Below are positions 1 through 64,000 of a stretch of 64,000 nucleotides of DNA, piece by piece (positions within the stretch are counted from its first letter, which is position 1; every line of letters begins with the position of its first letter). The translations under genes and the position numbers were made by a program. Source of the DNA: a virus; the IMG/VR virus record IMGVR_UViG_3300031450_000090; one strand, 5' to 3'. Under the pieces are notes generated by a model. It was not told where the DNA came from. It was given only the letters and a program-made list of their open reading frames with translations, and did not search any database.

Positions 1-103
1 CGACGCAGCCCTTGGCCGCATAGGTCTTGCCGCGCCCCTTCTTGCCCAGGATCGCGATGTCGGCATCGAGCGCCGCGTCGGGGATGGAACTGGTGCCGCT
101 CAA
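1..103 (-). CDS. Partial P-loop ATPase (HerA/FtsK-like N-terminus), runs off the window edge
   Basis: Not in the ORF track. TTG at 103 overlaps the upstream TGA (TTGA). Translates MSGTSSIPDAALDADIAILGKKGRGKTYAAKG, a hydrophobic strand followed by Walker A GxxGxGKT. Confidence 0.65.
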   Translation of the reverse strand, partial: MSGTSSIPDAALDADIAILGKKGRGKTYAAKGCV

Positions 104-588
104 GGCCGCGCCTCGTCGAGCGAGGTCCTGGCGCGCCGGTCGAGCGCGGAGCGCCCCGGTGGCGGGTCGCCGCAGCTTCGGGCCGTGGCGTCACCCTGGC
201 CCGACCGGACCGTCACCCGGGCGCCCGGTGCCGGCGGGGCCAGGAGCCGCAGCACGCCGCAGAGCACCCGCAGGAGGCGCGAGTCCCAGCTCGGCCCCGA
301 CATGCAATGGGCCACCCGTAGCGCGTCGACCTCCCCTGCGGAGGCTTCCCCGGCCTGCTTCGCAGGCCCGGGACCCAAGCCTCCTCCGCCCGCAAGGCCC
401 GCGAGGCGCAGCGCCTCCACGGCCGGCAGGGTGGGGTGCAGAACCAGCAGAGCCTCCACCGTATGGGCGCGCAAGGCCAGCGAAGCCGCGGTGCCCGACC
501 GCGGGGCGAAGAGATCCTGCGCCAAGGTGTCGGCCGCTACCGCCATCACGGAGGCGACCGTGTCCGGCGACAGAGCCTTGAGCATCAT
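100..588 (-). CDS. Hypothetical phage early protein
   Basis: C-terminal part of track ORF 100..1047. ATG at 588 overlaps the stop of the upstream gene (ATGA). Confidence 0.55.
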   Translation of the reverse strand: MMLKALSPDTVASVMAVAADTLAQDLFAPRSGTAASLALRAHTVEALLVLHPTLPAVEALRLAGLAGGGGLGPGPAKQAGEASAGEVDALRVAHCMSGPSWDSRLLRVLCGVLRLLAPPAPGARVTVRSGQGDATARSCGDPPPGRSALDRRARTSLDEARP

Positions 589-788
589 GCAGCCCTCCCG
601 CCACCCGAGCCGCTTCGCAGCCGCGCCGCCAGACTGGCGATGATGCGGTCGAGTCGCGGCTCGAGGTGCGGCCCCAATAGCCTGCCGTCGGGGTGGCGAC
701 CGGTCCGACGAACGGCGACGAGGTCGCTCCAAAGACGGGCCACGGCCGCCTGCGGTCCCGCGCCCCCGTCGGTGCGGCTCATCTTCAC
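585..788 (-). CDS. Small hypothetical protein
   Basis: Coupled by GTGA and ATGA overlaps on both sides. Confidence 0.55.
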   Translation of the reverse strand: MKMSRTDGGAGPQAAVARLWSDLVAVRRTGRHPDGRLLGPHLEPRLDRIIASLAARLRSGSGGGRAA

Positions 789-2653
789 GGCGCCGCCGCG
801 GCGCCGGGCGCCACCGTCCTACTGGCCCGACCGCGTGACGAGGCGTTCGCTGCGCCCTGTTCGGCGACACGCGGCGGCACGTAATGGCAGGAGCGCAGCA
901 TGGGTGGAAGCCAGCCGACCTGTTCGGCGAGGGTTGCGGCCGCCAGTGCGATCTGGCCTTTCCTGCCCGTCGGCTTCGGGCCGCCCATCTCTTCGACCGC
1001 GGCGATCGCGATCGCGGCCGGCGCCCGGTCGAAGTAGAGCGCGCCATCGAAGGTCTGCCGCGCAGCTTTCAGGTAGCCGTCCGGATCGAGTGCGTCGATC
1101 AGCTGCTGGCGCCCGCGGACCGCGACGCCGGGATTGCTGTAAGCCGCCTCGGTCATATCGAGGCTCGCCGCGACGCGCGAGGCGATCTCGGCCTTGAGAT
1201 GGACCATGCTGGAGCGCTGCGCCGACGCGAAAGCGTCCGCGAAGCTGCCGGTCCGCGACGCAACCGGATGCACCATCGCCTTGCCGAGGCCGTGCCAGCC
1301 GTGATCGCCGATCCGCGCCGGCGAGCCGAAGCATTGGAAGGCCGCCACCAGTACGCGCAGTGCCGTGTCGGGCTCGTCCGCGATGGCGTTGGCGGCCGCA
1401 GCCGTCAGCTGCTCGGACAGGAGCTGGGCCAGGACACCGGAGATCTCGGGACTGGATGCTTCCCCCTCCTCCTGCTCGGCGTCATGACCGTTCGCGGCGG
1501 GTGTACCCTGAAGGGTGGGGTCCGGGGCCGGGCCGGCCGCCTCCCCGCCCGGCCGCACGATGCCGTGCTCGATCGAGAGCTCGCCGTCATAGCCGACGCG
1601 CAGCACGCAGCCGGAGAGCGCCTTGTCGTCGGCCGAGAAGGAGCGGAGCCAGGCGGCCGCCCCCACCTTCCCGGCCTCCGCGCGCGCTGCCTCGCGCTGC
1701 TTAAACTCGGCGGCAGTGCCTCCCGGGCCGGTCGCCTCGACGATCGGCTGGAGCTGCTCGATCCGGAACAGCTCCTCTTCCGTGAAGCGGGTGGTGACGG
1801 CGGCTTTAGGCCATTTGTAGCGATCGTTCGGCAGGTCGGAGGCCAGCGCGGCCCAGCCCCAGCCTTGCGCGACGAGGTCGCGGCAAGCGGCGTCGATCTT
1901 CTCGCGCTCGAGCCGCTTCAGGATCTCGCCGTCGAGGACGTGTGCCTCCTCGGCGAACAGGTCGTCGTGCAGCCGACCTCCGGCCGCCAGATAGGCGTCA
2001 CGGCCGACGAATCTGAGGTCGCCGCCCCCGCCTATGTCGCTGCGCGTGAGAGCCCGGATGATGGCGTGGCGCTGCAGCATCTGGCCCTTGGCCAGGGAGG
2101 CATAGACCTGATCCTGCAGTTCGTGGTCCTGCACGATGGTGAAGGCCTGGGCGACCTCCGTCCGGATGCGGTTTTCCCGCCAGGCCTCGCGCAGGTGCGG
2201 CGACAGCGAGCCGAGCGCCAAACGCCGGTAGACGACGAGCTCCGATGTGCCGAAGCTCGAGGCGATATCGGCCGGGCTCTTGCCGGCATTGCGCAGCTGC
2301 GCAAAGGCCTCGTACTGGTCGACCTCGTGCATCGGCAGTTGCATGATGTTGGCCGTGAGCGACAGCTCGAGCGGGTCCACGTCCTCCGCCATCTCCTCGA
2401 CCTTGACGGGCCAGTCCTTTGGCAACCTGCCGTCCTTGACGAGCAACCGCATGGCCTTCAGTCGCCGGTTACCCTCGCCCACGTAGGCCTTGCCGCCGTG
2501 GGTCTTGATCACCAGGGCGTGGATCAGGCCCTTGTCCAGGATGGTGGCGCCAAGCTCGGCGAGACCATCCTCGCGGCCCGCCTTGCGGGCGTTGATGCTG
2601 CCGCCCGGGTAGTCGTCGCCGAACTTCAGCTTGTTGAGCGCGATCGTGGTCAT
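785..2653 (-). CDS. ParB/RepB/Spo0J-family protein, long form (~622 aa)
   Basis: N-terminal ParB domain: INARK...LAELGATILDKGLIHALVI...VGEGNRRLKAM (GxRR motif), then an HTH-like segment EQYEAFAQL..GKSPADIASSFG. ATG at 2653. Confidence 0.85.
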   Translation of the reverse strand: MTTIALNKLKFGDDYPGGSINARKAGREDGLAELGATILDKGLIHALVIKTHGGKAYVGEGNRRLKAMRLLVKDGRLPKDWPVKVEEMAEDVDPLELSLTANIMQLPMHEVDQYEAFAQLRNAGKSPADIASSFGTSELVVYRRLALGSLSPHLREAWRENRIRTEVAQAFTIVQDHELQDQVYASLAKGQMLQRHAIIRALTRSDIGGGGDLRFVGRDAYLAAGGRLHDDLFAEEAHVLDGEILKRLEREKIDAACRDLVAQGWGWAALASDLPNDRYKWPKAAVTTRFTEEELFRIEQLQPIVEATGPGGTAAEFKQREAARAEAGKVGAAAWLRSFSADDKALSGCVLRVGYDGELSIEHGIVRPGGEAAGPAPDPTLQGTPAANGHDAEQEEGEASSPEISGVLAQLLSEQLTAAAANAIADEPDTALRVLVAAFQCFGSPARIGDHGWHGLGKAMVHPVASRTGSFADAFASAQRSSMVHLKAEIASRVAASLDMTEAAYSNPGVAVRGRQQLIDALDPDGYLKAARQTFDGALYFDRAPAAIAIAAVEEMGGPKPTGRKGQIALAAATLAEQVGWLPPMLRSCHYVPPRVAEQGAANASSRGRASRTVAPGAAAAP

Positions 2654-2693
2654 GATGGAGCCTTCCATTGGTCGAGGGGAGATGCAGAGCCGG

Positions 2694-2912
2694 TCACGCG
2701 GCCTGCCTCGGATTCCAGACACCCGCCGAGGCCGCCCTGACGATCGGCGCCCCGGTGGCGACCCAGGCCCAGCCGACGTCCGTGATCACGGCGTCCCCTG
2801 CGGCGCGCGCAGGCGGGCAGAGGACGCAGTAGAGGGCAATCCACCCCGCCACCATCACGCCCAGCGCGACGGCGGCACAGGGCTCGGGGGAGACGGACAG
2901 GGCTGACATCAT
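2694..2912 (-). CDS. Small hydrophobic/membrane protein
   Basis: ATG at 2912 in an ATGA overlap; hydrophobic stretch AAVALGVMVAGWIALYCVL. Confidence 0.5.
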   Translation of the reverse strand: MMSALSVSPEPCAAVALGVMVAGWIALYCVLCPPARAAGDAVITDVGWAWVATGAPIVRAASAGVWNPRQAA

Positions 2913-3433
2913 GGTGCGGCGGGCCTCGGGGTGATCCAATCGGGATGCAGGTTGAGCGACCCCGCCCATGGCGCCGATGCCGCCGCAGCTGGCGCGGCGG
3001 CCGGGGCCTCCGCAGGGCGCGCGGCTGTGGGCGGAGGGGGATCGGGCGGAGCAAAACCGGGAGCCGCCGCGGCGGCGGGGCCGGCCGCGCTCCCGGCCGC
3101 GGCCTGCGGAGCGGCCCGTGCCGGGTCGCTTTGCTCCGCGCGCAACGACGGCAGCGGCCGGTCGTGGACGTAGACGGTCCGCGTCACGATCCTGATCCGG
3201 ATCGGACCGAGGCGGCGGGCGTCGGCCACGCGCGGCACCGCGGTACGCGGCACCATGATGGTGCGACCGCGAAGCGCCGAGGCGCGGTAGCGCCGGCCCT
3301 GGCAGACGCCGAGGCTCGGGCGGAAATAGCGGCCGAGCCGGCAGGGAAAGCCATGGCGGGCCTCGGCCGGCTGCACCGAGCAGCAGCAGGCGGCGAGCAA
3401 CGCCGCCGCCAGGAGAGTGCGGGCCTCACGCAT
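2909..3433 (-). CDS. Hypothetical protein with signal-peptide-like N-terminus and Pro/Ala-rich tail
   Basis: MREARTLLAAALLAACCCSVQPAEA; overlaps both neighbours. Confidence 0.5.
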   Translation of the reverse strand: MREARTLLAAALLAACCCSVQPAEARHGFPCRLGRYFRPSLGVCQGRRYRASALRGRTIMVPRTAVPRVADARRLGPIRIRIVTRTVYVHDRPLPSLRAEQSDPARAAPQAAAGSAAGPAAAAAPGFAPPDPPPPTAARPAEAPAAAPAAAASAPWAGSLNLHPDWITPRPAAP

Positions 3434-3707
3434 CGGCGCGACTCCCGTAATAGGCCGCGACCGCGTCGGCGAGACCGGCGAACTCCTTCGGCAGGGCGCG
3501 GTCGATCAGGTGCAGCGCCTCGGGAATGCGGCGCATCATGAGCGCGCGGCGGAGGTCGTCGAGGTGGCCTAAGCCGGACAGGCCGCGCGCATGCGCCTCG
3601 GCGGCGATCGCGGCATCGTCGAATTCGCCGAGGTCCACCTCGACCGTGACGGTTTGCGAGCAACTTCGCGTGCGGCGCGGCGGCCCCGCCGATAACGCGA
3701 AGCTCAT
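3426..3707 (-). CDS. Hypothetical protein
   Basis: Globular-looking composition (TVTVEVDLGEFDDAAIAAEA...); overlaps neighbours. Confidence 0.6.
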   Translation of the reverse strand: MSFALSAGPPRRTRSCSQTVTVEVDLGEFDDAAIAAEAHARGLSGLGHLDDLRRALMMRRIPEALHLIDRALPKEFAGLADAVAAYYGSRADA

Positions 3708-3973
3708 GACGCCACCGCGCGGCGGCGGAGCCTCTCGCGGCGCAGCGCTTCCCGGTCGGCCGGTGCCGAGACGCGACCGAGGCCGGCGCGGAAAAAGGCG
3801 GCGCGGCGGGCGCTGGGCTCCTCAAGGGTAAAGGGGCCGAGCTCGCGCAACGCCGCCGCTGTCGCGATGCAGCGGACCTCATCGGTGAGCGAGGAGATCC
3901 AGAGCGCCACGGGCTCGTCGAGACGGCGGCCCACCGGCGCCGCGACGAAGCTCGCCGGAGACAGCGCCATCAT
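3704..3973 (-). CDS. Hypothetical protein
   Basis: MMALSPASF... start at 3973; ATGA overlaps at both ends. Confidence 0.55.
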   Translation of the reverse strand: MMALSPASFVAAPVGRRLDEPVALWISSLTDEVRCIATAAALRELGPFTLEEPSARRAAFFRAGLGRVSAPADREALRRERLRRRAVAS

Positions 3974-4356
3974 GACGCTTCTCCGTCGGCGGCGACGGGC
4001 CAGCGCTCGTAGCGGTAGCTCTCCTGCCACCAGGTGCCGACCGATCGACTGCGTGTGATGGCCGCGACCCGCATGTCGAAGCGGGCACCCTGTAGTGAAC
4101 TGGGTTCGCTGACCGCTACCATTACGGGCGCCATGCGCGGCGTCACTTCGAGCACGATATGCGGGTGCCCGGCGTCGGCGATGCTGGAGCCCTGGCGCGG
4201 GGTCACGAGGTCGCCGGCCACGAAGGGGCAGGGCGCCCCATAGAGGTCGAGGACCTCGCGGAGCCGCATGACCTGCGCCTCGGGCAGGCCGCGCTTGTCG
4301 GCCGAGGCCGCCGCTGCCGCGAGAGCGGCTAACGACGAGGAGAAGGGTCCATCCAT
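3970..4356 (-). CDS. Hypothetical protein
   Basis: 128-aa ORF with AGGAG ribosome-binding site; coupled to the next gene. Confidence 0.65.
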   Translation of the reverse strand: MDGPFSSSLAALAAAAASADKRGLPEAQVMRLREVLDLYGAPCPFVAGDLVTPRQGSSIADAGHPHIVLEVTPRMAPVMVAVSEPSSLQGARFDMRVAAITRSRSVGTWWQESYRYERWPVAADGEAS

Positions 4357-4419
4357 GGGTGGGCTCCTGGCGAGGACGGGGAAGGGGCGCGCGAGGCTGC
4401 GTGGGCCTGCGCGGCGCGG

Positions 4420-4815
4420 TCAGAGGTGGAAGGTGCGGCCCATGTCGCGGACGAGCGACGCGACGGGCCGGTATGCCGGCACGCCCCGGAAGGCCGGGGC
4501 CGCGGGCATGCGCTCGCCGAACAGCACCATGTAGCCGCCGCGGCGCTCGACGGTGTCGGCCACCAGCTCGTCGATGTCGTCGCCGAACTGCATGGCAAGG
4601 GCGACGCAGAGCGTCTCGTGGCACTCGGTGCCGGGCAGGACCGCAGTCGGGGCGTCGCCCGGGGCGAGGCTGAACACCTGGATGGCGTCGACGCGCCAGG
4701 TGCGCCGATCGACCACGATGTGGGCGCGGCCGAACAGCCTCAGGGCGCGACCGCCGACGTCGGCGCGGAGCGGGACGTCGTCGAAGCGGAATTCGGTGGT
4801 GATGGTGGAGGGCAT
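4420..4815 (-). CDS. First gene of the leftward early operon, hypothetical
   Basis: 131-aa ORF immediately downstream of the PL-like promoter. Confidence 0.65.
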   Translation of the reverse strand: MPSTITTEFRFDDVPLRADVGGRALRLFGRAHIVVDRRTWRVDAIQVFSLAPGDAPTAVLPGTECHETLCVALAMQFGDDIDELVADTVERRGGYMVLFGERMPAAPAFRGVPAYRPVASLVRDMGRTFHL

Positions 4816-4865
4816 AGGCTCATCCTGGGCGGAGACCGGAAAGGGTTGTGATCCCGGACGAGCAG

Positions 4866-4939
4866 AAAGTACCCGGTAATTCTACCTAGTCAAGCTGTTT
4901 AGGTAATAAAACCGAGATCCTGGACGGTAAGTTTTCCAC
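4866..4939 (-). promoter_or_regulatory. PL-like promoter with OL-like operators
   Basis: Minus strand TTGACT (4893-4888), N16, TACTTT (4871-4866). Operators CCGGTA-attc-TACCTA (4873-4888), TAGGTA-ataa-AACCGA (4900-4915) and weak ACGGTA-agtt-TTCCAC (4924-4939) match the cI/cro intergenic operators. Confidence 0.75.
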
Positions 4940-5006
4940 AGCCGTCCACAACCTCAGCGAGTCGACAACCTCTTGACTCAAATTTGACGAATGATGCATG
5001 TGACAG

Positions 5007-5021
5007 GAACAAAACAGGAAC
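5007..5021 (+). promoter_or_regulatory. Alphaproteobacterial LexA (SOS) box
   Basis: GAAC-aaaacag-GAAC, the reverse complement of GTTC-N7-GTTC; TTGACT/TTGACG hexamers upstream at 4973 and 4984. Confidence 0.65.
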
Positions 5022-5041
5022 GACCCAGCCCGGAACTCCTC

Positions 5042-5353
5042 ATGTTGCGTTTAGCGTTTCCGGCCGGTGCCGATGACGACGTGGTGCTAAAGGTCCACGT
5101 GCGCTGCCGCTCCTGCCACCTCGAGGCCTATCCGCTGGCGCCCGTGAACCGGCCACCGGCCAGCGTAAGCGCCCTGGCGATCTTCAAGAAGCAGCGGCTG
5201 TTCGAGCGCATGACCTTCACCTGCGTGGGGTGCGATCATCCAAGCGGCGATCTAGTGGGCGTCGACTACGCGACGGCCAACGACGTGGTGGACCGCTCCA
5301 GCCCGTACCCGACTCTCGGCGCACCTCGGCTCATGCGCTTGGCCGCAGGGTAG
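5042..5353 (+). CDS. Zinc-ribbon-like protein (CxxC...CxxC), probably SOS-regulated
   Basis: CRSC and CVGC motifs. ATG at 5042 preferred because the track start at 4991 lies upstream of the SOS box. Confidence 0.6.
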   Translation: MLRLAFPAGADDDVVLKVHVRCRSCHLEAYPLAPVNRPPASVSALAIFKKQRLFERMTFTCVGCDHPSGDLVGVDYATANDVVDRSSPYPTLGAPRLMRLAAG

Positions 5354-5407
5354 GAGCCGAGCGACGCGGAATCATTTCGGCCAAGCGGCTGCTCCAACAA
5401 CCCGTCC

Positions 5408-5899
5408 TTACGTGCGTTCGCGGTTTCGGTTCGTCACGTACTGGTCGAAGAGTGGCCTGAGCGGGATGGTATTGCGGTGCGCCGTGTGGATGGCCGCAAT
5501 GCAAGCGGGATTCGCACGACTCGCCTTGGCGACCTGCTCATGACTGGCCTTTCGGCCGGCTTCCGAAAATTGACCTCCGGTCAAGGCGTCGAGCAGAATG
5601 GCTATCGCTTCGTCCGCTCGTACCCCGTCCTCACTGCGCACCCATGGACGCCAGGTTCCATAAGCCCCATCAACGAGGGCCTGCGCCGCGGTCAGTTTCG
5701 CTTCGACGACCCGTGGTTTGTCTAAATCGTCGTAATCCTGGCTCCAATACTCGACCGCCTGGCCGGAGGCATCTCCGATGCATTTGCATAGCTCGTCGGT
5801 CCGCGCAGTGAACTCGTCACGGCGCAGTTTCCAGACGTTGAACAAGGTCGAGAGGAGGAAGCCAAATACGGTGCCGATCAGGCCAAAGAGCCAACTCAT
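5408..5899 (-). CDS. Single-TM membrane protein, third gene of the GHKL-STAS module
   Basis: N-terminal hydrophobic helix WLFGLIGTVFGFLLSTLFNVW, then a helical domain; 12-bp gap from the STAS gene. Confidence 0.75.
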   Translation of the reverse strand: MSWLFGLIGTVFGFLLSTLFNVWKLRRDEFTARTDELCKCIGDASGQAVEYWSQDYDDLDKPRVVEAKLTAAQALVDGAYGTWRPWVRSEDGVRADEAIAILLDALTGGQFSEAGRKASHEQVAKASRANPACIAAIHTAHRNTIPLRPLFDQYVTNRNRERT

Positions 5900-5911
5900 T
5901 GGTCCGCAACC

Positions 5912-6256
5912 TCACGTGCGTCGACGATGCTCCTCGTCAATGTATTTGCTGGCCCTGACTCGGTGCGGCAGGAAACGTGGAGTCCGTGCTTGGATGTCGA
6001 GGTGAGCCACGACGTCTTTATAGGCGAAACCGTGGCGTATTAGACCGGCGAAGGCCTCGTCCAGGAAGGAAGATCCGTAGCCCGCGACATCGTCGATCGT
6101 TACGGTGACCCTGCCACCGTTGGCCAAGGCAGCTCGGAGCGCCGGCGCGAGCAGCTCCTCTCGGAACTGTTCTCCGCTGTGAGGTCCGTCGCGACGATAC
6201 CGCGGTCCCGGATACAGAGAGAAGTCGCGTGCCACACTGATGGTACGGTCCGGCAT
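5912..6256 (-). CDS. STAS-like domain protein (DUF4325 type)
   Basis: ISVARDFSLYPGPRYRRDGPHSGEQFREELL...VTIDDVAGYGSSFLDEAFAGL; the SSF serine aligns with the STAS phosphoacceptor. ATG at 6256. Confidence 0.85.
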   Translation of the reverse strand: MPDRTISVARDFSLYPGPRYRRDGPHSGEQFREELLAPALRAALANGGRVTVTIDDVAGYGSSFLDEAFAGLIRHGFAYKDVVAHLDIQARTPRFLPHRVRASKYIDEEHRRRT

Positions 6257-6267
6257 GTCTGCCACTC

Positions 6268-7446
6268 TCAGCGAAGTCGAAGCTGCCATTCCACCAGCGT
6301 GCCGCCGATGGACTGCGCATGGCTGCGGGTTTGCGATCTTTGCCCCGTAGTCCACACGAATTCTCCGTTCCTGCTTAAAACCCGCAAGCGACCCCAACTG
6401 GCGCGCTGGGCGACCTCAAGCAGCGTGTTGAGCCCCTTGCCTCGGTGCGCCAGGCCTGTCGATGATCTGGCGATCACCATCGCGAGCCTGATCGCGACAC
6501 CGTCATATGTCGGGCTGTCCAAGTCCTGCTTCAACCCGGCGCGCACAGCGAGCCTGCCCATCAAGCGCCTTACCCGGCCGAAATGTTCCCATCGAGGGAG
6601 GCTCGCCGGAATGGAGATTCCCTGATCATAGGCCACAACCGTCACCAAACCCTTTTCGCTGTCGACCGACCCGGTGATCCACCAGCATTTAAGAGGGGCG
6701 TGATCCCAAGCTTGATCGTTCGGGTAGGCGTGCTCGTGAGAATTGAGGATGGCTTCAAAAATGCCGCCATAGGGCTGGATGTCGAGAAGTTGCTCTTGCT
6801 CGTCTGAAGACAGCAGCTCGAGCAAGGATTGTTGTAGCTTCCCAACCGAGGGGCCATCCGCGAGCTCTCCAGACAGAAATTGCAGCGTCTTTGTCGCCCC
6901 TCGTTGGACGACGGATCCCTTCCGCTCCTTCATTTGCAGGAGCTCCTTGAAGCCGACCTGGAGCAACATGTCGACGACCTCCGGCTTCCAGCGCTGCTCG
7001 TCCACGGTCCACAGCCGTCGACCGGTGATGAACTTCTTTCGATGATAGAGTGCAGCCATGATCAGGGCCGCCGTGGTGGTGATCCGACGCATGTCGCCGA
7101 AATCGATGTAGGACCTGAGCCTCGCGGGACGCTGCGTGCTGTCCTTTGCAGGTGACGCGTTCGGGCTGAGTTGCCGGAGCATCGCATCATCGAGCAGGTG
7201 GGACCGTAACCTGGCCAGGAATGCGAGCGTCTCGTCGAAGTTGTCGTCGAGGCAGAAGGTGGCCGGCATCGCAATCTTTCCCGATGCCCAGACGCGCCGC
7301 GCCATTCGCCCGTCGTTGAGCACCACTCTGTACCGGATCCCCCGACGCTTCGCCCTCCTCCAGCACTTCCACTTCAGGCGGCGACGTTGGTGACGCAGCG
7401 CGTGGACGCGAAGGGCTCTTTTTCGGCCGACGCGGAGCAGTTTCAA
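6268..7446 (-). CDS. GHKL/HATPase_c ATP-binding protein (anti-sigma-kinase-like) with an N-terminal STAS-like region
   Basis: N-box EAILNSHEHA, G1 YDQGISIP, G2 HRGKGL, terminal GGTLVEW; no HisKA histidine box. TTG start 24 bp after the cI stop (later ATG starts possible). Confidence 0.8.
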   Translation of the reverse strand: MKLLRVGRKRALRVHALRHQRRRLKWKCWRRAKRRGIRYRVVLNDGRMARRVWASGKIAMPATFCLDDNFDETLAFLARLRSHLLDDAMLRQLSPNASPAKDSTQRPARLRSYIDFGDMRRITTTAALIMAALYHRKKFITGRRLWTVDEQRWKPEVVDMLLQVGFKELLQMKERKGSVVQRGATKTLQFLSGELADGPSVGKLQQSLLELLSSDEQEQLLDIQPYGGIFEAILNSHEHAYPNDQAWDHAPLKCWWITGSVDSEKGLVTVVAYDQGISIPASLPRWEHFGRVRRLMGRLAVRAGLKQDLDSPTYDGVAIRLAMVIARSSTGLAHRGKGLNTLLEVAQRASWGRLRVLSRNGEFVWTTGQRSQTRSHAQSIGGTLVEWQLRLR

Positions 7447-7470
7447 AGCTCGTCTACAGCCTCTTTCCGC

Positions 7471-8232
7471 TCACCGCCGCCGCACCTTGGTCATCACGTC
7501 GATCACCACGCCGAGGATCTCGACCTGGGTGGCTTCATCCGGTGCGAAGTCCTTGGGCACCACGATCGGCTGGTGACGCAGGTTGGTCGAACGGGGACAG
7601 AAGCGGGTCTCGGCCTCGTCCAGTTGCAGCTCCTTGATCGAACGCTCGCGCAGGGCGCCGTCGTCGCGCGTGCGCTCGATCACGACGATGTCGCCGGTCT
7701 GCAGCGCCAACCGATTGCGGAAATGCTCGAGTTTCACTGCCACCACGCGGGAGCCCGGCCTGATCGGAGGATCGGCGGCGTTCATCGAGTCGCCGGCGAC
7801 GTCGAAGGTGAAATAGGCGGCGAGCGGAAAGCGCTCGTCCCGCGGCACGAATTCGGGGTCACGGCTCGGATCGTCGAACTCTCCCACTTCGCGGAACGTC
7901 CCGGCCTCGACAATGCCGCCGTAGGTTGCCCGGACGAACTGATAACTGCCTGGTCGGGAGCCTTCGTCCCTCGTTCCGCTGAGCGCGCCGCTGCTTGCAT
8001 CAGACTCTTCCGGCCCGGCACCAGCTAGAAGCCAAGTCGCTGATGTGCGTAGAACGGGAGCCAGGGCGTTCAAAGTTGCAGTGCTAATGCCCTGGCGGCG
8101 CCCTTCCTTCGCGGCGCGCTGCAGATTTCGAATTGCGTCCGACTTTCCAGCAGCTTTGGACGCGGCCGACGCCGAAAGGCCCGTGGCGGTCAGCCGCCTT
8201 TCGATGCGCTCGAGGATGTCCGGAAGGTTCAT
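7471..8232 (-). CDS. cI: CI-like repressor: N-terminal HTH plus S24 autopeptidase
   Basis: HTH (GLSASAASKAAGKSDAIRNL...TLNALAPVLRTSATWLL); S24 catalytic Ser in VAGDSMN and Lys in SIKEL; divergent from a cro-like gene. Confidence 0.9.
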   Translation of the reverse strand: MNLPDILERIERRLTATGLSASAASKAAGKSDAIRNLQRAAKEGRRQGISTATLNALAPVLRTSATWLLAGAGPEESDASSGALSGTRDEGSRPGSYQFVRATYGGIVEAGTFREVGEFDDPSRDPEFVPRDERFPLAAYFTFDVAGDSMNAADPPIRPGSRVVAVKLEHFRNRLALQTGDIVVIERTRDDGALRERSIKELQLDEAETRFCPRSTNLRHQPIVVPKDFAPDEATQVEILGVVIDVMTKVRRR

Positions 8233-8235
8233 GCC

Positions 8236-8313
8236 GCAGTAATATGACCGCACAACCGCGTCACCGGCATCGGTAATAACCCCGTTGACTCTCTCGGTAT
8301 CTTTACCGATTAT
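8236..8313 (+). promoter_or_regulatory. OR-like operators and PR-like promoter
   Basis: TTGACT (8285-8290), N17, GATTAT (8308-8313). Operators TCGGTA-tctt-TACCGA (8294-8309, perfect inverted repeat), TCGGTA-ataa-CCCCGT (8270-8285) and GCAGTA-atat-GACCGC (8236-8251). Confidence 0.8.
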
Positions 8314-8320
8314 GCGCGTC

Positions 8321-8572
8321 ATGAGCGCTATCGATCACCTCCTGAGGCTTTCCGACAGCTACCGCGGGGCCACGGGCATTGGTCAGTCCGCGCTGAGTTG
8401 GCGAATGTTCGGCGACACAAAGAAGTTGAGGGCGCTGCGGGAAGGGGCGGACATCCAGGTCAAGCGTCTCGAGAAAACCCTCCAATGGTTTTCCGACAAC
8501 TGGCCAGATGGTGCCGAATGGCCCGCTGACGTTCCCCGGCCGCCCCCCGCCACCTCGGAAGCTGCGGCATGA
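8321..8572 (+). CDS. cro: Cro-like small HTH regulator
   Basis: MSAIDHLLRLSDSY...ALSWRMFGDTKKLRALREGADIQVKRLEKTLQWFSDNWP; divergent from cI. Confidence 0.8.
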   Translation: MSAIDHLLRLSDSYRGATGIGQSALSWRMFGDTKKLRALREGADIQVKRLEKTLQWFSDNWPDGAEWPADVPRPPPATSEAAA

Positions 8573-8610
8573 CCCGTCGCAACTGGATCGAACGCGGGAG
8601 GCCCGCATGA
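8569..8610 (+). CDS. 13-aa translationally coupled micro-ORF (MTRRNWIERGRPA)
   Basis: ATGA overlap with the cro stop and with the next start. Confidence 0.35.
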   Translation: MTRRNWIERGRPA

Positions 8611-8804
8611 CGGGCCAGCTCGTGCAGCTCGTCGTCGCGTGGTGGCTGGTGCTGGCCATCGTCACCTGCCTGCTGGCCACGCCGGCGGCGCGTTTCGTGC
8701 GGGCGGCGGGCTGGGCGTTGATCCTGGTCGTCGCCGTTCTCGTGTTTCTGTGCAGCGCACCGCTGCTGTTCGCCGTGGCGCTCCTCGAGGGACGACGCGC
8801 GTGA
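8607..8804 (+). CDS. Small two-TM membrane protein
   Basis: GGGAGG RBS, ATG at 8607, two hydrophobic segments. Confidence 0.6.
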   Translation: MTGQLVQLVVAWWLVLAIVTCLLATPAARFVRAAGWALILVVAVLVFLCSAPLLFAVALLEGRRA

Positions 8805-8983
8805 GCGCCGGCCTCTCTCCCTTCCGAATCGCGCGGGCGGTGGCCCCCGTCCCGCGCGTGGGGCCGTCCGACGTTCGCCGCATCGCGTCGGACGGCCCTC
8901 GTTCTCCCACCGGTCGCGCCACCGCCAGCAAGCTGCGCGCGATCCGGCCGACCCGGCCGACCCTTGGTCGTGAAACGCCATGA
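8801..8983 (+). CDS. Small basic hypothetical protein
   Basis: GTGA and ATGA overlaps with neighbours. Confidence 0.4.
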   Translation: MSAGLSPFRIARAVAPVPRVGPSDVRRIASDGPRSPTGRATASKLRAIRPTRPTLGRETP

Positions 8984-9447
8984 GCCTCGTCGTCACCTTC
9001 CCCCGTGCTGCCACCGGCGCCCCCGGCTTCGACAACGAAGCATGGGGAACGACCCGAATGCGGGCAAAGAACTTCCGAAAACGGGCAATCACGGCCGACG
9101 ACGACATGACGGCGGCACGGCCCTACGTGGCGCGCCTCCTCAAATACGAGGAGATCCTCGCGGGCTCGCGCATGCGGGCCTACGAGCAGGTGGGCGAGGC
9201 CATCGACGAGGGCGCGTCCTGGGTGCGGCGGCTCCTCAGCGGCAGCGAGCGCGTCACTGTGCGCCGCTGCACCTGGCTCAACATCGCCGCGGCCTACACC
9301 ACGCTGTGCGAGCGGATCGAGGCGGCGGCGGAACATGAGCGGCGTCTCGAGGCACTGCTGAGGAGCGAGACCGATGCGGCTCTTGAGAGCAATTCGGGGC
9401 TGGTGGCGCGCCTGGCGCGGCCGCATCGCGACGGAGCGGCGTCGTGA
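8980..9447 (+). CDS. Hypothetical regulator with HTH-like segment, at the cII-like position
   Basis: RAYEQVGEAIDEGASWVRRLL followed by a coiled coil; position after cro. Confidence 0.6.
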   Translation: MSLVVTFPRAATGAPGFDNEAWGTTRMRAKNFRKRAITADDDMTAARPYVARLLKYEEILAGSRMRAYEQVGEAIDEGASWVRRLLSGSERVTVRRCTWLNIAAAYTTLCERIEAAAEHERRLEALLRSETDAALESNSGLVARLARPHRDGAAS

Positions 9448-9701
9448 GCGCCCGGCGGCACGGCCGCGCGACGGCCCTGGCGCCTGAGACCTGGCTGGGG
9501 GAGCTGTTGCTCGCCTTGTTGAGCCGCGCCCTCGAGTCCCTGTGTCGGCCGCTGCCGGTGTTCCGGGTCCTGCGACCAAGCCGGCGTCGGCGCGCGACCG
9601 TGGCGTCGTGCGACCCTGCCCACCGCCTGCGCGCCTGCCGCATCGCCTGGGGCGAGATCCGGGCGCGCTACCGCGCCAAGCACATGCCGGTGCCGGCATG
9701 A
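9444..9701 (+). CDS. Hypothetical protein
   Basis: GTGA and ATGA overlaps. Confidence 0.5.
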   Translation: MSARRHGRATALAPETWLGELLLALLSRALESLCRPLPVFRVLRPSRRRRATVASCDPAHRLRACRIAWGEIRARYRAKHMPVPA

Positions 9702-9895
9702 CGGACCTCTTTGTTCCGCCGCCCTCGCCGGCGGCTCCCACACTTCCGGCACCGCTTCGGCGGTTCGATCCACGCCACCACCGCTGCCACTGCGGCGCCT
9801 GGGGCGCCCGCTCGCCGAACCATTTCGCCGACAAGCCCGGGCAGTGGTTCTGCCGGGCGCATTATCCGGCCGAGCCGAACGAGGTGGGGCCGTGA
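9698..9895 (+). CDS. Small Cys/His zinc-finger-like protein
   Basis: CHCGAWG...WFCRAH; ATG at 9698 overlaps the upstream stop. Confidence 0.6.
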   Translation: MTDLFVPPPSPAAPTLPAPLRRFDPRHHRCHCGAWGARSPNHFADKPGQWFCRAHYPAEPNEVGP

Positions 9896-11055
9896 ACGCG
9901 CTCGCGATGCCGCTCCTCGCCTCGATGGCGGCACAGGGCGGCCTGCCCGCCTACGAGGCCATGCGCCACGCCGTGGCCCGCTGCGCCACCATCGACGAGG
10001 CGGCGGAGATCCGGGACAAGGCCGCGGCGCTGGCGGCTTACGCACGCCTGCGCGACGACGCCGAACTCGAGGTGTGGACGCAGGAGATCAAGCTCCGGGC
10101 CTGCAGGCGCATCGGCGAGCTGGTGCGCGAGCTGGACAGCTTCGAGCGCGCCCGGACCGATCTGCACGACAGCACTGTCGTGCAGAAGACGGCGGCAATC
10201 GCGGACGCGCGGCTCAACCTCAGGACCGCGCAGCGCTACCAGGAGCTCGCCGGCCCCCGCGGGGACACGCTGCAGGCAGCCGGCACGGCCGCGGCCGAGA
10301 GCTATTTCGCGGAGGCTCGCGCCGCGAGGATCCCGGCCACGCAGGCGGGCCTCAAGGCCGCCGTGACCACGGCCGTGCATGACGCCATGGGCCCGACCGA
10401 GATCCGCCGCGCCGCGAAGGATCTCGCGCGGGAGACCGCCGTCATCAAGGCGGCGCGGCGCGGCGAGCGGGAGGTGCGTCTCGGCGAGGCGACGCGCGCC
10501 GCCGGCGCCCGGCTCGGGTCGCGACTCTACGGCGTGCTCTACGCCGATCCGCCGTGGCAACGGGACGTCTACTCGCGCCAGACCGGGTTGGATCGGGCGG
10601 CCGAGAACCACTACCCGACCATGCCGACCGAGGAGATCTGCGCCCTCGCGGTGCCTGCCGCGCCGGACTGCGCGCTGTTCCTATGGGCCACGGCCTCGAT
10701 GCTGCTCGACGCGCTGCTGGTCATGGAGACCTGGGGCTTCGCCTACAAGACTCAGGTGATCTGGCGGAAGCCGCACATGGGCACGGGCTACTGGGTCCGC
10801 GACATGCACGAGATCCTGCTCATCGGCACGCGCGGCGACGTGCCAGCGCCGACGCCCGGCACCCAGTTCCCCTCGGTGATCGAGGCCCCGCGCGGCCGGC
10901 ACAGCGAGAAACCCGACGTCGTGGCCGAGATGATCGCCCGCATGTTCCCGACCGCACCGAAGGTCGAACTGTTCGCTCGGGCTCCGCGGCCCGGCTGGGA
11001 CGTGTGGGGCAACGAGGTCGACGATCTCGCGGCGGAGGGGAGTGAGGCGGCATGA
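9892..11055 (+). CDS. MT-A70-family N6-adenine methyltransferase with N-terminal helical extension
   Basis: YADPPW, HYPTM, ALFLWAT, WGFAYKTQVIWRK, HSEKPD, VELFAR, GWDVWGNE; GTG at 9892. Confidence 0.9.
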   Translation: MNALAMPLLASMAAQGGLPAYEAMRHAVARCATIDEAAEIRDKAAALAAYARLRDDAELEVWTQEIKLRACRRIGELVRELDSFERARTDLHDSTVVQKTAAIADARLNLRTAQRYQELAGPRGDTLQAAGTAAAESYFAEARAARIPATQAGLKAAVTTAVHDAMGPTEIRRAAKDLARETAVIKAARRGEREVRLGEATRAAGARLGSRLYGVLYADPPWQRDVYSRQTGLDRAAENHYPTMPTEEICALAVPAAPDCALFLWATASMLLDALLVMETWGFAYKTQVIWRKPHMGTGYWVRDMHEILLIGTRGDVPAPTPGTQFPSVIEAPRGRHSEKPDVVAEMIARMFPTAPKVELFARAPRPGWDVWGNEVDDLAAEGSEAA

Positions 11056-11384
11056 ACGGAACGACCGAGACAGCGGCGCCCGAGCGATGGGCGATCGTCG
11101 AGCTGATGGGGCACGTGACCTGCGTCGGCCGGGTCAGCACAGTCCAGCGCTACGGCACCGAGCTGCTGCAGCTCGACGTTCCGGCCGGCGACGGCTTCGT
11201 GAGCGAGGATATCGGCGGCTCGGCCATCTACCGGATCCGCTACGTCACCGAGGAGGTAGCGCGCGCGCAAGCCGTCCGCATGGCCGACCCGCGCCCGGTC
11301 GAGCCGGCCGGGTTCCGGCCCGTGGAGGCTCCTGCACCCACTCTCCTCCAGTACGACAGCGAGGACGACGGTGAGCAGATCTGA
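11052..11384 (+). CDS. Conserved phage hypothetical protein (beta-barrel-like)
   Basis: WAIVELMGH..VGRVS..YGTELLQLDVP; coupled starts. Confidence 0.7.
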   Translation: MNGTTETAAPERWAIVELMGHVTCVGRVSTVQRYGTELLQLDVPAGDGFVSEDIGGSAIYRIRYVTEEVARAQAVRMADPRPVEPAGFRPVEAPAPTLLQYDSEDDGEQI

Positions 11385-11679
11385 CCATGCCGACGAATCC
11401 TCGCTCGAGTCGCGCCTGTTCGTAACGCCGAACTCCGCGGCCTGGGCGGTGGTCGACCTCGAGGACGGCCGCGAGTTCGCCGGCCGCATCAGCGAGATCG
11501 TCATGCTCGGCACGACGATGCTGCGCATCGACGTCCCGCGCGACGGGCGGTCCCGCATCAGGATCTTCTCTCCTTCGGTCGCTTTGAGCCTGACGCTCTG
11601 TTCGGAGGCCGAGGCCCGCGCCGTGACGGCCTTGCAGCCCAAAGACATCATCGTCGGAGGCGACCATGAGCCGTTCTGA
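11371..11679 (+). CDS. Paralog of 11052..11384
   Basis: WAVVDLEDG..FAGRISE..LGTTMLRIDVP aligns with the upstream gene. Confidence 0.65.
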   Translation: MSRSDHADESSLESRLFVTPNSAAWAVVDLEDGREFAGRISEIVMLGTTMLRIDVPRDGRSRIRIFSPSVALSLTLCSEAEARAVTALQPKDIIVGGDHEPF

Positions 11680-12106
11680 GATCCCGGCCTCCGCCGCTGC
11701 CGATAACCCGGCTTCCCGGAAGCTATCCGCCCCGATCGAGGCGGCGCTCACCGAGCTGATCGGCGTCGCCCTGGAAGCGGTCGGGACGCACGATCCCCAC
11801 CTGGCGGACGCGCTCGCCGCCGTCCGCGCGGCGGTCGCGCGCGAGGTTCTTCCTGCTGAGATGACGCCCGAGATTGGCGAGGTCCTCGGCCTTATGAACT
11901 TCCGAACGGGCCCGCTCGCGCACCTGTTCCGTGCTGCCGGTGCCGACATCCCGACGAAGTGCGAGGCGGAGCAGGCCTTCGTGCTGTTCCGCTTCATGCA
12001 CCTCGCCCTGCAGCACGGTGCCGGATGGCGCGAGGCGTCCATCGTCGACGTTCAGGCAGCCCTCGCGATCGCGAAGACCAAGCTACCGGCCGAGCCGGCG
12101 TCATGA
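11666..12106 (+). CDS. Hypothetical protein carrying the D-N-x-x-S-R-K site near its N-terminus
   Basis: GGAGG RBS; contains the 28-bp element at 11696. Confidence 0.7.
   Translation: MSRSEIPASAAADNPASRKLSAPIEAALTELIGVALEAVGTHDPHLADALAAVRAAVAREVLPAEMTPEIGEVLGLMNFRTGPLAHLFRAAGADIPTKCEAEQAFVLFRFMHLALQHGAGWREASIVDVQAALAIAKTKLPAEPAS
11696..11723 (+). repeat. dif/lox-like 28-bp element, copy a
   Basis: GCTGCCGATAA-CCCGGC-TTCCCGGAAGC. Confidence 0.85.
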
Positions 12107-12915
12107 GCGCCCTGGCTCCCTCACCCGCGCCCCGCGCGCTGCGCGTGGACCCCGACCTGGTCGCGATTCTCGCCGCAGCGACGGTCGATGGGGACGCCCT
12201 CACGCTCGCGGAGACGCTCAGCTCCAACCTCTACCGGCGCGTCGACAACGTGCTCGTCGCCGCCGGCGGGCGCTGGGACCGCAAGAGGGCCGCGCATGTG
12301 TTCCCCAGCGGCGACGCGGCGGTCGCGATCGAGCCGATCCTGGTCGCCGGCACGCTGGTGTTGCCGCCCGACCTCGGCTGGTTCGCGACTCCCCCGGCGC
12401 TGGCGGCCGAGCTGGTGCGGCGCAGCGGCGCTCGCCCGGGTTCGCGCCTGCTCGAGCCGTCGGCCGGGGAGGGCGCCATCGTGCTGGCCGCCCTGGCGGC
12501 CGGTGCCCGGGTCGCGGCCATGGAACTCGACCTCCTCCGCTTCGCGAGCTTGTGCAAGCTGGCCGACGATCCTGCGCGGCTTCTCTGCCAGCAGGGCGAT
12601 TTCCTCGCGATGAACCTCCTGTCCAACTTCGAGCAGGTGGTCATGAACCCGCCGTTCGCGCCGCGGCGAACGGACGTCTTCCACGTTCGCCACGCCTTCG
12701 GTTCATTGTGCCCAGGCGGCCGCCTTGTGGCGGTGATGAGCGCCGGCACGTTGTTCCGCGCCGATCGGGAGACGGACGCCTTCCGCGACCTCGTCCACGG
12801 CCTCCGCGGCACGATCGAGCCGCTGCCGGACGACAGCTTTGCGGCCTCCGGCACGCATGTCCGGACCGTGGTGGTCACGGTCGACATGCCTCGAACAGCA
12901 GGGAGCATCCGATGA
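12103..12915 (+). CDS. Class I SAM-dependent N6-adenine DNA methyltransferase
   Basis: GWFATP, LEPSAGEG (motif I), VMNPPF (motif IV), GGRLVAVM. Confidence 0.85.
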   Translation: MSALAPSPAPRALRVDPDLVAILAAATVDGDALTLAETLSSNLYRRVDNVLVAAGGRWDRKRAAHVFPSGDAAVAIEPILVAGTLVLPPDLGWFATPPALAAELVRRSGARPGSRLLEPSAGEGAIVLAALAAGARVAAMELDLLRFASLCKLADDPARLLCQQGDFLAMNLLSNFEQVVMNPPFAPRRTDVFHVRHAFGSLCPGGRLVAVMSAGTLFRADRETDAFRDLVHGLRGTIEPLPDDSFAASGTHVRTVVVTVDMPRTAGSIR

Positions 12916-13169
12916 CTGAGCACCCAGGCCTGCCCGTCGCCGGCTATCGCCCGCAGAACGACGCCAAGGTCGCGACCGTCAACGTCAACAAAGAGCTTGA
13001 GGAACGCGTGCTCCGCCAGATCGACGCGATGGCGGCCGACATGGAAGCCGGCCACGATCCACGCATGATCGCCGTGGCGCGCACCGGCATCCAGGACGCC
13101 TTCATGTGGCTCAACAGGGCGGTGTTTCGGCCCGCCCGTGTCAGCTTGCCGGAGGACGCCGGGCGATGA
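12912..13169 (+). CDS. acb2: Acb2-like cyclic-oligonucleotide sponge (anti-CBASS family)
   Basis: 85 aa; GYR...N..KEL...D.R.+A+A+T.IQ..FMWLNRAV..P matches the remembered Acb2 pattern. Hidden as the tail of track ORF 11931..13169. Confidence 0.75.
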   Translation: MTEHPGLPVAGYRPQNDAKVATVNVNKELEERVLRQIDAMAADMEAGHDPRMIAVARTGIQDAFMWLNRAVFRPARVSLPEDAGR

Positions 13170-13516
13170 CCGGCAGCGCCCTCGTTTCAACCACGTTCAC
13201 CGTGCTCCGGGTCCTCGGTGGACCGAGGAAGCACACGATCGACCTGCCGCTCAACCCCGGGCTTGACGCGCTGCGCGCCGTGCTGAACCCGTTGCTCGAC
13301 GGCAAAAACTTCGAGCACGTCAGCGTGCTTAACGAGGGTCGGGCCGCCGACATGTTCGTCGACGAGACCGGTGCCTGTGACGGTCAGGTCCGCAACGACG
13401 CGGCGACCAAGATCTATCGGGCCGCGGAGCTGCGCCGCAACCCGAAGACCAACCCCGAGTCCCTTCCCGCCATCTACGGCACTGCGATCCTCGTCGACCG
13501 CCGGGTCTGGTCGTGA
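13166..13516 (+). CDS. DUF3846-like hypothetical protein
   Basis: MFVDETG...N..ATKIY...IYGTAIL pattern; ATG at 13166. Confidence 0.6.
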   Translation: MTGSALVSTTFTVLRVLGGPRKHTIDLPLNPGLDALRAVLNPLLDGKNFEHVSVLNEGRAADMFVDETGACDGQVRNDAATKIYRAAELRRNPKTNPESLPAIYGTAILVDRRVWS

Positions 13517-13749
13517 GGAGCGCCGCGATGCGCCAGCCCGAGCCGTGCCCCGAGTTCGACTGCACAAGCTGCGGCCGGACCATGATCGTGCTGGTCGGCG
13601 AAACGCCGAACCAGCCGCGCTGCCACCGCTGCCGCATGCTGCCCGGCTGGCACAAGAGGCCCGAGGTCGTCGCGCTGTGTAACCTCAACGGGCAGCTGCT
13701 CGCGCCGGTCGCCGCGGGCGCCGCTGAGAACGGGAGGACGCTGCAGTGA
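13513..13749 (+). CDS. Small zinc-finger protein
   Basis: CTSC...CHRC; GTGA overlaps. Confidence 0.6.
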   Translation: MRSAAMRQPEPCPEFDCTSCGRTMIVLVGETPNQPRCHRCRMLPGWHKRPEVVALCNLNGQLLAPVAAGAAENGRTLQ

Positions 13750-14411
13750 GCACATCCGATAAACTCCCTTCCCGGAAGCTTACGACCAACCAATCGCCAG
13801 GGCTGCTTTTCCTGGTCGCCGCCAAGGCGGCAATGCCGCGGACGCTGGGCAAGGCCGTGCGTGTCGCGGCCATGAACGACGTCCTGCGCCTCGCGATCGG
13901 GTGCCGCATGGTCTTCGGCCGCGGCGAGGGCGCTGGGCTGAGGCAGCTCGACTTGCAAACGTGTGCAGGGGTTTTCCGCACTCTCGATGAGCACTGGTAT
14001 ACCCAGGCCTGCCGCGTCGGCGGCACCTACGCGGCCATGTGGGAAGCCCACCACGGGTGCAAACCGTGGATCGCCCCGGACGTCATCGTCGGCCGCGACT
14101 CGCGTGACCAGGCTCGGGACAGTCGGGTGGCGCCCAACATGGCGCTGCTGCTGCCCAGCAGCGGCGACGACGATCCGGACCTGCCGCGTCACGGCAGCGC
14201 GTCCGAGGTCTGGTGGTGCACGTCGCTCGATCGCACCGCCGATACGATCACGCTGTGCCGGTACCGGCTCCTGCCCGACAAGCGCTGGCCGACGATCCGC
14301 GAGGGTCAGCCTCGGCGAAGATGCGTGCTCGATCGCTCGGCATGGGCCGAACTCTTCCGCAAGACCTCCACCAAACCCGCCGCAGCGGCCGAGTCGGGAA
14401 TCGCAGCATGA
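13746..14411 (+). CDS. Hypothetical protein starting MSTSDKLPSRK
   Basis: Coupled start; contains the 28-bp element at codons 3-12. Confidence 0.7.
   Translation: MSTSDKLPSRKLTTNQSPGLLFLVAAKAAMPRTLGKAVRVAAMNDVLRLAIGCRMVFGRGEGAGLRQLDLQTCAGVFRTLDEHWYTQACRVGGTYAAMWEAHHGCKPWIAPDVIVGRDSRDQARDSRVAPNMALLLPSSGDDDPDLPRHGSASEVWWCTSLDRTADTITLCRYRLLPDKRWPTIREGQPRRRCVLDRSAWAELFRKTSTKPAAAAESGIAA
13752..13779 (+). repeat. dif/lox-like element, copy b
   Basis: ACATCCGATAA-ACTCCC-TTCCCGGAAGC. Confidence 0.85.
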
Positions 14412-14812
14412 GCCATCAACCGAGCCACCCCGTCACGCCCGGTGGGCTCTCCGAGCAGGATCGCGATCGCGTCCATGCGCTCGCCGACAAGGGCTGGGGC
14501 TCGAGCCGGATCGCGCGCGCGATCTCGAAGCATCCGTCGACCGTCTACTGGTTCATGTGCTGTGATGGTCTGATTGCCGTGAGGCAGGTCGACCTCCCGA
14601 AAGTGTACGCCCGGGGCGGGCGCGTCGTCCGGCGGTTCGGCCGCGAGGAGGACGCCTTCATCGTCGCGCTCCGGCTGCAGGGCTATTCGGCGAGGGCGAT
14701 CGCTGAGCTCGCGTCCAAGCGCTTCGGCTACACGCGCCAACCGCACAGCGTGACGGTTCGGCTGGTGATGCTGGCTGCCCTCGACGACAACGGCCTGCAG
14801 GAGGCCGCATGA
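14408..14812 (+). CDS. Tandem-HTH DNA-binding protein
   Basis: KGWGSSRIARAISKHPSTVYW and QGYSARAIAELAS..HSVTVRL. Confidence 0.7.
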   Translation: MSHQPSHPVTPGGLSEQDRDRVHALADKGWGSSRIARAISKHPSTVYWFMCCDGLIAVRQVDLPKVYARGGRVVRRFGREEDAFIVALRLQGYSARAIAELASKRFGYTRQPHSVTVRLVMLAALDDNGLQEAA

Positions 14813-15414
14813 CTACCGATAAGCTTGCTTCCCGGAACCAACGCGTCCTCGGTACCGAGCTCGAAGGTTACTTCGACACGCGCGCGCATAAGGACGACAT
14901 CGCGGGGCCGTTCAACTTCCCGGCGCCCAAGTGGGAGACGACGTGGGCGGACAGAGAGCCCGCACGCGACTGTCTGATGCGGTGCACCCACTGCGGCTCC
15001 GTGCACCCGCGAGACCTCCTCGCAGCCGTCGAGGCCGGCGCACGCCTTCGGGTCGCCGACATGAAATACGGCTGGCCGCATAAGTTCTATGTCAGCGGCG
15101 TGCCGAACGACCTGGCCGGCCAGCAAGTCATTGTCGGGGGTATCTCCGGCCCGACGACGGACAGGGCTGGGAGGCTTTGCCGCGACGACCTCACGCCCGA
15201 GGAAATCGCGAAGGGTCACTACAGCCGAGACACCTACGGCAAGGCTCCACCCGACGCTGTTGTGAAGTTCTACTCCGAACATCTCGCGGATGCAGACATG
15301 CAAACACCGGGGGGCGAGATGACTCAACTCGCCCGTCTAATGGCGGAAGCTTCGGGCTACGTCTTCGAAGTTCGTGAAGATTACCGGGTCTATTACAGGC
15401 GGGTGCACACATGA
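14809..15414 (+). CDS. Hypothetical phage protein starting MTTDKLASRN (CxHCGS motif)
   Basis: ATGA-coupled; contains element copy c. Confidence 0.7.
   Translation: MTTDKLASRNQRVLGTELEGYFDTRAHKDDIAGPFNFPAPKWETTWADREPARDCLMRCTHCGSVHPRDLLAAVEAGARLRVADMKYGWPHKFYVSGVPNDLAGQQVIVGGISGPTTDRAGRLCRDDLTPEEIAKGHYSRDTYGKAPPDAVVKFYSEHLADADMQTPGGEMTQLARLMAEASGYVFEVREDYRVYYRRVHT
14812..14839 (+). repeat. dif/lox-like element, copy c
   Basis: ACTACCGATAA-GCTTGC-TTCCCGGAACC. Confidence 0.85.
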
Positions 15415-16010
15415 CCGCTTCCGATAAGAGTTCTTCCCGGAAGCAATCCGTCAACGAGCCGGCGATCGTCGTCGACCTCGGACATGGTCGTTGGACAATC
15501 GACCGCGGGTCCCATGAGGGACATGAGGCGCTCTTCTTCGAGCCGGCACCGGCGCCTGGCCCCTCCATGCAGCCGGCGCCCCACTTCGCTCCGCTCGACA
15601 TGATGCAGCCGGGGACGGTCTGCATCCGCTTCGACAGGCCGGAGGCCATGACCTTCCTGCGGTGGTGGCTGGCCTACGTGCAGGATCCTGAGAACACCCC
15701 TGCCAGCCCGGGGGACTTCCGGCCCATCCAGCAGTCAGCAGAGATCGGAACGCCCGCCGCTCGGTGGCGCGCCGAGGGCCGGCCCGACCCGCACGGCGAT
15801 CGCTACGAATGCGACCGCACCAAGCTCTGCATGGGTTACCTCACGGACGATGAACTCGCGAACGCCGTGTTCGTGCACAACCACAGCAACTTCGATCTTA
15901 GCGCCATCGTGATGTCCATCGCCCTCCTGACGGCCGCGAAGGATCGCATACGCTGGTTCTCGCGCCAGCTGGAGGCGGCCAAGTGCGCCGCCGTGGCGGA
16001 GGCAGACTGA
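15411..16010 (+). CDS. Hypothetical phage protein starting MTASDKSSSRK, probably two domains
   Basis: C-terminal WRAEGRPDPHG..Y.C.R..L.MG.LTDDELANAVF motif recalled from phage hypotheticals; contains element copy d. Confidence 0.7.
   Translation: MTASDKSSSRKQSVNEPAIVVDLGHGRWTIDRGSHEGHEALFFEPAPAPGPSMQPAPHFAPLDMMQPGTVCIRFDRPEAMTFLRWWLAYVQDPENTPASPGDFRPIQQSAEIGTPAARWRAEGRPDPHGDRYECDRTKLCMGYLTDDELANAVFVHNHSNFDLSAIVMSIALLTAAKDRIRWFSRQLEAAKCAAVAEAD
15417..15444 (+). repeat. dif/lox-like element, copy d
   Basis: GCTTCCGATAA-GAGTTC-TTCCCGGAAGC. Confidence 0.9.
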
Positions 16011-16312
16011 TGCCGAGGATCACGATCAGCTTCGAGTTAAGCGCGACCAGCGCTCTCGTGCTCACAGAGAGTGAGATGCGCGCCCTCGACGCTCTCACCG
16101 GCTATGGCGACGACGCTTTTCTGGAAGCTTTCAAGGAAAAGCTAGGCGCAGCCTACATCCGCGGCCACGAAGGCGGCCTCCGATCGTTTTTTGAAGCCGT
16201 CAGGCGAGACGTCCTGCCGGCTCTGCGCCTGGTCGACCAGGCCCGTCGCGACCTTCAGGAAGCTGACCGCCTTCGGCTCGAAGCTCGCCACCAGAAGGGA
16301 GCTGCAGCATGA
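16010..16312 (+). CDS. Hypothetical protein
   Basis: ATG at 16010 in a TGATG overlap. Confidence 0.65.
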   Translation: MPRITISFELSATSALVLTESEMRALDALTGYGDDAFLEAFKEKLGAAYIRGHEGGLRSFFEAVRRDVLPALRLVDQARRDLQEADRLRLEARHQKGAAA

Positions 16313-16548
16313 TCGCTTCCGATAAGTCCCCTTCCCGGAAGGAGCCCGAGTCCGAAGTGCTCGTCCAACTGCGCGCCGCCCGAGAGTGGCTGCAGGTCCT
16401 TATCGACGCGGGCAACATCGATCCCGAGGAAACCGTCTTCGCGGTCTCGGTCCGATCGGCCAAGGGCGAGGAGGAAAGGGCCACGGCCACCCTGGCGCAC
16501 TGTCTTGCGCAGATCGACGCCGCGATAGTGGGGGCTGCCCATGGCTGA
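16309..16548 (+). CDS. Hypothetical protein starting MIASDKSPSRK
   Basis: ATGA-coupled; contains element copy e. Confidence 0.65.
   Translation: MIASDKSPSRKEPESEVLVQLRAAREWLQVLIDAGNIDPEETVFAVSVRSAKGEEERATATLAHCLAQIDAAIVGAAHG
16315..16342 (+). repeat. dif/lox-like element, copy e
   Basis: GCTTCCGATAA-GTCCCC-TTCCCGGAAGG. Confidence 0.9.
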
Positions 16549-17605
16549 CGGCAGCAAGATCGAGTGGACCGACGCCACCTGGAATCCGGTCACCGGCTGT
16601 TCGGTGGTCTCGCCGGGGTGCACGAACTGCTACGCGATGCGACTCGCTGGGACGCGGATGCGCGGCCATGCCTCGCGTTTGGGGCTCACTGTCGAAACTA
16701 AGGCGGGCCCTGTTTGGAACGGGCTGGTGCGCTTCAACGAGGCGTGGCTCGACCAGCCGCTCCGGTGGAAGCGGCCGCGCCGGGTTTTCGTGTGCGCGCA
16801 CGGCGACCTGTTCCACGAGGGCGTGCCGAATGCCTGGCTCGATCGCGTGTTCGCCGTCATGGCGCTGGCGCCGCAGCACAGCTTCCAGGTGCTGACGAAG
16901 CGCGCGGCGCGGATGCGGGCCTATATCGACGGTCTTACTCGGCAGGAGTGGTGGAAGGCTCGTCTTGGAGAGGCGTCCGGCGCGGAGATGCGTCGCGGCG
17001 ATGGCACATTCCCGACGTGGCCTCTTTCTAACGTCTGGCTCGGCGTCTCGGCCGAGGATCAGCAGCGCGCCGACGAGCGCGTTCCGGACCTGCTGGCAAC
17101 GCCGTCGGCAGTGCGCTTCGCGTCGGCCGAGCCGCTGCTCGGGCCGATCGACTTCACCAAGCTTCAGACCTTCGGGGGCGGCCAGCTCGACGCACTGCGT
17201 GGGATGTGGGCCACGTATCCGATCGTCGAGAGGGATGGCAGAGCAGCCCTGCTGACCAAGGCGCTGGCACGGCTCGACCAGATCATCGTCGGCGGTGAAT
17301 CCGGCCCAGGTTCCCGGCCGATGCACCAGCAATGGGCCGGCAGCATCCGTGACCAGTGCGCGTCCGCCGCGGCCGCGTTCTTCTTCAAGCAATGGGGCGA
17401 ATGGCTCCCGGTGACGCTGTACGATATCGACGGCGGCCCCGAGGTCTTCGAGGCTGACGACGGGCGTCCGGAAGGGGCGTTCGCAGGTGTGCACGTCGCG
17501 ACGCGCGCGCTCGCCGGCCAGTGGTTTGCCTGTGTCGGCAAGGCCCGCGCCGGCCGCCTTCTTGACGGCCGCATCCACGACGCCATGCCGGGAGTCGCCG
17601 CGTGA
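16541..17605 (+). CDS. Phage Gp37/Gp68 family (DUF5131), radical-SAM-like
   Basis: SKIEWTDATWNPVTGC...PGCTNCYA, FVCAHGDLFHE, FQVLTKR, NVWLGVSAEDQ, SAEPLLG, IVGGESG, FFFKQWG. Confidence 0.9.
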   Translation: MADGSKIEWTDATWNPVTGCSVVSPGCTNCYAMRLAGTRMRGHASRLGLTVETKAGPVWNGLVRFNEAWLDQPLRWKRPRRVFVCAHGDLFHEGVPNAWLDRVFAVMALAPQHSFQVLTKRAARMRAYIDGLTRQEWWKARLGEASGAEMRRGDGTFPTWPLSNVWLGVSAEDQQRADERVPDLLATPSAVRFASAEPLLGPIDFTKLQTFGGGQLDALRGMWATYPIVERDGRAALLTKALARLDQIIVGGESGPGSRPMHQQWAGSIRDQCASAAAAFFFKQWGEWLPVTLYDIDGGPEVFEADDGRPEGAFAGVHVATRALAGQWFACVGKARAGRLLDGRIHDAMPGVAA

Positions 17606-18145
17606 GCGCGGTGCTGTCGCCCTGCGGGCGCTACCGCTACCGGCTCGACCGCTCCGTCGACCTCTTGGGCCGCGGCACCGTCGGCTTCTGCCTGCACAAC
17701 CCGTCGACGGCGGACGCTGACTGTCGACGACCCGACCACGACCCGCTGCATCGGCTTCGCCCGGGGGTTCGGTGCCGCGCGCCTCGTCATCGTCAATCCC
17801 TGGGCGGGTCGTGCCACGTGGTCACGCGACCTGTGGGCCATGGCCGAGCCGGTCGGGCCCGACAATTCCCGCCACATCGCCGAGGCTGCGGCCGAGATCG
17901 CCGTCTCGTGCGGCTTCATGGTGGTGGGATGGGGCGCCGTGACGCCGCCGTGGAGGCTGCAGGACGAGGTGGGCGACCGGCTCGCCTTCGTGGCCATGAT
18001 CTTGCGCGCCTCCGCCTGCCCGGTTCTCGCGCTCGGCGTCACCCGCGACGGCTCGCCCAGGCACCCCCTCTACGTCAGCCGCGACACCCGGCCGGTGCTG
18101 TGGCCGGCGCCTCGCCCCGAACCGAAGCAGGGGATCGCCGCATGA
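17602..18145 (+). pseudogene. DUF1643-family gene split by a +1 frameshift near 17722
   Basis: 5' part LSPCGRYRYRL...HNPSTADA. Removing one base restores DVDDPTTTRCIGFARGFG...VNPWA.RAT and joins the frame ending GWG...SPRHPLY. Confidence 0.75.
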
Positions 18146-18165
18146 TCCGCCAGGAGGATCCAGCC

Positions 18166-18378
18166 ATGCCTTCCGATAATCGTCCTTCTCGGAAGCCGCA
18201 AAGGGTCGAGGGTTGCAGTCCGGAGGTCGAGCACCTCTTCGCAGAGTATTGCGCTGCGGCACGGAAAGCCCAGGCCACCCAGATGCTGGCCGACGGCGTC
18301 GCGGCCGGTCAGGCGTGGGCCGCGTTCCTGAACGCCTTCACGGGCGTGCCGGCGCGGACAGAGGCGCTTCACGCATGA
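18166..18378 (+). CDS. Hypothetical protein starting MPSDNRPSRK
   Basis: AGGAGG 8 nt upstream of ATG 18166; contains element copy f. Confidence 0.65.
   Translation: MPSDNRPSRKPQRVEGCSPEVEHLFAEYCAAARKAQATQMLADGVAAGQAWAAFLNAFTGVPARTEALHA
18169..18196 (+). repeat. dif/lox-like element, copy f
   Basis: CCTTCCGATAA-TCGTCC-TTCTCGGAAGC. Confidence 0.85.
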
Positions 18379-19637
18379 CCAGCTCGGCCGCCTTCGAGGA
18401 CTGGGTCGCGGAAGCCCGCGCCGTCACCGTGGCGGCCGAGCTGCAGCGCCGCGGCGTGCCGGCCGTGCACGAGCAGAACCGGCCGTGCCCGGCGCCGGGC
18501 TGTGGCGGAGTGGACCGCTTCGCCGTGAACACGCGAAAGAACGTGTGGATCTGTCGGGCCAGTGGCGCCGGCGGCGACGCGATCGCGCTCTGTCAGCACA
18601 TCGATGGCACGAGCTTCGCGGCTGCGGTCGAGACCCTGACGGGCCGGCCGCCGCCTGGGCGTGCCGCGGCCGAGACGGAAGCCGAGCGCCAGGCCCGGCA
18701 CGCTCGGCTGGCTGCCGCGGCCGAAGAGGCGAACCGCAAGACGGCCGAGGAGGCGATCGCGGCCCATGGCTTCCGCGAAGCCGAGCGTCGCCGTAGCCAC
18801 GCCATCTGGCGGTCCGGGCGGCCGATCGCCGGAACGCCGGCCGAAAGCTATCTGCGCTTGCGTGGCATCGAGCCCTTTGCCGGGTTGCGGATGCGCTACT
18901 TGCCGGACGCGCCGCTGTGGGACAAGCCCGCGCCGCACGGCGAGGTCGTCCATCAGGGCCCCGTGCTGCTGGCGCCGATCGTGCGCGACGGCCGCTTCGC
19001 GGGCATCCACCAGACGTGGATCGATCTCACGGCGGCGGACGGCAAGGCGCGCGTGCCCGACCGGAACGGCGAGCTGCTGCCCGCCAGAAAGGTGCGCGGC
19101 TCGAAGCGCGGCAGCCACATCGAGCTCGCCCGGGGGCCGGACGCGCCGACACGCCTCTACATGGGCGAGGGTAACGAGACCGTCCTGTCGGTACGCCAAG
19201 CGCTGGCGCGGCGTCGGCCACATCTCGTCGACGGCGCGGCGTTCTGGTCGGCCATCGACCTCGGCAACCTCTCCGGCAAGGCGGCCCGCGGCCGGGCCCA
19301 CCCGACGCTGACGACCGTGGACAAGAACGGCCGGACCTTGCCGCAGAGGGTCGCCGGCCCGGTGCCGGACCGGGAAGAGCCGGCGATCGTCTTGCCCGCG
19401 AGCGTGCTCGAGCTGGTGCTGCTGGGCGATGGCGACAGCGAGCCGGTGATGACGGGCTTCGCCATGGACCGCGCCAAGGCGCGCTACGAGCGCCACCACG
19501 AGGGTCTGTCCGTGGCGATCGCCATGGCGCCCGCCGGCCGCGACTACAACGACGTCCTCAGGGAGCCTGGGGAATCCACATCGGAGACATCGGCCGGCGC
19601 GACCGGATGGGTCGACGAGGGGAGGGGCGCCGCGTGA
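18375..19637 (+). CDS. P4-alpha-type primase: zinc ribbon plus TOPRIM
   Basis: PCPAPGCGGVDRF..N..K.VW.CR..G.GGD.IAL; MGEGNET; LLGDGD; GRDYND. Confidence 0.85.
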   Translation: MTSSAAFEDWVAEARAVTVAAELQRRGVPAVHEQNRPCPAPGCGGVDRFAVNTRKNVWICRASGAGGDAIALCQHIDGTSFAAAVETLTGRPPPGRAAAETEAERQARHARLAAAAEEANRKTAEEAIAAHGFREAERRRSHAIWRSGRPIAGTPAESYLRLRGIEPFAGLRMRYLPDAPLWDKPAPHGEVVHQGPVLLAPIVRDGRFAGIHQTWIDLTAADGKARVPDRNGELLPARKVRGSKRGSHIELARGPDAPTRLYMGEGNETVLSVRQALARRRPHLVDGAAFWSAIDLGNLSGKAARGRAHPTLTTVDKNGRTLPQRVAGPVPDREEPAIVLPASVLELVLLGDGDSEPVMTGFAMDRAKARYERHHEGLSVAIAMAPAGRDYNDVLREPGESTSETSAGATGWVDEGRGAA

Positions 19638-21136
19638 GCGAAGAAGATGTCGCCGGCGCGGTCGAGAGCGCCACGGTTCTGCAGTTCAAGGCGAAGCCGG
19701 CCAAGAAACCGCGCGCCAAGAAGCTCCGGCCGGCCAACGACCACGATGACGGCGTGCCGCTCGATCCCGGCGGCTACGACCCCGAGGACATGAACGGCGA
19801 GTGGGCCGTCGTCATGCTGGGCGGCAAGGGCGTGATGCTGCGCGAGGCGCCCGACGCACCGATCGAGGACCGTGTGCGCTTCCTCAACGTCGACGCCTTC
19901 CGGCTGCTCTATGCTAACCGATTCACGGAACGGCGTAACCCGAACGACGGCAAGGTCAAGGCCGTGACCTGGGCCGACGCCTTCATCAAGGCGCGCGACC
20001 GGCGCGGCTACAACGGCGTCGAGTTCTGGCCCGACCGCGACGACCTCGATGGCACGGACGGCTATTATAACCTGTGGCGCGGCTTCACCGTGACCCCGGA
20101 GCGGCCCGAGGGCGCCACCTACAAGACCTTCCAGGACCACCTGCTCACCAATGTCGCGGCCGGCGACCAGGCGCTGGCAACCTGGATCTTCGCCTGGTTC
20201 GCCCAGATGATGCAGCACCCGCGCGAGCGCCTCGGCACGGCCCTGGTGCTGCGCGGCAAGATGGGGACGGGCAAGACCAAGGTCGGCGAGGTGATGGGCT
20301 CGCTGATCCAGTCGCACTTCTTCCTGGTCGACGACCCGCGCTACATCACGGGCCAGTTCAACGCCCACATGGCGAGCTGCCTGCTGCTGCAGGCCGACGA
20401 GGGGTTCTGGGCCGGCGACAAGGGCGCCGAGGGGCGCCTCAAGGGCCTGATCACGGCCGAATACCAGATGATCGAATCGAAGGGCGTCGACCCGATCCGG
20501 CTGAAGAACTACGTGCGGCTGCTGATCACCTCGAACGAGGACTGGGTGATCCCAGCCGGCCGCGACGAGCGGCGCTTCCTGGTCTGCGACGTCGCCGACC
20601 ACGTGGCCCAGAACCACCAGTATTTTCGCGAGATGGATGCCGAGCTCGACGCCGGCGGCCGCGAACTGCTGCTCGCCGACCTGCTCGCCTTCGACCTGTC
20701 GACCGTCAACCTGCGGCAGATTCCCAAGACGGCGGCGCTGCTCGAGCAGAAGCTGCAGAGCCTCGATCCCTTCCACAGCTGGTGGTTCGAGAGGCTCGAC
20801 TCCGGCTCGGCGCTGCGCACCGACAGCGACTGGGTGCAATCGGTGTCGCGCGACGCACTCTACGACGACTACATCGCCTTCGCGGACCGGATCGGCATCA
20901 AGCGCAAGCTCGAGAAGCACACCTGGGGCCGGCGCCTGCACGCCATCATGCCGGAACTCGGCAAGACCCGGCGCACTGCCGGCCTCGACGGTTTCGCCGG
21001 GCGTCTGCGGCTCTACGAGCTGCCGGCGCTGCGCGATGCTCGATCGGACTTCGAGATCTCGGTCGGGCAGCGGGTGACCTGGCAGGACGGCGACTTCGCC
21101 GGCAAACCGATGGAGGGCGGGGTCGACCCCTTCTAG
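19634..21136 (+). CDS. SF3-type replicative helicase (primase-associated, DUF5906-like)
   Basis: YNLWRGF, LRGKMGTGKT (Walker A), LQADE (Walker B), LITSNE, ERRFLV. Confidence 0.88.
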   Translation: MSEEDVAGAVESATVLQFKAKPAKKPRAKKLRPANDHDDGVPLDPGGYDPEDMNGEWAVVMLGGKGVMLREAPDAPIEDRVRFLNVDAFRLLYANRFTERRNPNDGKVKAVTWADAFIKARDRRGYNGVEFWPDRDDLDGTDGYYNLWRGFTVTPERPEGATYKTFQDHLLTNVAAGDQALATWIFAWFAQMMQHPRERLGTALVLRGKMGTGKTKVGEVMGSLIQSHFFLVDDPRYITGQFNAHMASCLLLQADEGFWAGDKGAEGRLKGLITAEYQMIESKGVDPIRLKNYVRLLITSNEDWVIPAGRDERRFLVCDVADHVAQNHQYFREMDAELDAGGRELLLADLLAFDLSTVNLRQIPKTAALLEQKLQSLDPFHSWWFERLDSGSALRTDSDWVQSVSRDALYDDYIAFADRIGIKRKLEKHTWGRRLHAIMPELGKTRRTAGLDGFAGRLRLYELPALRDARSDFEISVGQRVTWQDGDFAGKPMEGGVDPF

Positions 21137-21426
21137 CCGGATATGGCGAGCGGCCGCGGGCCGCGGCGGGCGTAGCCCGGCGCTTGGCCCGCCCCGAGTG
21201 CAAGTCCGGAGCCCGCCACAGCGGCCCGGTCCGCCTGATCCCTGCGCGGGCGTGGCCGGCGCGATCCGGAAGGCTTGAACCCGCGAGGGAGCGCAAGGCG
21301 CGATTTTTTGAACGACAGGGCAGGGCAAGGGGCAGCGAACGGCGGGCGGAACGACCGCAAAATGGAGTTCAAGGTTCAGCGAGAGAGATCAGACGCAATT
21401 TTTCAGCCTCCGCCGCCCCGGCAGCG

Positions 21427-21649
21427 GACTCAGCAGACTCAGCAAATCTTTTTGCAGTGACGGAAATTCATCAACAAAATCAACGCCGGACTCAGCAGAC
21501 TCAGCAGACACAGCAAAATCCGCGAGGTTCGCTAGAAAATGCATTCTCAACAGTTGAGATGCAAAAAATTTCCTGACCTCCTCGTTTTTGCTGAGTCTGC
21601 TGAGTCTGCTGAGTTCAAACATTGATATGGTTCGGCAATTTCCGGACTC
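21427..21649. repeat. Iteron array, putative replication origin
   Basis: 9-mer GACTCAGCA direct copies at 21427, 21436, 21489, 21498 and 21507 (variant); inverted copies at 21589, 21598 and 21607 (variant); AT-rich spacer with hairpin 21541-21562; directly downstream of the helicase gene. Confidence 0.75.
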
Positions 21650-21715
21650 TGCAACATTGTAACGCTGTGCCAGGCGGCCGTTTGCGTGGACACTGACACG
21701 GTGTCGCCGCACTGC

Positions 21716-21730
21716 GTTCCACGTCTGTTC
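21716..21730 (+). promoter_or_regulatory. Alphaproteobacterial LexA (SOS) box
   Basis: GTTC-cacgtct-GTTC, 30 bp upstream of ATG 21761. Confidence 0.65.
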
Positions 21731-21760
21731 CTTTCGGCGCCGGCGCGTTATGTCTGATCG

Positions 21761-22129
21761 ATGCGATGGACGCCCGACACCATCCGGGCCAAGGCCGACG
21801 CCATGGAGCGCCGGCTCGACCGCCCCGCCACGGTGACGCCGGAGACGACGCGACTCGTGGTCGAGGCGCTGCGCTTCTTCGCGGCGCGGGGCTTCGCCGA
21901 GCGCCAGGACGGCTACACGATCGAGGTGTGGGACACGCGGCGCGGCACCGTGGCCGAGGAGGTCGGCCAGATCGCCATCCTGGCGGTGGCGGAGGCCGTG
22001 TTCGACGCCGTGCTCGAGGCGCGGCCCGGCTGCCTCGTCACACTGCGCAAGAAGGCGCTCAAGCTGCGGGAGCGCAGGGCGCCGGGCGCGGCCGCTGCGG
22101 ACGGGGAAGCGCCGGGGCAGGGTGAATGA
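21761..22129 (+). CDS. Small hypothetical protein, probably SOS-regulated
   Basis: High-GC coding pattern; SOS box upstream. Confidence 0.65.
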   Translation: MRWTPDTIRAKADAMERRLDRPATVTPETTRLVVEALRFFAARGFAERQDGYTIEVWDTRRGTVAEEVGQIAILAVAEAVFDAVLEARPGCLVTLRKKALKLRERRAPGAAAADGEAPGQGE

Positions 22130-22252
22130 GCAAGGCGAGCTCGAGATCGCCAATGGTCTACCGGATCGGTCAGGTCCTCGCCCTGTTTCAGCCTTGATTG
22201 ATGCTCGCTGCAGGCTTTACCCTAAGGGCTTCAAGGCGTCGGGAGGGCGACC

Positions 22253-23851
22253 ATGCTCGGGGCTCTGGTCAAAACTGCTATCGTCGTCGTCACCCTTGGC
22301 TTGGTCTCGCCTGGCTCAACCGCTGACCTGAAGCAGACCGGAGATCACTACTGGATCGCCCTGGCGAGCCGGCAGACTGCCGACGAGGCGATCACCATCG
22401 CACGCCGTTACACTGCGCTGCGTCCCTCTGTCGTGAGTTCGATCAACGGTTGGTACGCTGTCGTAGTCGGCCCCCGCAGCGTTCAGCAAGGGCTCGGCAA
22501 AACGACGCTGGAAGCGCTGGTGAAGAGCGATTTCATTCCCAGCGACGCCTATCTCACCCGTGGCGATGGCTACGCCGCGTTGGTTTGGAGGACGCCAGCC
22601 TCACCAATTCTCACCAGTTCGAAGTATGACGGCACCACCGATGCCGTCCTCCACAGCGGAGCGTTGCGGGTCATACTGTCGAGCGTACCTGTTGACGGTG
22701 AGGATCGAGCGCCCGTGGCGACCGGGAGTTTCGACGGGAAACCAGCTTTCGCGTTGGTTGTCGGGAAAGAGAACCCAAATCCGAAGCCGGCGTCGGAGGC
22801 GATTACGATCCGTCTCGACCACTCATCGCCGGAACCGCAGGTCGTCCTCACCTACTTCTGGCAGGGGGCTCATTGTTGCACCATGACCCGCATCGCCTCA
22901 ATGCATCCAGACGGCACTTGGAAATTGATTGATGGCGAAACGCTGGATGGCGTGGAAGGGTACCACTTCGAGGACATCACCGGCTCGGGTCAGATCGATC
23001 TGACCAGCACGGACCAAGCCTTTCCGTACACCTTCGCGTCCTACGCCTCGTCGGTGTCGCCGACCCGAATCCACCGTCTCGAGGGTGACCGCATCGTCGA
23101 TGTGACACGGGAGCCGCGCTACTACGAGTTTCTCAAACAGGAGCTCGCCGGCATAGAGAGCGGCGTGAAGCCGAACGATCCCGTCTGGCACGACAACGGC
23201 TTCCTCGCCGGCTGGGTCGCTGCCAAGATGCTGGTTGGCCAAGGGGCGGACGCTTGGTCCAGAATGCTGACGGGGTACGATCGCAGTCCGGATTTCGGTC
23301 CCGAGACGTGCGCGATCGACAAGCCAGTCGACAGTTGTCCCGACGCGAAGAAAATTCGCACTGCATTCCCAATCGCGCTCAAGGCGTTCCTAGTAGAACG
23401 AGGCTACATCCTGAATGCGTCACTGTACCCGACCCCGCCGCAGGATTTCACTCCCGAAGCACCTGTCGTATCAGCGCCGGCCATGCCGTCCGGCGCACCA
23501 CCCGCCCTGCAGCAGTGCACCGATAGCTCGGACACTGCGCGGAAGCTCATCTATCAAATGTTCGTGGGCCGGAAGCTGCAATCCGGAGAGGCATACGACC
23601 TTGTGACGCTTGAAGGCGACACGACACTCGAAGCCAGCGACTCGGGAATCGGCCGCATCGTCTGCGCAGTCACCTACGACCTGAACCTAAAGAGCCTCGT
23701 CGGACGGCTTGCCGAAAACGGCGAGTTCGGTCGTGCAGAGGCGCTGGGGAGGCTGATGCGGCGCTCGGGCACGATGGCCTCGACCCGGGTGCAGTATAGC
23801 GTGAAGCCGACGGCGACCCCGGGTACAAGCTACGTTGAGCTGCTGCGATAA
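22253..23851 (+). CDS. Secreted multidomain moron protein (SPOR-like N-terminal domain, VCBS-like middle)
   Basis: Signal peptide; YWIALAS...GWYAVVVGP; DITGSGQIDL; visibly more AT-rich codon usage than the phage core. Confidence 0.75.
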   Translation: MLGALVKTAIVVVTLGLVSPGSTADLKQTGDHYWIALASRQTADEAITIARRYTALRPSVVSSINGWYAVVVGPRSVQQGLGKTTLEALVKSDFIPSDAYLTRGDGYAALVWRTPASPILTSSKYDGTTDAVLHSGALRVILSSVPVDGEDRAPVATGSFDGKPAFALVVGKENPNPKPASEAITIRLDHSSPEPQVVLTYFWQGAHCCTMTRIASMHPDGTWKLIDGETLDGVEGYHFEDITGSGQIDLTSTDQAFPYTFASYASSVSPTRIHRLEGDRIVDVTREPRYYEFLKQELAGIESGVKPNDPVWHDNGFLAGWVAAKMLVGQGADAWSRMLTGYDRSPDFGPETCAIDKPVDSCPDAKKIRTAFPIALKAFLVERGYILNASLYPTPPQDFTPEAPVVSAPAMPSGAPPALQQCTDSSDTARKLIYQMFVGRKLQSGEAYDLVTLEGDTTLEASDSGIGRIVCAVTYDLNLKSLVGRLAENGEFGRAEALGRLMRRSGTMASTRVQYSVKPTATPGTSYVELLR

Positions 23852-23882
23852 GGCGGGGCGTCCGGACCCAGTGGGTCGGTTT

Positions 23883-23911
23883 GGTTCCGGGAAGGGGGCA
23901 TTATCGGCAGA
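23883..23911 (-). repeat. dif/lox-like element, copy g (7-bp spacer)
   Basis: Minus strand TCTGCCGATAA-TGCCCCC-TTCCCGGAACC; its TAA is the stop codon of ORF 23901..24164. Confidence 0.8.
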
Positions 23912-24164
23912 ACGTCGAGCTGTTCTCCTCCCGCTCGATCGCTCGCTTCTCCCGCGCGATGATCATCTCGACATCGAAGCTTTTCGACTCTCGACGTTCT
24001 TGGATCACGATCACACCAGGGTAGATCTCTTGGGGCATGAAGGTCCTCAAGATCTCTCTGTGAACGTCAGCGTCGGTGTCGGAGAGTTGGTTTTGATGCA
24101 GCACGGTGTGGCTCCTTGATCCGCGGATCGAGTTGCCCGATGCACCATCCATCCTGGACCGCAT
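23901..24164 (-). CDS. Small hypothetical protein bounded by elements g and h
   Basis: 87-aa ORF, AT-richer; element h ends 11 bp before the ATG and element g supplies the stop. Confidence 0.5.
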   Translation of the reverse strand: MRSRMDGASGNSIRGSRSHTVLHQNQLSDTDADVHREILRTFMPQEIYPGVIVIQERRESKSFDVEMIIAREKRAIEREENSSTFCR

Positions 24165-24175
24165 AGCCCTGTTTC

Positions 24176-24203
24176 ACTTCCGGGAAGGCGCGTTATCGGA
24201 AGC
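24176..24203 (-). repeat. dif/lox-like element, copy h
   Basis: Minus strand GCTTCCGATAA-CGCGCC-TTCCCGGAAGT. Confidence 0.9.
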
Positions 24204-24225
24204 GAATCCCGCAGCGCAGCAGTGA

Positions 24226-24411
24226 ATGGTGAGCGACATGGTGGAGCAGCCGACACCGGACGAATACCAGACCCTGATGAACGCGGCTTTGGCCGCATAC
24301 GACGCAAAGATCGTCTCCGTCGAAGTCAGTTCCGACGATCCGACGACCTTTCTCCTCACCTTGAAGCTTCCCGAGCCGCTTCGGCAGATAAGGCTTGTGG
24401 CCGAACCATGA
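24226..24411 (+). CDS. Small acidic hypothetical protein
   Basis: 61-aa ORF coupled (ATGA) to the next gene. Confidence 0.55.
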   Translation: MVSDMVEQPTPDEYQTLMNAALAAYDAKIVSVEVSSDDPTTFLLTLKLPEPLRQIRLVAEP

Positions 24412-24629
24412 TGGACGCCTTGACCTTCTTTGGTCTTTTCGCGGTAACGGCCATGCTCGTCACCTACGCCCTGGAAGAGCGAAGCCCGTGGTTCACGCTT
24501 GCTTTTGCGGGGGCATGCGCTTTGGGATCGTCCTACGGGTTCCTGCAGGGCGCTTGGCCGTTCGGACTCGTTGAGGGCGCCTGGACCATCGTCGCCATGA
24601 ACAAATGGCGGATACGGATGTCAAACTGA
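24408..24629 (+). CDS. Conserved small membrane protein
   Basis: LTFFGLFAVTAMLVTYALE.RS.WF.LAFAGAC.LGS.YGFLQGAWPFGLVE; 2-3 TM helices. Confidence 0.75.
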   Translation: MMDALTFFGLFAVTAMLVTYALEERSPWFTLAFAGACALGSSYGFLQGAWPFGLVEGAWTIVAMNKWRIRMSN

Positions 24630-24643
24630 CCCACTACCGGAGC

Positions 24644-24832
24644 ATGGAAATGGTTGATCGCTACACTAAAATTGTACTCACGATTATTGCGTTAGCGTTG
24701 GTCGCCCTGGTAGCACAGAACGAGCTTCCAAGGGCATGGGCGCAAACTGCCGGTTGCGGCAACTCCTTGTATGCGCAGCAACCATGCACGGTCGTTTGGA
24801 CTTCTCCCTTGCCGGTACGCGTTTATCAGTAA
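24644..24832 (+). CDS. Small single-TM exported protein
   Basis: DRYTKIVLTIIALALVALVA followed by a short Cys-containing tail. Confidence 0.6.
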   Translation: MEMVDRYTKIVLTIIALALVALVAQNELPRAWAQTAGCGNSLYAQQPCTVVWTSPLPVRVYQ

Positions 24833-24904
24833 GGGGTCGCCGTTCAGATTAGGACACTACCGACGTGAGGGCGCCCGTTCATCCCGTTCGTGGTATGTGC
24901 TCTT

Positions 24905-25303
24905 ATGGACGCCCCCACGCCCTGGTCTCCGCCGACGGTCGCCGCGCGACTGGTCGCCGCCTATCGGCTGATGCCGGGCCGGCCCGTGCTGAGCAGCGCG
25001 GCGGGATTCAGGGTCGAAGGGGAGGGGGTGGCCGAGGTCTTCGCCTGGCCGGACCGCTTTCTGGCCGACCCCTGGGACCGGCGCGTGCTAACCACCTGGG
25101 CCTATTGCATCGCCATGGGCTTGTCGGTGCGCGAGCGCTACCGCGGCTTCGGCTGGCCGCGCCGCACGGCCGAGCGCCGGCGCCGCCTGGCGCTGGCCGC
25201 CATCGCCGACGGTCTCAATCGGGAATTGACAGTGGCACCAAAGGCCCCCCAGCCTCCGGAGCAGGCGCCTGTTCGCCCGGACGATCGCGCGGAGCCACCA
25301 TGA
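24905..25303 (+). CDS. Hypothetical late-region phage protein (DUF6362-like)
   Basis: WSPPTVAARLVAA...W...R....WA.C.A.G......GW.RRTAERR pattern. Confidence 0.6.
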   Translation: MDAPTPWSPPTVAARLVAAYRLMPGRPVLSSAAGFRVEGEGVAEVFAWPDRFLADPWDRRVLTTWAYCIAMGLSVRERYRGFGWPRRTAERRRRLALAAIADGLNRELTVAPKAPQPPEQAPVRPDDRAEPP

Positions 25304-25926
25304 AGCCCACGGCCGTGGACCCGATCAACTCGTTCCAGCGCGACGACATGAGTCTTCGGGCGCGCCGGGTCCGCCGCGACATCCGCGGCCGCACGGCGGC
25401 CGTGAAGGGCAGGCGCCCCGACCTGCTCGGCCCCACGAAGGAGCGGTCGGAGAAGCCCGATCATCCGGTGAAGACCGCTGGCGGTTTCTACCGGGCACCG
25501 ATGCCGATCGAGCGCCTGCGTGACCAGAACAAACTCGACCCGCTCCCGCATTTGAACCAGGCGATGTACGAGGCCTCGGAAAAGCTGGTGGGCTATTATG
25601 AGGGCGCACGCCTGGTCGGCGTGAAGGCGCAGGATCTGACCCGGGTCAGCGGCGGCGGCGGCGACAATGACGCGCCGGACCGCGCCGAGCATTGCCGGGC
25701 CGAGTTCAGAAAAGCCTGCGTGCTCATGGGCTGGCCGTCGGCCTTTCCTCATCGCGGGGCAGGGCGGCTGACAGTGGCGGTGGTCTGCGAGGGCCACGGG
25801 GTCAAGCAGGCGGCCGACCTCTACCGGCCCGGTGGCTCCGACGCGGCGCGGCTCGGCGCCGGAATGGATGCGCTCCGCGAGGGGCTGTTCGCTCTCGCCG
25901 TGCATTGGCGTTTGGTGCGCGGCTGA
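25300..25926 (+). CDS. Putative late-gene regulator (DUF6456-like, Q-analog position)
   Basis: ATG 25300; C-terminal VAVVCEG.GV...LREGLFALAVHW; immediately upstream of a promoter-terminator pair. Confidence 0.6.
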   Translation: MKPTAVDPINSFQRDDMSLRARRVRRDIRGRTAAVKGRRPDLLGPTKERSEKPDHPVKTAGGFYRAPMPIERLRDQNKLDPLPHLNQAMYEASEKLVGYYEGARLVGVKAQDLTRVSGGGGDNDAPDRAEHCRAEFRKACVLMGWPSAFPHRGAGRLTVAVVCEGHGVKQAADLYRPGGSDAARLGAGMDALREGLFALAVHWRLVRG

Positions 25927-25935
25927 GTCCGGCCC

Positions 25936-25965
25936 TTGCACTTGGCACCGAGATCTGCCTATAAA
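25936..25965 (+). promoter_or_regulatory. Putative late (PR'-like) promoter
   Basis: TTGCAC-N18-TATAAA. Confidence 0.5.
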
Positions 25966-25985
25966 AGCCCATCGCACAGATTTGC

Positions 25986-26018
25986 GCCCGGAGCCGGAAA
26001 CGGTGATCCGGGCTTTTT
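25986..26018 (+). terminator. Rho-independent terminator (tR'-like)
   Basis: GCCCGGA-GCCG-GAAA-CGGT-GA-TCCGGGC then TTTTT. Confidence 0.7.
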
Positions 26019-26038
26019 CGTCTCTTGAGGGTCGCGAT

Positions 26039-26293
26039 GTGAGCCCTGCCGACGAACTCGCGACCGAGATCCTCAAGATCCGTCGCGACGTGCAGCAGAT
26101 CGACGCGCTAAGCCGCACGCGACCGCACATCTTCGCCGAACAGAAAGACGCGCTGGCCAAGCGCCTCGATGGGGTCGCGACGAAGCTGCGCGTCACCTTC
26201 GGCGGCACGCCCACCCGGTACCGCACGGGCGCGATCGTGAGTGGCAAGGGGCGTCACGTCCAGGTCGAGCGCCGCAGGGCCGGGGCAGGATGA
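26039..26293 (+). CDS. Hypothetical protein
   Basis: GAGGG RBS, GTG 26039; helical. Confidence 0.55.
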   Translation: MSPADELATEILKIRRDVQQIDALSRTRPHIFAEQKDALAKRLDGVATKLRVTFGGTPTRYRTGAIVSGKGRHVQVERRRAGAG

Positions 26294-26451
26294 TCAAGAC
26301 CGAGCGCTTCGCCTATTTCGACAACGACTGCCAGCATCATGAGGTGCTGCAGATTTGGGCCAGGATTCCGGCCACCGGCGTGTGGATGATCGTCTCGACC
26401 CAGGCCGTGACGATCGACCCGAACCGTGTCCCGGTCTTCCCCACCCGCTAA
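26290..26451 (+). CDS. 53-aa hypothetical protein (below the ORF-track cutoff)
   Basis: ATGA overlap; MIKTERFAYFDNDCQHHEVLQIWARIPATGVWMIVSTQAVTIDPNRVPVFPTR. Confidence 0.5.
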   Translation: MIKTERFAYFDNDCQHHEVLQIWARIPATGVWMIVSTQAVTIDPNRVPVFPTR

Positions 26452-26473
26452 CCATGCTCCGGGAGGTCCCGCG

Positions 26474-26713
26474 ATGCGCCAACGCTCCGCGGTGCGGGAC
26501 TACGGCGCGCCGCCGCAGGCCGACGCTCCCGTGCCGGCGCAGCCGGTGCCGATCGTCTGGGTGCTGGCCCAGCTGACCCCGCACTTCGCGGTGCTCGGCG
26601 CCTCGCGCTGCTACTTTCGGCTGCGCGACGAGTTTCTCGACCTGTGCCGCACGGCCGATGCCGAGGGCCGCGTCGTGACCATGGCGCTGCTGCCAACGGA
26701 CCTCCTGCCGTAA
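26474..26713 (+). CDS. Hypothetical protein
   Basis: GGAGGT RBS, ATG 26474. Confidence 0.5.
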   Translation: MRQRSAVRDYGAPPQADAPVPAQPVPIVWVLAQLTPHFAVLGASRCYFRLRDEFLDLCRTADAEGRVVTMALLPTDLLP

Positions 26714-26722
26714 GATTTTCCC

Positions 26723-27703
26723 ATGCCCAACCTGCCGGCTCTCTGCGACAGCAGACCGATCGGCGGGAATGGCGTTGCGACCGCAGATTTCACGGATGTA
26801 CTGAAATCTGCGGTCGACTATGCCCGAGCCGAAACGTCGGAGGGTACGCGCCGCGCCTACGCCAGTGACTGGCGCGCCTTCGAGGCCTGGTGTGCCTCAG
26901 TGGCACAACAGCCGCTGCCGGCCTCCACGGCCGCCGTGGCGGGCTACCTGGCCCATATGGCCGACGCTGGCCTGAAGGCATCCACCATCAATCGCCGCGC
27001 CGCGGCCATCGCCTACCGGCACCGCCTGGCCAACCTGACGCCGCCGACCGGCGCCGAGAGCGTGAAAGCGGTGCAGCGCGGCATCCGCCGCACCATCGGC
27101 ACCCGGGTCGACCGCAAAGCGCCGGCGACCGCCAAGGCCATCAAGGCCATGGTGGCGGCGATCCCCGACACACTCGCCGGCCGGCGCGATCGCGCGCTGC
27201 TGCTGACCGGATTCGCGGCCGCGCTGCGGCGCTCCGAGCTCGTGGCGCTCGACGTCGACGACCTCGAGCGAACGCCGGACGGCCTCTTCGTCCACATCAG
27301 GCACTCGAAGACCGACCAGGAGGGCGCCGGCCACATCGTGGCGGTGCCGCGCGGCGGCAGGCTGAGGCCGGTTCACGCCGTCGAGGACTGGCTCGAGGCG
27401 GCCGGCATCACGACGGGCGCGGTGTTCCGGTCGATCGGCAAGGGCGGGACACTGAGCGGCAAGCGGTTGAGCGACCGCTCCGTCGCCGACATCGTCAAGC
27501 GCTGGGCCGCCGCCGCGAAGCTCGATCCGACGTTGTTCGCGGGGCACTCGCTGCGGGCCGGCTTCGTGACCTCGGCGCTTGAGGCCGGCGCCGACCCGCT
27601 GAAGGTGATGGACGTCACCCGGCACAGCCAGGTGCAGACCCTCAAGGGCTACGACCGCCGCGCCAAGGCCTTCAAGGACCACGCCGGCAAGGGATTCCTG
27701 TGA
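26723..27703 (+). CDS. Cre/TnpS-like tyrosine recombinase
   Basis: N-terminal SAM-like domain TRRAYASDW..FEAWC; catalytic R (LRRSEL), K (SKTDQ), HSLR, H/Y (HSQVQTLKGY). Lies mid-genome, not at a prophage end. Confidence 0.92.
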   Translation: MPNLPALCDSRPIGGNGVATADFTDVLKSAVDYARAETSEGTRRAYASDWRAFEAWCASVAQQPLPASTAAVAGYLAHMADAGLKASTINRRAAAIAYRHRLANLTPPTGAESVKAVQRGIRRTIGTRVDRKAPATAKAIKAMVAAIPDTLAGRRDRALLLTGFAAALRRSELVALDVDDLERTPDGLFVHIRHSKTDQEGAGHIVAVPRGGRLRPVHAVEDWLEAAGITTGAVFRSIGKGGTLSGKRLSDRSVADIVKRWAAAAKLDPTLFAGHSLRAGFVTSALEAGADPLKVMDVTRHSQVQTLKGYDRRAKAFKDHAGKGFL

Positions 27704-27942
27704 TGCAAGTTTCTGCGATACACGCATTGGCCAGCGCAGCCATGGGCCTGTGTGTTCCAGCTCCCGCCGACATGGTGCTGCCGTCCGCGCCGCGGCCGAC
27801 GCGCCGCACCGTGGCGGCCCTGCACCGCTCCATCGGGCGCTCGCGCTACAGCGGTGCCCATACCCGCGCCATCCAGGCCGACCCACATCGCCAGGAATGC
27901 GTCCGTCGACGCCGGCAGGCGGCCCAGCGCGTAGCGGCCTGA
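27700..27942 (+). CDS. Hypothetical protein
   Basis: Overlapping start; weak support. Confidence 0.4.
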   Translation: MMQVSAIHALASAAMGLCVPAPADMVLPSAPRPTRRTVAALHRSIGRSRYSGAHTRAIQADPHRQECVRRRRQAAQRVAA

Positions 27943-27946
27943 GGCC

Positions 27947-28081
27947 GTGCGATCCGTCCTGCTGTGCGCCGCTATCTGGATCGGCGCGAGCGGGGCGGCC
28001 GCGATCGGCATGATGGAGGCCGGCCGCATCCTCTCCGACGCGATCGGCGCCGTCCTGGCCGCCACCGTCTTGGGCTTCTGA
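27947..28081 (+). CDS. 44-aa hydrophobic peptide (below the track cutoff)
   Basis: GAGG, GTG; MRSVLLCAAIWIGASGAAAIGMMEAGRILSDAIGAVLAATVLGF; fills the gap between neighbours. Confidence 0.4.
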   Translation: MRSVLLCAAIWIGASGAAAIGMMEAGRILSDAIGAVLAATVLGF

Positions 28082-28083
28082 CC

Positions 28084-28596
28084 ATGGATTCCTCGCCCTG
28101 GATCGTGCGCCGCGGCCGTGCCGATGCGTGGCAGTACGTCTGGAAGGCAACGAGCGATGCGGCGGCCGTCGTGTGGACCGACCACGAGACAGAGGCGCAG
28201 CGCTTCGGGAGCAAGGCGTCTGCCCTGACCTTGGCGGAACGGATCGCGGCCGGCGGCACCGAGGTCGCGGTGTTCTCGCCGGAAGTCCCCGCGACGCCTG
28301 CCATCGGCAGCTTCGTGTGCAGCTTCACGTCGATCGAGGCCATCCGGTTCGACGGGACCCGCGAATCCGCCCTGGCGATCGCCGCCGCTTTCCCCGGCCG
28401 GGTCGGGCTCGACGTCGCCCAGGACGACGTGCTGCTGGCCCTGTCGCGTGACCCGCTGCTCGGCCGCGAGGCGCTGCGCCCGGTGCCGCCCGGTTCGTGG
28501 CTGGTGGCGCGCTACGGCCGCATGGGCCAGCTCGACCTCTTCACCGACCGCCACTTCCGGGTTCTGCACGAGCCCTATCCCACGAGCCTCGCATGA
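28084..28596 (+). CDS. Hypothetical protein
   Basis: ATG 28084; C-terminal IEAIRFDGT...PGSWLV motif recalled from phage proteins. Confidence 0.6.
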   Translation: MDSSPWIVRRGRADAWQYVWKATSDAAAVVWTDHETEAQRFGSKASALTLAERIAAGGTEVAVFSPEVPATPAIGSFVCSFTSIEAIRFDGTRESALAIAAAFPGRVGLDVAQDDVLLALSRDPLLGREALRPVPPGSWLVARYGRMGQLDLFTDRHFRVLHEPYPTSLA

Positions 28597-28943
28597 GCAC
28601 CGGAAGCGCCGTCAAGGCGATCAACCCCGCGGCCGCGTCGCCGTTCGCCAATTTCAGCAACGGCGCCCTGGCCGACGCCCTGGGCGACCTCGAGGCCACC
28701 ATCGAGCTGGCGCAGAAACGCCAGAAGCTGGCGCGCGACGAGATGACCCGTCGCCACGCCAATTGGCTCGACGGGACGCGCTTCAGCGTCGCCAAGGCCA
28801 CGCTCGACACCCATACGCTGGACGCCAAAGCCGTTCGGCTCGAGATGGGCGACGCCTGGTACGAGGCGCGCCAGAAGCCCGGCACCCGGACCACCTATAC
28901 GGTGACCGCAAAGCCGCTCGAGCAGCTCGGCGTTTCCGCGTGA
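28593..28943 (+). CDS. Hypothetical phage protein
   Basis: ATGA-coupled; coiled coil followed by beta-rich end. Confidence 0.65.
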   Translation: MSTGSAVKAINPAAASPFANFSNGALADALGDLEATIELAQKRQKLARDEMTRRHANWLDGTRFSVAKATLDTHTLDAKAVRLEMGDAWYEARQKPGTRTTYTVTAKPLEQLGVSA

Positions 28944-29197
28944 GCCTACGGTCGAGCCGCTGGCTGATCGAGCTGCGCGAGGGCTTGCGGCCGCAGGGCC
29001 TCTACCTGCATGCGTTCGACGACGGCGGGCAGGAATGGTCTTCCGACTGGGCCCGCGCGCTGCGCTTCGCCACCAAGCAGGACGCCGAGCGCTTCGGCTT
29101 CGACCACCTCGATCGCGACTTCGTCGCCTCCGAGCACATGGCCGTCGATTTGGTCGAGCATCCCGATCGCGAGGACGCGCTGGAAGACGCCTTCTGA
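28940..29197 (+). CDS. Hypothetical protein
   Basis: GTGA-coupled; WSSDWARALRFATKQDAE. Confidence 0.6.
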   Translation: MSLRSSRWLIELREGLRPQGLYLHAFDDGGQEWSSDWARALRFATKQDAERFGFDHLDRDFVASEHMAVDLVEHPDREDALEDAF

Positions 29198-29325
29198 ACC
29201 TACCCTCGTCCGACGAGACGGGGGCCTGGGCTGCGCAAACAGCCCGAGCCGCGAGCTCACAACTCGCATGACCTTGAGCCGGCCGCTCCCGCGGCCATCC
29301 CGCCACCGCACGTGCGGCCGGGTCG

Positions 29326-30117
29326 ATGAGCCTCAAGACCATGCAACAGATCGTTACTGCCCCGGCTCCGCCGGTCTCTCGGCCCGGCGACGTTTGGATG
29401 CTGGGTCGCCACACGCTCGTCTGCGGCGACTCGCGGGATGCCGCCATTGCGGCGCTGGCGCTCCGAGGCGCGGCACCGCAGCTGATGGTGACAGATCCGC
29501 CCTACGGCGTGAGCTACGACCCGGAATGGCGCGTCAGGGCGGCGCGGGCCGGCCTGCTCGGCAAAAGGATCGGCGCCGCCGCGATCGGCAAGGTCGCCAA
29601 CGACGATCGCGCCGACTGGCGCGACGCCTGGGCCCACTATCTGGGCGACGTCGCCTACGTGTGGCACGGCGCCCTCAACGGATGCATCGTTCGGACGAGC
29701 CTCGAAGCGACGGGCTTCCTGATCCGGTCGCAGATCATCTGGGACAAGGGCCGGCTGATCATCAGCCGCGGCCACTACCACTGGCGTCACGAGCCCTGCT
29801 GGTACGCGGTCCGCCGCGGCCGCACCGCCCACTGGGCCGGCGACCGCAAGCAGGTGACGGTGTGGCAGGTGCCGCACCGCCGCAGCGAGACCGGCCACAG
29901 CACGCAGAAGCCCATCGAGGTGATGCAGCGTCCGATGCTGAACCACACGCGGCCGGGTGACTCCGTCTACGACCCTTTCGTGGGCTCGGGCACGACGATC
30001 GTGGCGGCGGAGAGCATCGGGCGTGTTGTCCATGCGATCGAGATCGACCCCGTCTACGTCGACGTCGCGGTCCGCCGCTGGGAGAAGCTGACCGGACGCA
30101 CGGCCGAGAAAGCTTGA
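29326..30117 (+). CDS. Beta-class N4/N6 DNA methyltransferase
   Basis: LGRHTLVCGDS, VTDPPY, HSTQKP, YDPFVGSGTT, IEIDPVY. Confidence 0.92.
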   Translation: MSLKTMQQIVTAPAPPVSRPGDVWMLGRHTLVCGDSRDAAIAALALRGAAPQLMVTDPPYGVSYDPEWRVRAARAGLLGKRIGAAAIGKVANDDRADWRDAWAHYLGDVAYVWHGALNGCIVRTSLEATGFLIRSQIIWDKGRLIISRGHYHWRHEPCWYAVRRGRTAHWAGDRKQVTVWQVPHRRSETGHSTQKPIEVMQRPMLNHTRPGDSVYDPFVGSGTTIVAAESIGRVVHAIEIDPVYVDVAVRRWEKLTGRTAEKA

Positions 30118-30148
30118 AGGGGCGGGGTCACACCCGGGCCGCGGTTTG

Positions 30149-30176
30149 GCTTCCGGGAAGCACAGTTATCGGAAGT
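30149..30176 (-). repeat. dif/lox-like element, copy i (intergenic)
   Basis: Minus strand ACTTCCGATAA-CTGTGC-TTCCCGGAAGC. Confidence 0.9.
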
Positions 30177-30207
30177 GAACCGCTCTCTGAATCGGTGTTG
30201 ATGCGCG

Positions 30208-30750
30208 ATGCGGATCGAGGTGAAGTTCTCGGGCTCGAGCCTGGCCGGTTTCGCGGATCGGGTCGCGGCGTTGGGAGCCCAGGGCCAGGTCGAGCTGGCT
30301 CGCGGCCTGAACGAAGCCGGAGATCTTGTCCGGACGCAGGTCCGACGCGCCCTCAAGGACCAGATGGGTGTCACCCATTATTCCACGATCGTGGACACCA
30401 CGGGGTCCCGACCGGCGACCCCGAACGGCACTGGCGTGCTGGACTACGAGATCAACGCTTCGGCCAAGGGTTTGCGGATCGCCGAGTTCCCTGTCTCGGC
30501 GAGCGCCGGGGGACCCGTCACGGCGATGACCTGGGGTGTTCCGCACACGTTTCAGCGGTCTTTCGTGACAAGCAAGAGGGGCCTCTTGCGCGCCCGTCGT
30601 GGGGCCGCTCGGGAGCCGATCCGGACCCTCAAGGGGCCGTCGCCCGCGAAGGAACTCGTCAAGGAACAGAGCCTCCACACATTCGAGCACGCCGTCGCGT
30701 CGGTCGTGGAACCGGTCGTGGTTAGGCGCCTGGCGCGGCTCGTGCCGTAG
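30208..30750 (+). CDS. Lambda gpZ-like minor tail / tail-completion protein
   Basis: LARGLNEAG..VRTQVRRAL...F.....R...R.PIR.L.GPS pattern. Confidence 0.65.
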   Translation: MRIEVKFSGSSLAGFADRVAALGAQGQVELARGLNEAGDLVRTQVRRALKDQMGVTHYSTIVDTTGSRPATPNGTGVLDYEINASAKGLRIAEFPVSASAGGPVTAMTWGVPHTFQRSFVTSKRGLLRARRGAAREPIRTLKGPSPAKELVKEQSLHTFEHAVASVVEPVVVRRLARLVP

Positions 30751-30885
30751 CCGGCCCGTGTGAGGCCCGTGGGCGGGCATCCGGGCTGTAGAGGTCGGGC
30801 GGACAGCGGAGTAGGTAGCATGGGGCGTCACAGGGCCGTTTCGCAGGCACCGCAGGCCGCCTGTCGGCCCCTCGCCGAGGCAATT

Positions 30886-30930
30886 GGGTCCTCCCCAGCC
30901 GGGCCCGGCCGCCCGCGGGTGCCAAAGCAT
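30886..30930 (+). other. Candidate cos region
   Basis: GGGTCCTCCC...CGCGGGTGC just upstream of terS, resembling motifs recalled from cos phages with lambda-type terminase; position only, cut site not identified. Confidence 0.3.
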
Positions 30931-30975
30931 GCGGAACCCCTCTAGTTCCAGGCCATTTTTCCGAGGTTCGCAGGG

Positions 30976-31551
30976 GTGGCGACAGGGATCTCCGGACGGC
31001 GACTCGCCAAGGAGCTTGGGCTCTCCGAGGCCGCGGTCCGCAAAGCCGTCAGGGCAGGGCGCATCAAGCCCCTCGCGGATGGCTCCTTCGATGTCGACAC
31101 TTGCCGCGAAGCCTGGGGCAAAGCCACCGATCCGGCGCGCACCAAGGTTCGCGAACCTGCGCACCAAGGTACGCGCACCCCGGTGCGCACCGCGGAGGAA
31201 GCCAAGGCCGCCGTCGCGCTGATCGCGCGTGTGCTGACCGCCGAGGGCATCACCTACTCGGGCGAGGTCGACTACAACGCCGCCCGCACGGCCGACACGA
31301 TCCTGAAAGCCTACGAGCGCGACCTGAAGATCGCGCAGCGCCGCAGGGAGCTGGTTCCGATCGCTAGCGTCAAGGAACACGTCGGGCGCAGCTTCATCGG
31401 CCTGCGCCAAGCCATCCAGAGGATTCCGAGCCGCCACGTGCCGGCGATCGCCGCGGAGCTCGGCTGCGACCCCGCCGCCCTCGACGCGGCCCTGGCGAAA
31501 GCGATCGCGATCGAACTCGATGCTCTGTCAGCTCCGGTGGTCAGAGCCTGA
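30976..31551 (+). CDS. terS: Terminase small subunit
   Basis: N-terminal wHTH ISGRRLAKELGLSEAAVRKAV..GRI; C-terminal ELV....IQRIPSR; precedes terL. Confidence 0.85.
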   Translation: MATGISGRRLAKELGLSEAAVRKAVRAGRIKPLADGSFDVDTCREAWGKATDPARTKVREPAHQGTRTPVRTAEEAKAAVALIARVLTAEGITYSGEVDYNAARTADTILKAYERDLKIAQRRRELVPIASVKEHVGRSFIGLRQAIQRIPSRHVPAIAAELGCDPAALDAALAKAIAIELDALSAPVVRA

Positions 31552-33469
31552 CACCGCCTACGCGGGCGCCGAGGACGTCGAGGCTGCGCTCCGCGACGCC
31601 GTTCGTCCCGACCCGATCCTGACGGTCTCGGAGTGGGCCGACCGCTACCGTATCCTCTCGACGAAGCTCGCGGCCGAGGCCGGCCGGTACCGCACGGCCC
31701 GCACGCCGTTCCTGCGCGACGTCATGGACGCGCTGTCGCCGACCCATCCGGCCCGACGGGTCGTGTTCATGAAGGCGGCCCAGGTCGGGGCGACCGAGGC
31801 CGGCAACAACTGGCTCGGCTTCATCATCCACTGGTCGCCGGCGCCCGTCATGGCGGTCTGGCCCACGGTGGACACCGCAAAAAAGGTCAGCCAGCAGCGC
31901 ATCGGGCCGCTGATCGAGGATAGCCCCGAGCTTGCAGCGCTGATCGCGCCGTCGAAGCAGAAGGATTCCGGCAACACCGTCCTGGCGAAGAGCTTCCCGG
32001 GCGGCATCCTGGTGATGACGGGCGCCAACTCCGGCGTCGGGCTCAGGTCCATGCCGGCCCGCTACGCCTTCCTCGACGAGATCGACGCCTATCCGGGCGA
32101 CGTCGACGGCGAGGGCGATCCGATCGCCCTGGTGGCCAACCGCACCACGACCTTCGGCCGCTCGGCCAAGATGTTCTTGGTGTCGACTCCCACACTGCAC
32201 GGCGAGAGCCGCGTCGAACGGGAGTTCGAGGCCTCCGACCAGCGCCGCTATTTCGTGCCGTGTCCGCATTGCGGGGCCGAGCAGTGGCTCAAGTTCGAGC
32301 GGCTGAAGTGGGAACCGGGCCGACCCGAGGCCGCCGCCTACATCTGCGAGGCCGAGGGCTGCGAACAGCCGATCGCCGAGCGGCACAAGACGGCCATGCT
32401 GGCGGCCGGTTGCTGGCAGTCCACGGCTGAGCCCAAGGACCCGGGCGCCGTCGGGTTCCACATCTCGGCGCTCTACTCGCCGCTCGGCTGGCTGTCCTGG
32501 GAGGACCTGGCCCGCGAATACGAGGCCGCGGCGGGCGACAATGCCAAGCTGAAGACCTTCAAGAACACGCGCCTCGGCGAGACATGGTTCGAGCAGGGCG
32601 ACCAGCTCGACTGGGAGCGCATCTACGCCCGCCGCGAGTCCTGGCCGGCAGGCACGGTGCCGCGCGGCGCCAGCTTGCTGATGGCCGCGGTCGACGTCCA
32701 GGCGAGCCCAGCCCGGCTCGAGCTGCACGTCTGGGGTTTCGGCGAGGCGCTCGAGAGCTGGGCGATCGACTGCCGCACGTTCCCTGGCGCGGCCGACGAT
32801 CCCGCCACTTGGCGTGGCGTCGAAGAGGCGCTCGACGACACCTGGACCCACGCGTCCGGCGCCGAGCTGAGGATCGACCTGCTCGCCGTCGACACCGGCG
32901 ACCAGACGACCGCGGTCTACAGCTGGATCGCCAAGCAGGATCAGGCCCGCGTGCTCGCCATCAAGGGCAAGCGCGGCTTCGAGATCAACGCCCCGGTGGG
33001 GACGCCCACCTACATCGCGCTCGGCAACCGCCGCAAGGCCATCGCGCTCCGCACCGTCACGGGCGACGTGTTCAAGGCCGAGCTCTACCGATTCCTGGCG
33101 CTGCCCCGGCCGACCGACGAGGAGGTCGCGGGATCGGGCTATCCGCCAGGCACCGTCCATATCCCGGACCGTCTCGACGCCGAATGGTGCCGCCAGCTCG
33201 TCGCCGAGCGTCGCGTTCGTCTGAAGTCCGGCCGCTTCGAGTGGCGCAAGGAGCACCTGCGCAACGAGGCCCTCGACTGCCGGGTCTACGCCCGCGCGGC
33301 GCTGTGGACCATGGGGGTCGCGGCCTGGAAGCCGGCGAAGTGGCGCAGCCTGCGCGACCGCCGCGGCCTCGACCACGTGCCCGTCGCATCCGCCCCCGTG
33401 CCGCCAAGGCCTCCGCGGGTGCGGGCACCCGCTCGCCGGGTGGTCCGCTCCGGCTACATGATGGATTGA
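31520..33469 (+). CDS. terL: Terminase large subunit, lambda GpA family
   Basis: TVSEWADRYR, KAAQVGATE, YAFLDEIDAY, VSTPT, SDQRRYFVPCPHCG, GFHISALYS, RNEALDC.VYA. Confidence 0.95.
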   Translation: MLCQLRWSEPDTAYAGAEDVEAALRDAVRPDPILTVSEWADRYRILSTKLAAEAGRYRTARTPFLRDVMDALSPTHPARRVVFMKAAQVGATEAGNNWLGFIIHWSPAPVMAVWPTVDTAKKVSQQRIGPLIEDSPELAALIAPSKQKDSGNTVLAKSFPGGILVMTGANSGVGLRSMPARYAFLDEIDAYPGDVDGEGDPIALVANRTTTFGRSAKMFLVSTPTLHGESRVEREFEASDQRRYFVPCPHCGAEQWLKFERLKWEPGRPEAAAYICEAEGCEQPIAERHKTAMLAAGCWQSTAEPKDPGAVGFHISALYSPLGWLSWEDLAREYEAAAGDNAKLKTFKNTRLGETWFEQGDQLDWERIYARRESWPAGTVPRGASLLMAAVDVQASPARLELHVWGFGEALESWAIDCRTFPGAADDPATWRGVEEALDDTWTHASGAELRIDLLAVDTGDQTTAVYSWIAKQDQARVLAIKGKRGFEINAPVGTPTYIALGNRRKAIALRTVTGDVFKAELYRFLALPRPTDEEVAGSGYPPGTVHIPDRLDAEWCRQLVAERRVRLKSGRFEWRKEHLRNEALDCRVYARAALWTMGVAAWKPAKWRSLRDRRGLDHVPVASAPVPPRPPRVRAPARRVVRSGYMMD

Positions 33470-33474
33470 TCCTG

Positions 33475-33690
33475 ATGGCCACAGCTGCCGACCTCCAGGC
33501 CGCCATCGACGCCATCGAGGCCCAGCTCAACAGCGGCGTCAGCCAGGCGGCCGAGAACGGGCGGATGCTGCGCTACGACTTGGCATCGCTGCGCCAACGT
33601 CGGGCCGAACTGATCGCGCAGCTGAACCGCCTTTCCGGCACGCCTCAGATCCGGCGCATCTTGACACACTCGCCCACCAAGGGGCTGTAG
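33475..33690 (+). CDS. gpW-like head-tail joining protein
   Basis: Between terL and portal; LQAAIDAIE...SG...GRMLRY.L..LR. Confidence 0.8.
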   Translation: MATAADLQAAIDAIEAQLNSGVSQAAENGRMLRYDLASLRQRRAELIAQLNRLSGTPQIRRILTHSPTKGL

Positions 33691-33692
33691 CC

Positions 33693-35249
33693 TTGGGCCT
33701 GTGGTCGCGCGTCTTCGGCGGATTGCCGCGGGCCCAGGCGCGCATCGGCCAGGGCTACGAGGGCTCGCGGCTCGGCCGCCGCCTGCGCGGCTGGGTCGCC
33801 GAGCGTCGCACCATCAACGCGCTCTTGGCGTCGGGCGGCGACCAGTTGAGGGCCCGGGCGCGGCAACTCTGCCGCGAGAACCCCTATGCCGCCAATGCCT
33901 GCGAGGCGTTCACGGCCGCTGCAGTCGGGGCCGGCATTAAGCCGTCGTCGCTGGTCGCCGATGCCGATACCAGGGCCGCGATCCAGCGCGCCTGGCTCGC
34001 ATGGACTGATGATGCCGATGCCGACGGCATCACGGACTTCTACGGTCTGCAGGCGCTGGCGGCCCGCGCCATGTTCGAGGCCGGAGAGGTGTTCATCCGC
34101 TTCCGGCCGCGCCGTCCGTCGGACGGCTTGTCGGTGCCGTTGCAGATCCAGCTGCTCGAGTCCGAGATGCTGGCCTTCACGCTGAACGAGCCGGCCGGGA
34201 ACGGCAACGTGATCCGCGAGGGCATCGAATTCGACGCCATCGGCCGACGCGTCGCATACCACTTCTACAAGTCGCATCCGGGCGAGATCTACCCCGTGAT
34301 CTTCGACTTCTCCTACAGCCGCGTGCCTGCCACCGAGGTGCTGCATCTCTACAAGCCGCTGCGGCCGGGCCAGATCCGCGGCCAGCCGCAGATCACGCCC
34401 TCCATGGTCAGGCTGTACCTGCTCGACCTTTATGACGACGCCGAGCTGGACCGCAAGCGCGTGGCCGCGATGTTCGCGGGCTTCATCACCAAGAAGACGT
34501 CCGAATCCGACCTGCCGATCCCGACCGACCCGGGAAGCCTCGGGCCACTCGCCGAGACGCCGGGGCCGGACACGGCGATGGCCCAGCTCGAGCCCGGCAT
34601 GCTGCAGGTGCTTGAGGACGGCCAGACGATCACGTTCTCGAACCCGGCCGAGGTCGGCGGTTCCTACGAAGCCTTCATGTGGCGCAACCTGCTGGCCATC
34701 GCGTCGGGCGCCGGTGTGCCCTACTCGTCCGTCACCGGTGACACGTCGAAATCCAACTATTCGAGCTCTCGCGAGAGCCAGGTCGAGTTTCGGCGGCGCA
34801 TCGATCAGGTCCAGCATCTCGTGCTGGTCTTTCAGATGTGCCGGCCGATCTGGATCCGGTGGATGGAGACCGCCGTGATGGCCGGCGCCATCCCGATCAC
34901 GCCTCGCGCCTTTGTCCTCACGCGGACCGCGTTCCTCGCGGTCAAGTGGATCGCGCCCAAATGGGACTGGGTCGACCCCTGGAAGGACCGCAAGGCCGAG
35001 CAGCTCGCCCTGGAGATGGGCGTCAAGTCCCGTTCCGACGCGATCGAGGCCGAGGGCGAGGAGCCCGAAGCCAACGATCTCCGCATCCAGGCCGATCGCC
35101 GGCGCGAGATCGCCATGGATCTCGGGTTCCGGCCCGTGACGATCCGCGAGAACGTCAACATCGGCGCCCAAGCCGCCACGCCCGATGAGGCGGTCAAGGC
35201 CGCACGCGACGGCGGCGACACGCGGGACGATCCCCAGGCCACATCGTAA
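33693..35249 (+). CDS. Portal protein, lambda family
   Basis: LRARARQLCRENPYA, QIQLLESE, EGIEFDAIGRRVAYH, GQIRG.P, GDTSKSNYSSSR, WDWVDPWKD. Confidence 0.95.
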   Translation: MGLWSRVFGGLPRAQARIGQGYEGSRLGRRLRGWVAERRTINALLASGGDQLRARARQLCRENPYAANACEAFTAAAVGAGIKPSSLVADADTRAAIQRAWLAWTDDADADGITDFYGLQALAARAMFEAGEVFIRFRPRRPSDGLSVPLQIQLLESEMLAFTLNEPAGNGNVIREGIEFDAIGRRVAYHFYKSHPGEIYPVIFDFSYSRVPATEVLHLYKPLRPGQIRGQPQITPSMVRLYLLDLYDDAELDRKRVAAMFAGFITKKTSESDLPIPTDPGSLGPLAETPGPDTAMAQLEPGMLQVLEDGQTITFSNPAEVGGSYEAFMWRNLLAIASGAGVPYSSVTGDTSKSNYSSSRESQVEFRRRIDQVQHLVLVFQMCRPIWIRWMETAVMAGAIPITPRAFVLTRTAFLAVKWIAPKWDWVDPWKDRKAEQLALEMGVKSRSDAIEAEGEEPEANDLRIQADRRREIAMDLGFRPVTIRENVNIGAQAATPDEAVKAARDGGDTRDDPQATS

Positions 35250-35320
35250 CGCGGGCTCCTGGCCCGCAGGCAGGCGGACAGGATGTCCCCGCGACCGGCC
35301 GTGCTTAAAGGAACTCACCG

Positions 35321-36601
35321 ATGGCCTGCAGGGTCGACGGCCGCACGATCGTCCTGTCGGGCGACGTCGGCGACATGGGCGGATGGTACTTCGACGACGA
35401 CGAGCGGGGGTTCACCTCGTCCGACGTCATCGCGGCCCTGGCTCAGGTCGGCGACGCCAACGACGTGACGATCCGGTTGAACAGCGGTGGCGGCATCGCA
35501 ACCGAAGGCTCCGCCATTCACGCGGCGCTCGCGCGGCACAAGGGAAGGAAAGTCGTCATCGTCGAAGGCATCGCTGCCTCCGCGGCGTCCGTCCTGGCCA
35601 TGGCGGGCGACGAGGTCGTGATGAGCCTCGGTGCCCTGCTCATGATCCACGACCCCTCCGGCTTCACCGTGGGCACGATCGTCGACCACCAGCAGCAGAT
35701 CAACGCATTGACCGCGCTGGGCGACGCCATGGCGTCGATCTACGCAGCCAAGTCCGGCCAGGATCAGGGCGCCTGCAGGGCCGACATGCAGGCCGAGCTG
35801 TGGATGACGGCCGATCAGGCCGTCTCCAAGGGCTATGCCGACCGCGTCGAGGGCGTGGGAGACGCATCCGCGGTACCGACCGAGCCCGCCCCCTTCGACT
35901 ACACGGCTTACCGCCACGCCCCGCCCCGCATGGTCGCGCTCGCACGCGCCAGGCGCTGGGACCGGGCGACGTCGAAATCGACGCCGACGGCGAACGCCGC
36001 TTCCGAAACACCTGACCAGGAGCCCGCCGTGGCCACCGAAGCCGAGATCCAGGCCCGCATCGATGCCGCTGTCGTGGCCGAGCGCGACAAGCATGTCGGC
36101 ACCTTGGTGGTGTCGGCCCGCGAGGACGGCAGTGCAGCCGCCACCGCGGCGACCGCCGCCACCGCTCCGGTCCCGGCCGCCCAGCCTGCGACGTCCCGCG
36201 CCCAGGTGGCCGAGATCGCCCGCCTCTGCAACGAGGGTGGCGTGCCCGCCATGACGGCCTCGCTGCTGGCCGAAGGCGCAACGGTCGAGCAGGCTAAGGC
36301 GAGGATCGCGTCGGCCGGCCAGATCACTGAGATGGTGGCGCTGGCCCGCCGCCAGAACCCGGCCGTGCCCGAAAACCTGGCCGCCACCATGCTGGCGGAG
36401 GGCAAGAACGTCGAGCAGGCCCGCGCCGCGCTCTTCGACCAGCTTGTCGGACAGAGCGAGGCGGCCCCCGTAGCCTCCTACCACCGCGCCGGCGCCGGCG
36501 GAGCGGATCGCGCCGGCGTGACCGACGCCCGCGCCAGGAGCAAGGCCAACATGGTGGCGCAACTGAAACGCCAGGGCCTGTTGCCCGCAACGGAGGTCTG
36601 A
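35321..36601 (+). CDS. ClpP-like head maturation protease with scaffold-like C-terminus
   Basis: IRLNSGGG, GIAASAASVLAMAGD, MIHDP, ELWMTADQAV..GYAD. Confidence 0.92.
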   Translation: MACRVDGRTIVLSGDVGDMGGWYFDDDERGFTSSDVIAALAQVGDANDVTIRLNSGGGIATEGSAIHAALARHKGRKVVIVEGIAASAASVLAMAGDEVVMSLGALLMIHDPSGFTVGTIVDHQQQINALTALGDAMASIYAAKSGQDQGACRADMQAELWMTADQAVSKGYADRVEGVGDASAVPTEPAPFDYTAYRHAPPRMVALARARRWDRATSKSTPTANAASETPDQEPAVATEAEIQARIDAAVVAERDKHVGTLVVSAREDGSAAATAATAATAPVPAAQPATSRAQVAEIARLCNEGGVPAMTASLLAEGATVEQAKARIASAGQITEMVALARRQNPAVPENLAATMLAEGKNVEQARAALFDQLVGQSEAAPVASYHRAGAGGADRAGVTDARARSKANMVAQLKRQGLLPATEV

Positions 36602-36604
36602 ACC

Positions 36605-36997
36605 TTGTCCATCACGCTCGACAGCCCGAACTACGCCTCCGACTGGCTCAAGGGCGAGTCCCAGGCCGGAGAATATTTCTCCCGCGACACCGGCGTGCTG
36701 GCCCAAGGGCAGGGCGTGCTGGTCACCGGCACCGTGCTGGGCATCCGCACGGCCGACGGCAAATATGTCATCGCCGCCACCGGCACCACCGACGGGTCGC
36801 AGAGCGCGGCCGCCATCCTGTTCAACGCTTCGGTCGACACCACGAACGGCGACCAGTCGATCGTGGTGATCTCGCGACACGCCACCGTGATGCACCAGGG
36901 CCTCGTCTGGGGACCTGCCATCAACTCCGCCGCGCTGCGGGCTGCCGCCGCGCAGCAGCTCGCCCAGCACGGCATCATCGACCGCCAGGGCGCCTGA
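36605..36997 (+). CDS. Head decoration protein (gpD-like)
   Basis: GTVLG..T.DGKY.......DGSQ.AAAIL; between protease and capsid genes. Confidence 0.85.
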   Translation: MSITLDSPNYASDWLKGESQAGEYFSRDTGVLAQGQGVLVTGTVLGIRTADGKYVIAATGTTDGSQSAAAILFNASVDTTNGDQSIVVISRHATVMHQGLVWGPAINSAALRAAAAQQLAQHGIIDRQGA

Positions 36998-37068
36998 GGC
37001 CCCGCCGGCGCCGCGCCGGCACTGATGTTCCCCCCCGGGGCGGATGTGCCGCCGTCTTTCCGTCCACC

Positions 37069-37095
37069 AAGGGCTGCCTCCCGGGCGGCCCTTTT
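37069..37095 (+). terminator. Terminator-like hairpin between decoration and capsid genes
   Basis: AAGGGCTGCC-loop-GGCGGCCCTT followed by a T run. Confidence 0.55.
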
Positions 37096-37113
37096 CTTTG
37101 AGGGCCCGTCGCC

Positions 37114-38193
37114 GTGCCGACCACCATTCTCGACATCTTCGACGACGCGGCCTTCAACGCCGTGTCCCTGACCGACAACGTCAACATCGTTCCCAACACA
37201 TACGGGCTGCTGCAGCAGCTCGGGCTGTTCAACGACGAGCCGATCCCCACCACCTCGGTGGCGATCGAGATCCAGAACGGCGTGCTGAACCTGCTGCCGT
37301 CCCGGCAGCGCGGCGCCCCGCCGAGCTTCGGCACGCCCGAAAAGCGGCACCTCAAGAGCTTCGTCATCCCACATTTCCCGCACGACGATTCGGTGCTCGC
37401 CACCGACGTGCAGAATATGCTCGCCTGGGTCAGGGGGCTGCAGGGGATGCAGCTCGAGACGGTGCTGGGCTACACCAACCGCAAGCTGATCGGCATGCGG
37501 CGCAAACATGCCATCACGCTCGAGAACCTCCGCATGGGCGCCGTCAAAGGCGTGATGCTCGACGCCGACGGCTCGGCGATCGTGAACTACTTTACCGAAT
37601 TCGGGGTGACGCCCCCGCAGTTCGACTTCACCTTCGGGGCGCCCGCCGTCAACGGCGCGCCCTTCAACATCGGCTCCGTGGCCACCGCCGTCACGGGCTA
37701 CATGGAAGACAACCTCATGGGCGACACCATGACGGGGGTCCTGGCACTGTGCTCGCCGAGCTTCTTCCGCAGGTTCGTGTCGCATCCGAGCGTGGTCAAC
37801 GCCTACCAGTTCTATGCTGCGACCCAGAACCCGAACCGCAACGACGTCCGCCGCGGTTTCACCTTCCAGGACATCACCTGGCGGGAATACCGCGGCTACG
37901 CCACCTACCTCAACGAGGACAAGACGACGACGAAGTCCTCCTTCGTGCCGGATGGCGACGCCCGCTTCATCCCGCTCGGCACCAGCGAGACCTTCACGAA
38001 CTATTGGGCGCCGCCCGATTTCATGTCGGCCGTCAACGAGGCCGGCGAAATGCCCGACATCATGAGCCAGGTGTTCGTGGCGCCGCTGGAGCCCAAGCGC
38101 TTCGGCAAGGGCATCGACATCCACACGGAATCAAACCCGCTCCCCGTCTGCAAGCGGCCCGCGCTGCTGGTCCGCGGCTTCTCGTCCAACTGA
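37114..38193 (+). CDS. Major capsid protein, lambda gpE family
   Basis: LNLLPSRQRGAP, IPHFPHDDSVLATDVQ, TLENLRMGAVKG, TESNPLP.C.RP.LL. Confidence 0.93.
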   Translation: MPTTILDIFDDAAFNAVSLTDNVNIVPNTYGLLQQLGLFNDEPIPTTSVAIEIQNGVLNLLPSRQRGAPPSFGTPEKRHLKSFVIPHFPHDDSVLATDVQNMLAWVRGLQGMQLETVLGYTNRKLIGMRRKHAITLENLRMGAVKGVMLDADGSAIVNYFTEFGVTPPQFDFTFGAPAVNGAPFNIGSVATAVTGYMEDNLMGDTMTGVLALCSPSFFRRFVSHPSVVNAYQFYAATQNPNRNDVRRGFTFQDITWREYRGYATYLNEDKTTTKSSFVPDGDARFIPLGTSETFTNYWAPPDFMSAVNEAGEMPDIMSQVFVAPLEPKRFGKGIDIHTESNPLPVCKRPALLVRGFSSN

Positions 38194-38266
38194 GTGGCGC
38201 GGGCTCCGGCCCGCCGACGAACGCACAGGCGGGCAGGATGTCCGCGCACCAGATGAGGGTCGACCC

Positions 38267-38623
38267 ATGGTCAAGCTCACCAAGAAGGGCGGCGACGCCG
38301 CCCCCGAAGGCAACCCGGGGGCGCCGGGTCCCGTCTACTTTCCCTGGGACGCGGCCTTGAAGGGCATCGCCACCGGCGCTTACGACGTCAACGGCGATCC
38401 GCAGGCCGAGCGCGGCCCGGACCAGCCCGGTGCCCAGACGCCGGCGCCCGGCACCAAGCCGCTCGATGGTAGCGACGAGAAGGCCGCCGAGGGCGACACG
38501 CTGACCAATATCGCCAAGGTCTCGGCCCCCGGTGCCGCGGCGGCTGGCCTGCCCAAGGATCCACCGCCGGCCCAGTCGGGCCGCGAGCCGGCCCCGAAAG
38601 CGCCGGCCCCGGCCACCAGATAG
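38267..38623 (+). CDS. Pro/Ala-rich hypothetical protein (gpFI-like position)
   Basis: ORF directly after the capsid gene. Confidence 0.55.
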   Translation: MVKLTKKGGDAAPEGNPGAPGPVYFPWDAALKGIATGAYDVNGDPQAERGPDQPGAQTPAPGTKPLDGSDEKAAEGDTLTNIAKVSAPGAAAAGLPKDPPPAQSGREPAPKAPAPATR

Positions 38624-38640
38624 CGCTCACGGGCAGGCCC

Positions 38641-39054
38641 GTGAGCGCCTTCGCGGCGGCATTCGGCGCCATGCAGCCAGCTTTCGACGCGGCCTTCGGC
38701 GAGCCCGTGCTGATCGAGCCGCAGGTCGTGACGTCGCGCCGTAACCGCTATGTCGCGGGCGGCGCCGATCCGGCCACGCAACCGCGCCAGGTCATCGGCA
38801 TCTTCCGCGGACAGACCGTGGTCGACCGGGTGCAGAGCGGCGCCACCAACAGCGAGACCGCCGACGTGCTGGCCCAGCAGACCACGGTAGACTTCGACGC
38901 GGCGCTGTTCGACTCGACGTCGCTGCCTCAGGAGGGGTGGGTCGTGGTGCTGACGTCGCGCACCGGCCGGCCCCGATGGCGCATCGCGGCCGTGAAGCCG
39001 GACTTCGTCGCCAGGATCGCCTGTTCCCTGACCTTCCTGGAAAACAGCGCATGA
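38641..39054 (+). CDS. Head-tail joining/closure protein
   Basis: FDAAFGEPVLIEP...; position. Confidence 0.7.
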   Translation: MSAFAAAFGAMQPAFDAAFGEPVLIEPQVVTSRRNRYVAGGADPATQPRQVIGIFRGQTVVDRVQSGATNSETADVLAQQTTVDFDAALFDSTSLPQEGWVVVLTSRTGRPRWRIAAVKPDFVARIACSLTFLENSA

Positions 39055-39113
39055 GCCTCGCGTCTTTCGCGGTGCGGCTCATCCGCCCGCCTGTCTCCTT
39101 GGCTAACCCATGA
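39051..39113 (+). repeat. Duplicated gene-start remnant (20-aa micro-ORF MSLASFAVRLIRPPVSLANP)
   Basis: The first nine codons encode the same peptide as the start of 39110..39922 but differ at synonymous sites. Confidence 0.7.
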
Positions 39114-39922
39114 GCCTCGCCTCGTTCGCAGTGCGGATCTGTACGGTCGAGGCGCTGCGCGGCCAGACCTTCGCGGGCGACTCCATTGAGGACAGCCCGA
39201 TCGACCCGATCGCGCTCGCCGTCACGGCGGCGTCGCCCGTCATCGCGGTGTTCTCGGACGGCGAGGCCCTGCAGCCGGCCGGCACGTCGTTCCTGGCGAG
39301 CCGCGACGACGGCAGGGGCCACACCGTCGACCTCACGATGCACATCTTCCTGCCCACCGATCCGGTGATCCGGGTCGACGGCCAGGCCCCGATCGCGCTG
39401 GAGGGCCGCGAATCCGGCGCTGCCGTCGCGGTCGACCTCATCCACCGCCAGATCGAGCGCGCGTTGGGGCTCAACGACGGCGTCTGGGCGGACCTGTGGC
39501 GCCGCGCCGTGATCGGCATCGTGTCGATCGACGCCAAGGCCTACGTCCTGCAGACCGACAAGGGCGTGCGCCTGCCGGCCCGCGAGATCCTGATGCGGCT
39601 CGACGTGCTCGACAGCCCCGGGTTCGGCGATGGGGCGAGCGACTTCTGGCCCGACTTCGTCGCTGCCATGCAGGGGTCCGACGACCTTGCTCCCCTGGCC
39701 GCCGTGGTGGCCGGGGCGATCCGGGGCGACGCATTGCCGTCCTGGCGGGACACGCAGGCGCTGCTCGGCCTGCGCGACCGCGACATGCAGGCCATCGGCC
39801 TCGGGCCGATCGGCGGCAACCAGGCCGACGACGTCGTGCCGATGGCGTCGGCCGCTCTCGACGACACCGCGGAGGGCACGCCCGACCCGGTCTATTCCGT
39901 CACCTCGAGCGGCACGCCGTGA
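39110..39922 (+). CDS. Tail completion/terminator-like protein
   Basis: Position before gpV; MSL.....R...VEALRG.T.AG..+.DS pattern. Confidence 0.6.
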   Translation: MSLASFAVRICTVEALRGQTFAGDSIEDSPIDPIALAVTAASPVIAVFSDGEALQPAGTSFLASRDDGRGHTVDLTMHIFLPTDPVIRVDGQAPIALEGRESGAAVAVDLIHRQIERALGLNDGVWADLWRRAVIGIVSIDAKAYVLQTDKGVRLPAREILMRLDVLDSPGFGDGASDFWPDFVAAMQGSDDLAPLAAVVAGAIRGDALPSWRDTQALLGLRDRDMQAIGLGPIGGNQADDVVPMASAALDDTAEGTPDPVYSVTSSGTP

Positions 39923-40476
39923 ACGACGACCACGGCGACCACATCGGGCAGCTCTACGACCGCATCGCCCAGCTCGAGGGACGGCTGGAGCGCATGTTCC
40001 GGCCCGGCACCGTGACCGACGTCGACGTCTCCGACCCGGCGAAGCCGCGCGCCCGCATCGGCGTCGGGGTCGACGATCAGGGCCAGCCCGTCAAGGGACC
40101 CGCGGTGCCGTTCTCGACCTTCGCGGGCGCCCGCAACATCCATTCGCCGGTCTCGGTCGGCCAGCAGATGATGCAGCTCGCGCCCGACGGCGACTTCGAG
40201 CAGGCTGTGCTGCTGCCGCTCGGCCACTCCGACCAGGTCAAGGCGCCATCAACCGAAGCCGGCACCTTCGTCGACGGTACCGGCGGCACCGACATCCGCT
40301 TCAAGGCCGGCAAGCACCAGGTCAAGGCCGGCGACAAGACGGCCCACCTCGTCACCGACAAGGGCCAGCGTCTCGCGGTCGAGGACATCGCCAAGCTGGT
40401 CATCAAGATCGGCGGCCAGGCCTTCATGCTCAAGATGAGCGCGCTGCAGCCGACCCAGGACCTCGACGACTTCTGA
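39919..40476 (+). CDS. Baseplate spike protein gpV
   Basis: RMFRPGTVTDVD, PVSVGQQMMQLAPDGD..QAVLLP; GTG 39919. Confidence 0.85.
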   Translation: MNDDHGDHIGQLYDRIAQLEGRLERMFRPGTVTDVDVSDPAKPRARIGVGVDDQGQPVKGPAVPFSTFAGARNIHSPVSVGQQMMQLAPDGDFEQAVLLPLGHSDQVKAPSTEAGTFVDGTGGTDIRFKAGKHQVKAGDKTAHLVTDKGQRLAVEDIAKLVIKIGGQAFMLKMSALQPTQDLDDF

Positions 40477-40488
40477 GGCGAGCAGAGC

Positions 40489-40746
40489 ATGAAACGAAAC
40501 GACCTCCCAGCCGTGGCGTTCACGATCACTCCCTCCGGAAGCGTGCAGCCTTTATTCTGCGGCCGGGGTGTCGGCGTCGTATTGCAGGCTGAGGTGAAGC
40601 CTGGTGGACCCGACCATTCCTTCACGCATGTTCTCGAGCTGAAGTTAGGTCTGCGCAGCGGCGAGCCAGTCCCCTGGGAAACGCTGGCCGACATCACGAA
40701 TCAGGAACTCGCGGACGGAACCTATTCTACGCTGATGAAGGGCTGA
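40489..40746 (+). CDS. Small inserted hypothetical protein
   Basis: AT-richer ORF between V and W. Confidence 0.5.
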   Translation: MKRNDLPAVAFTITPSGSVQPLFCGRGVGVVLQAEVKPGGPDHSFTHVLELKLGLRSGEPVPWETLADITNQELADGTYSTLMKG

Positions 40747-40750
40747 ACAC

Positions 40751-41131
40751 TTGCCCTCGACCGGGATCGACCGCCGCACCGGCAAGCTGCTGCGGGGGTG
40801 GCCCCATGTCCTGCAATCGATCGAGGTGATCTTCACCACCCACATCGGCGAGCGCGTCATGCGCCGCACCTTCGGGTCCAACGTCCCCGCGATCCTCGGC
40901 CGCGAGAACATCGTCACCTCGGCGATCGCGCGCTTCTTCGCCGCCATCGTGGTGGCGATCGAGCTGTGGGAGCCGCGCTTCCGTGTGATCCGCATTATCT
41001 TCCCGCCGGACGAGAACACGCCCGACGCCAACCGGACCGGACGCATCGGCATGCGCATCGTCGGCCAATACCGGCCGAACGCGCTTCAAGGCGATTTCAC
41101 CGTCGAAAGCGTCAAGGACTTCGTCCTGTGA
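40751..41131 (+). CDS. Baseplate wedge gpW/gp25
   Basis: STGIDRRTGKLLRGWPHVLQSIEVIFTT.IGERVMRR.FGS, WEPRFRV. Confidence 0.9.
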   Translation: MPSTGIDRRTGKLLRGWPHVLQSIEVIFTTHIGERVMRRTFGSNVPAILGRENIVTSAIARFFAAIVVAIELWEPRFRVIRIIFPPDENTPDANRTGRIGMRIVGQYRPNALQGDFTVESVKDFVL

Positions 41132-41189
41132 CGGCCGGCGCGGCGCAGCCAAGCGCGCCCGGTCTCCGCCTCAGCCAAGGTCCGTCGAG

Positions 41190-42116
41190 ATGAGCAGGTT
41201 CCCGGCGACCGCGATCGACTTCTCGCTGCTGCCGGCGCCGTCGATCATCGAGACTCTCAGCTTCGAGGCCATCCTGGCCGAGCAGAAAACGGATTGCCTG
41301 GCCAGGCTGGCGGCCGCCGGCATCGTGCTCGACACGTTGACGCTCGAATCCGAGCCCGTCACCGTCATTCTCGAGACCGTGGCCTACCGCGAGGTCCTGC
41401 TGCGCGGTCGCGTCAACGATGCCGCCAAGGCGGTGCTGCTGGCCTACAGCTACGGCACCAACCTCGACCACCTCGGTGCCCTGTTCGGCGTGCTGCGCAT
41501 GGCGCTCGTCGCCTCGCCGCGACCCTTCGCGGCCCATGCCGAGGATTGGGAGGCCGACGACCGCTTCCGACGGCGCATCCAGCTGGCGCCCGACGCCTAT
41601 TCCAACGCCGGCACGCTGCGCGGCTACATGTACCACGCGCTCTCGGCCTCGCCCGATGTGGCCGACGTCCATGCCTTCTCGCCCCTGGCGGGACGGGTTG
41701 ATGTCGTGGTGCTGGGTGCCGTCGACGCTGCACCGGGGCCGGGCAAGCTCTCCAACGCCGCCATGTCGGCCCTCTACGCGCGGCTCAACGACGAGGACGT
41801 GAAGCCGCTCACCGACGACGTGAGGCTGAGCCAGGCCGCCATCGTCGGCTACACGGTCGACGCGATGCTGCGGGTGCGCCGCGGGCCAGACCCCGGCATC
41901 GTCAAGGCCCAGGCCGTGGCGGCCCAGGCCGCCTATTCGGCCGGGCACTTCCTGGTGGACGAGGTCCACTACGCCAGCGCTATCGCGGCGGCCCTGCAGG
42001 TGCCCAACGTCTACGAGGTCGTGCTGAACGAACCCTCGGGTCGGATCGTGCCGGGCGACTACGCGGCCGCGCGCTGCACCGGCGCCACGATCCTGACCGA
42101 GATCGCCGATGGCTGA
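41190..42116 (+). CDS. Baseplate J protein
   Basis: IDFSLLPAP.IIE.L.FEAIL, AYREVLLR.RVNDAA, GTNLDHLGA, D.RFR.RIQLAP.A.S.AG, VKPLTD. Confidence 0.92.
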   Translation: MSRFPATAIDFSLLPAPSIIETLSFEAILAEQKTDCLARLAAAGIVLDTLTLESEPVTVILETVAYREVLLRGRVNDAAKAVLLAYSYGTNLDHLGALFGVLRMALVASPRPFAAHAEDWEADDRFRRRIQLAPDAYSNAGTLRGYMYHALSASPDVADVHAFSPLAGRVDVVVLGAVDAAPGPGKLSNAAMSALYARLNDEDVKPLTDDVRLSQAAIVGYTVDAMLRVRRGPDPGIVKAQAVAAQAAYSAGHFLVDEVHYASAIAAALQVPNVYEVVLNEPSGRIVPGDYAAARCTGATILTEIADG

Positions 42117-43374
42117 CGACGTCGCCTCTTTGCTGCCGCGGGAGGCCACGGGGCTCGAGCGCGTTTTCGAACAGGCCGGCGCCCGCATCGACGCGCTGCC
42201 GGTCCCCAACGCCACGATCAAGACGCCGAGCCTGGCGCCCGGCCTGTTCCTCAAGTATCTCGCCGGCGAGCTCTCGACCGACCTCTGGTCCGACGACTGG
42301 GCCGACGCCAAGATGCGCTCGGTCACGGCCGCGACCCTGCCGCTCAAGACGAGGCTCGGCACGCTCGGCGCCATCCGGGCCTACCTCGAGATCGAGGATG
42401 CCGGCGTCATCGACGCGGTGACGCCGCCCCAGATGGCCTTCTATGGCGAGTCGCTGACGAGTAACGAATATGCGGACTGGCTCGCCCGCCTGCCGCAGAT
42501 CCGCGTCTACTTCCGCGAGGAAAAGGGTACGGCGACCGTCGAGGCATTCTTCGACGACGTCGCCTTCTTCGACGATGCTGCCGCCACCTTCGACACCGCC
42601 AGGTCGCTGCTCGGCCGGCATGCCTTCTCCTACGATCCGGAGACCGGTGTCGAGACGCCTCTGACCACGGCCGACATCGAGACCACGGCCACCACGCGAG
42701 AGACCGTCACGGCCGAGACCGCCTCGACCACATCGAACGCCAACCACACCGACAGTTTCGTCGACCTCGCCTTCGCGGACGCCAGCTACCTCACCGATCC
42801 CGATCCTCAGCCGCAGATCTACAGCTGGTCGATCGTCACCAGTTCGAACCAGACGACCGAACGGGCCAACATCACCGTCTCCCCGTCGCTGCTGGCCATC
42901 GACACCCGGCCCGACCGGGTTCAGGTGATCCTGCCCGACGACGGCGGGGCCTTCGCCGATCTCGACGCCGCCGACCTCGGCTTTGCGCTCGACGACTCCG
43001 CCGAGATCGCCTTCTACGACCGCATCTACCTCGCCAACCAGAATGTGGTGGCGCCCGTCACCGAGGGTTCGGCCTTCTACGACATCTCGCGCTTCGGCAT
43101 CGACGCCTACACGGCCGAGCTGCTGATCGACACGCGCGAGCACGCCGCGATCGGCACCGACTTCTTCGACGAGGCTTTCGCCGACGACGCCCTGCCCATC
43201 GACGAGGACGCCACCAAGCGCGAGCGCCTCTGCGAAGCGATCCTGCTGGCGCAGTCGGGTCGCGACCGCGTCAAGGCCGATTGGCAGCGCACCCGGGCCG
43301 TCACCTTCGGCGACGCGCCCCATTTCGATGGGTCCTGCCGCTTTTCCGAACGTCTCAACCGTGTAAGGCTTTGA
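42109..43374 (+). CDS. P2 gpI-like tail protein with acidic C-terminal extension
   Basis: SLLPREATGLE...FLKYLA.E.S.DLW..DW.......GTLGAIRAYL. Confidence 0.8.
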   Translation: MADDVASLLPREATGLERVFEQAGARIDALPVPNATIKTPSLAPGLFLKYLAGELSTDLWSDDWADAKMRSVTAATLPLKTRLGTLGAIRAYLEIEDAGVIDAVTPPQMAFYGESLTSNEYADWLARLPQIRVYFREEKGTATVEAFFDDVAFFDDAAATFDTARSLLGRHAFSYDPETGVETPLTTADIETTATTRETVTAETASTTSNANHTDSFVDLAFADASYLTDPDPQPQIYSWSIVTSSNQTTERANITVSPSLLAIDTRPDRVQVILPDDGGAFADLDAADLGFALDDSAEIAFYDRIYLANQNVVAPVTEGSAFYDISRFGIDAYTAELLIDTREHAAIGTDFFDEAFADDALPIDEDATKRERLCEAILLAQSGRDRVKADWQRTRAVTFGDAPHFDGSCRFSERLNRVRL

Positions 43375-45663
43375 ATGTCCAGGATCGTTCAAGTCGCCTC
43401 GAAGCAGCAGGTCACGGCCGCGGACATCGACGCTATCGGCACGCTGCAGCGCGAGGCCGAGGACTTTCTCGTCCAGGATGTCGTCGGCACGGAGGGGTGC
43501 TTCGCCGGTTTTCCGATCGTCAGCCCATCGGCGACGACGCTCACGGTCGGCGCGGGCCGCCTGTTCACCGGCGGCCAAGTCTACGCCAATGCGGATCCGG
43601 GCGGTGTCGCGATCGACCTCCTCGGCTTCCTGCCCAACACGCTGAACAACACCCGCATCGTTTCGGTGGTGGGCTACGGCAACGGCGCCCAGGACGACGG
43701 CATCGAGCCGCGCACCTTCGTGACCGACGTGACCACGCGAGCCACCGAGGCGCGGCAGACCGCGACGCGCTCGACGCGACGCGCCGTCATCGAGCTGGCC
43801 ACCGGATCGACCGAGGCGCCGACGCCGGGCCTGCCGCCGATCGCGGCGAACTACGTCGAGATCGCCAGGATCACGCTCGGCACCAGCGGCGTCCTGTCGA
43901 TCGCCATGATCGAGGCCAACCGCCAGGAGACGATCGACCGGCTCGACGCCCGCGCCACCGCCATCGAGGCGACGGAGGCCGCCACCGGCAAGCAGGTCGC
44001 GACGTTGCGTTCGGACCTGTCCAATCTCGCTGCCGCCATCGTGGGCCTGCCGAGCCCCAACATCTTCCAGCAGATCGTGCACACCATCGCCCAGGTGATC
44101 CAGCGCGTGAAGGTGCCGGCGGCGGCGCTGAACTTTCATCAGCACAACTTCCTGACGCAGTCGGCCACCAACGCCGACCCGGCCAGCGCCTCCTTCCTGT
44201 GCCGCATCCAGGAGGGTGTGCGTTTCGCCTGGGCGGCCCAGCAGATCAGCTACCTCGCCCTGTTCAATCCGCTGGAGCCGCGCGTGAAGGCCGGGTCCGG
44301 CACCGGCCTGATGCTGCCCGACTGGACCGAGGCCGCGCGCATCGACACGATCGGCAAGGACGGCGAACTCTCGATCTCGCAGTATCAGTCACAAAACATC
44401 ACGGCCAGGCAGAAGAGCCTGAGCCGGCAGGTCGTGAATTGGGGAACGAGCTTCACCAAATGCCAGAACTCGCAATGGTGGCAGGACGGATCCTACGACA
44501 TCAACACGGGCGTCTTCACGCGGAACGGCGAGATGTTCAATGTCGTGCTCGCCGACGCCAACATCGCCTATGGCACGGGCCATACCATCTACCGCCTCCA
44601 GCAGTTCTGGACCACGACCGTCGACGACACCTATTGGGCCTACGTGGTCACCAATGTCTCGGCCAACGGAGCCCTGCTGTCGCAGACCTTCCTCAACAGC
44701 CAGGCCGGATGGCTGACCTCGATCGACGTCGCCTTCACCCGGGTGGCGGCCTCGGGCGACGTCACGCTCCTGCTCTGCGAGACGTCCAACGGCCAGCCCG
44801 ATTACAAGAGCGTTATCGCCTCGGTCACCGTCCCGGCCGCGAAGCTGCAAGCCTATCCGGCCACCACCAACTTCCCGCTGAAGCCCACCTATCTCGATCC
44901 CGGCGCCCGCTACGCCGTCGTGCTGGTCAGCAACGGCAACCATTTCGTTGCGACCCGCGCCAACAACAAATACGCGCAGGGCTCGCTGTTCTACTCGACC
45001 GACGGCGCCTGGAGCCAGGGCGACCTGACCACCGACCTGGCGTTCCGGGCCAATTTCGCCAAGTTCGGCGCCACCGTGGCGCAGCTCCTGATGACGCCGC
45101 TGCAGCTGCAGAACGGCATCACCGACGTCCAGCTGCTCTATGCCTCCAAGATCCCCGACGGGTGCGAGATCATCTGGGAGGTCAACAAGGGCGACGGCAT
45201 CTGGTACCCGATGAAGTCCTACGGAACCAACCACCCGCTGCTCGGGCTGCCGCCGTTGCTGCAGCTCCGCCTGACCTTCGTGGGCACCACCGATCTGATG
45301 CCGGGCATCGACATGACCCAGACCCAGACGATCGTGTCGCGGCCGCGCGGCGATTTAACCTGGGTGCCGCCGCCGATCGCGATCGGCGCGCCCTCGTCCA
45401 ACATCCGGGTCGAGCAGGTGGTCGACAGCTTCGACCCTGCCCACCATACGACCGGCTGCAAGCTCACCATCGCGGGCGGCGACGTGGCGCCGGCCGCCAC
45501 CACGACGGTGCTCGATACCGCCTCGAGCACGGGGCGGCGCACCATCACCTACACGTTCGCGCTGGGCGCTCCGACCTCGACCTTCACCCCGAAGTTCACC
45601 GGCACGACCGACAATGTGACCAACATCTTCCACATCGAATCCGAATTCGACTACGAGGCCTGA
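43375..45663 (+). CDS. Large baseplate/tail-fibre-associated protein
   Basis: 762-aa beta-rich ORF after gpI with a central coiled coil; position. Confidence 0.7.
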   Translation: MSRIVQVASKQQVTAADIDAIGTLQREAEDFLVQDVVGTEGCFAGFPIVSPSATTLTVGAGRLFTGGQVYANADPGGVAIDLLGFLPNTLNNTRIVSVVGYGNGAQDDGIEPRTFVTDVTTRATEARQTATRSTRRAVIELATGSTEAPTPGLPPIAANYVEIARITLGTSGVLSIAMIEANRQETIDRLDARATAIEATEAATGKQVATLRSDLSNLAAAIVGLPSPNIFQQIVHTIAQVIQRVKVPAAALNFHQHNFLTQSATNADPASASFLCRIQEGVRFAWAAQQISYLALFNPLEPRVKAGSGTGLMLPDWTEAARIDTIGKDGELSISQYQSQNITARQKSLSRQVVNWGTSFTKCQNSQWWQDGSYDINTGVFTRNGEMFNVVLADANIAYGTGHTIYRLQQFWTTTVDDTYWAYVVTNVSANGALLSQTFLNSQAGWLTSIDVAFTRVAASGDVTLLLCETSNGQPDYKSVIASVTVPAAKLQAYPATTNFPLKPTYLDPGARYAVVLVSNGNHFVATRANNKYAQGSLFYSTDGAWSQGDLTTDLAFRANFAKFGATVAQLLMTPLQLQNGITDVQLLYASKIPDGCEIIWEVNKGDGIWYPMKSYGTNHPLLGLPPLLQLRLTFVGTTDLMPGIDMTQTQTIVSRPRGDLTWVPPPIAIGAPSSNIRVEQVVDSFDPAHHTTGCKLTIAGGDVAPAATTTVLDTASSTGRRTITYTFALGAPTSTFTPKFTGTTDNVTNIFHIESEFDYEA

Positions 45664-45667
45664 CGGC

Positions 45668-45886
45668 ATGGCTGACGCATCCTCGCCCTCTCCGCAATTC
45701 GCGGCGCAACCGACCCCCGCGGCGCCGGTCTACGACCCCGTCGGGACCTACGACGTCACGCTGAGCCGCGCGGTCGAATATCCGCAGGGGAGCGGCTTCT
45801 TCTTCAGCCCGCGCGACCACCATCTCTTCTCCGGCAGCATGTGCAGCGACGTCGCCGGCGCGATCGTCGATGCCAAGCCCGTCTGA
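45668..45886 (+). CDS. Small tail-associated protein
   Basis: YDVTLSRAVEY...FSPR; coupled to the next gene. Confidence 0.65.
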   Translation: MADASSPSPQFAAQPTPAAPVYDPVGTYDVTLSRAVEYPQGSGFFFSPRDHHLFSGSMCSDVAGAIVDAKPV

Positions 45887-46301
45887 CCCGTCCCTGGGTC
45901 CTTCGAAGAGCAACGGCTACCGGGTCACCAGCGCCAACGAACTCTCGGACGTCCTGTGGAACGCCGTGCTGGGCGACGTCAGCCTGCGGCTCGCCGGCGT
46001 CGAGACCAAGGCGCAGGGCTACGACGCCCTGGTGGCGGCCGGCATCGGCGTCGCGCTGGCCCGCATCGACGAGGGCTTGGCTCCGGCGGCCCAGCAGGTC
46101 CAGGACATCATCACCCGGACGCAGGCCTATCTGACGCAGCTGCAGGGTTCGGCGATCTCGGCCTCGCTGATCGCGCCCACGCCCGACCGCCTGTTCCTGT
46201 CGGCGGCTCAGGCGGCCGCGATCGCCGACCTCCTCACCCGCGTCGGCGCGCTCGAGACCAGGACCACGAGCAGCCGCTCGTTCTATCTCGCGACGGGTTG
46301 A
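45870..46301 (+). CDS. Helical tail-associated protein ending SRSFYLATG
   Basis: Coiled-coil composition; position. Confidence 0.65.
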   Translation: MPSPSDPSLGPSKSNGYRVTSANELSDVLWNAVLGDVSLRLAGVETKAQGYDALVAAGIGVALARIDEGLAPAAQQVQDIITRTQAYLTQLQGSAISASLIAPTPDRLFLSAAQAAAIADLLTRVGALETRTTSSRSFYLATG

Positions 46302-46384
46302 GGGCGCGTACGGTCATACCCGCCGCCGCCCGACCGAACGACCAGATCGCTGAACTGCGGCCATGACCGTGGGAACCCCAAACC

Positions 46385-46699
46385 ATGCTGGCATCGATCA
46401 ACATCGGCAACGTCAACTCCGACACGCAGATCTACGCGGTGCCGGCGCAGAAGCGCACCGCCCTGTCGGTCAGTGTCGTCAATCGCGCCGCTTCCGCGGT
46501 CAGGATCCGCTTGGCCCTGGTGGCGTCGGGCGCCACAGGGCCGGCGGCGGACGGGTCGAGCTACATCGAATACGACACATTGGTGCCGGCCAACACGGTG
46601 CTCGAGCGCACCGGCCTCGTCATGTTGACCGGGCAGATGCTGTTCGCCCGGACCGACACGCTGGGCGTCAACGTCGTCGCCTACGGCATCGAGGAATAG
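46385..46699 (+). CDS. Tail-associated beta-sandwich protein
   Basis: IYAVPA.....SVSVVNR.....IRLAL......YIEYD.LVPAN.VLERTGLV. Confidence 0.7.
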   Translation: MLASINIGNVNSDTQIYAVPAQKRTALSVSVVNRAASAVRIRLALVASGATGPAADGSSYIEYDTLVPANTVLERTGLVMLTGQMLFARTDTLGVNVVAYGIEE

Positions 46700-46703
46700 T
46701 CCG

Positions 46704-47276
46704 ATGGGGCGTCGACAGAACCCCGGGCTCGGCGTCGTGCCCCGCGCGGTCGGCGAGATCGTGGACTTCGGCGGCAGCACAGTGCCGGCCGGGTTCATCC
46801 TGGCGTACGGCCAGAACGTATCGCGCACGACCTATGCGGCCCTCTTCGCTGCTTACGGCACCGCCCATGGCTCGGGCGACGGCTCCAGCACGTTCGGGGT
46901 GCCGGACCTGCGCGGCCGCACGATCGTGGGCAAGGACAACATGGGCGGCACGGCGGCGAGCCGCCTGACCGGCGGGACGGCGGGCTTCGACGGCACGGTG
47001 CTGGGCGGCGTCGGCGGCAACCAGGCACCGCAAAGCCATGGGCACGGCGTCATCGACCCGGGGCACGCGCACTCGGTCCAGACGAACGACAGCACCAACG
47101 CGACCCAGGGATCCCCCTACACGCCCCAGGGCCTCTATGCCTCCTATCAGAGGACATTGCCGACCACGCAGGTCCCGACGGGCGTGTCGGTGCAGAGCAC
47201 TGGCGCCGGCGCCTCCGGCAACGTGCAGCCGAGCCTCGTGCTCAACAAGCTCATCTACACGGGGGTGTGGCAGTGA
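46704..47276 (+). CDS. Phage tail-collar domain fibre protein
   Basis: VGEIVDFGG..VPAGF....GQ.VSRTTYAALFA..GT..G.GDGSSTF.VPDLRGR; H-x-H motifs; NVQPSLVLNKLI. Confidence 0.88.
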   Translation: MGRRQNPGLGVVPRAVGEIVDFGGSTVPAGFILAYGQNVSRTTYAALFAAYGTAHGSGDGSSTFGVPDLRGRTIVGKDNMGGTAASRLTGGTAGFDGTVLGGVGGNQAPQSHGHGVIDPGHAHSVQTNDSTNATQGSPYTPQGLYASYQRTLPTTQVPTGVSVQSTGAGASGNVQPSLVLNKLIYTGVWQ

Positions 47277-47764
47277 CGCTACAAGTGCAAAGGACCGTGG
47301 CCGCGGCACTAGGCTTCGACTTCGCGGCCGCGGTCGTGGCCTACCGGCTGGCGCTCCTCGATCATCGCGACACGGAGGGCGTCCCGGCGCCGGTGGCGCC
47401 CTCGCCGCTTGTCGAGGCCGCCGTCCGGCGGGTGCCAACCGCCGGCGCGCCGGACGACTTCGTGGCGGACTTCGCCCTGGTCGACGATCCCGACGCGGCG
47501 CCGACCGCCCCGGCCGTGCCGGCGTCGGTCACCAACTACCAGGCGCGTGCCGTGCTGGTGCAGCGCGGCCTCTTCGCCGAGGTCGACGCCGCCATCCACG
47601 CGGCCGACCTGACGGTGGCGGCCAACATGGTCGCGCTGCAGGCCTGGGATTACGCTAACGACTTCTATCGCAACTCCGCGATCGTCGCCGCCATGGCTGG
47701 CGTGCTCGGCCTCGCCCCCGCTGACGTCGACGCCTTCTTCATCGCAGCCGCCGCCGTGCAGTAG
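47273..47764 (+). CDS. Tail fibre assembly-like protein
   Basis: VPASVTNYQARAVL...GL..V......AW.YA..F.R.S.......LGL....VDAFF.AA. Confidence 0.7.
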   Translation: MTLQVQRTVAAALGFDFAAAVVAYRLALLDHRDTEGVPAPVAPSPLVEAAVRRVPTAGAPDDFVADFALVDDPDAAPTAPAVPASVTNYQARAVLVQRGLFAEVDAAIHAADLTVAANMVALQAWDYANDFYRNSAIVAAMAGVLGLAPADVDAFFIAAAAVQ

Positions 47765-47766
47765 CC

Positions 47767-48135
47767 ATGGCGGCCCCGCTCGCTCTCGGATTCGCCAACA
47801 ACGCGCCTTGGGCCAAGGCTTTCCGCATGACGCGCGACGGCACCGCGGTCGACCTCACGGGCGCCGTCATGCGCATGCAGTTGCGGCAGGCCGCGACGCC
47901 CTATGACCCGGTGATGCTGCTGTCGACCGACAACGGCCGGCTAGTGGTCGACGACGGACCGAACGGACTCTGGTCGGTAAAGGTCGAGGTCGCGGTCGCC
48001 GTGCAGGTTCCGGCCGGCGCCTACGACCACGACATGCTGGTCCGGCTGCGCACCGGCGAGGAGATCCGGGCCTACGTCGGCACCGTGACGGTGGACCGCG
48101 GCATCACCACGGACCCGGTGCCGTGGCAGCCGTAG
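47767..48135 (+). CDS. BppU-like Ig-fold tail protein
   Basis: DGTAVDLTGA..RMQLR......LST.NG.L......G.YDHD......G.VTV. Confidence 0.65.
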   Translation: MAAPLALGFANNAPWAKAFRMTRDGTAVDLTGAVMRMQLRQAATPYDPVMLLSTDNGRLVVDDGPNGLWSVKVEVAVAVQVPAGAYDHDMLVRLRTGEEIRAYVGTVTVDRGITTDPVPWQP

Positions 48136-48656
48136 GGGAGCCCGTCGAGGCGCCGATCGCCGGCGTGACGGCTTTCACCGTGCCGATCGACCGAAGCGCC
48201 GGCGTGACCGAAACACCGATCGCCGGCCTCGCGCCGTTGGCGGTCGATCTCCATCGGATCGTTCCCGGCGCACCGCCCCCGGCACCCGACTCCGGTCCGG
48301 GATCGTCCGTCGCGTTCGGCGCCGTGGTCCTGCCGGTCGCGGTCGCGTCCCGGGCGATCGCTCTCGATCTGTCGCGGGCGACGACGTTCCGGGTGCTACT
48401 CACCGACGACGTCGCGGCGATCGGGATCACGGGCTTCGCGACTCCGGGGGAAGCCGTCCGGGTCACGATCTACTTCGTCCAGGACGCGACAGGAGGCCGC
48501 TCGATCGCGGGCTGGCCCGCCGAGGTCGCCTGGACGGGAGGCGCCCCGCTGCTCACGCCGACCCCCGGCGCCGTGGACTGCGTCGTGCTCGACACCCTCG
48601 ACGGTGGCGCCACCATCTACGGCAACCTCGTCGGGCTCGCCTACTCGAAAGAATGA
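48123..48656 (+). CDS. Tail-associated protein
   Basis: C-terminal TIYFVQDATGGRSI.GWPA.V.W.GG.P.LT.TPGAVD motif; start uncertain. Confidence 0.6.
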   Translation: MAAVGEPVEAPIAGVTAFTVPIDRSAGVTETPIAGLAPLAVDLHRIVPGAPPPAPDSGPGSSVAFGAVVLPVAVASRAIALDLSRATTFRVLLTDDVAAIGITGFATPGEAVRVTIYFVQDATGGRSIAGWPAEVAWTGGAPLLTPTPGAVDCVVLDTLDGGATIYGNLVGLAYSKE

Positions 48657-48659
48657 CGC

Positions 48660-49232
48660 ATGGCCCTGCAGCTCTCGACACCGGTGCGCAACGCGCGGCT
48701 CAACGCCATCTTCGCCACGATCGGCGCGTCCGCCAAGCTGATGCTGTACACGGGAGCACCGCCCGCCAACTGTGCCGCGGCCGCCACCGGCACGCTGCTC
48801 GGCACCCTGACGCTTCCCGCCACCGAGGAGAACGCGGCAGCCAACGGCCAGTCGACCATCGCCAGCACCTGGTCGGGCACCATCTCCTACGCGGGCGGCG
48901 GGACCATCGGCTATCTCCGCATCATGGATTCGGCCCAGGCCACGGCGCACCTGCAATGCAGCGTGTCCTACAACGCCCCGGCCTGGCAGGCGTCGACCGC
49001 CGTGGTGGCGGGACAGAAGGTCTCGAACGGGGGCGCCGTCTACAATTGCACGGCCGGAGGCAACACGGCGTCGACGGGTGGCCCGACCGGCAACGCTTCG
49101 TCCATCACCGACGGCACGGCGACCTGGGCCTATGTCGGCGCGGTCGGCGACATGCTGATCGACAATCCGGTGGTGGCCTCCAACCAGACCATCAACATCA
49201 ACACCTTTACGCTCCTCGAGGCCAATGGCTAG
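48660..49232 (+). CDS. Tail protein with an inserted CBM5/12-like module
   Basis: LQLST.VRNARL.......L..YTG..PA; insert PAWQASTAVVAGQKVSNGG.VYNC..GG.T...GPTG....TDGT.TW.Y. Confidence 0.7.
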   Translation: MALQLSTPVRNARLNAIFATIGASAKLMLYTGAPPANCAAAATGTLLGTLTLPATEENAAANGQSTIASTWSGTISYAGGGTIGYLRIMDSAQATAHLQCSVSYNAPAWQASTAVVAGQKVSNGGAVYNCTAGGNTASTGGPTGNASSITDGTATWAYVGAVGDMLIDNPVVASNQTININTFTLLEANG

Positions 49233-49563
49233 GCTCGTCAACCGGGCCGGCATGACGGTCGCCGGCGCGCCTGGCGCCGGCACCATCACGCTAGGCGGCG
49301 CCCTGTCGGCCTACCAGAGTTTCGCCACCGCCGGCGTGCGGGACGGCGATGTCGTGTCCTACGAGATCGAGGATGGATCGTCCTGGGAGCTGGGCCGCGG
49401 CACCTATGCGGCCGCCGGGCTGACGCTGACCCGAGCGCCCACCGACTCCTCCAACGGCGGGGCCGCCATCACGGCCAGCGCGGCCGCCGTCGTCTACGTG
49501 ACGGCGCTGGCAGACGACATCCAGCATCTCTACTCGCGGACGTTCTTCCTCGCCACCGCCTAG
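49225..49563 (+). CDS. Tail-associated protein ending SRTFFLATA
   Basis: LVNR...T....G.G.ITLG.A...YQSF..AG...GD.V.Y.IED...WE.G.GTY. Confidence 0.75.
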   Translation: MARLVNRAGMTVAGAPGAGTITLGGALSAYQSFATAGVRDGDVVSYEIEDGSSWELGRGTYAAAGLTLTRAPTDSSNGGAAITASAAAVVYVTALADDIQHLYSRTFFLATA

Positions 49564-49674
49564 GGCATGTCATGCTGTTGCTGACATGCTCTCACTCGAT
49601 AGCGCGAGCCTGTTCACAGACTTGCGGTGAAGCTCCGCTTCAACGCCAGCCTGACAGGCTCTGAGGCATAGCGA

Positions 49675-51381
49675 ATGCTCGGCCGGCCGCTCGGCAAGTT
49701 CGCGCTGGGGCGGCTGGGTTCGCCGATCAGTGGCGGCTTCTTCGCCGTCACTCTGGCCGGCGGTTCGCTCGCCGCGTCGGCACAGGGCCTGGGTGGTTCG
49801 GCGCTTGCCGGCACGCTCCGTCCAGCCGCGGCCGTCGAGACCGCGACCGGTCCCGCGTCGGCAACGGCGCTACCGACTCTGCTGCCAGCCCAGGGTTCGG
49901 GTGCGGGCCGTCTGTTCGGATCGGCCGATTCGACGCCCGCCATCGGGCCGGCCGCCGCGTCCGCAGCGACGCAGAGCACCGCAACGGGGGCGGCTTCGCC
50001 CGCGACGGCTCCGTTGGTCACGACCGGCGCCGCCACCGGAATCGGCGGCGGCGCCTTGGCCGGCGTGCTGGCCGGGAGTGCCCTCGACTCGGCCACGCAG
50101 AGTCAGAGCGCCGCAGCGCTGGCCGCGGCCCCGCAACCCACGAATGCCAGCGCCTCAGCCGCTCTCCCGGCGTCGGGGTCGGCCTCGCCGATCCTGGCCC
50201 CTGCCCAACCGGTCGGCGCTGCCGGTGCGTCGGTCTCGGCCGGCGCCAACATCACGATCGTGCCGGCGGTTTCCGGCGCGGTCGCGCAAGGCACTCCGGC
50301 CGCGACCCTTGTGGTCGCATCGGCAGCCGCGACCGCGGGCGCCTCCGGTGCCGCCGCCGGGTCTGCGGCGCTGGCCAGCGGTTCGACCTCAGCCGCGCTG
50401 CTGGGTCGGGGACCGATCGGCGGTGGGCCGATCGGAGGCGCGAGGCCGGCCTCCGGCTACACCCTGGGTGGCGGCTGGCTCAGCGGGTCGGCCGCGGCGT
50501 CGTCGGCGTCCCAGGCCTCCCTGGCGCTCCTTGCGCCGGTCGCCACGATGCTGGCTTCTGGACCCACCGGCGCGCAAGCGTCCGCCGCGGTCTCGTCCGG
50601 TCCCGCCGCCGTCTCGGCAAGCGGCGCCCTGACTGGTATCGGCGGCCTCGTGGTCGCTTCCGCCCGCAATGCGCTGCTGGGCCGCGGTCCCATCGGCGGA
50701 GCGGCGCTCGGCGGCGCTCAGGCGCCACTCGGCTACAGTCTCGGGCTCGCTCGGCTCGGCGCCACGGCCGCTCTGACGCCAACCGCCGGTGCAGCGCTCG
50801 CACCGGCTGGTCCTCTCGTCTCGGCTTCGACAGCGGCACCGCTCACAGGATCGGCTTCGGGGTTTCTCGGCCTCTCGGCATGTGCCGGGATCTCGGCGCT
50901 GGTCGGCGCACTCGGCGGCGCGGCGCCGTTCGCTTCATCCGGGTTGGTCGGAGCCGGCAGTGGAGCCGCCTCGGCTTCGGCCGTGGCCGCTCTCCTGGCA
51001 CCCGGCACCTCGGGCGCCGGTGGCGCGCCGGTCTCGCTGTCGGGTCCGGGTGCCTTGGCGTCGAGCATTCTCGGCGGCAGCGGTTCGCTCGCCATCGCGG
51101 CGGACGGGCATGCGCTGCTGTGGGCATGGCTGACGGCCGCTGCAGCGGGGACGCCTGGCGGCCACTGCGCTGCGGTCTTAAGCGCCGCGATGACGATGGG
51201 CGCCGGGAATGCGTCTCCGCTCGCGCACGGTGCCGCCCTGTCGGTCTTCGTGCAACCCGCGTGGCTCCTGGCCGGCCTCTCGGCCGGCGCGGGCTGCGTC
51301 CTCGCCGTAACCGTCGGACCGACGCGTGCGAGCGGGACCTTCGCGGGTCGCCGCCTGCATCCGGCGGCCCTTCTCATGTGA
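49675..51381 (+). CDS. Ala/Gly/Ser-rich low-complexity tail or surface protein
   Basis: 568-aa ORF; the N-terminal LG..PLG motif recurs twice internally as LLGRGPIGG. Confidence 0.6.
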   Translation: MLGRPLGKFALGRLGSPISGGFFAVTLAGGSLAASAQGLGGSALAGTLRPAAAVETATGPASATALPTLLPAQGSGAGRLFGSADSTPAIGPAAASAATQSTATGAASPATAPLVTTGAATGIGGGALAGVLAGSALDSATQSQSAAALAAAPQPTNASASAALPASGSASPILAPAQPVGAAGASVSAGANITIVPAVSGAVAQGTPAATLVVASAAATAGASGAAAGSAALASGSTSAALLGRGPIGGGPIGGARPASGYTLGGGWLSGSAAASSASQASLALLAPVATMLASGPTGAQASAAVSSGPAAVSASGALTGIGGLVVASARNALLGRGPIGGAALGGAQAPLGYSLGLARLGATAALTPTAGAALAPAGPLVSASTAAPLTGSASGFLGLSACAGISALVGALGGAAPFASSGLVGAGSGAASASAVAALLAPGTSGAGGAPVSLSGPGALASSILGGSGSLAIAADGHALLWAWLTAAAAGTPGGHCAAVLSAAMTMGAGNASPLAHGAALSVFVQPAWLLAGLSAGAGCVLAVTVGPTRASGTFAGRRLHPAALLM

Positions 51382-51468
51382 CCTCGACACCGTCGCCCCA
51401 TCACCACCGCGCTGCCGCAGGCTTTTCGCCACCCACCCCTCGGCGCCGCGCGCCGCCAGGAGCTTTCC

Positions 51469-53202
51469 ATGACGTCGCCCAACTATGGCTTCATCTTCAA
51501 CCAGCTCGACACCGACACCATTCCGCCGGTGCTCAGCGACTTCTCGGTGCTGGGCGTCGTACTGCCCAGCGACGACGCCCTGTCGAGCGTGTTTCCGCTG
51601 AACGTACCGGTCGACATCAACACCGGCGACACTGCGACGCTGGCCGCCATGGGGAACGGGCCGCTCTACAGCTGGGCCCTGCGGGTCAACAACCAGCTGG
51701 CCGACCTGCAGCGCTCCGCCCGCGCCGTGGTGGTCCGCGTGCCCATGGCCAAGAACCCCGACGGCAGCGAGAACGTCGACGGCACCATCGCCAACATCGT
51801 CGGCGACCCCGGCGCCGGCACCGGCCTCTACGCGCTGCTGAAGGCGCCGTCGCTGCTCGGCGTGACGCCGCGCGTCGTCGGCGCCCCCGGGCACGGCTAT
51901 ACCGGCAAGGTCTATTTCGGCGTGACGGCGCCGGTGATCACCGATCCCGGCGCCAATTACACGCATCCCGTGGTGAGCTTCGACCCGCCCGGAGCCACCG
52001 CTACCGCGACCGTCGGCAATGCCGGCGTGGGGGCCACCGGCCACACCACGCTCGCGGGCGGCACCGTCACGGCGCAGGTCGACAGCGGCGGCCAGGACTA
52101 CAGGGGCGCGCCGGCCGTCACCTTCACGGGCGGCGGTGGCACCGGCATGACCGGGCACGCGGTCGTCACCAACGGCGCCGTGAGCCAGGTCGTCATCGAC
52201 ACCCAGGGCACCGGCTACACCTCGGCCCCGGCGCTGGCCATCGCCCCGCCGCCGGGAGGCGAGATCACGGTCATCGCCCTGACCAGTCCGGGCAAATATC
52301 CGCCCGGCACGCCCGTCACGATGACGATCGCCGACAGCGCCGGCGGCACGGGCGCCGGCGCCACCGCCACCATCACGCTCGAGATGCTGCAGAACCCGAT
52401 CTGCGCGGCGCTGCCGGCGGTGCTGAACGCGCTGCTGGCGCACGCCCCGGTCTGCGGGCCCGGCACCACCAAGGCCGACGCCATCGCCTGGCGCGGCACG
52501 CTCTCCTCGCAGCGCCTGGTGCCGGTCGATAATTGGGAGATCGTGCCGGCCGGAGCAGGGGACGCCTACATGGACGGCGCCGCCACCGTCATGGGCACCG
52601 CGGTTCGGGTCGATTTCCAGCACGGCGGCTACCCGTTCTGGAGCTGGGCCAACCAGCCCGTGCAGGGCATCCTCGGCCTGAAGCGGGTTGACGCCTTGAG
52701 CCTGCTCGACGGCGCCACCGATGGCCAGGAGCTGCTCGCGGTGGGGGTCGGCGTCACGGCACGTGGCGACCTCTCCGACACCTCGGTGGCCGACTCGGGA
52801 TGGATCCTGATCTGCTACCAGAACGCCGCCACCGACCCGCGCTACAATCTCCTGAACAAGACCCGCGGCCGCGACTTCACCAATCTGGCGCTGATCAAGT
52901 CGATCCGGCTCCGGCTCGGCCGCGACAACATCACGCCGCACGACGTGCAGGCCGTGCTCAACGACATGACGGCCATCATGTCGGACCTGAAATCGCGCGA
53001 ATGCGTGATCGGCTTCGTGATCGGCTTCTCGGCCGACGCCAACACGCCCGACAACCTGAGGGCCGGCCGCTTCCGCGTCTACGACAATTCGGAGGAGCCC
53101 GCACCGATCCTGCAGGTCACCATCGACCGCGCGCTCGATCGCGACGCCCTGGTCACCGAGCTGGCCCAGATCGCCTCCGGCTCGAACTCCGCCACGGGCT
53201 GA
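51469..53202 (+). CDS. Contractile tail sheath protein with inserted domain
   Basis: AGGAG RBS; GTGLYALL.A...GVTPR..GAP; C-terminal FWSWANQP, NT.DNLRAG.F, EEPAP. Confidence 0.9.
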   Translation: MTSPNYGFIFNQLDTDTIPPVLSDFSVLGVVLPSDDALSSVFPLNVPVDINTGDTATLAAMGNGPLYSWALRVNNQLADLQRSARAVVVRVPMAKNPDGSENVDGTIANIVGDPGAGTGLYALLKAPSLLGVTPRVVGAPGHGYTGKVYFGVTAPVITDPGANYTHPVVSFDPPGATATATVGNAGVGATGHTTLAGGTVTAQVDSGGQDYRGAPAVTFTGGGGTGMTGHAVVTNGAVSQVVIDTQGTGYTSAPALAIAPPPGGEITVIALTSPGKYPPGTPVTMTIADSAGGTGAGATATITLEMLQNPICAALPAVLNALLAHAPVCGPGTTKADAIAWRGTLSSQRLVPVDNWEIVPAGAGDAYMDGAATVMGTAVRVDFQHGGYPFWSWANQPVQGILGLKRVDALSLLDGATDGQELLAVGVGVTARGDLSDTSVADSGWILICYQNAATDPRYNLLNKTRGRDFTNLALIKSIRLRLGRDNITPHDVQAVLNDMTAIMSDLKSRECVIGFVIGFSADANTPDNLRAGRFRVYDNSEEPAPILQVTIDRALDRDALVTELAQIASGSNSATG

Positions 53203-53206
53203 CCTT

Positions 53207-53262
53207 GCCCCTTCCCCTGGCAGAGGGGGAGGGGCACCAAGCGCAGCGTAGTGGAGGGGGCG
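53207..53262. repeat. RIME/REP-like intergenic palindromic element
   Basis: GCCCCTTCCCCT-ggcag-AGGGGGAGGGGC hairpin, then GCGCAGCG..GTGGAGGGGGC, resembling rhizobial intergenic mosaic repeats. Confidence 0.5.
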
Positions 53263-53335
53263 AACACGCCACTCCAGCCTTTCCCGTCCCTCACGTCCCG
53301 CACGCGGCCTGGCCACGGCGGAAGGATGATCCGCC

Positions 53336-53866
53336 ATGTCCTATCTTTACGTCCAGGAGGCCGCCAACCTGTTCGTGGGCGACCGGGGTCCCGACAATTC
53401 CAAGCACCTCGTGCTCGAGAACCACAAGCTGCCCGACCTCGAAGAGATCACCCAGGACCATCACGCCGGCGGCGCCATCGCGGCCATCGACGTCGGCGGC
53501 CTCGGCATCAAGGCGCTGACCAGCACGTTCAAGCTGAAGGGCCACGATCCGCAGACCCTGTCGCAGTTCGGCATCGGCGGCCGCACCGCGTTTCCCTTCA
53601 CGTCCTACGGGCTGATCCGCAACAAGAACGGCGGCGCCGCCATCACGTCCAAGGCCGTGATGTGGGGCAGGCTCACCAAGATCGCCACCGAGCAGCACAA
53701 GCGCGGCGAGATGATGGGCCACGACCACGAGATCAAGGAGATCCTGCGCTACGCGCTCTATTTCGGCACGCAGGAGAAGATCTACTGGGACTTCTTCGCC
53801 TCGATCTGGCGCGTCGACGGCGCCGTGCAGAACCAGGACATGCTGACCGCGCTGGCGATCGCGTAG
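53336..53866 (+). CDS. Major tail tube protein (P2 FII-like)
   Basis: KLPDLEE....H.AGG....ID......L...FKL.G.D; EIL.Y.L......IY.WD. Confidence 0.88.
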   Translation: MSYLYVQEAANLFVGDRGPDNSKHLVLENHKLPDLEEITQDHHAGGAIAAIDVGGLGIKALTSTFKLKGHDPQTLSQFGIGGRTAFPFTSYGLIRNKNGGAAITSKAVMWGRLTKIATEQHKRGEMMGHDHEIKEILRYALYFGTQEKIYWDFFASIWRVDGAVQNQDMLTALAIA

Positions 53867-53877
53867 GGAGGCACAGG

Positions 53878-54717
53878 TCAGTCCAGCCTCAGATATGGCG
53901 AGCCGTTGCTGACCTCGACTGTTGCTTTCAGTTCGAAGCGACAGTCGGTGCTCAGAGAGCTGCAGCGCGATAAAAGCTCACGTCGCACGTCCGATGAGCC
54001 CGAACGTATGTCCAAGCGGACGCCATTCATGTCATCCGAATTGGTGGTGATTGTAGCTCCCCCATTGCTGAACACGGTCACGTAACCGGTAACGGCTACC
54101 TTCTGGTCGACCATGGTCATTCCGTCGACTTGGACATCCACCACCGAGCGGATTGCGTAGCCCTCGGACATGAGCTGGTGAACATGTCGGTTGAGGTCTT
54201 CTTCCGCACCGCGCTGTCTGTTGTCCGCAGCAGCGGTCGCGGTTGCTTGTTTCTTCGCTCGGGCCACATCCGGGAGGAACAGATCAACGACGGTTTGGAC
54301 CGCGAGGGTATCCGGCTTTGAGATGTCCTGGTCGTTCATGAGTCCCACGACGTGGCGGCGGCATTCCGTGTCCAACCTCAGGACATCGATGACCTCCGCG
54401 CCGGTCCACGTATCAGGCGTTTTCAAACGATAGATCGCACTGCGGTCGCTCTCGAAACGCGAGAGATCGGAGATCGTTTTGCAGGCTGGAAGAGCGGCTT
54501 TGAGGTCCTTGTAAAAGGCGCTGTCTTTCCTGCTCTGAAAGATCTGTGAGGCTTTCCGACAAACCGTTTCTTTCGCGGCGTCATCTGCTGGATTGGCGCT
54601 GTGCAGTTTGTAGCAGTTGTTCGAAGCTATCACATCATCAAGAAGCACGCCGGCCATAACGGGTGCGGGTCTGAACGCAAACGAAGCAAGAGCAACCACT
54701 AGCGCAACCTTGTGCAT
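53878..54717 (-). CDS. Secreted moron protein, antisense within the tail operon
   Basis: Signal peptide MHKVALVVALASFAFRPAPVMA (ATG 54717); several Cys; OB-fold-like C-terminus; AT-richer. Confidence 0.7.
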   Translation of the reverse strand: MHKVALVVALASFAFRPAPVMAGVLLDDVIASNNCYKLHSANPADDAAKETVCRKASQIFQSRKDSAFYKDLKAALPACKTISDLSRFESDRSAIYRLKTPDTWTGAEVIDVLRLDTECRRHVVGLMNDQDISKPDTLAVQTVVDLFLPDVARAKKQATATAAADNRQRGAEEDLNRHVHQLMSEGYAIRSVVDVQVDGMTMVDQKVAVTGYVTVFSNGGATITTNSDDMNGVRLDIRSGSSDVRRELLSRCSSLSTDCRFELKATVEVSNGSPYLRLD

Positions 54718-54752
54718 CGTCCTCTCCCTGCCCACCCCAAGGAGCACAACCT

Positions 54753-55286
54753 ATGCCCGACCCCGTTGCTGGTGCAACCGCCACCCTCGGCCCCGACGGC
54801 TTCCCGCTGAACCCGATCAGCGCAGGAGCGGCTGCGCCTTCCGCTCCGTCCGTCGCGGTAGCGCCAGCCCCAGCCGCTCCGGCCGTCCCAAAGCCCGCTA
54901 CTCCGCCCGTCGCGCGCTTCCTCTCCGACCGTCCCCGCGTCAAGACGGTGGCGCTCGATTGGCCCGTGGAGGTCGACGGCATCGATTATCGCGCGGTCGT
55001 GATCCGTCGGTTGACGGCTGGCGAGGTCGGAGCTTTCGTCGATAGGGTGCGGGCGTCGGGATCCACCACCGAGGTGCGCTTCCCGCTGTTCTACGACGCC
55101 GCCGGCGCCCCCATCCCGGACAGGGCCTGGGACGCCTTCGACAGTGACGACGCCGACAAGCTGGTCGAGGCCGGCGACGATTTTTTGCCCGCACGCTTCC
55201 GGACCGCGAGGACGGCGGACGCCTCGGCCCCAGCGGGTGGCGATACTACAGGCAGTTCGTCGGCCGCGTTGCCGGCTTCAGCCTGA
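54753..55286 (+). CDS. Tail assembly chaperone (gpE/G-like)
   Basis: TVALDWPVEVDG.....V.IRRLTAGEV; D.DD...L; between tube and tape measure genes. Confidence 0.85.
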   Translation: MPDPVAGATATLGPDGFPLNPISAGAAAPSAPSVAVAPAPAAPAVPKPATPPVARFLSDRPRVKTVALDWPVEVDGIDYRAVVIRRLTAGEVGAFVDRVRASGSTTEVRFPLFYDAAGAPIPDRAWDAFDSDDADKLVEAGDDFLPARFRTARTADASAPAGGDTTGSSSAALPASA

Positions 55287-55369
55287 CCGAACTGTCGGCT
55301 TTGCCCTGGGACGAGTTCCTGGCCGAGGTCGAGACCGCCATGCGGCTGCGCGACGACATGGGGATCTGA
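55181..55369 (+). CDS. -1 frameshift extension of the chaperone (P2 gpE'-like)
   Basis: Slippery TTTTTTG at 55181-55187; the -1 frame reads ...VGRVAGFSLTELSALPWDEFLAEVETAMRLRDDMGI to TGA at 55369. Confidence 0.8.
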   Translation, partial: FFARTLPDREDGGRLGPSGWRYYRQFVGRVAGFSLTELSALPWDEFLAEVETAMRLRDDMGI

Positions 55370-55381
55370 GGACATGAGCCT

Positions 55382-58300
55382 TTGACCAACATCGTCTCGA
55401 CCCTGCAACTGAGGCTGATCGACGACGTTTCGATCAACGCCAACAAGGTGGCGGCCGCCATCCATCAGGACGCCAAGCGGGTCGCGGAGCTACAGGACGC
55501 CCTCAAAGCCTCCGGCACATCCGACAAGCTGCAGACCTCGCTCTCCAAGCTCGGTGCCTCCAAAAGCCATGTCGAGGGGGTGACGCGCGCCTGGGGCGAT
55601 TTCGTCAAGCAGGAGGGGATCGCCGGCAAGGCCACGGCCGACCTCACCCGCGACCAGATCGTCGCCATCCGCTCCTGGGAATCCGTCACCAAGGCCTCGG
55701 TCAAGGCCATCATCGGCGAGGAACGGTCGCTCACCGATGCGACCCGCCGCGAAGTTCTGGCGCGCGAGAGTGCGATGCGGCAGGAGGAGGCCGCGCTCAG
55801 GCGCAAGGTCGAGCAGGAAGCGGCGCTGATGAAGCGCCTGCGCGAGCAGGAACGCCACGCGCAGGACCGTCAGGGTTTTCGGCACTACGTCGCCGGGTCG
55901 GCCGCCATGGCTGTGTCGGGCCACGGCGTCATGTCGGGAACCGAGAAGGTGCTTGAGAAAGGCGCCGAGCTGCAGCACGTGCGCGTCGGCATGGAGAACG
56001 CCGGCATCACCCCGGCCGAGATCGTCCGCATCGAGGACCAGGCACTGAAGCTCTCGGCGCGGGTCGGCAACGAGTCGCAGACGAGCATCGTCGAACTCGC
56101 CAAGGAGGTCCGCTCGGTGATGGCCGATCCGGCCGAGATGTCGAAGGTGCTGGAGCCGATCACTGCCGCGAAATCGATCCTTGACGCCCTCGACACCACG
56201 GGACAATCGAGCGCCGGCATCGGCCAGCTCGTCAAGGCGGGCGAGTTGCTGGGCGCCGGCCAGAGCCCGGAACGCATGAAGGAGCTGATCGACGGCTGGA
56301 CGCGCGTGATGCAGGTCCAGGGCAAGACGATCTCGCCCGACCAGATCTACGAGTTCGCCAAATACAGCAAGGCCGCCGGGGCGCAACTGTCCGACCGCTT
56401 CCTGATGACCACGGGCCCGTCGGTCGTGCAGGAGCTCGGCGGGTCGACGACCGGCAACGACATCGCCCAGATGAGCCGGCAGCTGACCAGCGGGTTCCAG
56501 AACCGGCACGTGGCGCTGAAGGAGATGGCGCGGATCGGCATGGTCGACCCAAACGCCATCGATTACCTCAACACCGGCGAAGCCAAGGGACTGAAGCCGG
56601 GAACCTCGAAGGTGGTCCAGGGGGAGAGCCTGTTCCACACCGATCCCGACAAGTGGGTCTACGAGGTCCTCATGCCGCATATGGAAGCGGCCGGCATGAA
56701 GGACCGTGAGAGCCAGCTCAACTTCGTGCAGAAGACCTTCACCGGGACCTCCGCCGATTTCATCTCCAAGCTGATCACGCAGAGGCAGTCCTTCGACACC
56801 CACGCCGGTCTATACCAGACCGCCCTCGGGCTGAAGGCAGTCGACAACAACGCCAAGGACGCCACGGTCGGGCTGAACAGTCTCACGACCTCGATCGGCA
56901 ACCTGTCGGCGCAGGTCTCGGCGCCCGTCATGGACACCATCGGGCGAGGGTTGAACGGTCTGGCCGGGTGGATCAACAACCTCGCCGAGATCGCCAAGGA
57001 GCATCCGGTCGCAGCCCCCGTTCTCGGTGCCACGGCCGCGGCCGGCGCGCTCGGGGCAGCCGGGTGGATGAGCATGAAGGTCATGAACGGCTTCGGGCTC
57101 GGCACGGCCGCCACGGAGCTGACGGCCTCCGCGACCGCGCTCGACGCCGCAGCCGCGAGGCTCGGGGCCACCGGCGTCGCCGGCGGGGCGGGTGCCGCCG
57201 CTGCGACCGGCGAGACCGCGGCCGTCACGCTCGGCGGCATCGTAGCCCGCGCGCTACCGCCCGTCGCCCTCACCGTGGCGGCGATCGAGGCCGGCAAACA
57301 CGACGCTTGGGTCAAAGCCGAGACCGCCAAGACGATCAATACGCCTGCAGGACAGGCCGTCCCCGATCTTGAGAAGCAGAGCTGGAGCGACTGGATCCTC
57401 GGCAGGGCACCGAAACCAGCCGCCCCGATCGTGATCGAGGATAGGGCCACGCGGGCCGGTCTCGACAAGGTGCTGAAACCAGCCGATCCCATCGTGCTGC
57501 CGCAGCCGGCGCCTGCGATTGGCCGCGCGCCGTTCGTTATGCGTCCCGCCGACGCGGACGATCGTGCCCAGAGCAGGAGCGACGCCGTGCCGCCCGCCCC
57601 CGAGGCGTCCGCGCCCGCGGCGCGGCCCCCTACGGCGACGCTGGATGCCGAGGCATACTGGCTGCGAAAGAAGCGATATCTGGAGGATCGGGGCCGCGCC
57701 GCGCGCGAAACAGTCCTGAACCCGCCCAACCCCATTCGCATGCCGGCCCGGCCCTACACGCCCGTGCCGGTCGCTCCCACCGTCGACCCGATGCAGTTCG
57801 GAGCGCGGGCGACCGGCGTGGTGCCGGTGTCGTTGGTGCGCGACTCGTCTTCGTCCGGCGCGCTGTCGGCCGCCGTCGCGCAGGGCACCTACGACGGCTT
57901 CATGCGGGTGCTAGAGGGTCGGGGTGCGGGCGCGAGTGGTGGCATTGAAAGCGGAGGCGGGATCGTCAAAGCAAGTTTCAACGGCGATGACGACGTCCGT
58001 TCCGGCTTACGCCACGCCTCCCTTGACGGCTCCGACACCAGCGATCAGGTCCGCAATGCCATCGTGGGGACCGAGCATGCCGTGTCCGACCTTCGGGACA
58101 TCGTGAAGCGCAACGGGATGGGGGCGCCGACCGGAATCAAGCCGGACGACCTCGGTGGCGGGTGGGGCAGTGGCGGGCCGCGCAATCTGCGTTATGGCCA
58201 CGGATCGGGCGGCGGCTATCGGCACACGCCGGATAGCGGTGGCGCGCCCAGCATCCGCTACGGTCATAGCGTGGGCGGTGGTTATCGCCACCCGCCGGCC

Positions 58301-59263
58301 CATGTGTTCGACCCGTCGCTCTCCAGGAAACCGATGCCGAAAGGCGAAGGCGGCGGCGCGTCGGGCAGCATGAAGGCCGTGCTGTTCAAGGGCGAGAGCG
58401 GCGGCAACCCCGGCATCTACAACTACCGCTCCGGCGGACGCTACCACGTCGGCCACCTCGACGCTGAGCACACCACCATCGGCGACCTCGCGCGGATGCA
58501 GGGCGAGGGTAAGGTCTTCGCGGCCGGCAAATACCAGATCATCCCCAAGACCATGCAGGGGGCTATCCGTGCGCTCGGCCTGAAGGCGGACGACAAGTTC
58601 GACTCGGCCACCCAGGATCGCATCTACACGGACTATCTCGCCGGCAGCAAAAGGCCCCAGATCGGCGGTTACGTGACAGGCAAGTCGGACAATCTCGACG
58701 CCGCCCACAAGGCCATGGCGCAAGAATGGGCCTCGGTCGCGTATCACGGCCGGGGCATCTATGACGGGGATGGCGTCAACCACGCTTCCGTTTCGGACCA
58801 GGCCGCTATCCACTCTCTGGAACAGGCGCGCGCAACCTATCAGCGCCTCGTCAAGGAAGGGACCGATCCCACGACGGCCCGTCGCTCGGCCTTGCTCGGG
58901 ATAGAGCATCCGACGCCTGGCGTGAGTGGGATGCCGGTTGCCAAGGCGTCGGACGTCGTCAAACCGAAAAACGATCCGCTAGCGGCGACGGACCCGTCAT
59001 TGCTGGTCCGCAAGCCCAGGCCCGCGGTGCCGGCATCCGCCGGCCGTATCGAAGCCATGAACGCCGCGCCGGCCATCGACGTTTCGGGCATCCACGAAGC
59101 CATCCACCACGTCCGCACGCTAAAGTCAGAGATGGCGAGCCTCGGCGACGCTTCCATCCACGTGCAGCACCGCGGCTTCTCGGGGTCGCGGGCCGGCGGC
59201 TCGGGGTCGATCCGCTCGGCGCTGAACAACGGCTTCGCCAGCGACGGCCGGCATTGGACCTGA
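55382..59263 (+). CDS. Tape measure protein with C-terminal lysozyme-like domain
   Basis: 1293 aa, helical Ala-rich N-terminal half. About 58370-58800: KGES...Y...FAAGKYQII..T.....L....F....QD.......QEWASV (lambda-lysozyme-like). Confidence 0.9.
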   Translation: MTNIVSTLQLRLIDDVSINANKVAAAIHQDAKRVAELQDALKASGTSDKLQTSLSKLGASKSHVEGVTRAWGDFVKQEGIAGKATADLTRDQIVAIRSWESVTKASVKAIIGEERSLTDATRREVLARESAMRQEEAALRRKVEQEAALMKRLREQERHAQDRQGFRHYVAGSAAMAVSGHGVMSGTEKVLEKGAELQHVRVGMENAGITPAEIVRIEDQALKLSARVGNESQTSIVELAKEVRSVMADPAEMSKVLEPITAAKSILDALDTTGQSSAGIGQLVKAGELLGAGQSPERMKELIDGWTRVMQVQGKTISPDQIYEFAKYSKAAGAQLSDRFLMTTGPSVVQELGGSTTGNDIAQMSRQLTSGFQNRHVALKEMARIGMVDPNAIDYLNTGEAKGLKPGTSKVVQGESLFHTDPDKWVYEVLMPHMEAAGMKDRESQLNFVQKTFTGTSADFISKLITQRQSFDTHAGLYQTALGLKAVDNNAKDATVGLNSLTTSIGNLSAQVSAPVMDTIGRGLNGLAGWINNLAEIAKEHPVAAPVLGATAAAGALGAAGWMSMKVMNGFGLGTAATELTASATALDAAAARLGATGVAGGAGAAAATGETAAVTLGGIVARALPPVALTVAAIEAGKHDAWVKAETAKTINTPAGQAVPDLEKQSWSDWILGRAPKPAAPIVIEDRATRAGLDKVLKPADPIVLPQPAPAIGRAPFVMRPADADDRAQSRSDAVPPAPEASAPAARPPTATLDAEAYWLRKKRYLEDRGRAARETVLNPPNPIRMPARPYTPVPVAPTVDPMQFGARATGVVPVSLVRDSSSSGALSAAVAQGTYDGFMRVLEGRGAGASGGIESGGGIVKASFNGDDDVRSGLRHASLDGSDTSDQVRNAIVGTEHAVSDLRDIVKRNGMGAPTGIKPDDLGGGWGSGGPRNLRYGHGSGGGYRHTPDSGGAPSIRYGHSVGGGYRHPPAHVFDPSLSRKPMPKGEGGGASGSMKAVLFKGESGGNPGIYNYRSGGRYHVGHLDAEHTTIGDLARMQGEGKVFAAGKYQIIPKTMQGAIRALGLKADDKFDSATQDRIYTDYLAGSKRPQIGGYVTGKSDNLDAAHKAMAQEWASVAYHGRGIYDGDGVNHASVSDQAAIHSLEQARATYQRLVKEGTDPTTARRSALLGIEHPTPGVSGMPVAKASDVVKPKNDPLAATDPSLLVRKPRPAVPASAGRIEAMNAAPAIDVSGIHEAIHHVRTLKSEMASLGDASIHVQHRGFSGSRAGGSGSIRSALNNGFASDGRHWT

Positions 59264-59284
59264 CTGGAAGGTTGCGCTAACGCC

Positions 59285-59602
59285 TCAGCGTCTCGTCCAC
59301 TTGCCGACGCCTTCGACCGTCGGAGGATCGCCGACGGTCCCGACGACGACCACAGCCTGCCCTTTCTTCCAGAGGAAGTTGCAATTTCCCAAGCCGGTGC
59401 CGGCGCAAGACTCTGTCTCTGGAAAGCAGGTCGACCCTCCGTCGCACTTGTCCGCATTCGGGTCTTTGAAGGGCTTGTAACCCGCCGCCGTCATTCGCTC
59501 TCGAGCAACGGCGTAGGGCATGTCTTTCGGCAGTCGAGGTAGCGCGTCTGCCCAGACGGGGTTGACGACGAGAAGAGCGACGAGCGCAAGAGACAAACGC
59601 AT
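59285..59602 (-). CDS. Small secreted Cys-containing protein, antisense moron
   Basis: Signal peptide MRLSLALVALLVVNPVWA (ATG 59602); C..C.PETESCAGTGLGNCNFLW. Confidence 0.7.
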   Translation of the reverse strand: MRLSLALVALLVVNPVWADALPRLPKDMPYAVARERMTAAGYKPFKDPNADKCDGGSTCFPETESCAGTGLGNCNFLWKKGQAVVVVGTVGDPPTVEGVGKWTRR

Positions 59603-59651
59603 ACCCGAAAGATAGCTCGCGAGGGTTGCGCGGACAAGGACGAGGTGACCA

Positions 59652-60098
59652 ATGCTGTTCCAGCTCGGGCTCCTCACGATCGATTCGCCGGGTCCCTTCA
59701 ACGCCACCGACTCAAGCGAGGAGTTCGGCGGCGACCACGCGGTCAAAGCGGTGGTCGGCGCCCGCCAGCCGCGCGAGTTCGTCGGGCCGGCCGACGGCAA
59801 GATGACGCTGTCGGGCACGCTGTTCCCGGACCTCTTCGCGCGTGCCGGCCACGCCACCGGGCTCAACGAGGTCGAGACGCTGCGCGCCATGGCCGAAGGG
59901 GGCGCGCCGCAGATCCTGGTGCGCGGGGACGGCAGCAATCTCGGCTGGTGGATCATCGAGAAGGTCTCGCAGAAAGCCTCCAAGCTCTCGACCGGCGGCG
60001 TCGGCCGGGTGATCGCCTATGACATCGCGCTGGTGAAATCCGCCGCGAGCGCCTCGCCGGCCGATGCCCTCAACCTCCTGGTCTCGTTGTTCGTATGA
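59652..60098 (+). CDS. P2 gpU-like tail protein
   Basis: MLFQLG.......P.N.......RQP.EFVG......TLSGTLFP; G.NLGWW.IE. Confidence 0.88.
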   Translation: MLFQLGLLTIDSPGPFNATDSSEEFGGDHAVKAVVGARQPREFVGPADGKMTLSGTLFPDLFARAGHATGLNEVETLRAMAEGGAPQILVRGDGSNLGWWIIEKVSQKASKLSTGGVGRVIAYDIALVKSAASASPADALNLLVSLFV

Positions 60099-60322
60099 CG
60101 ACCGAAACCCTGGTCTTCCCCAACGGCGTGACGCCGCTCGACCTGCTGCTCTACCGCCGCTTCCGGCGCGAGGTGCCGGGCCTCGTCGAGGCGACGCTCG
60201 ACCGCAACCCGGGCCTTGCCAATCTCGGACCCTATCCGCCCCGCGGCACGATGATCCTGGTCGACACGCCGGCGCCGCCGCCCGCGAAGCCGGCCCGCAA
60301 GGTCATCAGGCTCTACGAGTAG
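60095..60322 (+). CDS. P2 gpX-like tail protein (LysM-like)
   Basis: LDLLLYR.......LVEATLDRNPGLA..GP..P.GT.I. Confidence 0.88.
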   Translation: MTTETLVFPNGVTPLDLLLYRRFRREVPGLVEATLDRNPGLANLGPYPPRGTMILVDTPAPPPAKPARKVIRLYE

Positions 60323-60333
60323 GGAGGGTCGCG

Positions 60334-61449
60334 ATGAGGCAGGCCATCTACCGGATCGACGTGGATGGGCTCGACATCAGCACGGCCCTGAACCCCATCC
60401 TGATCTCGCTCACGGTGACGCTGACCGACGGCGGCCAGGCCGACAGCCTCGACATCGAGCTCGATGACACCGATGGGCAGATCGCGCTGCCCCGCGTCGG
60501 GGCTCGCGTGACGGCGTCGCTCGGCTGGTCTGACACCGGAGCCGCGCCAGTCTTCGAGGGCGTGACCGACGAGCCGAAGTCGGCCGGGCGCCATCATTTC
60601 GACCGCCGCGGCGGCCACGACGACGCCGGCGGCTCCGGCTCGGTCGGCAACGTGCTGTCGTCGGGCGGCCGGTCAAAAGGCCGCGTCCTCACGCTGTCGG
60701 CCAAATCGGCCGACATGGGCGGCAAGCTCAAGCAGCCGCAGCAGGCCCATAAGGACAAGGCCAGCTTCGGCGACGTGGCGCAGGAATGGGGCCGCAAGGC
60801 CGGCGTCGACGTCGCGGTGGCGGGCGCCCTGGCGGCGGTGCAGCGGCCCTATTGGGCGATCGCCAACGAATCCTTCCTGGCCTGGGGCACGCGTATCGGA
60901 CGCGAGATCGGCGCCACCTTCAAGGTCGTGGGCAAGCACGCCATCTTCCTGCCGCGTGCCGGCGGGACCTCGGCCTCCGGCCAGTCGCTCGAGGGCATCC
61001 GGGCCGTGTGGGGCGAAAACCTGATCGACTGGTCGATCACCCCGGTGCAGAGCCGCCCGGGCTTCGCCAAGCTCGGCGCGCGCTACTACGACCCCAAGGC
61101 CGCCGCCTGGCATTCCGAGAAGGTCGACGGCCCGCAGGCCGCGGCCGATGCGGCAGGGTCGGAGCATACGGCGCGCTTCAAGGCTGCGAGCCAGGACATC
61201 GCCAAGAACCAGGCGGCCGCCAACGCGGCGGAATCGGCACGCGAGAAGGGTGCTGGCGACATGGTGCTGATCGACGGCGAGCCGGCTGCGCAGCCCGAGG
61301 CGCCCTGCACGGTCGGCGGTATCCGTCCCGGTGTCGACGGCGGCTACACGATCGCCAAGGTGCGTCACACGCTGATGCGCTCGGCGGGTTTTCTAAGCCA
61401 GCTCGGCCTGAAGCAGCCCAGCGGCGGCGCCGGGACCGACTCGCGCTAG
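60334..61449 (+). CDS. P2 gpD-like baseplate hub (late control D)
   Basis: YRIDVDG.DIS......LISLTVT...G..AD.L.IELDD; ESFLAW..R; A.YYD; Y.I..V.H.L..S.G. Confidence 0.9.
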   Translation: MRQAIYRIDVDGLDISTALNPILISLTVTLTDGGQADSLDIELDDTDGQIALPRVGARVTASLGWSDTGAAPVFEGVTDEPKSAGRHHFDRRGGHDDAGGSGSVGNVLSSGGRSKGRVLTLSAKSADMGGKLKQPQQAHKDKASFGDVAQEWGRKAGVDVAVAGALAAVQRPYWAIANESFLAWGTRIGREIGATFKVVGKHAIFLPRAGGTSASGQSLEGIRAVWGENLIDWSITPVQSRPGFAKLGARYYDPKAAAWHSEKVDGPQAAADAAGSEHTARFKAASQDIAKNQAAANAAESAREKGAGDMVLIDGEPAAQPEAPCTVGGIRPGVDGGYTIAKVRHTLMRSAGFLSQLGLKQPSGGAGTDSR

Positions 61450-61547
61450 AGCGCTTTCGCCTCCGGCGCATTCGCTCCAGATCAAAAAAGCCCATGTCGC
61501 GCCTTGGCCGACATGCGCCAGAGCAAAAGCCCCAAACCGGAGCCTCC

Positions 61548-62153
61548 ATGTTCAACCACCCCGACCTGTCCGCCAAGCTCGACCGGGTCCTGACGGACGG
61601 CGCCATCGCGCGCGCCCTGCAGGGTCGCATTCACGCTCAAGGAGAACGCATCATGTCCACCCAGTCCGACATCCTCAACGCGCTCAGGGGATCGGCCGAG
61701 GCCAACGACCGGGCCCGGCGCGCCATCGTCGCTCTCGAGGCCGAGAACGCGGACCTGACCTCGCAGCTGGCCGCCGCCAAGGCGCAGGCGGGCGAGACGG
61801 TCGACCCCGGGACCGTGCAGGCCGCAATCGATACGTCGACGGCCGCGGCCAAGGCCTTGACCGACGCCATTCCGGCCGGGGCCGACCATGTCGTCGGGGC
61901 CGGCCCGACCGGAGCGTCGGCCGGACCTGCGGCCGCGGTGGACGCTGCTGCCGCCTCCGCGGCCGTGACCGGAACCGCCGCCGTGGCGGCCGCTCCCTCC
62001 GCATCCGCCGGCGCCAAGGTCGTGCCGCTCGCTCCGAACCCGGCCGCCGATGCCGCCGCAGTATCGTCGGCCGGCACGCCCTCGGCCGCCCTCGTCGGCG
62101 CCGCGCCGGCGGACTCCGCCAAGTCGGCGATCGGCGCCGTTTCCACCGTCTGA
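61548..62153 (+). CDS. Coiled-coil plus Ala-rich hypothetical protein (alternative start 61653)
   Basis: GGAG-ATG at 61548 and AAGGAGA-ATG at 61653 in the same frame. Confidence 0.6.
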   Translation: MFNHPDLSAKLDRVLTDGAIARALQGRIHAQGERIMSTQSDILNALRGSAEANDRARRAIVALEAENADLTSQLAAAKAQAGETVDPGTVQAAIDTSTAAAKALTDAIPAGADHVVGAGPTGASAGPAAAVDAAAASAAVTGTAAVAAAPSASAGAKVVPLAPNPAADAAAVSSAGTPSAALVGAAPADSAKSAIGAVSTV

Positions 62154-62230
62154 GCCGGTCGTCCTCCTCATCCGCCCTCGCGTTCGCCGGCGCGCGGGGG
62201 TGCCGAATCACGTCGGCCATCGAGGAACCC

Positions 62231-62689
62231 ATGAACCCCATCGCCATCTTCAAGGAAGTCGAAGCCGATCTCGCGTCGTTCGGGTCCATCTCCGGATCCA
62301 TTCGCGACAAGGTGAAGGCCGGTGTCGCGGCTTTGCGGCAGATCGAGGCCGACGTGACCACGATGGTCGAATTCGTCACCAAGCAGGCCCAGGGGGCGCT
62401 CGACTCGCTGCAGGCCGTGGCGGCCGAGTCCACGGCCGCTGTCGGGGCCGCCTCTCCTGCGGTGACGACGACCCAGGACGGATCCACCGTGACCGTGGAT
62501 CCTTCCATCGGCACCACGACGCACGAGGATCCGGCATCCGGCGTGACCACGACCGTCCCGCACGATGGCACGCCGCCGACCGCCGTCGAGACCGCCACCG
62601 TGACTCCGGTGACGCCTCTCCCTGCCGCGGTGGCGGCGGCTGTGGACGCGACTGCGGCGGTGGGCGTGACGGTGCCGGCGGCGAGCTGA
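62231..62689 (+). CDS. Hypothetical protein with Thr/Val/Pro-rich tail
   Basis: GAGGA RBS; amphipathic N-terminus. Confidence 0.65.
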   Translation: MNPIAIFKEVEADLASFGSISGSIRDKVKAGVAALRQIEADVTTMVEFVTKQAQGALDSLQAVAAESTAAVGAASPAVTTTQDGSTVTVDPSIGTTTHEDPASGVTTTVPHDGTPPTAVETATVTPVTPLPAAVAAAVDATAAVGVTVPAAS

Positions 62690-62781
62690 CCCTCGGCGGC
62701 CCGCTCTGCGGCGCCCAGCGCCGGGATCCAACATCGATCGACGGCGCCCTCCGGGGCACCGTTTCCACATGGAGCAACCCA

Positions 62782-63020
62782 TGCCCGCGTCCGAAACGCG
62801 CCTCACGAATTCCGTGACCGGCGACGTCCACGTCGTCAGCACGGAGACCGGCCGCACGCTCCGCGTCGAGCGCCGCATCATCGAGGTGCCGCCCGACACC
62901 GACGTCGAGATCGACCTTGAGCCCTGCCAGTGCCCCGCGGGGCACGTCTGCCCGGACGCTGACCCCTTCGCGGCGGAATGCCCGCGGCGGCCGCGGCCGG
63001 CCGGCAATCCAGAGGACTGA
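62782..63020 (+). CDS. Small hypothetical protein with C-terminal Cys cluster
   Basis: GGAG RBS, ATG 62782; CQCPAGHVCP. Confidence 0.55.
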
Positions 63021-63021
63021 C

Positions 63022-63777
63022 ATGCCCTTCAACCGCAAGGTCTTCTTCGACCATATCCGCGCCGCGCCCTTCGGCGGCTCCCTGTCGGCCTCGCAGGTGA
63101 CGGGGGTCTCGGCCATCCTCGACGTGTGGGACAAGCGCGGCGGCAGCGACCCGCGCCACCTCGCCTATCCGCTCGCCACGACGTTTCACGAGACGGCCCG
63201 CACCATGCAGCCGATCGAGGAATACGGCCACGGCAAGGGTCGCGCCTACGGCGTGCCGGCCGGGCCCTGGCACCTCATCTACGACGGCCGCGGCGACGTG
63301 CAGCTGACCTGGGATGGAAATTACGCCAAGGCCACGACGCGACTCCGCGCGCTCGGCTTCGACGTCGACCTCGAGCACCATCCCGAACAGGCCATGCGGC
63401 CCGACGTGGCCGCCATGATCCTCATCGTCGGCATGGCCGAGGGTTGGTTCACGGGCTCCAACCTCGGCCATTGGTTCTCGCCGACCGTCGACGATCCGGT
63501 CAATGCCCGCCGCATCATCAACGGCACCGACAAGGCCGACGTGGTCGCCGGCTACCACCGGCATTTCCTGGCCGCCGTCAAGGCCGCCATGGCGGCGGGT
63601 GCCACCTCGGAGCTGGTCGCAGCGCGCATCCCGCCCAGGCCCGATCCGGCGGTGGTGCCCGCCCTCGCGGCGGCGATAACCGCCGCAGCGGCGAGACCGA
63701 AGCCTACTACGCCCACCCCTGCCGCGCCGGGCCTCTGGTCCCGCATGGTCGCGGCGCTGACCCGAAAGGCCGCCTGA
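63022..63777 (+). CDS. Endolysin, glycoside hydrolase family 19-like
   Basis: LAY.LATTFHET..TMQPIEEYG, YDGRG.VQLTW..NY, GM.EGWFTG..L, NARRIING.DKA. Confidence 0.88.
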   Translation: MPFNRKVFFDHIRAAPFGGSLSASQVTGVSAILDVWDKRGGSDPRHLAYPLATTFHETARTMQPIEEYGHGKGRAYGVPAGPWHLIYDGRGDVQLTWDGNYAKATTRLRALGFDVDLEHHPEQAMRPDVAAMILIVGMAEGWFTGSNLGHWFSPTVDDPVNARRIINGTDKADVVAGYHRHFLAAVKAAMAAGATSELVAARIPPRPDPAVVPALAAAITAAAARPKPTTPTPAAPGLWSRMVAALTRKAA

Positions 63778-63778
63778 C

Positions 63779-64000
63779 ATGAGCCTCGGCTTCGATCCCC
63801 TCACGCTCGTGCCGGTGGCCGAGTCCATGGCGCGGGCGGCGCTGCCGACGCTGTCGACCATCCTCGGTGCGGCCGTGCCGTTCCCGTTCAGCCTGTTCGT
63901 CGGCCCGGCCTTTGCGGCGATCGCGGCGGCGCTCGGCGACGATCCCGCGACCGCGACGCCGGCGACCGTCAAGGCCCGGATCGACGCCGATCCGGCCGCC
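63779..64000 (+). CDS. Holin-like membrane protein, truncated by the window end
   Basis: Starts 2 bp after the endolysin; LPTLSTILGAAVP....VGPAFAAIAAALG. Confidence 0.6.
   Translation, partial: MSLGFDPLTLVPVAESMARAALPTLSTILGAAVPFPFSLFVGPAFAAIAAALGDDPATATPATVKARIDADPAA

Follow-up and report, generated by a model that had tools for sequence, protein, structure and literature searches.

A temperate phage recovered from a rock metagenome carries three genes immediately after its repressor gene; what do they do for their carrier? In phage lambda, rexAB lies downstream of cI and mediates exclusion. We analysed a 64,000-nucleotide stretch of the phage DNA (the window); the sequencing runs containing it are of rock-metagenome DNA only. 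A preliminary description had proposed that the products of the three genes, here called A, B and C, form a phosphorylation-gated switch controlling a membrane effector for abortive infection or superinfection exclusion.

Organisation of the locus

The candidate K-S-TM triad A-B-C consists of three co-oriented genes at positions 5408-7446 on the minus strand, 3′ of an S24 repressor gene. The repressor gene (7471..8232, minus strand) encodes a cI-like protein with an HTH and an S24 self-cleaving peptidase, which matches Pfam Peptidase_S24 (E 5e-6) and phrog_4, 'transcriptional repressor' (3e-19). A further possible start lies upstream at 8322, and the TGA stop at 7471-7473 is in a frame common to gene A. 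The gaps between the genes are 24 nt from repressor to A, 11 nt from A to B and 12 nt from B to C, and a site scan of the gap between repressor and A found no terminator-like site. It is on these two grounds, the short gaps and the missing terminator-like site, that we regard the triad as probably co-transcribed with cI, and so made in the lysogen from the repressor transcript. The position directly downstream of the repressor likewise makes expression in the lysogen probable.

A pattern search revealed two sets of three GGT-N5-TACC-like 12-mers. The right (OR-like) set, at 8238, 8272 and 8296 (8238..8307), is placed between the repressor gene and a divergent cro-like early gene (8285..8572, plus strand; probable ATG at 8312 or 8321), which was assigned from its match to phrog_7669 (6e-26) and its position opposite the repressor. 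A promoter scan placed a PR-like promoter, TTGACT-17-GATTAT, at 8285-8313 on the plus strand. The left (OL-like) set, at 4875, 4902 and 4926 (4875..4937), sits in an AT-rich intergenic region, 4816-4990. Between it and gene C the ORF list contains a convergent Cys-rich ORF of 120 aa (4991..5353, plus strand), which had no family match in Pfam, NCBIfam, PADLOC or PHROG and forms the boundary of the triad, not a member of it. GC content falls to 0.57-0.63 over 5400-7400, most windows on either side having about 0.69-0.77.

These results agree with the preliminary description, which had reported three co-oriented genes with short gaps behind cI, in a block more AT-rich than its surroundings and at a position like that of lambda rexAB, 3′ of the repressor and flanked by two operator sets. 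Its placing of the triad between these sets stands as far as the two clusters of three are concerned, with the correction that the plus-strand ORF at 4991-5353 separates C from the left set.

Gene A

Gene A (K; 6268..7446, minus strand) starts with TTG and encodes a protein of 392 aa, comprising a basic N-terminal helix, a STAS-like domain (residues 37-173, approximately) and a SpoIIAB-like GHKL kinase domain (approximately 184-392). The N-terminal helix has 20 Lys or Arg residues within the first 47 positions. Many homologues begin with a stretch that aligns to this basic N-terminus, and the 392-aa protein is therefore likelier than the 333-aa form on record. The N-box, FEAILNSHEHA, is of the type ExxxNxxxHA with a Mg-binding Asn; among 81 homologues N235 is invariant and E231 nearly so. 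The G1 box (D274-Q-G276) and the G2 box (G336-K-G338-L339) are invariant or nearly so in the alignment, and N235, D274, G276, G336, G338, G382 and T383 are the same in all 81 sequences. W153 is invariant as well. The ATP motifs of A, G382-T383 among them, are intact in sequence.

When the A-family profile was compared with PDB sequences, only RsbW (E 0.006) and SpoIIAB matched. A structure model of A (pLDDT 91.9) gave SpoIIAB as the top Foldseek matches (E 7e-4, TMt 0.6). VIA-align of the GHKL region, residues 184-392, gave SpoIIAB with Z 12.1 (133 residues), RsbW with Z 9.7 and UsfX with Z 9.2, and further CheA P4 (Z 9.6) and the Hsp90 N-domain (Z 8.3), all consistent with a Bergerat alpha/beta sandwich fold. 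Residues 37-173 match the STAS domain of SULTR4;1 (VIA-align Z 7.2). Pfam and NCBIfam have no family for A; in PHROG it matches phrog_3364 (1e-30). With the N-box, the G1 and G2 boxes and the fold all present, A belongs, as judged from sequence and model, to the GHKL (Bergerat-fold) superfamily. A DHp/HisKA domain is absent from the model, and together with the SpoIIAB/RsbW-like fold and the STAS match this bears out the earlier assignment of A as a HisKA-less GHKL ATPase with an N-terminal STAS-like region.

Genes B and C and their predicted complex

Gene B (S; 5912..6256, minus strand) encodes a DUF4325/STAS-like protein of 114 aa that matches Pfam PF14213 with 34.7 bits, above the cut-off of 23 (E 1.4e-8). 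DUF4325 was its sole family match, and neither family searches nor the alignment revealed an HTH, DNA-binding or other output domain. Compared with PDB sequences, the B profile gave only a chance kinesin match (E about 1). Seven residues are invariant in an alignment of 37 homologues: R19, F31, L36, S63, F64, F69 and G71. Ser63 (in VAGYGSSFLDEAF) is the second Ser of a 'GSSF' motif, and the protein ends in a short C-terminal helix. A PADLOC 'E2' match for B (5e-4) was discarded, as it falls in a spurious upstream extension of a 161-aa ORF. Single-chain fusions of HATPase_c and DUF4325 occur naturally (6 of 6 tested).

Gene C (5408..5899, minus strand) encodes a protein of 163 aa that is predicted from hydropathy, ORF reading and a structure model (pLDDT 95.2) to consist of an N-terminal TM helix and a four-helix bundle. 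The TM helix spans residues 2-22, approximately, and is followed by the basic stretch WKLRRDE, so that the remainder of C, with its soluble domain at residues 24-163, is predicted to be cytoplasmic. Alignments show two conserved motifs, Y51-W52 and T107-G-G-x-F111 (TGGxF). The C family was gathered from gene neighbourhoods, a word-based homologue search having given only two close relatives. No Pfam, NCBIfam or PADLOC family, PIN included, matched C. A Foldseek search of the PDB gave nothing at E 0.001 or better and only generic four-helix bundles, while AFDB clusters yielded uncharacterised proteins and one LemA-family entry; an Atlas feature search returned 95 unnamed clusters. C has no known toxic domain, and its generic TM helix and four-helix bundle could equally be those of an anchor or a sensor. 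The preliminary description had read B as a stand-alone DUF4325/STAS protein with an SSF-type motif and C as a single-TM helical protein; the PF14213 match and invariant Ser63 of the one, and the single N-terminal hydrophobic helix followed by further helices of the other, are as it had said.

A model of the B-C complex reached an ipSAE of 0.87 (runs 0.89, 0.86 and 0.87), against 0.00 for the best control. The ipSAE mark was calibrated on 80 solved complexes, of which 58 reached it, and 110 mismatched pairs, of which two did, counts that hold only roughly for B-C because the analysis's own alignments were used. The partner pLDDT was 94, and at least 96% of the contacts were identical between runs. 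The modelled interface comprises residues 58-63, 66 and 92-104 of B, its C-terminal helix included, and residues 96-114 of C; within it S62 and S63 of B contact T107-G109 of C. We are aware of no experimental structure in which a protein like C is part of a complex, so the prediction is unlikely to reproduce a known one. The model supports binding of B to C through the conserved Ser63, against the TGGxF motif.

Occurrence of the triad

Wherever a homologous locus extends far enough downstream of A, the next gene is a homologue of B, and the one after it encodes a protein called at 144-235 aa. A survey of this third gene in GHKL + DUF4325 operons had been proposed as a check on the preliminary reading, and it found a small protein with a hydrophobic helix near the N-terminus throughout, usually with a YW/FW motif. 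The triad is present in 18 of the 21 IMG/VR loci, the other three ending too soon after A or B, in nine genome_contigs loci, and in nine of the 10 further genomes found among 400 sampled. It also occurs in Lichenibacterium, in Mesorhizobium, in one MAG and in a Helicobacter prophage. Marinobacter phage AS1 carries A-B-C directly behind its repressor gene, and in Francisella phage KIRK the order is cI, a 293-aa protein, a DUF4325 protein and a TM protein (PMC7924643). No further conserved partner besides A, B and C was seen in the loci examined.

The distribution is sporadic. The A family was found in 10 of 400 genomes, a sample centred on a Rhizobium genome from the A-family matches, so that about 2.5% of the sampled Pseudomonadota species genomes carry it. 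The A profile matches 2707 clusters (50% identity) at E 0.001 or better, a count that takes in A relatives with other partners. The triad adjoins the repressor in this phage, AS1 and KIRK, and most cassettes lie elsewhere in prophages or islands; some adjoin genes for ligase, terminase or integrase, others sit at chromosomal island borders. Their upstream neighbours are heterogeneous and mostly mobile-element genes. DinI and antirepressor genes adjoin some of the cassettes. Homologues mainly in sigma-factor contexts had been named beforehand as evidence against the proposed role; no sigma factor gene was found among 81 upstream neighbour ORFs from 26 loci, or beside the triad in the window.

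We also looked at 30 IMG/VR phages with related repressors. None carries the triad, which therefore appears to be dispensable cargo. The few co-oriented genes behind these repressors belong to no informative family, and a repressor-linked defence hotspot is not supported. With its low GC content, sporadic spread, mobile-element neighbours and absence from related phages, the triad is accessory in character.

Comparison with known systems

The likeness of the triad to lambda rexA-rexB is one of position only: both lie in the slot downstream of cI between operator sets, from which lysogen expression of the triad is presumed. Each has a membrane component, and for the triad a role in exclusion is presumed. 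The triad differs in having three genes, not two, and a predicted kinase/STAS-based logic. No relationship to RexA or RexB in sequence or fold came to light; in the family libraries searched, the triad gave no match to Rex proteins (PADLOC at E 0.1 or better, Pfam, PHROG).

SpoIIAB-SpoIIAA and RsbW-RsbV are GHKL-kinase/STAS partner switches. They provide the best structural matches of the kinase domain of A, and share with the triad a GHKL protein without DHp/HisKA (in A, kinase activity is predicted) beside a STAS-type substrate with a conserved Ser at a helix start. The triad differs from them in that no sigma factor partner gene was found among the upstream ORFs surveyed or beside the triad in the window, in the extra N-terminal STAS domain of A, in its location on a mobile element or prophage, and in having a membrane protein as third partner.

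A closer parallel in gene content is VapKSC, composed of the VapK kinase, the VapS STAS antitoxin and the VapC PIN toxin (Chambers, Rani, Min, Villa & Corbett, EMBO J 2026; PMC13373217). VapK combines STAS and GHKL kinase domains, a conserved Ser of VapS is buried in the toxin interface, phosphorylation-gated control of the effector was shown experimentally, and the system gives protection from phage Bas42 (PMC13373217). The same study proposed a response to ssDNA on the basis of a model and an F54A mutant (PMC13373217). For sequence comparisons we used PIN-linked kinase + DUF4325 operons found in genomes as stand-ins for VapK and VapS as published; in loci L049, L056, L057 and L061 the third gene encodes a true PIN protein. 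The A family aligned with the kinase of the L049 operon (hhalign 96.5%, E 8e-10) and B with the DUF4325 protein of a PIN-linked operon (hhalign 93.5%, E 2e-7). On this sequence evidence, A is remotely homologous to the kinase, and B to the STAS protein, of PIN-linked operons of the VapKSC type.

The two systems share three genes in the order kinase, STAS protein, third gene; a kinase with STAS and SpoIIAB-like GHKL domains; a DUF4325 STAS protein of about 115 aa with a conserved Ser and a short C-terminal helix; and a mobile, sporadic distribution. In both, this Ser is part of the contact surface with the third protein, as solved for VapS-VapC and as predicted for B-C. They differ in that the third gene of the triad encodes no PIN nuclease but a single-pass membrane four-helix-bundle protein of no named family, in the long, very basic N-terminal helix of A, and in the location of the present triad, known from sequence and models, in a prophage immunity region. 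In addition, the spacing between the Ser of B and the Phe after it is shorter by one residue than in the S proteins of PIN-linked operons, and because of this offset the equivalence of the phosphosites rests on alignment. The 2023 PADLOC library lacks models for A and C, which is uninformative here, since it matched nothing in genuine PIN-linked K/S/PIN genes either.

CapK is a DNA-damage-activated, ssDNA-activated kinase that phosphorylates CapS, a STAS-wHTH repressor of immune operons (PMC13373217). The triad resembles this pair in its class of STAS + GHKL kinase and in the adjacent STAS substrate with a conserved Ser. CapS is a transcriptional repressor with a C-terminal wHTH, whereas the 114 aa of B make up a STAS protein alone, without HTH; CapK has an N-terminal HTH where A has a basic helix; and the predicted output of the triad is a protein partner, not a promoter. 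Taken with the sequences and models, these comparisons make the triad look like a membrane-effector version of the VapKSC kinase switch. The phosphorylation-gated logic of the preliminary description is the same as that of the VapKSC mechanism, and the remote homology of A and B and the B-C model are consistent with it.

Discussion

From sequence, models and analogy we consider it fairly probable that A, B and C form one kinase-gated toxin-antitoxin-like module (K-S-TM), carried as accessory cargo behind the phage repressor, in which a kinase-released membrane protein serves lysogen defence or exclusion. We infer phosphorylation, its trigger, toxicity of C and defence, as well as co-transcription with cI, and picture the switch as follows. 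In the resting state, B would bind the cytoplasmic four-helix bundle of C and keep it inactive, with Ser63 packed against the TGGxF motif. A trigger, by analogy with CapK and VapK probably ssDNA or some other nucleic acid that signals infection or DNA damage, would be sensed by the STAS domain and basic N-terminal helix of A and activate the kinase. Phosphorylation of Ser63 by A would then break the B-C interface, and the freed C would act at the inner membrane; abortive infection might result from pore formation or depolarisation by C, exclusion from a block on entry.

The fold of C also suits a signalling device without killing, in which C would be a membrane anchor or sensor, for instance of envelope stress or DNA injection, and the kinase and STAS protein would relay the signal to an output encoded elsewhere. 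A generic TM helix and four-helix bundle is like those of sensor or LemA-type proteins, and C has no recognisable enzymatic or pore motif. We nevertheless think this arrangement unlikely: A, B and C always occur together in a compact mobile cassette and no fourth conserved gene was observed with them, B lacks a DNA-binding domain or any other output domain, and the predicted phospho-serine of B lies inside the modelled interface with C, as it does with the toxin in VapKSC. A sigma factor would be the target if the triad were a classical SpoIIAB/SpoIIAA-type partner switch for housekeeping or stress transcription. That the closest solved structures are anti-sigma factor kinases and that B is STAS-like would fit, but no sigma factor gene was found among the upstream ORFs surveyed or beside the triad in the window, the triad turns up sporadically and in association with mobile elements, and the extra STAS domain of A is present in CapK and VapK and missing in SpoIIAB. 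We regard such a switch as very improbable.

Control of the phage life cycle is a further reading, in which a DNA-damage-sensing kinase switch would tune prophage induction, lysis timing or repressor activity. It draws on the position directly behind the repressor in this phage, AS1 and KIRK, on the response of homologous kinases to ssDNA or DNA damage (PMC13373217), and on the DinI and antirepressor genes beside some cassettes; a holin- or antiholin-like action is conceivable for a membrane protein. Against it, most cassettes lie away from a repressor, by ligase, terminase or integrase genes or island edges, and the 30 phages with related repressors do without the triad, which marks it as dispensable; it seems to us quite unlikely. 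The defence module that we favour has a complication of its own, in that with a DNA-damage trigger it would fire during induction of its own prophage, and would therefore fit a pure superinfection defence less simply.

A wider version of the defence reading, which we put forward tentatively and hold to be slightly less than an even chance, takes K-S-TM to be an anti-phage or exclusion system that is widespread and has no name. Its STAS-GHKL kinase would sense nucleic acid, phosphorylate a STAS antitoxin at one invariant serine and so release a new single-pass effector family (TM + four-helix bundle, TGGxF) that collapses the membrane; in alpha-, gamma- and epsilon-proteobacteria, temperate phages would repeatedly have placed the system behind the repressor, in a slot expressed in the lysogen, as a functional analogue of lambda rexAB.

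Control of immune operons (CapKS) and of a PIN toxin (VapKSC) by a kinase + STAS switch was shown only in 2026. The triad would extend this switch to a membrane effector family without a named domain. Its place in the prophage is one from which lysogen expression is expected, and it would be a further case of prophages protecting their hosts, an analogue to the long-unclear RexAB paradigm.

Locus layout around the repressor

The window makes up most of a 64.6-kb virus record, and the stretch is present in rock-metagenome runs. Its S24-type repressor gene (cI; 7471-8232, minus strand; Peptidase_S24, 5e-6; phrog_4 'transcriptional repressor', 3e-19) is divergent from a cro-like gene (phrog_7669), and a promoter scan placed a promoter-like site, TTGACT-17-GATTAT, between the two. 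Genes A (6268-7446), B (5912-6256) and C (5408-5899) follow the repressor stop on the same minus strand, with successive gaps of 24, 11 and 12 nt, and no terminator-like site was found between cI and A. GC content is 0.57-0.63 over the triad, compared with approximately 0.69-0.77 for most flanking windows. A pattern search for GGT-N5-TACC-like 12-mers with AT-rich cores located three operator-like sites on the left (4875/4902/4926) and three on the right (8238/8272/8296). The preliminary description, which had reported three closely spaced, co-oriented genes after cI, more AT-rich than the phage core and flanked by two operator-like sets, was thus confirmed as to triad, position and composition. 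Its placement of the triad between these sets needs one addition: a convergent ORF in the ORF list (4991-5353, plus strand; 120 aa, Cys-rich with two CxxC) separates C from the left set.

No family match was found for the Cys-rich ORF. Tandem GTC(C/G)ACAACCTC(A/T) repeats lie ahead of it at 4944-4973, and an imperfect 24-nt inverted repeat (5316-5339 / 5347-5370), which could be a bidirectional terminator, covers its stop and the spacer before C. The repressor TGA stop (7471-7473) is in frame with A, with only eight sense codons up to the TTG start of A (7444-7473, minus strand). The shared frame is probably a coincidence; read-through of the TGA would yield a repressor-kinase fusion. Left of the immunity region, a 645-aa protein (785-2722, minus strand) has a ParB-like N-terminal domain (phrog_7783, 6e-74, and ParB-like PHROGs).

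Products of the triad

In the database record, A begins at Met60 (333 aa). TTG at 7446 is the likely start, because many homologues have N-termini that align with the very basic residues 1-59 (MKLL.../MRFL.../MKKL..., LKWKCWRR/LRWKEWRR). Lysine or arginine accounts for 20 of the first 47 residues, in a basic helix. A had no match in Pfam, NCBIfam or PADLOC and matched phrog_3364 (1e-30). A profile built from 19 homologues retrieved 2707 clusters (50% identity) at E 0.001 or better, 737 of them at 1e-30 or better, and among PDB sequences only RsbW (E 0.006) and SpoIIAB. The Bergerat motifs N235 (with E231), D274-x-G276, G336-x-G338 and G382-T383 were invariant across 81 sequences. In Foldseek searches with the AlphaFold model (pLDDT 91.9, pTM 0.89), SpoIIAB was closest (E 7e-4). 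VIA-align matched residues 184-392 to SpoIIAB (Z 12.1; 133 residues, rmsd 3.4), RsbW (Z 9.7), UsfX (Z 9.2) and SiaB (Z 7.8), and residues 37-173 to the STAS domain of a SulP transporter (Z 7.2). Homologue alignments, profile and structure matches together indicate that A consists of a basic helix, a STAS domain and a SpoIIAB-like kinase domain, without a DHp domain, in keeping with its earlier description as a HisKA-less GHKL ATPase with an N-terminal STAS-like region.

B is a DUF4325 protein (E 1.4e-8), and R19, F31, L36, S63, F64, F69 and G71 are invariant in 37 diverse homologues. The SSF phosphoacceptor-like motif noted earlier in this stand-alone STAS protein includes an invariant serine: in VAGYGSSF the second serine is Ser63, at a helix start, the same position as the phospho-serine of SpoIIAA, CapS and VapS (PMC13373217).

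C, previously described as a single-TM helical protein, has a hydrophobic N-terminal helix; because this helix is followed by WKLRRDE, a cytoplasmic location is predicted for the remainder. The confident model (pLDDT 95.2) agrees with that description and has one long helix (2-53) and a four-helix bundle. It had no significant match in the PDB; AFDB matches were uncharacterised proteins and one LemA-family entry. Y51-W52 and T107-G-G-x-F111 are conserved motifs.

Conservation and mobility of the A-B-C unit

In Lichenibacterium, Mesorhizobium and a MAG, the A homologue precedes homologues of B (57-75% identity) and C (39-71%). A B homologue lies after A wherever the DNA extends far enough (HMM E-values 1e-12 to 1e-65). 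The third gene encodes 144-235 aa as called (the start of one such ORF, in locus L010, looks truncated), with a hydrophobic helix near the N-terminus and usually a YW/FW motif. This order was found in 18 of 21 IMG/VR loci, the other three ending too soon after A or B, in all nine genome-contig loci, and in nine of ten further genomes drawn from 400 sampled species of the phylum of the Rhizobium reference, the remaining contig ending inside A. The triad is one conserved unit.

The kinase and STAS protein appear functionally linked, because the match of B to a 441-position PHROG lies in the C-terminal part of that family and because natural fusions joining a SpoIIAB-type HATPase_c domain and a C-terminal DUF4325 domain in one chain were found in all six loci tested (L052, L062, L063, L066, L067 and L076). 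The L062 fusion has an additional N-terminal HTH.

In Marinobacter phage AS1, cro and the divergent repressor are followed by an A-like gene, a DUF4325-like gene and a TM-protein gene. According to the gene table published for Francisella phage KIRK, Cro and cI are followed in turn by a 293-aa protein, DUF4325 and a TM protein (PMC7924643). In a Helicobacter prophage the triad and the S24 repressor are convergently oriented. A place next to the repressor thus recurs in different proteobacterial classes, but it is not general. At 26 other loci the genes upstream of the cassette were heterogeneous: an ATP-dependent DNA ligase in three independent loci (L003:2673-3302, L009:814-1863 and L012:3702-4754), DinI in two, and elsewhere P22 antirepressor, integrase, terminase or Dam methylase, or, at the margins of islands, housekeeping genes. 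The triad was absent from all 30 IMG/VR phages found to have a related repressor. The cassette is therefore mobile accessory cargo. It occurred in approximately 2.5% of sampled genomes (10/400); DUF4325 was present in 38 of 401, so that carriers make up about a quarter of DUF4325-bearing genomes.

Relation to known kinase and STAS systems

CapK (HTH-STAS-GHKL), once activated by ssDNA, de-represses immune operons by phosphorylating a conserved serine of CapS (STAS-wHTH) (Chambers et al., EMBO J 2026, PMC13373217). [quoted passage not shown] An earlier PIN classification contains a VapC group 'transcriptionally coupled to DUF4325 genes' (PMC5499597), and our DUF4325 survey contained four PIN-linked operons (L049, L056, L057 and L061), each encoding DUF4325 and PIN proteins together with a kinase of approximately 290-340 aa. 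In hhalign comparisons with genes of a PIN-linked operon, the A family matched the kinase (96.5%, E 8e-10, 203 columns) and the B family the STAS protein (93.5%, E 2e-7). This homology indicates that the triad belongs to the same modular kinase and STAS switch, as a branch in which the third component differs. In a further variant (L050:689-2746 and L051:172-2761), a STAS+HATPase_c kinase and a DUF4325 protein accompany PRiA4_ORF3 (PF07929, E 1e-52) rather than a PIN or TM protein.

Another surveyed locus (L068:878-3130) has a kinase-like 319-aa ORF and a 95-aa ORF with a DUF4325 match, flanked, as judged by eye, by one S24-peptidase-like and one LuxR-type-HTH-like ORF; it may be a transcription-regulating form.

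Predicted B-C complex

B and residues 24-163 of C were modelled together with a separate alignment for each chain. The ipSAE was 0.87 (runs 0.89, 0.86 and 0.87), the best of three controls giving 0.00; in the tool's calibration this mark corresponds to 58 of 80 solved complexes and 2 of 110 mismatched pairs, counts that are only rough here because our own alignments were used. The runs agreed on at least 96% of contacts, with a partner pLDDT of 94. The predicted interface joins B 17-24, 58-63, 66 and the C-terminal helix 92-104 to C 70-85 and 96-114, and in the model S62/S63 contact T107-G109, the most conserved motif of C. Recall of a known structure is unlikely, because no solved complex containing a C-like protein is known to us. 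The model supports, and does not show, binding of C by B.

Proposed mechanism

The predicted geometry parallels that of VapS-VapC, with its phospho-serine buried in the toxin interface, and suggests that B would keep C inactive until activated A phosphorylates Ser63, whereupon C would be released at the membrane. CapK/VapK, together with the STAS domain and very basic helix of A, point to ssDNA as the possible trigger. Once free, C might make pores in the membrane, depolarise it or prevent entry.

Alternatively, C may serve as an anchor or a sensor and not as a toxin, or the switch may adjust induction or lysis of the phage itself. The context all but excludes a classical partner switch acting on a sigma factor: no sigma factor was seen among the upstream neighbours of the 26 loci, and the housekeeping sigma-factor setting that the preliminary description had named as evidence against its proposal was not found. 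The architecture and logic of that proposal, a candidate defence switch in the lambda rexAB position, are supported. We found no mention of a membrane-protein version in PMC13373217 or in the other literature searched. The triad is a candidate VapKSC/CapKS-type switch whose third component is a putative membrane effector.

What the first reader, a model, noticed from the sequence alone, without database searches (positions are those of the whole stretch)
11696..30176. Nine dispersed dif/lox-like 28-bp sites, six fixed in-frame at accessory gene starts: candidate recombinase-site gene-cassette system
Seen: the element (n)CTkCCGATAA-N6-TTCCCGGAAGC occurs at 11696, 13752, 14812, 15417, 16315 and 18169 (+) and at 23883, 24176 and 30149 (-). 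The arms are an imperfect inverted repeat (CTTCCGATAA vs CTTCCGGGAA). Spacers all differ except the last C; copy g has 7 bp. The six + copies start 3-30 nt after the start codon of otherwise unrelated genes, always in the same frame, giving N-termini D-K/N-x-x-S-R-K. Conservation is at the DNA level: fixed GAT, TCC-CGG and a T-ending preceding codon in a GC3-rich genome, and copies also occur antisense or intergenic. Known: 11-6-11 geometry with a left arm ending ATAA is the architecture of tyrosine-recombinase sites (XerC arm of dif/pdif; loxP ACTTCGTATAA). Inference: the sites delimit modules of about 0.6-2.1 kb carrying a methyltransferase, Acb2, Gp37/68 and DUF1643. Exchange at a site would fuse any incoming module in-frame to a start codon already coupled to the upstream stop, giving an integron-like, expression-preserving cassette array for anti-defence and accessory genes, driven by the phage Cre-like recombinase (26723) or host Xer. 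Alternative: roadblock or repressor sites analogous to mycobacteriophage stoperators.
Basis: partly seen in the sequence, partly recalled or inferred. Interest (0 to 1): 0.92.

Follow-up and report, generated by a model that had tools for sequence, protein, structure and literature searches.

The report
Lox-like crossover sites heading phage genes
A temperate phage from rock-dwelling bacteria carries nine copies of the target site of its own Cre-like recombinase, six of them built in frame into the first codons of accessory genes, and natural variants show genes swapped or deleted at these sites, which points to a built-in system for exchanging gene cassettes between related phages.

Summary
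Nine copies of CTTCCGATAA-N6-TTCCCGGAAGC lie at the stated places, against none in shuffled sequence. All six plus-strand copies are in one reading frame, and five begin 4-8 nt after the start codon.

New evidence:
- **Cognate recombinase.** In about 20 unrelated loci, homologues (43-69% identity) of the window's Cre-like recombinase (26723-27703, catalytic residues intact) have one such site 50-350 nt upstream. The site arms change along with the enzyme. The host dif site is different.
- **Conserved spacers.** Four further phages carry the array. The spacers are unique within a genome. They recur in nearly the same order between genomes only 55-70% identical, while the genes beside them differ.
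- **Natural recombinants.** An independent metagenome contig, 99.7-99.8% identical to the window, lacks exactly the gene between sites c and d. The joint lies inside the shared right arm and fuses c's start to d's body in frame. Its homology to the window begins at site b.
- **No RNA signal.** There is no Rfam match and no compensatory stem changes.

Best reading (about 0.55): lox-like crossover points for in-frame module exchange. Catalysis is untested. Short-homology recombination and a regulatory role remain open. This would be a new variant of the site-specific cassette systems (integrons, dif modules).

The parts
11696..11723 (+). Site a (spacer CCCGGC), in frame 31 nt after the ATG of gene a (11666-12106)
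   Evidence: Gene a and its site are kept in G001, G006 and L284, with spacers CCCGGC, CCCTGC and CCCCGC.
13752..13779 (+). Site b (spacer ACTCCC), at codons 3-11 of gene b (13746-14411)
   Evidence: The same spacer occurs in G001, G006, L284 and L278 with unrelated flanks. Homology of variant contig L278 to the window starts at 13756, and that of L291 at 13752.
14812..14839 (+). Site c (spacer GCTTGC), at codons 2-10 of gene c (14809-15414)
   Evidence: It is the left end of the natural c/d deletion. Homology with G001 ends at 14840 and with L291 at 14816.
15417..15444 (+). Site d (spacer GAGTTC), at codons 3-11 of gene d (15411-16010)
   Evidence: It is the right end of the natural c/d deletion; the joint lies within the shared CTTCCCGGAA.
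16315..16342 (+). Site e (spacer GTCCCC), at codons 3-11 of gene e (16309-16548)
   Evidence: The identical spacer occurs in G001, G006, L284 and L278, followed by different genes.
18169..18196 (+). Site f (spacer TCGTCC), at codons 2-10 of the 70-aa gene f (18166-18378), just ahead of the primase
   Evidence: Related spacers (TCGTTC, ATCGTC) lie between b and c in G006, L284 and G001.
23883..23911 (-). Site g (7-nt spacer TGCCCCC); its TAA is the stop codon of the minus-strand ORF 23901-24164
   Evidence: Homology of L289 (93% identical) to the window ends at 23905, inside this site; beyond it L289 carries a different gene.
24176..24203 (-). Site h (spacer CGCGCC). It closes a 21-codon leader ORF and lies 11 nt before the ATG of ORF 23901-24164.
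   Evidence: The same spacer occurs in G001 and G006. Contigs of runs X4-X6 show a joint starting at 24206.
30149..30176 (-). Site i (spacer CTGTGC), intergenic between the N6_N4 methylase gene (29326-30117) and ORF 30208-30750, upstream of the terminase genes. Probably the enzyme's primary site.
   Evidence: Single sites with CTGnCC spacers recur in other records: 2.2-3.0 kb from the recombinase gene in G001 and G005, in G003 and G002, and just upstream of the gene in Salinarimonas L030.
26723..27703 (+). Cre-like tyrosine recombinase (326 aa), the proposed enzyme for all nine sites
   Evidence: Pfam Phage_integrase plus SAM_1. Best solved relative is Cre at E 8e-14, against XerD at 2e-4. The residues aligned to Cre R173, K201, H289, R292 and Y324 are identical, and His stands at the W315 position. 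Homologues elsewhere have the site just upstream.
11666..18378 (+). Early-operon array: site-headed genes a-f interleaved with a methylase-like gene, Acb2, an HTH_38 gene, DUF5131 and DUF1643
   Evidence: Gene calls and precomputed Pfam hits for the near-identical contig L277 (window coordinate = L277 coordinate + 6308); Pfam scans.

Best explanation
The 28-bp elements are lox/dif-type core sites: two 11-bp arms around a 6-bp spacer. They are recognised by the phage's own Cre-like tyrosine recombinase (26723-27703).

One copy, site i, near the recombinase and packaging genes, is probably the enzyme's ordinary site for resolution or integration.

The others have been placed in frame in the first 10-12 codons of early accessory genes. 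There each site encodes a neutral tag, S/T-D-K/N-x-x-S-R-K. Each site has its own spacer.

Tyrosine recombinases work efficiently only on partner sites with matching spacers. The direct repeats within one genome therefore do not normally delete one another. A site can cross over with the same-numbered site of a co-infecting or resident relative.

Such a crossover joins everything to the left (the upstream gene, the overlapping stop/start, the ribosome site and the first codons) to everything on the right (the gene body and what follows). No reading frame or translational coupling is broken. Repeated over time, this shuffles accessory and anti-defence genes at single-gene resolution. Rare events between sites with different spacers delete or move single cassettes.

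Shown here: the sites and their geometry, the link between site and recombinase across genomes, the spacer pattern, and natural joints inside sites.

Inferred: that the recombinase catalyses these joints, that spacer matching governs the choice of partner, and that exchange is the selected function.
For: 1. Sites are real and non-random.

2. Enzyme. The catalytic residues are intact and the closest solved relative is Cre.

3. Site-enzyme link. Of the loci fetched by motif alone, 31 encode a homologue of this recombinase (43-93% identity). In about 20 of them the site lies 50-350 nt upstream in the same orientation, for example in Salinarimonas L030, a Xanthobacteraceae MAG (L055) and Sphingomonas L066.
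   - Loci fetched by protein alone show co-varying arms: GTGTCCG...CGGACAC beside a 61% homologue, and a symmetric CCGATAA-N6-TTATCGG beside 45-47% homologues.

4. Canonical dif-like sites in G006 and G007 (the presumed host dif) read TTCGCATAA-N6-TTATGGAAC, which is not this motif.

5. Spacers are site-specific and conserved.
   - G001 (84-95% nt identity in most shared blocks) has a, b, c, d, e and h identical, and i at 5 of 6.
   - G006 (64-71% nt identity) has a 5/6, b 6/6, c 5/6, e 6/6 and h 6/6, in nearly the same order.
   - L284 (gene a 55% aa identity) has a, b, TCGTTC and e.
   - Exact spacer matches exceed column-shuffled nulls, P 0.0008-0.007 per genome pair.

6. Genes behind the same site are unrelated between genomes.

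7. Natural recombinants.
   - Contig L278 comes from a different study. It is 99.7-99.8% identical to the window over 13756-14847 and 15418-17483 and lacks exactly 605 bp between sites c and d.
   - The joint lies in the shared 10-nt CTTCCCGGAA and yields an in-frame protein with c's tag on d's body. Ten nucleotides of identity is too short to cause a k=31 assembly chimera.
   - Its left part is only 87% identical to the window, and the switch falls at site b.
   - Other homology ends fall at 14840, 14816, 13752, 23905 and 24206, all within 4 nt of a site.
   - One contig found in both X4 and X5 matches the window only at roughly 30-nt islands covering sites a, c, d and e, in that order.

8. 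Not an RNA element. There is no Rfam hit. In 40 distinct copies every change in the would-be stem breaks a pair, and none is compensated.

9. Established knowledge: Cre recombines lox pairs with matching non-native spacers efficiently (abstract of PMC11260471).
Against: - No binding, cleavage or recombination has been measured.
- The c/d joint lies in 10 nt of identity, so replication slippage or short-homology recombination could produce it without the recombinase. It also involves two different spacers.
- Spacers are not inviolate. L291 (89% identical flanks) has ACTGTC at site b and no site at all after the HTH gene. The same gene sits behind GAGTTC in G001 and TCGTTC in G006.
- Assigning b, c, e and h as orthologous rests partly on the spacers themselves, so that argument is partly circular.
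- Several mosaic joints in the same region lie at gene boundaries without a site (11058, 12108, 12893, 16504, 21744). Sites are not the only places of exchange.
- Relatives with a 59-68% identical recombinase have one site or none and no array in the stretch fetched.
- About 48 of 60 strong copies elsewhere have no recombinase homologue in the fetched stretch. All 10 genes checked beside such copies were non-recombinase genes, mostly ordinary chromosomal ones.
Confidence: 0.55

Rival explanations
1. The sites are mainly regulatory. A protein binds the 5' ends of early genes to block transcription or translation initiation. That protein could be the recombinase acting as a DNA-binding protein, or another phage factor. 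This would work like the stoperators of Cluster A mycobacteriophages or the repeated operators of phiC31. Exchange at the sites would then be a by-product of having the same 28 bp at many gene starts, as with the PeSL cassettes of T4-type phages.
For: - The position relative to start codons is strict, and the a-f copies share one orientation with transcription.
- In other genomes the site sits over the 5' leader of the recombinase gene, a typical place for autoregulation.
- PeSLs show that regulatory repeats can drive shuffling (abstract of PMC2839356).
- The stoperator and phiC31 comparisons rest on my own knowledge and were not checked here.
Against: - A binding site read by one protein gives no reason for each copy to keep its own 6-nt spacer across genomes only 55-70% identical.
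- Copy i lies antisense between genes.
- The architecture and the co-varying arms are those of a recombinase core site.
- No separate candidate regulator tracks the sites.
Confidence: 0.2
2. The elements are passive linker sequences. A conserved gene-start module (ribosome site, start codon and tag) spread by duplication. General or phage-encoded homologous recombination, or replication slippage, uses the 28 bp as short homology. The recombinase acts only on site i, and perhaps on h.
For: - The c/d joint lies in 10 nt of identity.
- Joints also occur at gene boundaries without a site.
- Keeping the whole 28 bp, spacer included, would also favour short-homology exchange between same-numbered sites.
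Against: - The arms of all array copies match the recombinase-proximal sites of distant genomes position for position. Passive homology has no reason to keep this.
- Twenty-eight bp is at or below the length at which general recombination works efficiently (my own knowledge).
- Within a genome the copies share only 7-10 nt runs, yet all keep the protein-recognition positions.
Confidence: 0.15
3. The conserved feature is the peptide S/T-D-K/N-x-x-S-R-K, an N-terminal tag for targeting, stability or processing of early proteins.
For: All 24 checked early-array copies in seven sequences (W, G001, G006, L284, L291, L289, L278) are in the same frame. In 21 the start codon lies 3-4 codons upstream of GAT; in the copies heading gene a in W, G001 and L284 it lies 8-12 codons upstream.
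Against: - Codons are fixed against the genome's bias: GAT in nearly every copy, and AAA at site b in all six genomes that have it.
- Copies exist in antisense and intergenic positions, and upstream of recombinase genes where they are not translated.
- One reading frame is excluded anyway by the TAA inside the motif.
Confidence: 0.03

Closest known systems
Cre/loxP of phage P1 and its relatives (Vika/vox and others; PMC3553980)
   Same: A phage-encoded simple tyrosine recombinase with an N-terminal SAM-like domain. It is the best solved match (E 8e-14). The site is an inverted repeat around an asymmetric spacer and is usually encoded next to the gene. From my own knowledge, loxP was first seen as a hot spot of crossing-over in P1 crosses.
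   Different: The geometry is 11-6-11 rather than 13-8-13, and the arms are imperfect repeats (ATAA against GGAA next to the spacer). There are nine sites rather than one, each with its own spacer. Six are embedded in frame in gene starts, and none lies directly beside the recombinase gene in this phage.
Heterospecific lox sites used for recombinase-mediated cassette exchange (engineering practice; spacer matching in PMC11260471)
   Same: Several sites have identical arms and mutually different spacers on one molecule, so that only like-spacer partners should recombine. In-frame site scars are tolerated in proteins.
   Different: That arrangement is man-made. Here it would be natural, and spacer-dependent partner choice is inferred rather than measured.
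dif modules (pdif sites) of Acinetobacter plasmids (PMC13141974, PMC9947245)
   Same: Accessory-gene modules bounded by 11-6-11 Xer-type sites and shuffled between replicons.
   Different: dif modules use the host XerC/XerD enzymes, their sites alternate in orientation, they are intergenic, and they lie on plasmids. Here the element has its own Cre-like enzyme, the a-f sites are direct repeats inside coding starts of a phage operon, and the motif differs from the presumed host dif found in related assemblies.
Integrons (IntI, attI, attC)
   Same: A tyrosine recombinase, an array of promoterless accessory genes expressed from the platform, and cassette boundaries inside a conserved site.
   Different: There are no attC hairpin sites and no IntI-type enzyme. 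Against the NCBIfam Xer and integron-integrase models the recombinase scores 46-67 bits, far below their cut-offs of 220-335. The sites are double-stranded lox-like cores at the 5' end of genes, inside the ORF. Capture of free cassettes is not shown.
In-frame site-specific switches: Rin shufflons of Bifidobacterium prophages (PMC6109161), the R64 shufflon, and the Mycoplasma vsa/vpma loci (PMC2268961)
   Same: A tyrosine recombinase acts at short sites inside coding sequence, so that alternative gene parts are joined in frame to a fixed expression signal.
   Different: Those systems invert DNA within one genome to vary one protein, and all their sites are mutually compatible. Here each site heads its own expressed, unrelated gene, the sites are direct repeats with different spacers, and the exchanges seen are between genomes or are deletions.
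PeSL regulatory cassettes of T4-type phages (PMC2839356, PMC4122927)
   Same: Short repeats at the boundaries of non-essential early genes mark where related phages differ by insertion, deletion or replacement.
   Different: PeSLs are promoter-plus-terminator units between genes and recombine by homology. Here the repeat is a recombinase core site inside ORFs.

Membership tests
Tyrosine-recombinase core site (lox/dif type) | Two inverted arms of about 11-13 bp around an asymmetric central region of 6-8 bp | tested here: met
   The geometry is 11-6-11. The arms GCTTCCGATAA and GCTTCCGGGAA match at 9 of 11 positions, and information content is high across both arms and low in the spacer.
Tyrosine-recombinase core site (lox/dif type) | A cognate tyrosine recombinase with an intact catalytic R-K-H-R-H/W-Y set in the same element | tested here: met
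   ORF 26723-27703. The alignment to Cre shows identical residues at R173, K201, H289, R292 and Y324, with His at the W315 position.
Tyrosine-recombinase core site (lox/dif type) | Site and enzyme travel together across genomes, and the arms change with the enzyme | tested here: met
   In about 20 loci the site lies 50-350 nt upstream of a homologue. Co-varying or symmetric arms lie beside 45-61% identical homologues fetched by protein alone. Caveat: many copies elsewhere have no homologue in the stretch fetched.
Tyrosine-recombinase core site (lox/dif type) | Strand exchange at the spacer boundaries by the enzyme | not testable with these tools
   This needs biochemistry. The natural c/d joint keeps c's spacer and switches within the last spacer base plus right arm. 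That is compatible with exchange at the right-hand boundary, and also with microhomology.
Integron | IntI-type integrase, an attI site, and attC sites that fold as single-stranded hairpins at the 3' end of cassettes | tested here: not met
   The recombinase is closest to Cre and scores far below the NCBIfam cut-offs for the Xer and integron-integrase models. The sites are 28-bp duplex-type cores at the 5' ends of genes. No compensated stem changes were seen.
Xer/dif modules | Sites that are copies of the host dif, used by host XerC/XerD, alternating in orientation around modules | tested here: not met
   The canonical dif-like sites found in G006 and G007, taken as the host dif, read TTCGCATAA-N6-TTATGGAAC. 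Array sites a-f all point the same way.
Stoperator / repeated operator | Sites bound by the immunity repressor, placed between genes, and interchangeable in sequence | tested here: inconclusive
   Binding cannot be tested here. Against the operator reading: the sites lie inside ORFs, the architecture is palindromic, and spacers are conserved in a site-specific way. For it: the orientation with transcription is uniform.
Structured RNA element at the translation start | Base pairs kept through compensatory changes, or a match to a described family | tested here: not met
   There is no Rfam match at gathering score. In 40 distinct copies all variation in the 7 outer pairs breaks pairing, and no change occurs on both sides of a pair.

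The most novel reading that the evidence does not exclude
This would be a natural, multiplexed counterpart of engineered heterospecific lox sites. The phage gives each accessory-gene slot its own spacer 'address', written into a harmless N-terminal tag. Its Cre-like recombinase can then exchange slot contents only with the same slot of a related phage. The result would be ordered, in-frame, expression-preserving cassette exchange of anti-defence and other accessory genes, a dedicated evolvability device in a virus.
Probability: 0.4. Interest if true: 0.9.

Novelty: new variant of a known kind. Interest (0 to 1): 0.8.

Why it matters
Phage genomes are mosaics, and the long-standing question is how modules are swapped so cleanly at gene boundaries. 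The usual answers are random illegitimate recombination followed by selection, or short regulatory repeats.

Here the crossover points appear to be encoded. They are target sites of the phage's own recombinase, placed inside reading frames so that every exchange keeps translation signals intact, and they carry distinct spacers that would stop the genome deleting itself.

If confirmed, this would be:
- a third way, beside integrons and dif modules, in which site-specific recombination assembles accessory genes;
- the first such case in a phage early operon carrying anti-defence cargo (Acb2, methylases);
- a source of a compact 11-6-11 recombinase/site family, with a ready-made set of presumably non-cross-reacting spacers, that could be tested as a genome-engineering tool.

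The claim is directly testable with plasmid recombination assays.

Tried and rejected
- **RNA hairpin or translational operator.** Rejected: no Rfam hit and no compensatory changes.
- **Protein tag.** Rejected on codon evidence and on the untranslated copies.
- **Host dif or Xer target.** Rejected because canonical dif-like sites (the presumed host dif) in G006 and G007 differ.
- **Gut-metagenome hits (about 42% GC).** An identical 54-nt stretch recurs in about two dozen contigs. In the one contig checked (L162) it lies inside a plsX (FA_synthesis) gene, so it is most likely a chance match with no recombinase nearby.
- **Genome-collection hits.** Most of the 96 are at the number expected by chance for a 17-base pattern. 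Only those that extend the palindrome were used.
- **Nearby nucleotide relatives in the annotated phage collection.** None beyond the DUF5131 gene.
- **Sites at the ends of the provirus record (att-like halves).** None found.
- **More variant contigs through exact-protein look-ups.** Four look-ups returned only contigs with gene orders already seen. One search gave L289 and L290, and one search gave L291.
- **The X4/X5 'island' contig.** It could not be fetched because no exact protein from it is known.
- **Lichenihabitans G007.** It has three strong sites within 27 kb but no close recombinase homologue on that contig and no similarity to the window. Left unexplained.
- **Partition-type plasmid prophage idea.** The gene beyond the ParB-like ORF begins with a P-loop (Walker A) motif. 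It may match the DUF87 ATPase gene found in the same leftward cluster in relative L281, not an evident ParA; no family scan was run. The idea was dropped.

Full report
**1. Observation**

The motif CTKCCGATAA-N6-TTCCCGGAAGC, searched with up to three mismatches, occurs eight times in the window and never in 100 dinucleotide-preserving shuffles. A ninth copy, g, has a 7-nt spacer. A weight matrix built from 29 copies found nothing further in the window; 20 simple shuffles gave 0-1 hits each. The rest of the virus record was searched with the consensus at up to one mismatch and its last 4.5 kb with loose patterns; neither found more.

The window is a 68.6% GC provirus record from a rock metagenome. 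It has lambda-type terminase genes at 30976-33469. The motif-bearing relatives are Hyphomicrobiales such as Lichenihabitans, Salinarimonas and Methylobacterium.

The six plus-strand copies head genes 11666-12106, 13746-14411, 14809-15414, 15411-16010, 16309-16548 and 18166-18378. Gene calls on the near-identical contig L277 give the same boundaries. In every case GAT is a codon. The start codon lies 3-4 codons upstream, or 12 codons for copy a.

**2. What the element is: DNA, not RNA or peptide**

There is no Rfam match at gathering score. In 40 distinct copies from eight sequences (W, G001, G006, L284, L291, L289, L278, G007), every departure in the seven outer would-be base pairs breaks the pair; none is compensated. 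Two half-sites that are each conserved on their own are what a protein bound to duplex DNA predicts.

Codon use argues against a peptide motif. GAT is kept in nearly every copy, in a genome whose coding third positions are about 80-95% G+C. Site b keeps AAA in all six genomes that have it. Copies also occur in antisense and intergenic positions, and upstream of genes where they are not translated.

**3. Link to the recombinase**

ORF 26723-27703 is a 326-aa tyrosine recombinase. Its best solved relative is Cre, over the full length at E 8e-14, against XerD at 2e-4. The residues aligned to Cre R173, K201, H289, R292 and Y324 are identical, and His stands at W315.

I scanned the viral, genome and metagenome collections for the motif alone. 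I then asked which window proteins are encoded in the loci that came back. The recombinase stood out: 30 loci, against six at most for any other gene.

In about 20 of those loci the site lies 50-350 nt upstream of the homologue and points the same way. This holds over 43-69% identity and in different families.

Loci fetched by the protein alone gave an unbiased view:
- A 61% homologue has GTGTCCGATAA-N6-TTCCCGGACAC, with both outer arms changed together.
- Homologues at 45-47% have a symmetric CCGATAA-N6-TTATCGG.

Arms that change in step with the enzyme mark a cognate pair.

Canonical dif-like sites in two whole assemblies read TTCGCATAA-N6-TTATGGAAC. Taking these as the host dif, host Xer is not the natural candidate.

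One caveat applies. Of 60 distinct strong copies elsewhere, only 12 have a homologue in the fetched stretch. All 10 genes checked beside such copies were non-recombinase genes, mostly ordinary chromosomal ones. These copies may be chromosomal targets or prophage ends. I could not tell.

**4. Arrays in relatives, and the spacers**

Four further phages carry an array at gene starts:
- G001, an IMG/VR record, mostly 84-95% identical to the window in shared blocks;
- a prophage on contig C17 of assembly G006, 64-71% identical;
- contig L284, whose gene a is 55% identical in protein;
- contigs from other rock metagenomes.

Within a genome all spacers differ. Between genomes they recur in nearly the same order:

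| Site | Window | G001 | G006 | L284 |
|---|---|---|---|---|
| a | CCCGGC | CCCGGC | CCCTGC | CCCCGC |
| b | ACTCCC | ACTCCC | ACTCCC | ACTCCC |
| c | GCTTGC | GCTTGC | GCTTTC | - |
| d | GAGTTC | GAGTTC | - | - |
| e | GTCCCC | GTCCCC | GTCCCC | GTCCCC |
| h | CGCGCC | CGCGCC | CGCGCC | - |

A TCGT-type spacer occurs in all four genomes. It lies between b and c in three of them and after e in the window.

Exact matches exceed a null that shuffles spacer columns, with P between 0.0008 and 0.007 per genome pair. Spacers are C-rich, so matches at 5 of 6 positions are less telling.

The genes behind a given site are mostly unrelated between genomes. Only gene a is shared by the three genomes compared. 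One further gene is shared by G001 and G006, but it sits behind different spacers in the two.

A protein that reads only the arms gives no reason for each copy to keep its own spacer. A need for partner sites to match does. This is the known behaviour of Cre on lox pairs with matching spacers (abstract of PMC11260471).

Two limits apply. Assigning copies as orthologous rests partly on the spacers themselves. L291 also shows that a spacer can drift: ACTGTC at site b, beside flanks 89% identical to the window.

**5. Natural recombinants**

Laying contigs of four other rock-metagenome runs on 11000-30900 gave a 4818-bp contig that is essentially identical to the window over two stretches and jumps straight from site c to site d. 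I recovered the contig as L278 through an exact-protein look-up.

The junction reads as follows: c's start and left arm, c's spacer GCTTGC, the right arm, then d's downstream sequence. The switch lies within CTTCCCGGAA, the longest run the two sites share. That run is far shorter than the 30 nt needed to mislead a k=31 assembler, as I understand Logan's assemblies to be, so the molecule is real.

The same contig is only 87% identical to the window over the methylase-like gene and unrelated for the next 1 kb. It becomes 99.7% identical from the first base of the CCGATAA of site b. This is the signature of a recent single crossover between two lineages at site b.

Other homology ends also fall within 4 nt of a site:
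- G001 at 14840, the end of c; there the partner site has a different spacer;
- L291 at 13752 and 14816;
- L289 at 23905, inside g; beyond it an AAA_21/DUF4435 gene replaces the window's small ORF;
- contigs of runs X4-X6 at 24206, just after h.

One contig found in both X4 and X5 matches the window only at roughly 30-nt islands covering sites a, c, d and e, in that order.

Not every joint is at a site. Ends at 11058, 12108, 12893, 16504 and 21744 lie at gene boundaries that have none. The sites are preferred crossover points inside ORFs, not the only places of exchange.

**6. Mechanism proposed**

The recombinase recognises all nine sites. Site i has a CTGnCC spacer that recurs in other records, 2-3 kb from the recombinase gene in the relatives where the distance could be measured. 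It is probably the enzyme's ordinary site. The array copies act as addressed crossover points.

Different spacers would keep the direct repeats from deleting one another. Matching spacers would let same-slot sites of co-infecting or resident relatives recombine. Because each site lies just after a start codon that overlaps the previous stop, an exchange preserves translational coupling and costs only a short tag. Rare events between mismatched sites would give cassette loss, as in L278.

The steps that remain inferred are catalysis by this enzyme, control by the spacer, and selection for exchange.

**7. Rivals**

- A regulatory role with recombination as a by-product (about 0.2) fits the strict placement and the PeSL precedent. 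It does not explain the spacers.
- Passive short-homology linkers (about 0.15) fit the 10-nt joint. They do not explain why all copies keep the enzyme's recognition positions.
- A peptide tag (about 0.03) is contradicted by codon use and by the untranslated copies.

**8. Comparison and novelty**

The system works like a mixture of known things:
- Cre/loxP, for the enzyme and the type of site;
- engineered heterospecific lox sites, for the several incompatible spacers;
- dif modules and integrons, for accessory-gene modules bounded by recombinase sites;
- in-frame shufflons, for sites inside coding sequence.

It fails the defining tests for an integron and for a Xer/dif module.

My searches of the paper library gave no description of a phage with an array of its own recombinase's sites, each with a distinct spacer, built into gene starts. 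Earlier notes of this scan report phage cassette arrays run by Xer-type enzymes in other genomes. I did not test those, and they concern different sites and placement.

I rate this a new variant of a known kind and of high interest. The main uncertainty is the missing biochemistry.

Noticed in passing
window 12912-13169 (+): An 85-aa gene with a precomputed Pfam hit to Acb2_Tad1_hairpin (anti-CBASS sponge family). It lies in the a-to-b module. In variant contig L278 the genes after the methylase-like gene, Acb2 among them, are replaced by two unrelated genes.
   Followed up: partly
L289:8020-9917 (relative 93% identical to window 16504-23905): Homology to the window stops inside site g. Beyond it lies a 545-aa gene with AAA_21 and DUF4435 domains, an architecture seen in OLD- and PARIS-type defence proteins. 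It takes the place of the window's small g-h ORF.
   Followed up: partly
window 24176-24260 (-): A 21-codon ORF (start near 24238) runs through site h in the usual frame and stops at the TGA right after it. The next ATG (24164) follows 11 nt later. This may be a leader peptide or the remnant of a tagged gene start.
   Followed up: no
G006 contig C17, positions 62574-71914 (in /scratch/g6rc.fa: 48807-58126): The related prophage has five more sites beyond its tail genes, with spacers CAATCC, TTGCCC, CGGTCC, TGGCCC and GCCCCC. At least one heads a gene in frame. The window has nothing comparable at its right end.
   Followed up: partly
loci L137, L150, L177, L188, L215, L227 and about 40 others from soil and rock metagenomes: Single strong copies, many with the palindrome extended to tttGCTTCCG...CGGAAGCaaa, have no recombinase homologue in the fetched stretch. 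All 10 genes checked beside such copies (in 9 other loci as well as L177 and L188) were non-recombinase genes, among them ADH, an MFS transporter, a glycosyltransferase, DnaJ and an ABC binding protein. They may be chromosomal target sites.
   Followed up: partly
G007 (Lichenihabitans) contig C11: 133756, 150131, 160529: Three perfect sites point the same way within 27 kb and have different spacers. No close recombinase homologue is on that contig. One spacer (CAATCC) is identical to that of a site at the right end of the G006 prophage.
   Followed up: partly
L162:8047 and about two dozen other human-gut metagenome contigs: An identical 54-nt stretch holding a perfect copy of the motif recurs in these contigs. 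In L162 it lies inside a plsX (fatty acid synthesis) gene of a 42% GC gut bacterium, so it is most likely a chance match and a warning for motif-only searches.
   Followed up: yes
G006:C5:67173 and C48:21813; G007:C11:478458: Canonical dif-like sites (TTCGCATAAT-N5-TTATGGAAC). G006 has two, which suggests two replicons or a mixed bin.
   Followed up: no
L289:158-637: A DDE_3 transposase gene lies directly upstream of the DUF5131 gene in this close relative, where the window has gene e.
   Followed up: no
window 785-2722 (-) and 1-110 (-): A 645-aa ParB/HTH_ParB-like protein is followed, at the window's edge, by the start of a gene with a P-loop (Walker A) motif. A DUF87 ATPase gene lies in the same leftward cluster in relative L281. 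This is not an evident ParA-ParB partition pair.
   Followed up: partly

Follow-up and report, generated by a model that had tools for sequence, protein, structure and literature searches.

In the reading that we favor on balance, nine short sites in a phage genome form a heterospecific lox-like array, and the phage's Cre-type recombinase uses them to reassort accessory genes, which become fused in frame. In the window (the whole stretch of 64,000 nucleotides that was analyzed) and in related sequences, such sites lie in one fixed frame inside genes, are conserved as DNA, belong to a family linked to a family of recombinases, show a distinct pattern of spacers, and contain junctions between genomes. 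Catalysis by the recombinase at the array copies is suggested by these sequence comparisons.

The site array and its conservation as DNA

The motif CTTCCGATAA-N6-TTCCCGGAAG was found in nine copies in the window, confirming the observation of nine sites in a first-pass annotation of this DNA, whose coordinates were off by 0 to 1 nt because an optional leading base had been counted. With up to two mismatches, eight copies (all but g below) were detected, compared to none in 100 dinucleotide-preserving shuffles.

11697-11723, + strand: site a, spacer CCCGGC, codons 11-19 of gene a
13753-13779, + strand: site b, spacer ACTCCC, begins in codon 3 of gene b
14813-14839, + strand: site c, spacer GCTTGC, begins in codon 2 of gene c
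15418-15444, + strand: site d, spacer GAGTTC, begins in codon 3 of gene d
16316-16342, + strand: site e, spacer GTCCCC, begins in codon 3 of gene e
18170-18196, + strand: site f, spacer TCGTCC, right arm TTCTCGG, begins in codon 2 of a 70-aa open reading frame
23883-23910, - strand: site g, 7-bp spacer TGCCCCC
24176-24202, - strand: site h, spacer CGCGCC, intergenic, heads a + strand gene block whose last gene encodes the recombinase
30149-30175, - strand: site i, spacer CTGTGC, intergenic, between an N6_N4 methylase gene and the first gene of the terminase-structural block

All nine spacers differ and all nine end in C, and copy g has 7 bp, as had been reported. Site g is probably disabled by its one extra C; the copy at the equivalent position in the related phage j has the 6-bp spacer TGCCCC. 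Site i is a candidate for the primary lox-like site, and in two other sequences (L006 and L014) the site likewise adjoins the methylase gene.

The six + strand copies, all direct repeats, were placed by the earlier reading in frame at gene starts, and the frame check bore this out: they encode x-S/T-D-K/N-x-x-S-R-K/N in a common frame, 1 to 10 codons past the start codon (site f falls at codon 10 if the alternative ATG at 18142 serves as the start). The tagged genes are translationally coupled, and five of the six start in overlap with the preceding stop codon (ATGA or GTGA). The other three copies in the window are noncoding, as are about 30 copies in other sequences.

11666-12106, + strand: gene a, tagged, with a C-terminal domain conserved in all relatives
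13746-14411, + strand: gene b, tagged cargo without a family match
14809-15414, + strand: gene c, tagged cargo, GC content of 0.627, the lowest among the array genes
15411-16010, + strand: gene d, tagged cargo, gene body preceded in L120 and L119 by a c-type site
16309-16548, + strand: gene e, tagged cargo, 79 aa
18166-18378, + strand: gene f, tagged small open reading frame, 70 aa, alternative start at 18142

The source is a temperate phage of GC-rich alphaproteobacteria, and the six tagged genes are early accessory genes. Pfam and PHROGs searches yielded no function for the tagged cargo of the window or of the four further array-bearing phages (G001, j, L119, and L121), the exceptions to the lack of matches being one subthreshold match to DUF6551 and one PHROG of unknown function; the labels Acb2 and Gp37/68 and the anti-defense role proposed earlier found no support there.

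The proposal that conservation lies in the DNA rather than in the peptide held when codons were compared across the 32 coding copies of eight sequences. Asp was encoded by GAT in 30 of 30 cases (19% genome-wide), Arg by CGG in 29 of 31 (27% genome-wide), and Ser exclusively by TCC or TCT (32/32), TCT accounting for 1.6% of Ser codons genome-wide; the codons were not scrambled, which went against a protein motif. A functional N-terminal tag, S/T-D-K/N-x-x-S-R-K, serving, for example, the targeting or turnover of the tagged proteins, would agree with the equal frame and similar peptide of the 32 copies, but it is largely refuted by codons fixed against genome usage and by the many noncoding copies linked to a recombinase gene, and we rejected it as scarcely credible. 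Very improbable, too, is an element acting at the RNA level, either a CUUCCG/CGGAAG hairpin behind the start codon that controls translation or an antisense RNA, with the reverse copies g, h, and i, cotranscribed with + strand genes, targeting the 5' ends of genes a to f. The position of the copies directly after start codons, the partial self-complementarity of the arms, and the placement of h and i on the opposite strand inside + strand transcription units speak for such an element. Nevertheless, no change in the putative 6-bp stem among the 32 copies leaves its pair intact, and compensatory double changes number zero, on which ground the hairpin was rejected; moreover, an antisense RNA would have no target in single-site phages, and type-specific spacers are left unexplained.

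A lox-like site family linked to Cre-type recombinases

The window encodes one enzyme of the expected type:

26723-27703, + strand: Cre-type tyrosine recombinase, 326 aa, with Pfam Phage_integrase and a SAM-like N-terminal domain

Its best relative of solved structure (PDB) was P1 Cre (E value of 8e-14 over the full length, aligned residues 24-312), with XerD at 2e-4. The positions aligned to Cre R173, K201, H289, R292, and Y324 are conserved and W315 is replaced by H, so that the enzyme carries the Cre-type catalytic set (R, K, H-x-x-R, W/H, Y). The gene lies away from the prophage ends, and the presence of ParB-like and ParA genes hints at a plasmid prophage; the enzyme may ordinarily serve dimer resolution, cyclization, or integration.

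A single full site was found about 10 to 700 nt upstream of a 45 to 69% identical recombinase homologue at 11 other phage or prophage loci (L007, L013, L027, L038, L049, L078, L094, L130, L132, L133, and L135), and proximity of the target to the recombinase gene is a criterion by which Cre-type targets are found (PMC10250229). In the window, the copies nearest to the recombinase gene are 2.4 to 2.5 kb away (h upstream, i downstream), and none is within 1 kb. From 34 recombinase-linked or full single sites we derived the consensus T-W-R-CTTCCGATAA-N6-TTC(C/T)CGGAAG-Y-A-A, in which an 8-bp spacer, A-N6-T, separates 13-bp inverted arms; the array motif is the inner part of this full site. This 13-8-13 lox-like architecture fits better than the dif-like 11-6-11 geometry first suggested. 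The array copies retain the inner 9 to 10 bp of both arms, frequently together with the CAA at the outer end of the right arm. In coding copies, conservation often stops short of the outer 3 bp. The family arm, CTTCCGATA, resembles that of loxP, CTTCGTATA. The consensus has G-A-T-A beside the spacer and T at arm position 7, both of them reported features of active Cre-type sites (PMC10250229).

The assignment to a tyrosine recombinase site family made in the first pass is, therefore, upheld in a Cre-type form genetically linked to the family of the 26723 recombinase. Of the two drivers named there, the phage Cre-like recombinase gained from this linkage, and host Xer is unlikely, since a phage Cre-like gene accompanies the site and the window recombinase scored only 61 to 67 bits on the XerC and XerD models (cutoffs of about 330 bits). 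A host dif/Xer site found no support for the same reasons.

Spacer types and junctions among related phages

With the window, the four further phages mentioned above make five array-bearing phages found here. All 26 array spacers are unique inside their own genome, and exact 6/6 matches between genomes number 1 to 5 per pair versus 0.04 to 0.08 expected. The shared spacers recur in nearly colinear order, and the surrounding genes are mostly unrelated. Between same-type sites of different phages, spacers were 89% and arms 88% identical, compared to 39 to 41% for the 10-nt flanks, close to the background of 35%; since types were assigned partly from the spacers, it is the count of 6/6 matches against expectation that provides a noncircular test.

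G001 and L122 also have the spacer of site a, of which j, L121, and L123 carry variants differing by 1 nt. The spacer of site b is identical in G001, j, L121, and L120. The site d spacer stands in G001 before an unrelated gene. At site e, the same spacer is found in G001, j, L119, L120, and L121, with at least four unrelated gene bodies behind it. In j, L119, and L121 the site f spacer has a near-identical form, TCGTTC; G001, j, and L119 share the site h spacer unchanged despite unrelated flanks; and spacers similar to that of site i, CTGNCC, occur in G001, G003, and G005. We count it against the recombinase reading that equivalent positions do not always keep the same spacer, by drift or otherwise: L145 has ACTGTC at an equivalent position in an 88% identical gene, and between homologous flanks j has TCCCCC and L119 has TCGTTC.

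A scan of 401 sampled genomes of the host order revealed no further array, a metagenome scan with b- and e-type spacers none beyond G001, and contigs whose homologues of the HTH gene are about 55% identical (L141 to L144) contained no sites. Megablast against deposited phages returned no close relative of the window, and a full-text literature search for the motif strings gave nothing relevant.

The closest comparison is with contig L120, which is 99.7 to 99.8% identical to the window and differs from it by two events, both inside sites. In one, gene c has been precisely lost or gained as a 605-bp unit (14813-15417, missing from L120), with site c joined in frame to site d; at the other, identity changes from none to 99.7% at CCGATAA of site b. 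The junctions share 10 to 24 nt, a length that does not discriminate between mechanisms. An assembly chimera is an unlikely source, because these shared runs are shorter than the k-mer of 31 with which Logan contigs were presumably built. DNA homology between the window and G001 stops at 14840, at the end of site c, and again at 18145, 25 nt upstream of site f. Three gene-body families stand behind different site types in different phages, and one natural in-frame fusion places the tag of one site on a gene body from behind another (P0001/L120). The earlier expectation that gene content would break at the sites was borne out in L120 and at site c in G001, and that of in-frame fusions in L120; the sites are not the sole breakpoints, however, as many mosaic breakpoints fall at ordinary gene boundaries away from them. 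No inverted site arrangement was seen among the relatives.

The main rival is short-homology recombination at conserved binding sites, which we regard as unlikely but deserving serious weight. The copies would then be binding sites alone, operators or roadblocks through which the recombinase or another phage regulator tunes early genes, and the joints would arise by host or phage homologous or short-homology recombination, the copies being the sole sequence common to unrelated genes. The uniform orientation of the + strand copies to transcription, at gene 5' ends, agrees with this, as does the documented modular shuffling at conserved regulatory motifs in the PeSL of T4-type phages (PMC2839356). 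The overlaps at the L120 junctions fit either mechanism, and the joining of unlike spacers at c x d is explained equally well by recombination through the shared 10-nt run CTTCCCGGAA, whereas Cre would join unlike spacers poorly. However, binding alone would not account for an N6 that is conserved from phage to phage as well as the arms are but never repeats within a genome, or for a frame that stays fixed in 32 of 32 copies. Furthermore, where an operator would be expected, at 8323-8507 (from the CI-like repressor gene to the early operon), no copy was found even with up to 3 to 4 mismatches allowed, and repressor stoperators of the cluster A mycobacteriophage type, the alternative offered in the first pass, were rejected on this ground. 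We find it improbable, more so than binding sites, that the copies are decaying pseudo-lox relics without present function, either inherited from an ancestor or multiplied along with duplicated 5' ends of genes. The degenerate arms in L119 (TTCTCGGGAC, TTCTCGAAAG, and TTCTCGGGGG) and the 7-bp spacer of site g could be so understood, but arms and spacers are 88 to 89% identical between phages whose shared proteins are 40 to 65% identical and whose flanks are at background, and two recent events occurred at sites in the 99.7% identical L120/window pair.

Several observations also count against the recombinase reading itself: the distance of more than 1 kb from the window recombinase to any site, the variable outer arm bases, the unlike spacers joined at c x d, the breakpoints away from sites, and the restriction of arrays to just five phages, with none in the 401 host-order genomes.

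Proposed mechanism and comparison with known systems

In the recombinase reading, the Cre-type tyrosine recombinase encoded by the phage itself would bind and cut the nine sites as its lox-like targets, with the N6 corresponding to the 6-bp strand exchange region of Cre and spacer identity governing partner choice as for Cre. Of the noncoding copies, site i and perhaps h probably serve as the ordinary lox site in a lifestyle like that of P1, and six further copies would have become embedded in one frame behind the coupled starts of early accessory genes. With a different N6 at each, copies of one genome would rarely recombine together; the spacer identity rule of Cre (PMC11260471) would explain this pattern. 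Since N6 types are common to relatives in nearly the same order, swaps would occur at equivalent sites between co-resident genomes, exchanging one whole side or a single gene between two sites and keeping gene order, ribosome-binding site, start codon, and frame. Rare recombination of unlike sites would delete or move a single gene. It is quite possible, if somewhat short of probable, that the array is a natural counterpart of recombinase-mediated cassette exchange, with ordered, mutually incompatible lox-like sites, one per gene junction, in a fixed frame. With these, the Cre-type enzyme could trade individual accessory genes or entire genome arms with relatives without loss of gene order, translation signals, or frame and with the genome protected from self-deletion, which would amount to a programmed, site-addressed mosaicism.

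How new genes enter phage genomes without breaking operons is a long-standing question of phage mosaicism, and here the exact joints have a testable DNA address. Should the Cre-type enzyme prove to be the cause, we would know of no earlier natural multisite heterospecific lox system, and the array would be a new gene cassette platform beside integrons and pdif modules, one that yields translational fusions. It would also provide about 10 orthogonal spacers and a new Cre-type enzyme for GC-rich alphaproteobacteria, as well as a handle on fast-turnover prophage accessory genes, possibly counterdefense genes among them.

The sites share 13-bp inverted arms, an 8-bp spacer, and a 6-bp variable core with Cre/loxP of P1, Dre/rox, Vika/vox, and the YR series (PMC10250229). 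In these Cre-type pairs a single site usually adjoins the recombinase gene, as it does in the single-site relatives of the present family, and known natural systems have one site per genome, whereas here there are 8 to 9 per genome with differing spacers, six of them in frame at gene 5' ends. To our knowledge, heterospecific lox arrays for cassette exchange are known just as engineered tools (RMCE).

In the pdif/dif modules of Acinetobacter plasmids, too, many tyrosine recombinase sites bound small accessory modules on one replicon, and related replicons differ by single modules (PMC13141974, PMC6449649). Those, however, are XerC/XerD sites for host Xer, intergenic and in alternating orientation, whereas the present sites are lox-like, linked to a phage Cre-type enzyme that scores low on Xer models, directly repeated, in frame inside genes, and conserved in type order. 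With integrons, to which the array had been likened, it shares a tyrosine recombinase and promoterless accessory cassettes under an upstream promoter, an analogy that stands at the level of function. The structural features of integrons (IntI-type integrase, attI, 3' attC) are absent: the window recombinase scored 17.7 bits on the integron integrase model (cutoff of 265 bits), and instead of an attI and attC-like folded single-strand sites there are double-strand lox-like sites at gene 5' ends, leading to translational fusions. In shufflons (Rci/sfx) and the vsa system of Mycoplasma pulmonis, tyrosine recombinase sites lie in frame in genes and fuse alternative segments to an expressed end, with inverted repeats, intramolecular inversion, and phase variation; the present array instead has direct repeats, a separate start codon for each gene, and unique spacers, which sets it apart from a shufflon or other multiple-inversion system. 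Finally, the PeSL cassettes of T4-type phages likewise have short conserved motifs flanking small nonessential early genes in hyperplastic regions, and indels or replacements between close relatives stop at the motifs, as here (PMC2839356, PMC4122927). PeSL cassettes are promoter-terminator units recombined by homology, whereas in the present array the motif is a candidate recombinase target within coding sequence.

Sites in the window and their putative recombinase

A pattern search allowing up to three mismatches recovered eight copies of CTKCCGATAA-N6-TTCCCGGAAGC in the window, where the first-pass annotation had placed them, and returned no match in any of 100 dinucleotide-preserving shuffles of the window. 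The ninth site of that annotation (23883-23910, minus strand) carries a 7-bp spacer. The count of nine was borne out. The window's source, a 64.5-kb provirus record in IMG/VR (~69% GC), had no further copies. All six plus-strand copies (sites a to f) lie in the early rightward operon, the start of which adjoins the divergent gene of a CI-like S24 repressor (7471-8322). Each begins 1 to 10 codons past a start codon, and the starts of five of the six tagged genes overlap the preceding stop as ATGA or GTGA. All six share one frame, read as S/T-D-K/N-x-x-S-R-K/N. The three remaining window copies and some thirty in other sequences are non-coding.

The claim that the motif is conserved at the DNA level agreed with the codon usage of 32 coding copies, pooled across the window and seven relatives: Asp was encoded by GAT in 30 of 30 codons (19% genome-wide), Arg by CGG in 29 of 31 (27% genome-wide), and Ser by TCC or TCT only, TCT making up 1.6% of the genome's Ser codons. 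In the same 32 copies, all changes in the putative hairpin CUUCCG/CGGAAG were pair-breaking and none was compensatory. What is conserved in the motif is thus its DNA, and neither a peptide nor an RNA.

The window encodes one tyrosine recombinase (26723-27703, plus strand), the best match of which among all solved structures was P1 Cre (full length, E 8e-14; XerD, just 2e-4). At the positions aligning with the Cre catalytic set its residues are conserved, W315 being replaced by His. Besides many chance matches, scans for the exact pattern in viral and genome collections gave about 30 loci, alphaproteobacterial or viral, that have the full motif; the host names on their records include Lichenihabitans, Salinarimonas, Methylobacterium, Xanthobacteraceae, Acetobacteraceae, and Sphingomonas. 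At 11 loci a single copy lies about 10 to 700 nt upstream of a recombinase homologue 45 to 69% identical to that of the window, and at two loci (L006 and L014) a copy lies directly past an N6_N4 methylase gene, the placement also of window site i. The consensus of 34 recombinase-linked or full single sites was T-W-R-CTTCCGATAA-N6-TTC(C/T)CGGAAG-Y-A-A, with 13-bp inverted arms and an 8-bp spacer, A-N6-T. Active Cre-type targets, which are identified by their proximity to the recombinase gene, are reported to have T at position 7 of the arm and G-A-T-A beside the spacer (PMC10250229); the consensus has both features. Given this architecture and the proximity to recombinase genes, we read the motif as a lox-like target that this recombinase family would bind and cleave. 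Many coding copies keep CAA directly after GGAAG/C, read as K/N-Q (window 14840-14845 and 15445-15450; equivalents in the relatives G001, j, and L119). They match the outer Y-A-A of the 13-bp right arm, which makes the unit conserved within genes longer than the 27 to 28 bp first described.

Sites g and h lie in a region of reduced GC (22104-24860; about 0.62 to 0.65) without a G001 homologue. It holds a 532-aa open reading frame (ORF) without family match (22253-23851) and an 87-aa minus-strand ORF (23901-24164) whose stop codon is the TAA of the site g left arm.

Spacer types and junctions in related phages

Only five array-bearing phages were found, the window phage and four relatives, and additional copies came from the fragments L120, L122, L123, and L145. 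No arrays turned up in 401 scanned genomes from the host order or in the more distant relatives L141 to L144.

Array-bearing relatives of the window phage
G001: IMGVR_UViG_3300033181_000002, 58.5 kb; homologous DNA blocks 73-95% identical to the window, most 84-92%
j: G006 contig C17, reverse reading; shared proteins 30-65% identical to the window's
L119: ENA contig of 133 kb; more distantly related
L121: ENA contig of 6.8 kb; likewise more distantly related

Array spacers differ within every genome (26/26), and exact 6/6 matches between genomes numbered 1 to 5 per pair versus 0.04 to 0.08 expected. The order of the spacer types is nearly constant across genomes; the TCGTCC/TCGTTC type varies in position, following either b or e. 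Also shared between genomes are the reverse-strand copies g (TGCCCC) and h (CGCGCC).

Spacer types, named after the window sites
Type a: CCCGGC, CCCTGC, or CCCCGC
Type b: ACTCCC
Type c: GCTTGC or GCTTTC
Type d: GAGTTC
Type e: GTCCCC

Between same-type sites of different phages, spacers were 89% identical, arms 88%, and the 10-nt flanks on each side 39 to 41% (35% between unrelated sites), values that are partly circular, types having been assigned with the spacers; the non-circular test is the exact-match count between genomes. Each site, with its spacer, is therefore a small island of conservation amid mostly unrelated genes; gene a alone has a body conserved across all relatives. There are counter-examples: L145 has spacer ACTGTC inside a gene sharing 88% identity with gene b, j and L119 have unlike spacers between homologous flanks, and several arms of L119 have decayed.

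The protein P0001, a gene d homologue (98% identical), starts with MTTDKLASRK, which is the site c tag and not that of site d. Its contig, L120, is 99.7 to 99.8% identical to window 13756-14847 and 15418-17483 and differs by exactly two events. The 605 bp between sites c and d, comprising gene c, are absent from L120, where the junction runs from the left arm and spacer of c through the shared TTCCCGGAA into the d flank as an in-frame fusion. The second event lies in site b: from its CCGATAA onward the two sequences are 99.7% identical, and upstream of it they are unrelated. Homology between the window and G001 ends at the final base of site c, and two further block ends lie 25 nt from site f and 34 nt from site a. 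Three gene-body families occur behind differing site types in differing phages: the gene d body (d-type site in the window, c-type in L120 and L119), a Cys-rich family (b-type in G001, c-type in j, a GACTGT site in L119), and a third family (TCGTTC site in j, GAGTTC site in G001). On these junctions and placements, the prediction that gene-content breakpoints fall at the sites therefore held, although many mosaic breakpoints lie at ordinary gene boundaries. Gene c has the lowest GC among the array genes (0.627), which would fit a recent gain.

Other sites and tags were seen in the relatives and hosts. In L119 (12363-12431) and j (16398-16466), only 12 codons separate a site tag from a stop that overlaps the start of a large gene (387 to 393 aa), so that the tagged mini-ORF acts like a coupled leader. 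Just beyond the right end of prophage j, ahead of host sugar-metabolism genes, lie five more lox-like sites (G006:C17, j coordinates 44084-53405); near-identical sites, CCGATCAT(C/T)GCCCTTCTCGGAA, occur on two other G006 contigs, and CCGATCACTTCCC on a third. They may represent attachment sites or additional elements. On a Lichenihabitans chromosome, three perfect sites in one orientation lie 10 to 16 kb apart and differ in spacer (G007:C11:133756, 150131, and 160529; L117/L118). One spacer, CAATCC, is that of the site ending prophage j, and no Cre-like gene was detected in the 40 kb examined.

Cargo genes and phage lifestyle

No recognisable families were found for the cargo genes, and the anti-defence role suggested for them is therefore unsupported. 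The C-terminal domain of gene d (window 15411-16010; residues about 110 to 190, TPAARWRAEG..PDPHGDRY..LTDDELAN..LLTAAKDRIRWLSR) is widespread, with 76 matches including Pseudomonas, Stenotrophomonas, and Beijerinckia and variable N-terminal parts; it belongs to no Pfam family, its sole match being phrog_36034, of unknown function. Upstream of site f, a DUF1643-like gene (17602-18145) is split by a frameshift, with the N-terminal part running to about 17860 and the C-terminal part in another frame (17840-18145). Its G001 homologue (22164-22706) is intact (180 aa), and the split represents either a pseudogene or a sequencing error. The window phage also has three DNA methyltransferase-like genes.

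Methyltransferase-like, repressor, and partition-like genes of the window
785-2722, minus strand: ParB-like protein, 645 aa
7471-8322, minus strand: CI-like S24 repressor
9844-11055: MT-A70
11959-12915: weak UPF0020/N6_Mtase match
29326-30117: N6_N4_Mtase

The ParB-like protein and the CI-like repressor, a ParA gene adjoining the repressor gene in L119 (1139-2905), the lack of any second integrase seen in the window, and the mid-record position of the Cre-like gene, away from the prophage ends, together suggest that the prophage is a P1-like plasmid and is not integrated, even though the record is labelled "provirus".

Proposed mechanism and known systems

The findings are explained most economically by an array of heterospecific lox-like sites on which the recombinase would act. 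Cre exchanges the six core spacer bases, at which partners need to match (PMC11260471). Spacers unique within a genome would limit self-deletion, while those shared between genomes would permit exchange at equivalent junctions, and any incoming gene would stay translated, since the frame following a coupled start codon is fixed. Rare joins of unlike sites, such as c x d, would delete or relocate a single gene. Shared sequence spans 10 to 24 nt at every junction, and identical scars would therefore be left by recombination that homology drives at conserved protein-binding sites, as documented for the PeSL motifs of T4-type phages (PMC2839356). Homology alone, however, gives no account of spacers that are unique within genomes, common between them, and conserved as strongly as the arms are.

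We compared the array of putative lox-like sites with known systems. The integron, the Xer/pdif system, the shufflon, and the stoperator set were each rejected, the array lacking the defining feature tested in each case. In its working it would resemble Cre/lox with heterospecific spacers, so far known to us only as an engineering tool. We file the array as a variant of the tyrosine-recombinase cassette systems that is phage-borne, lox-like, directly repeated, located within coding sequence, and position-addressed.
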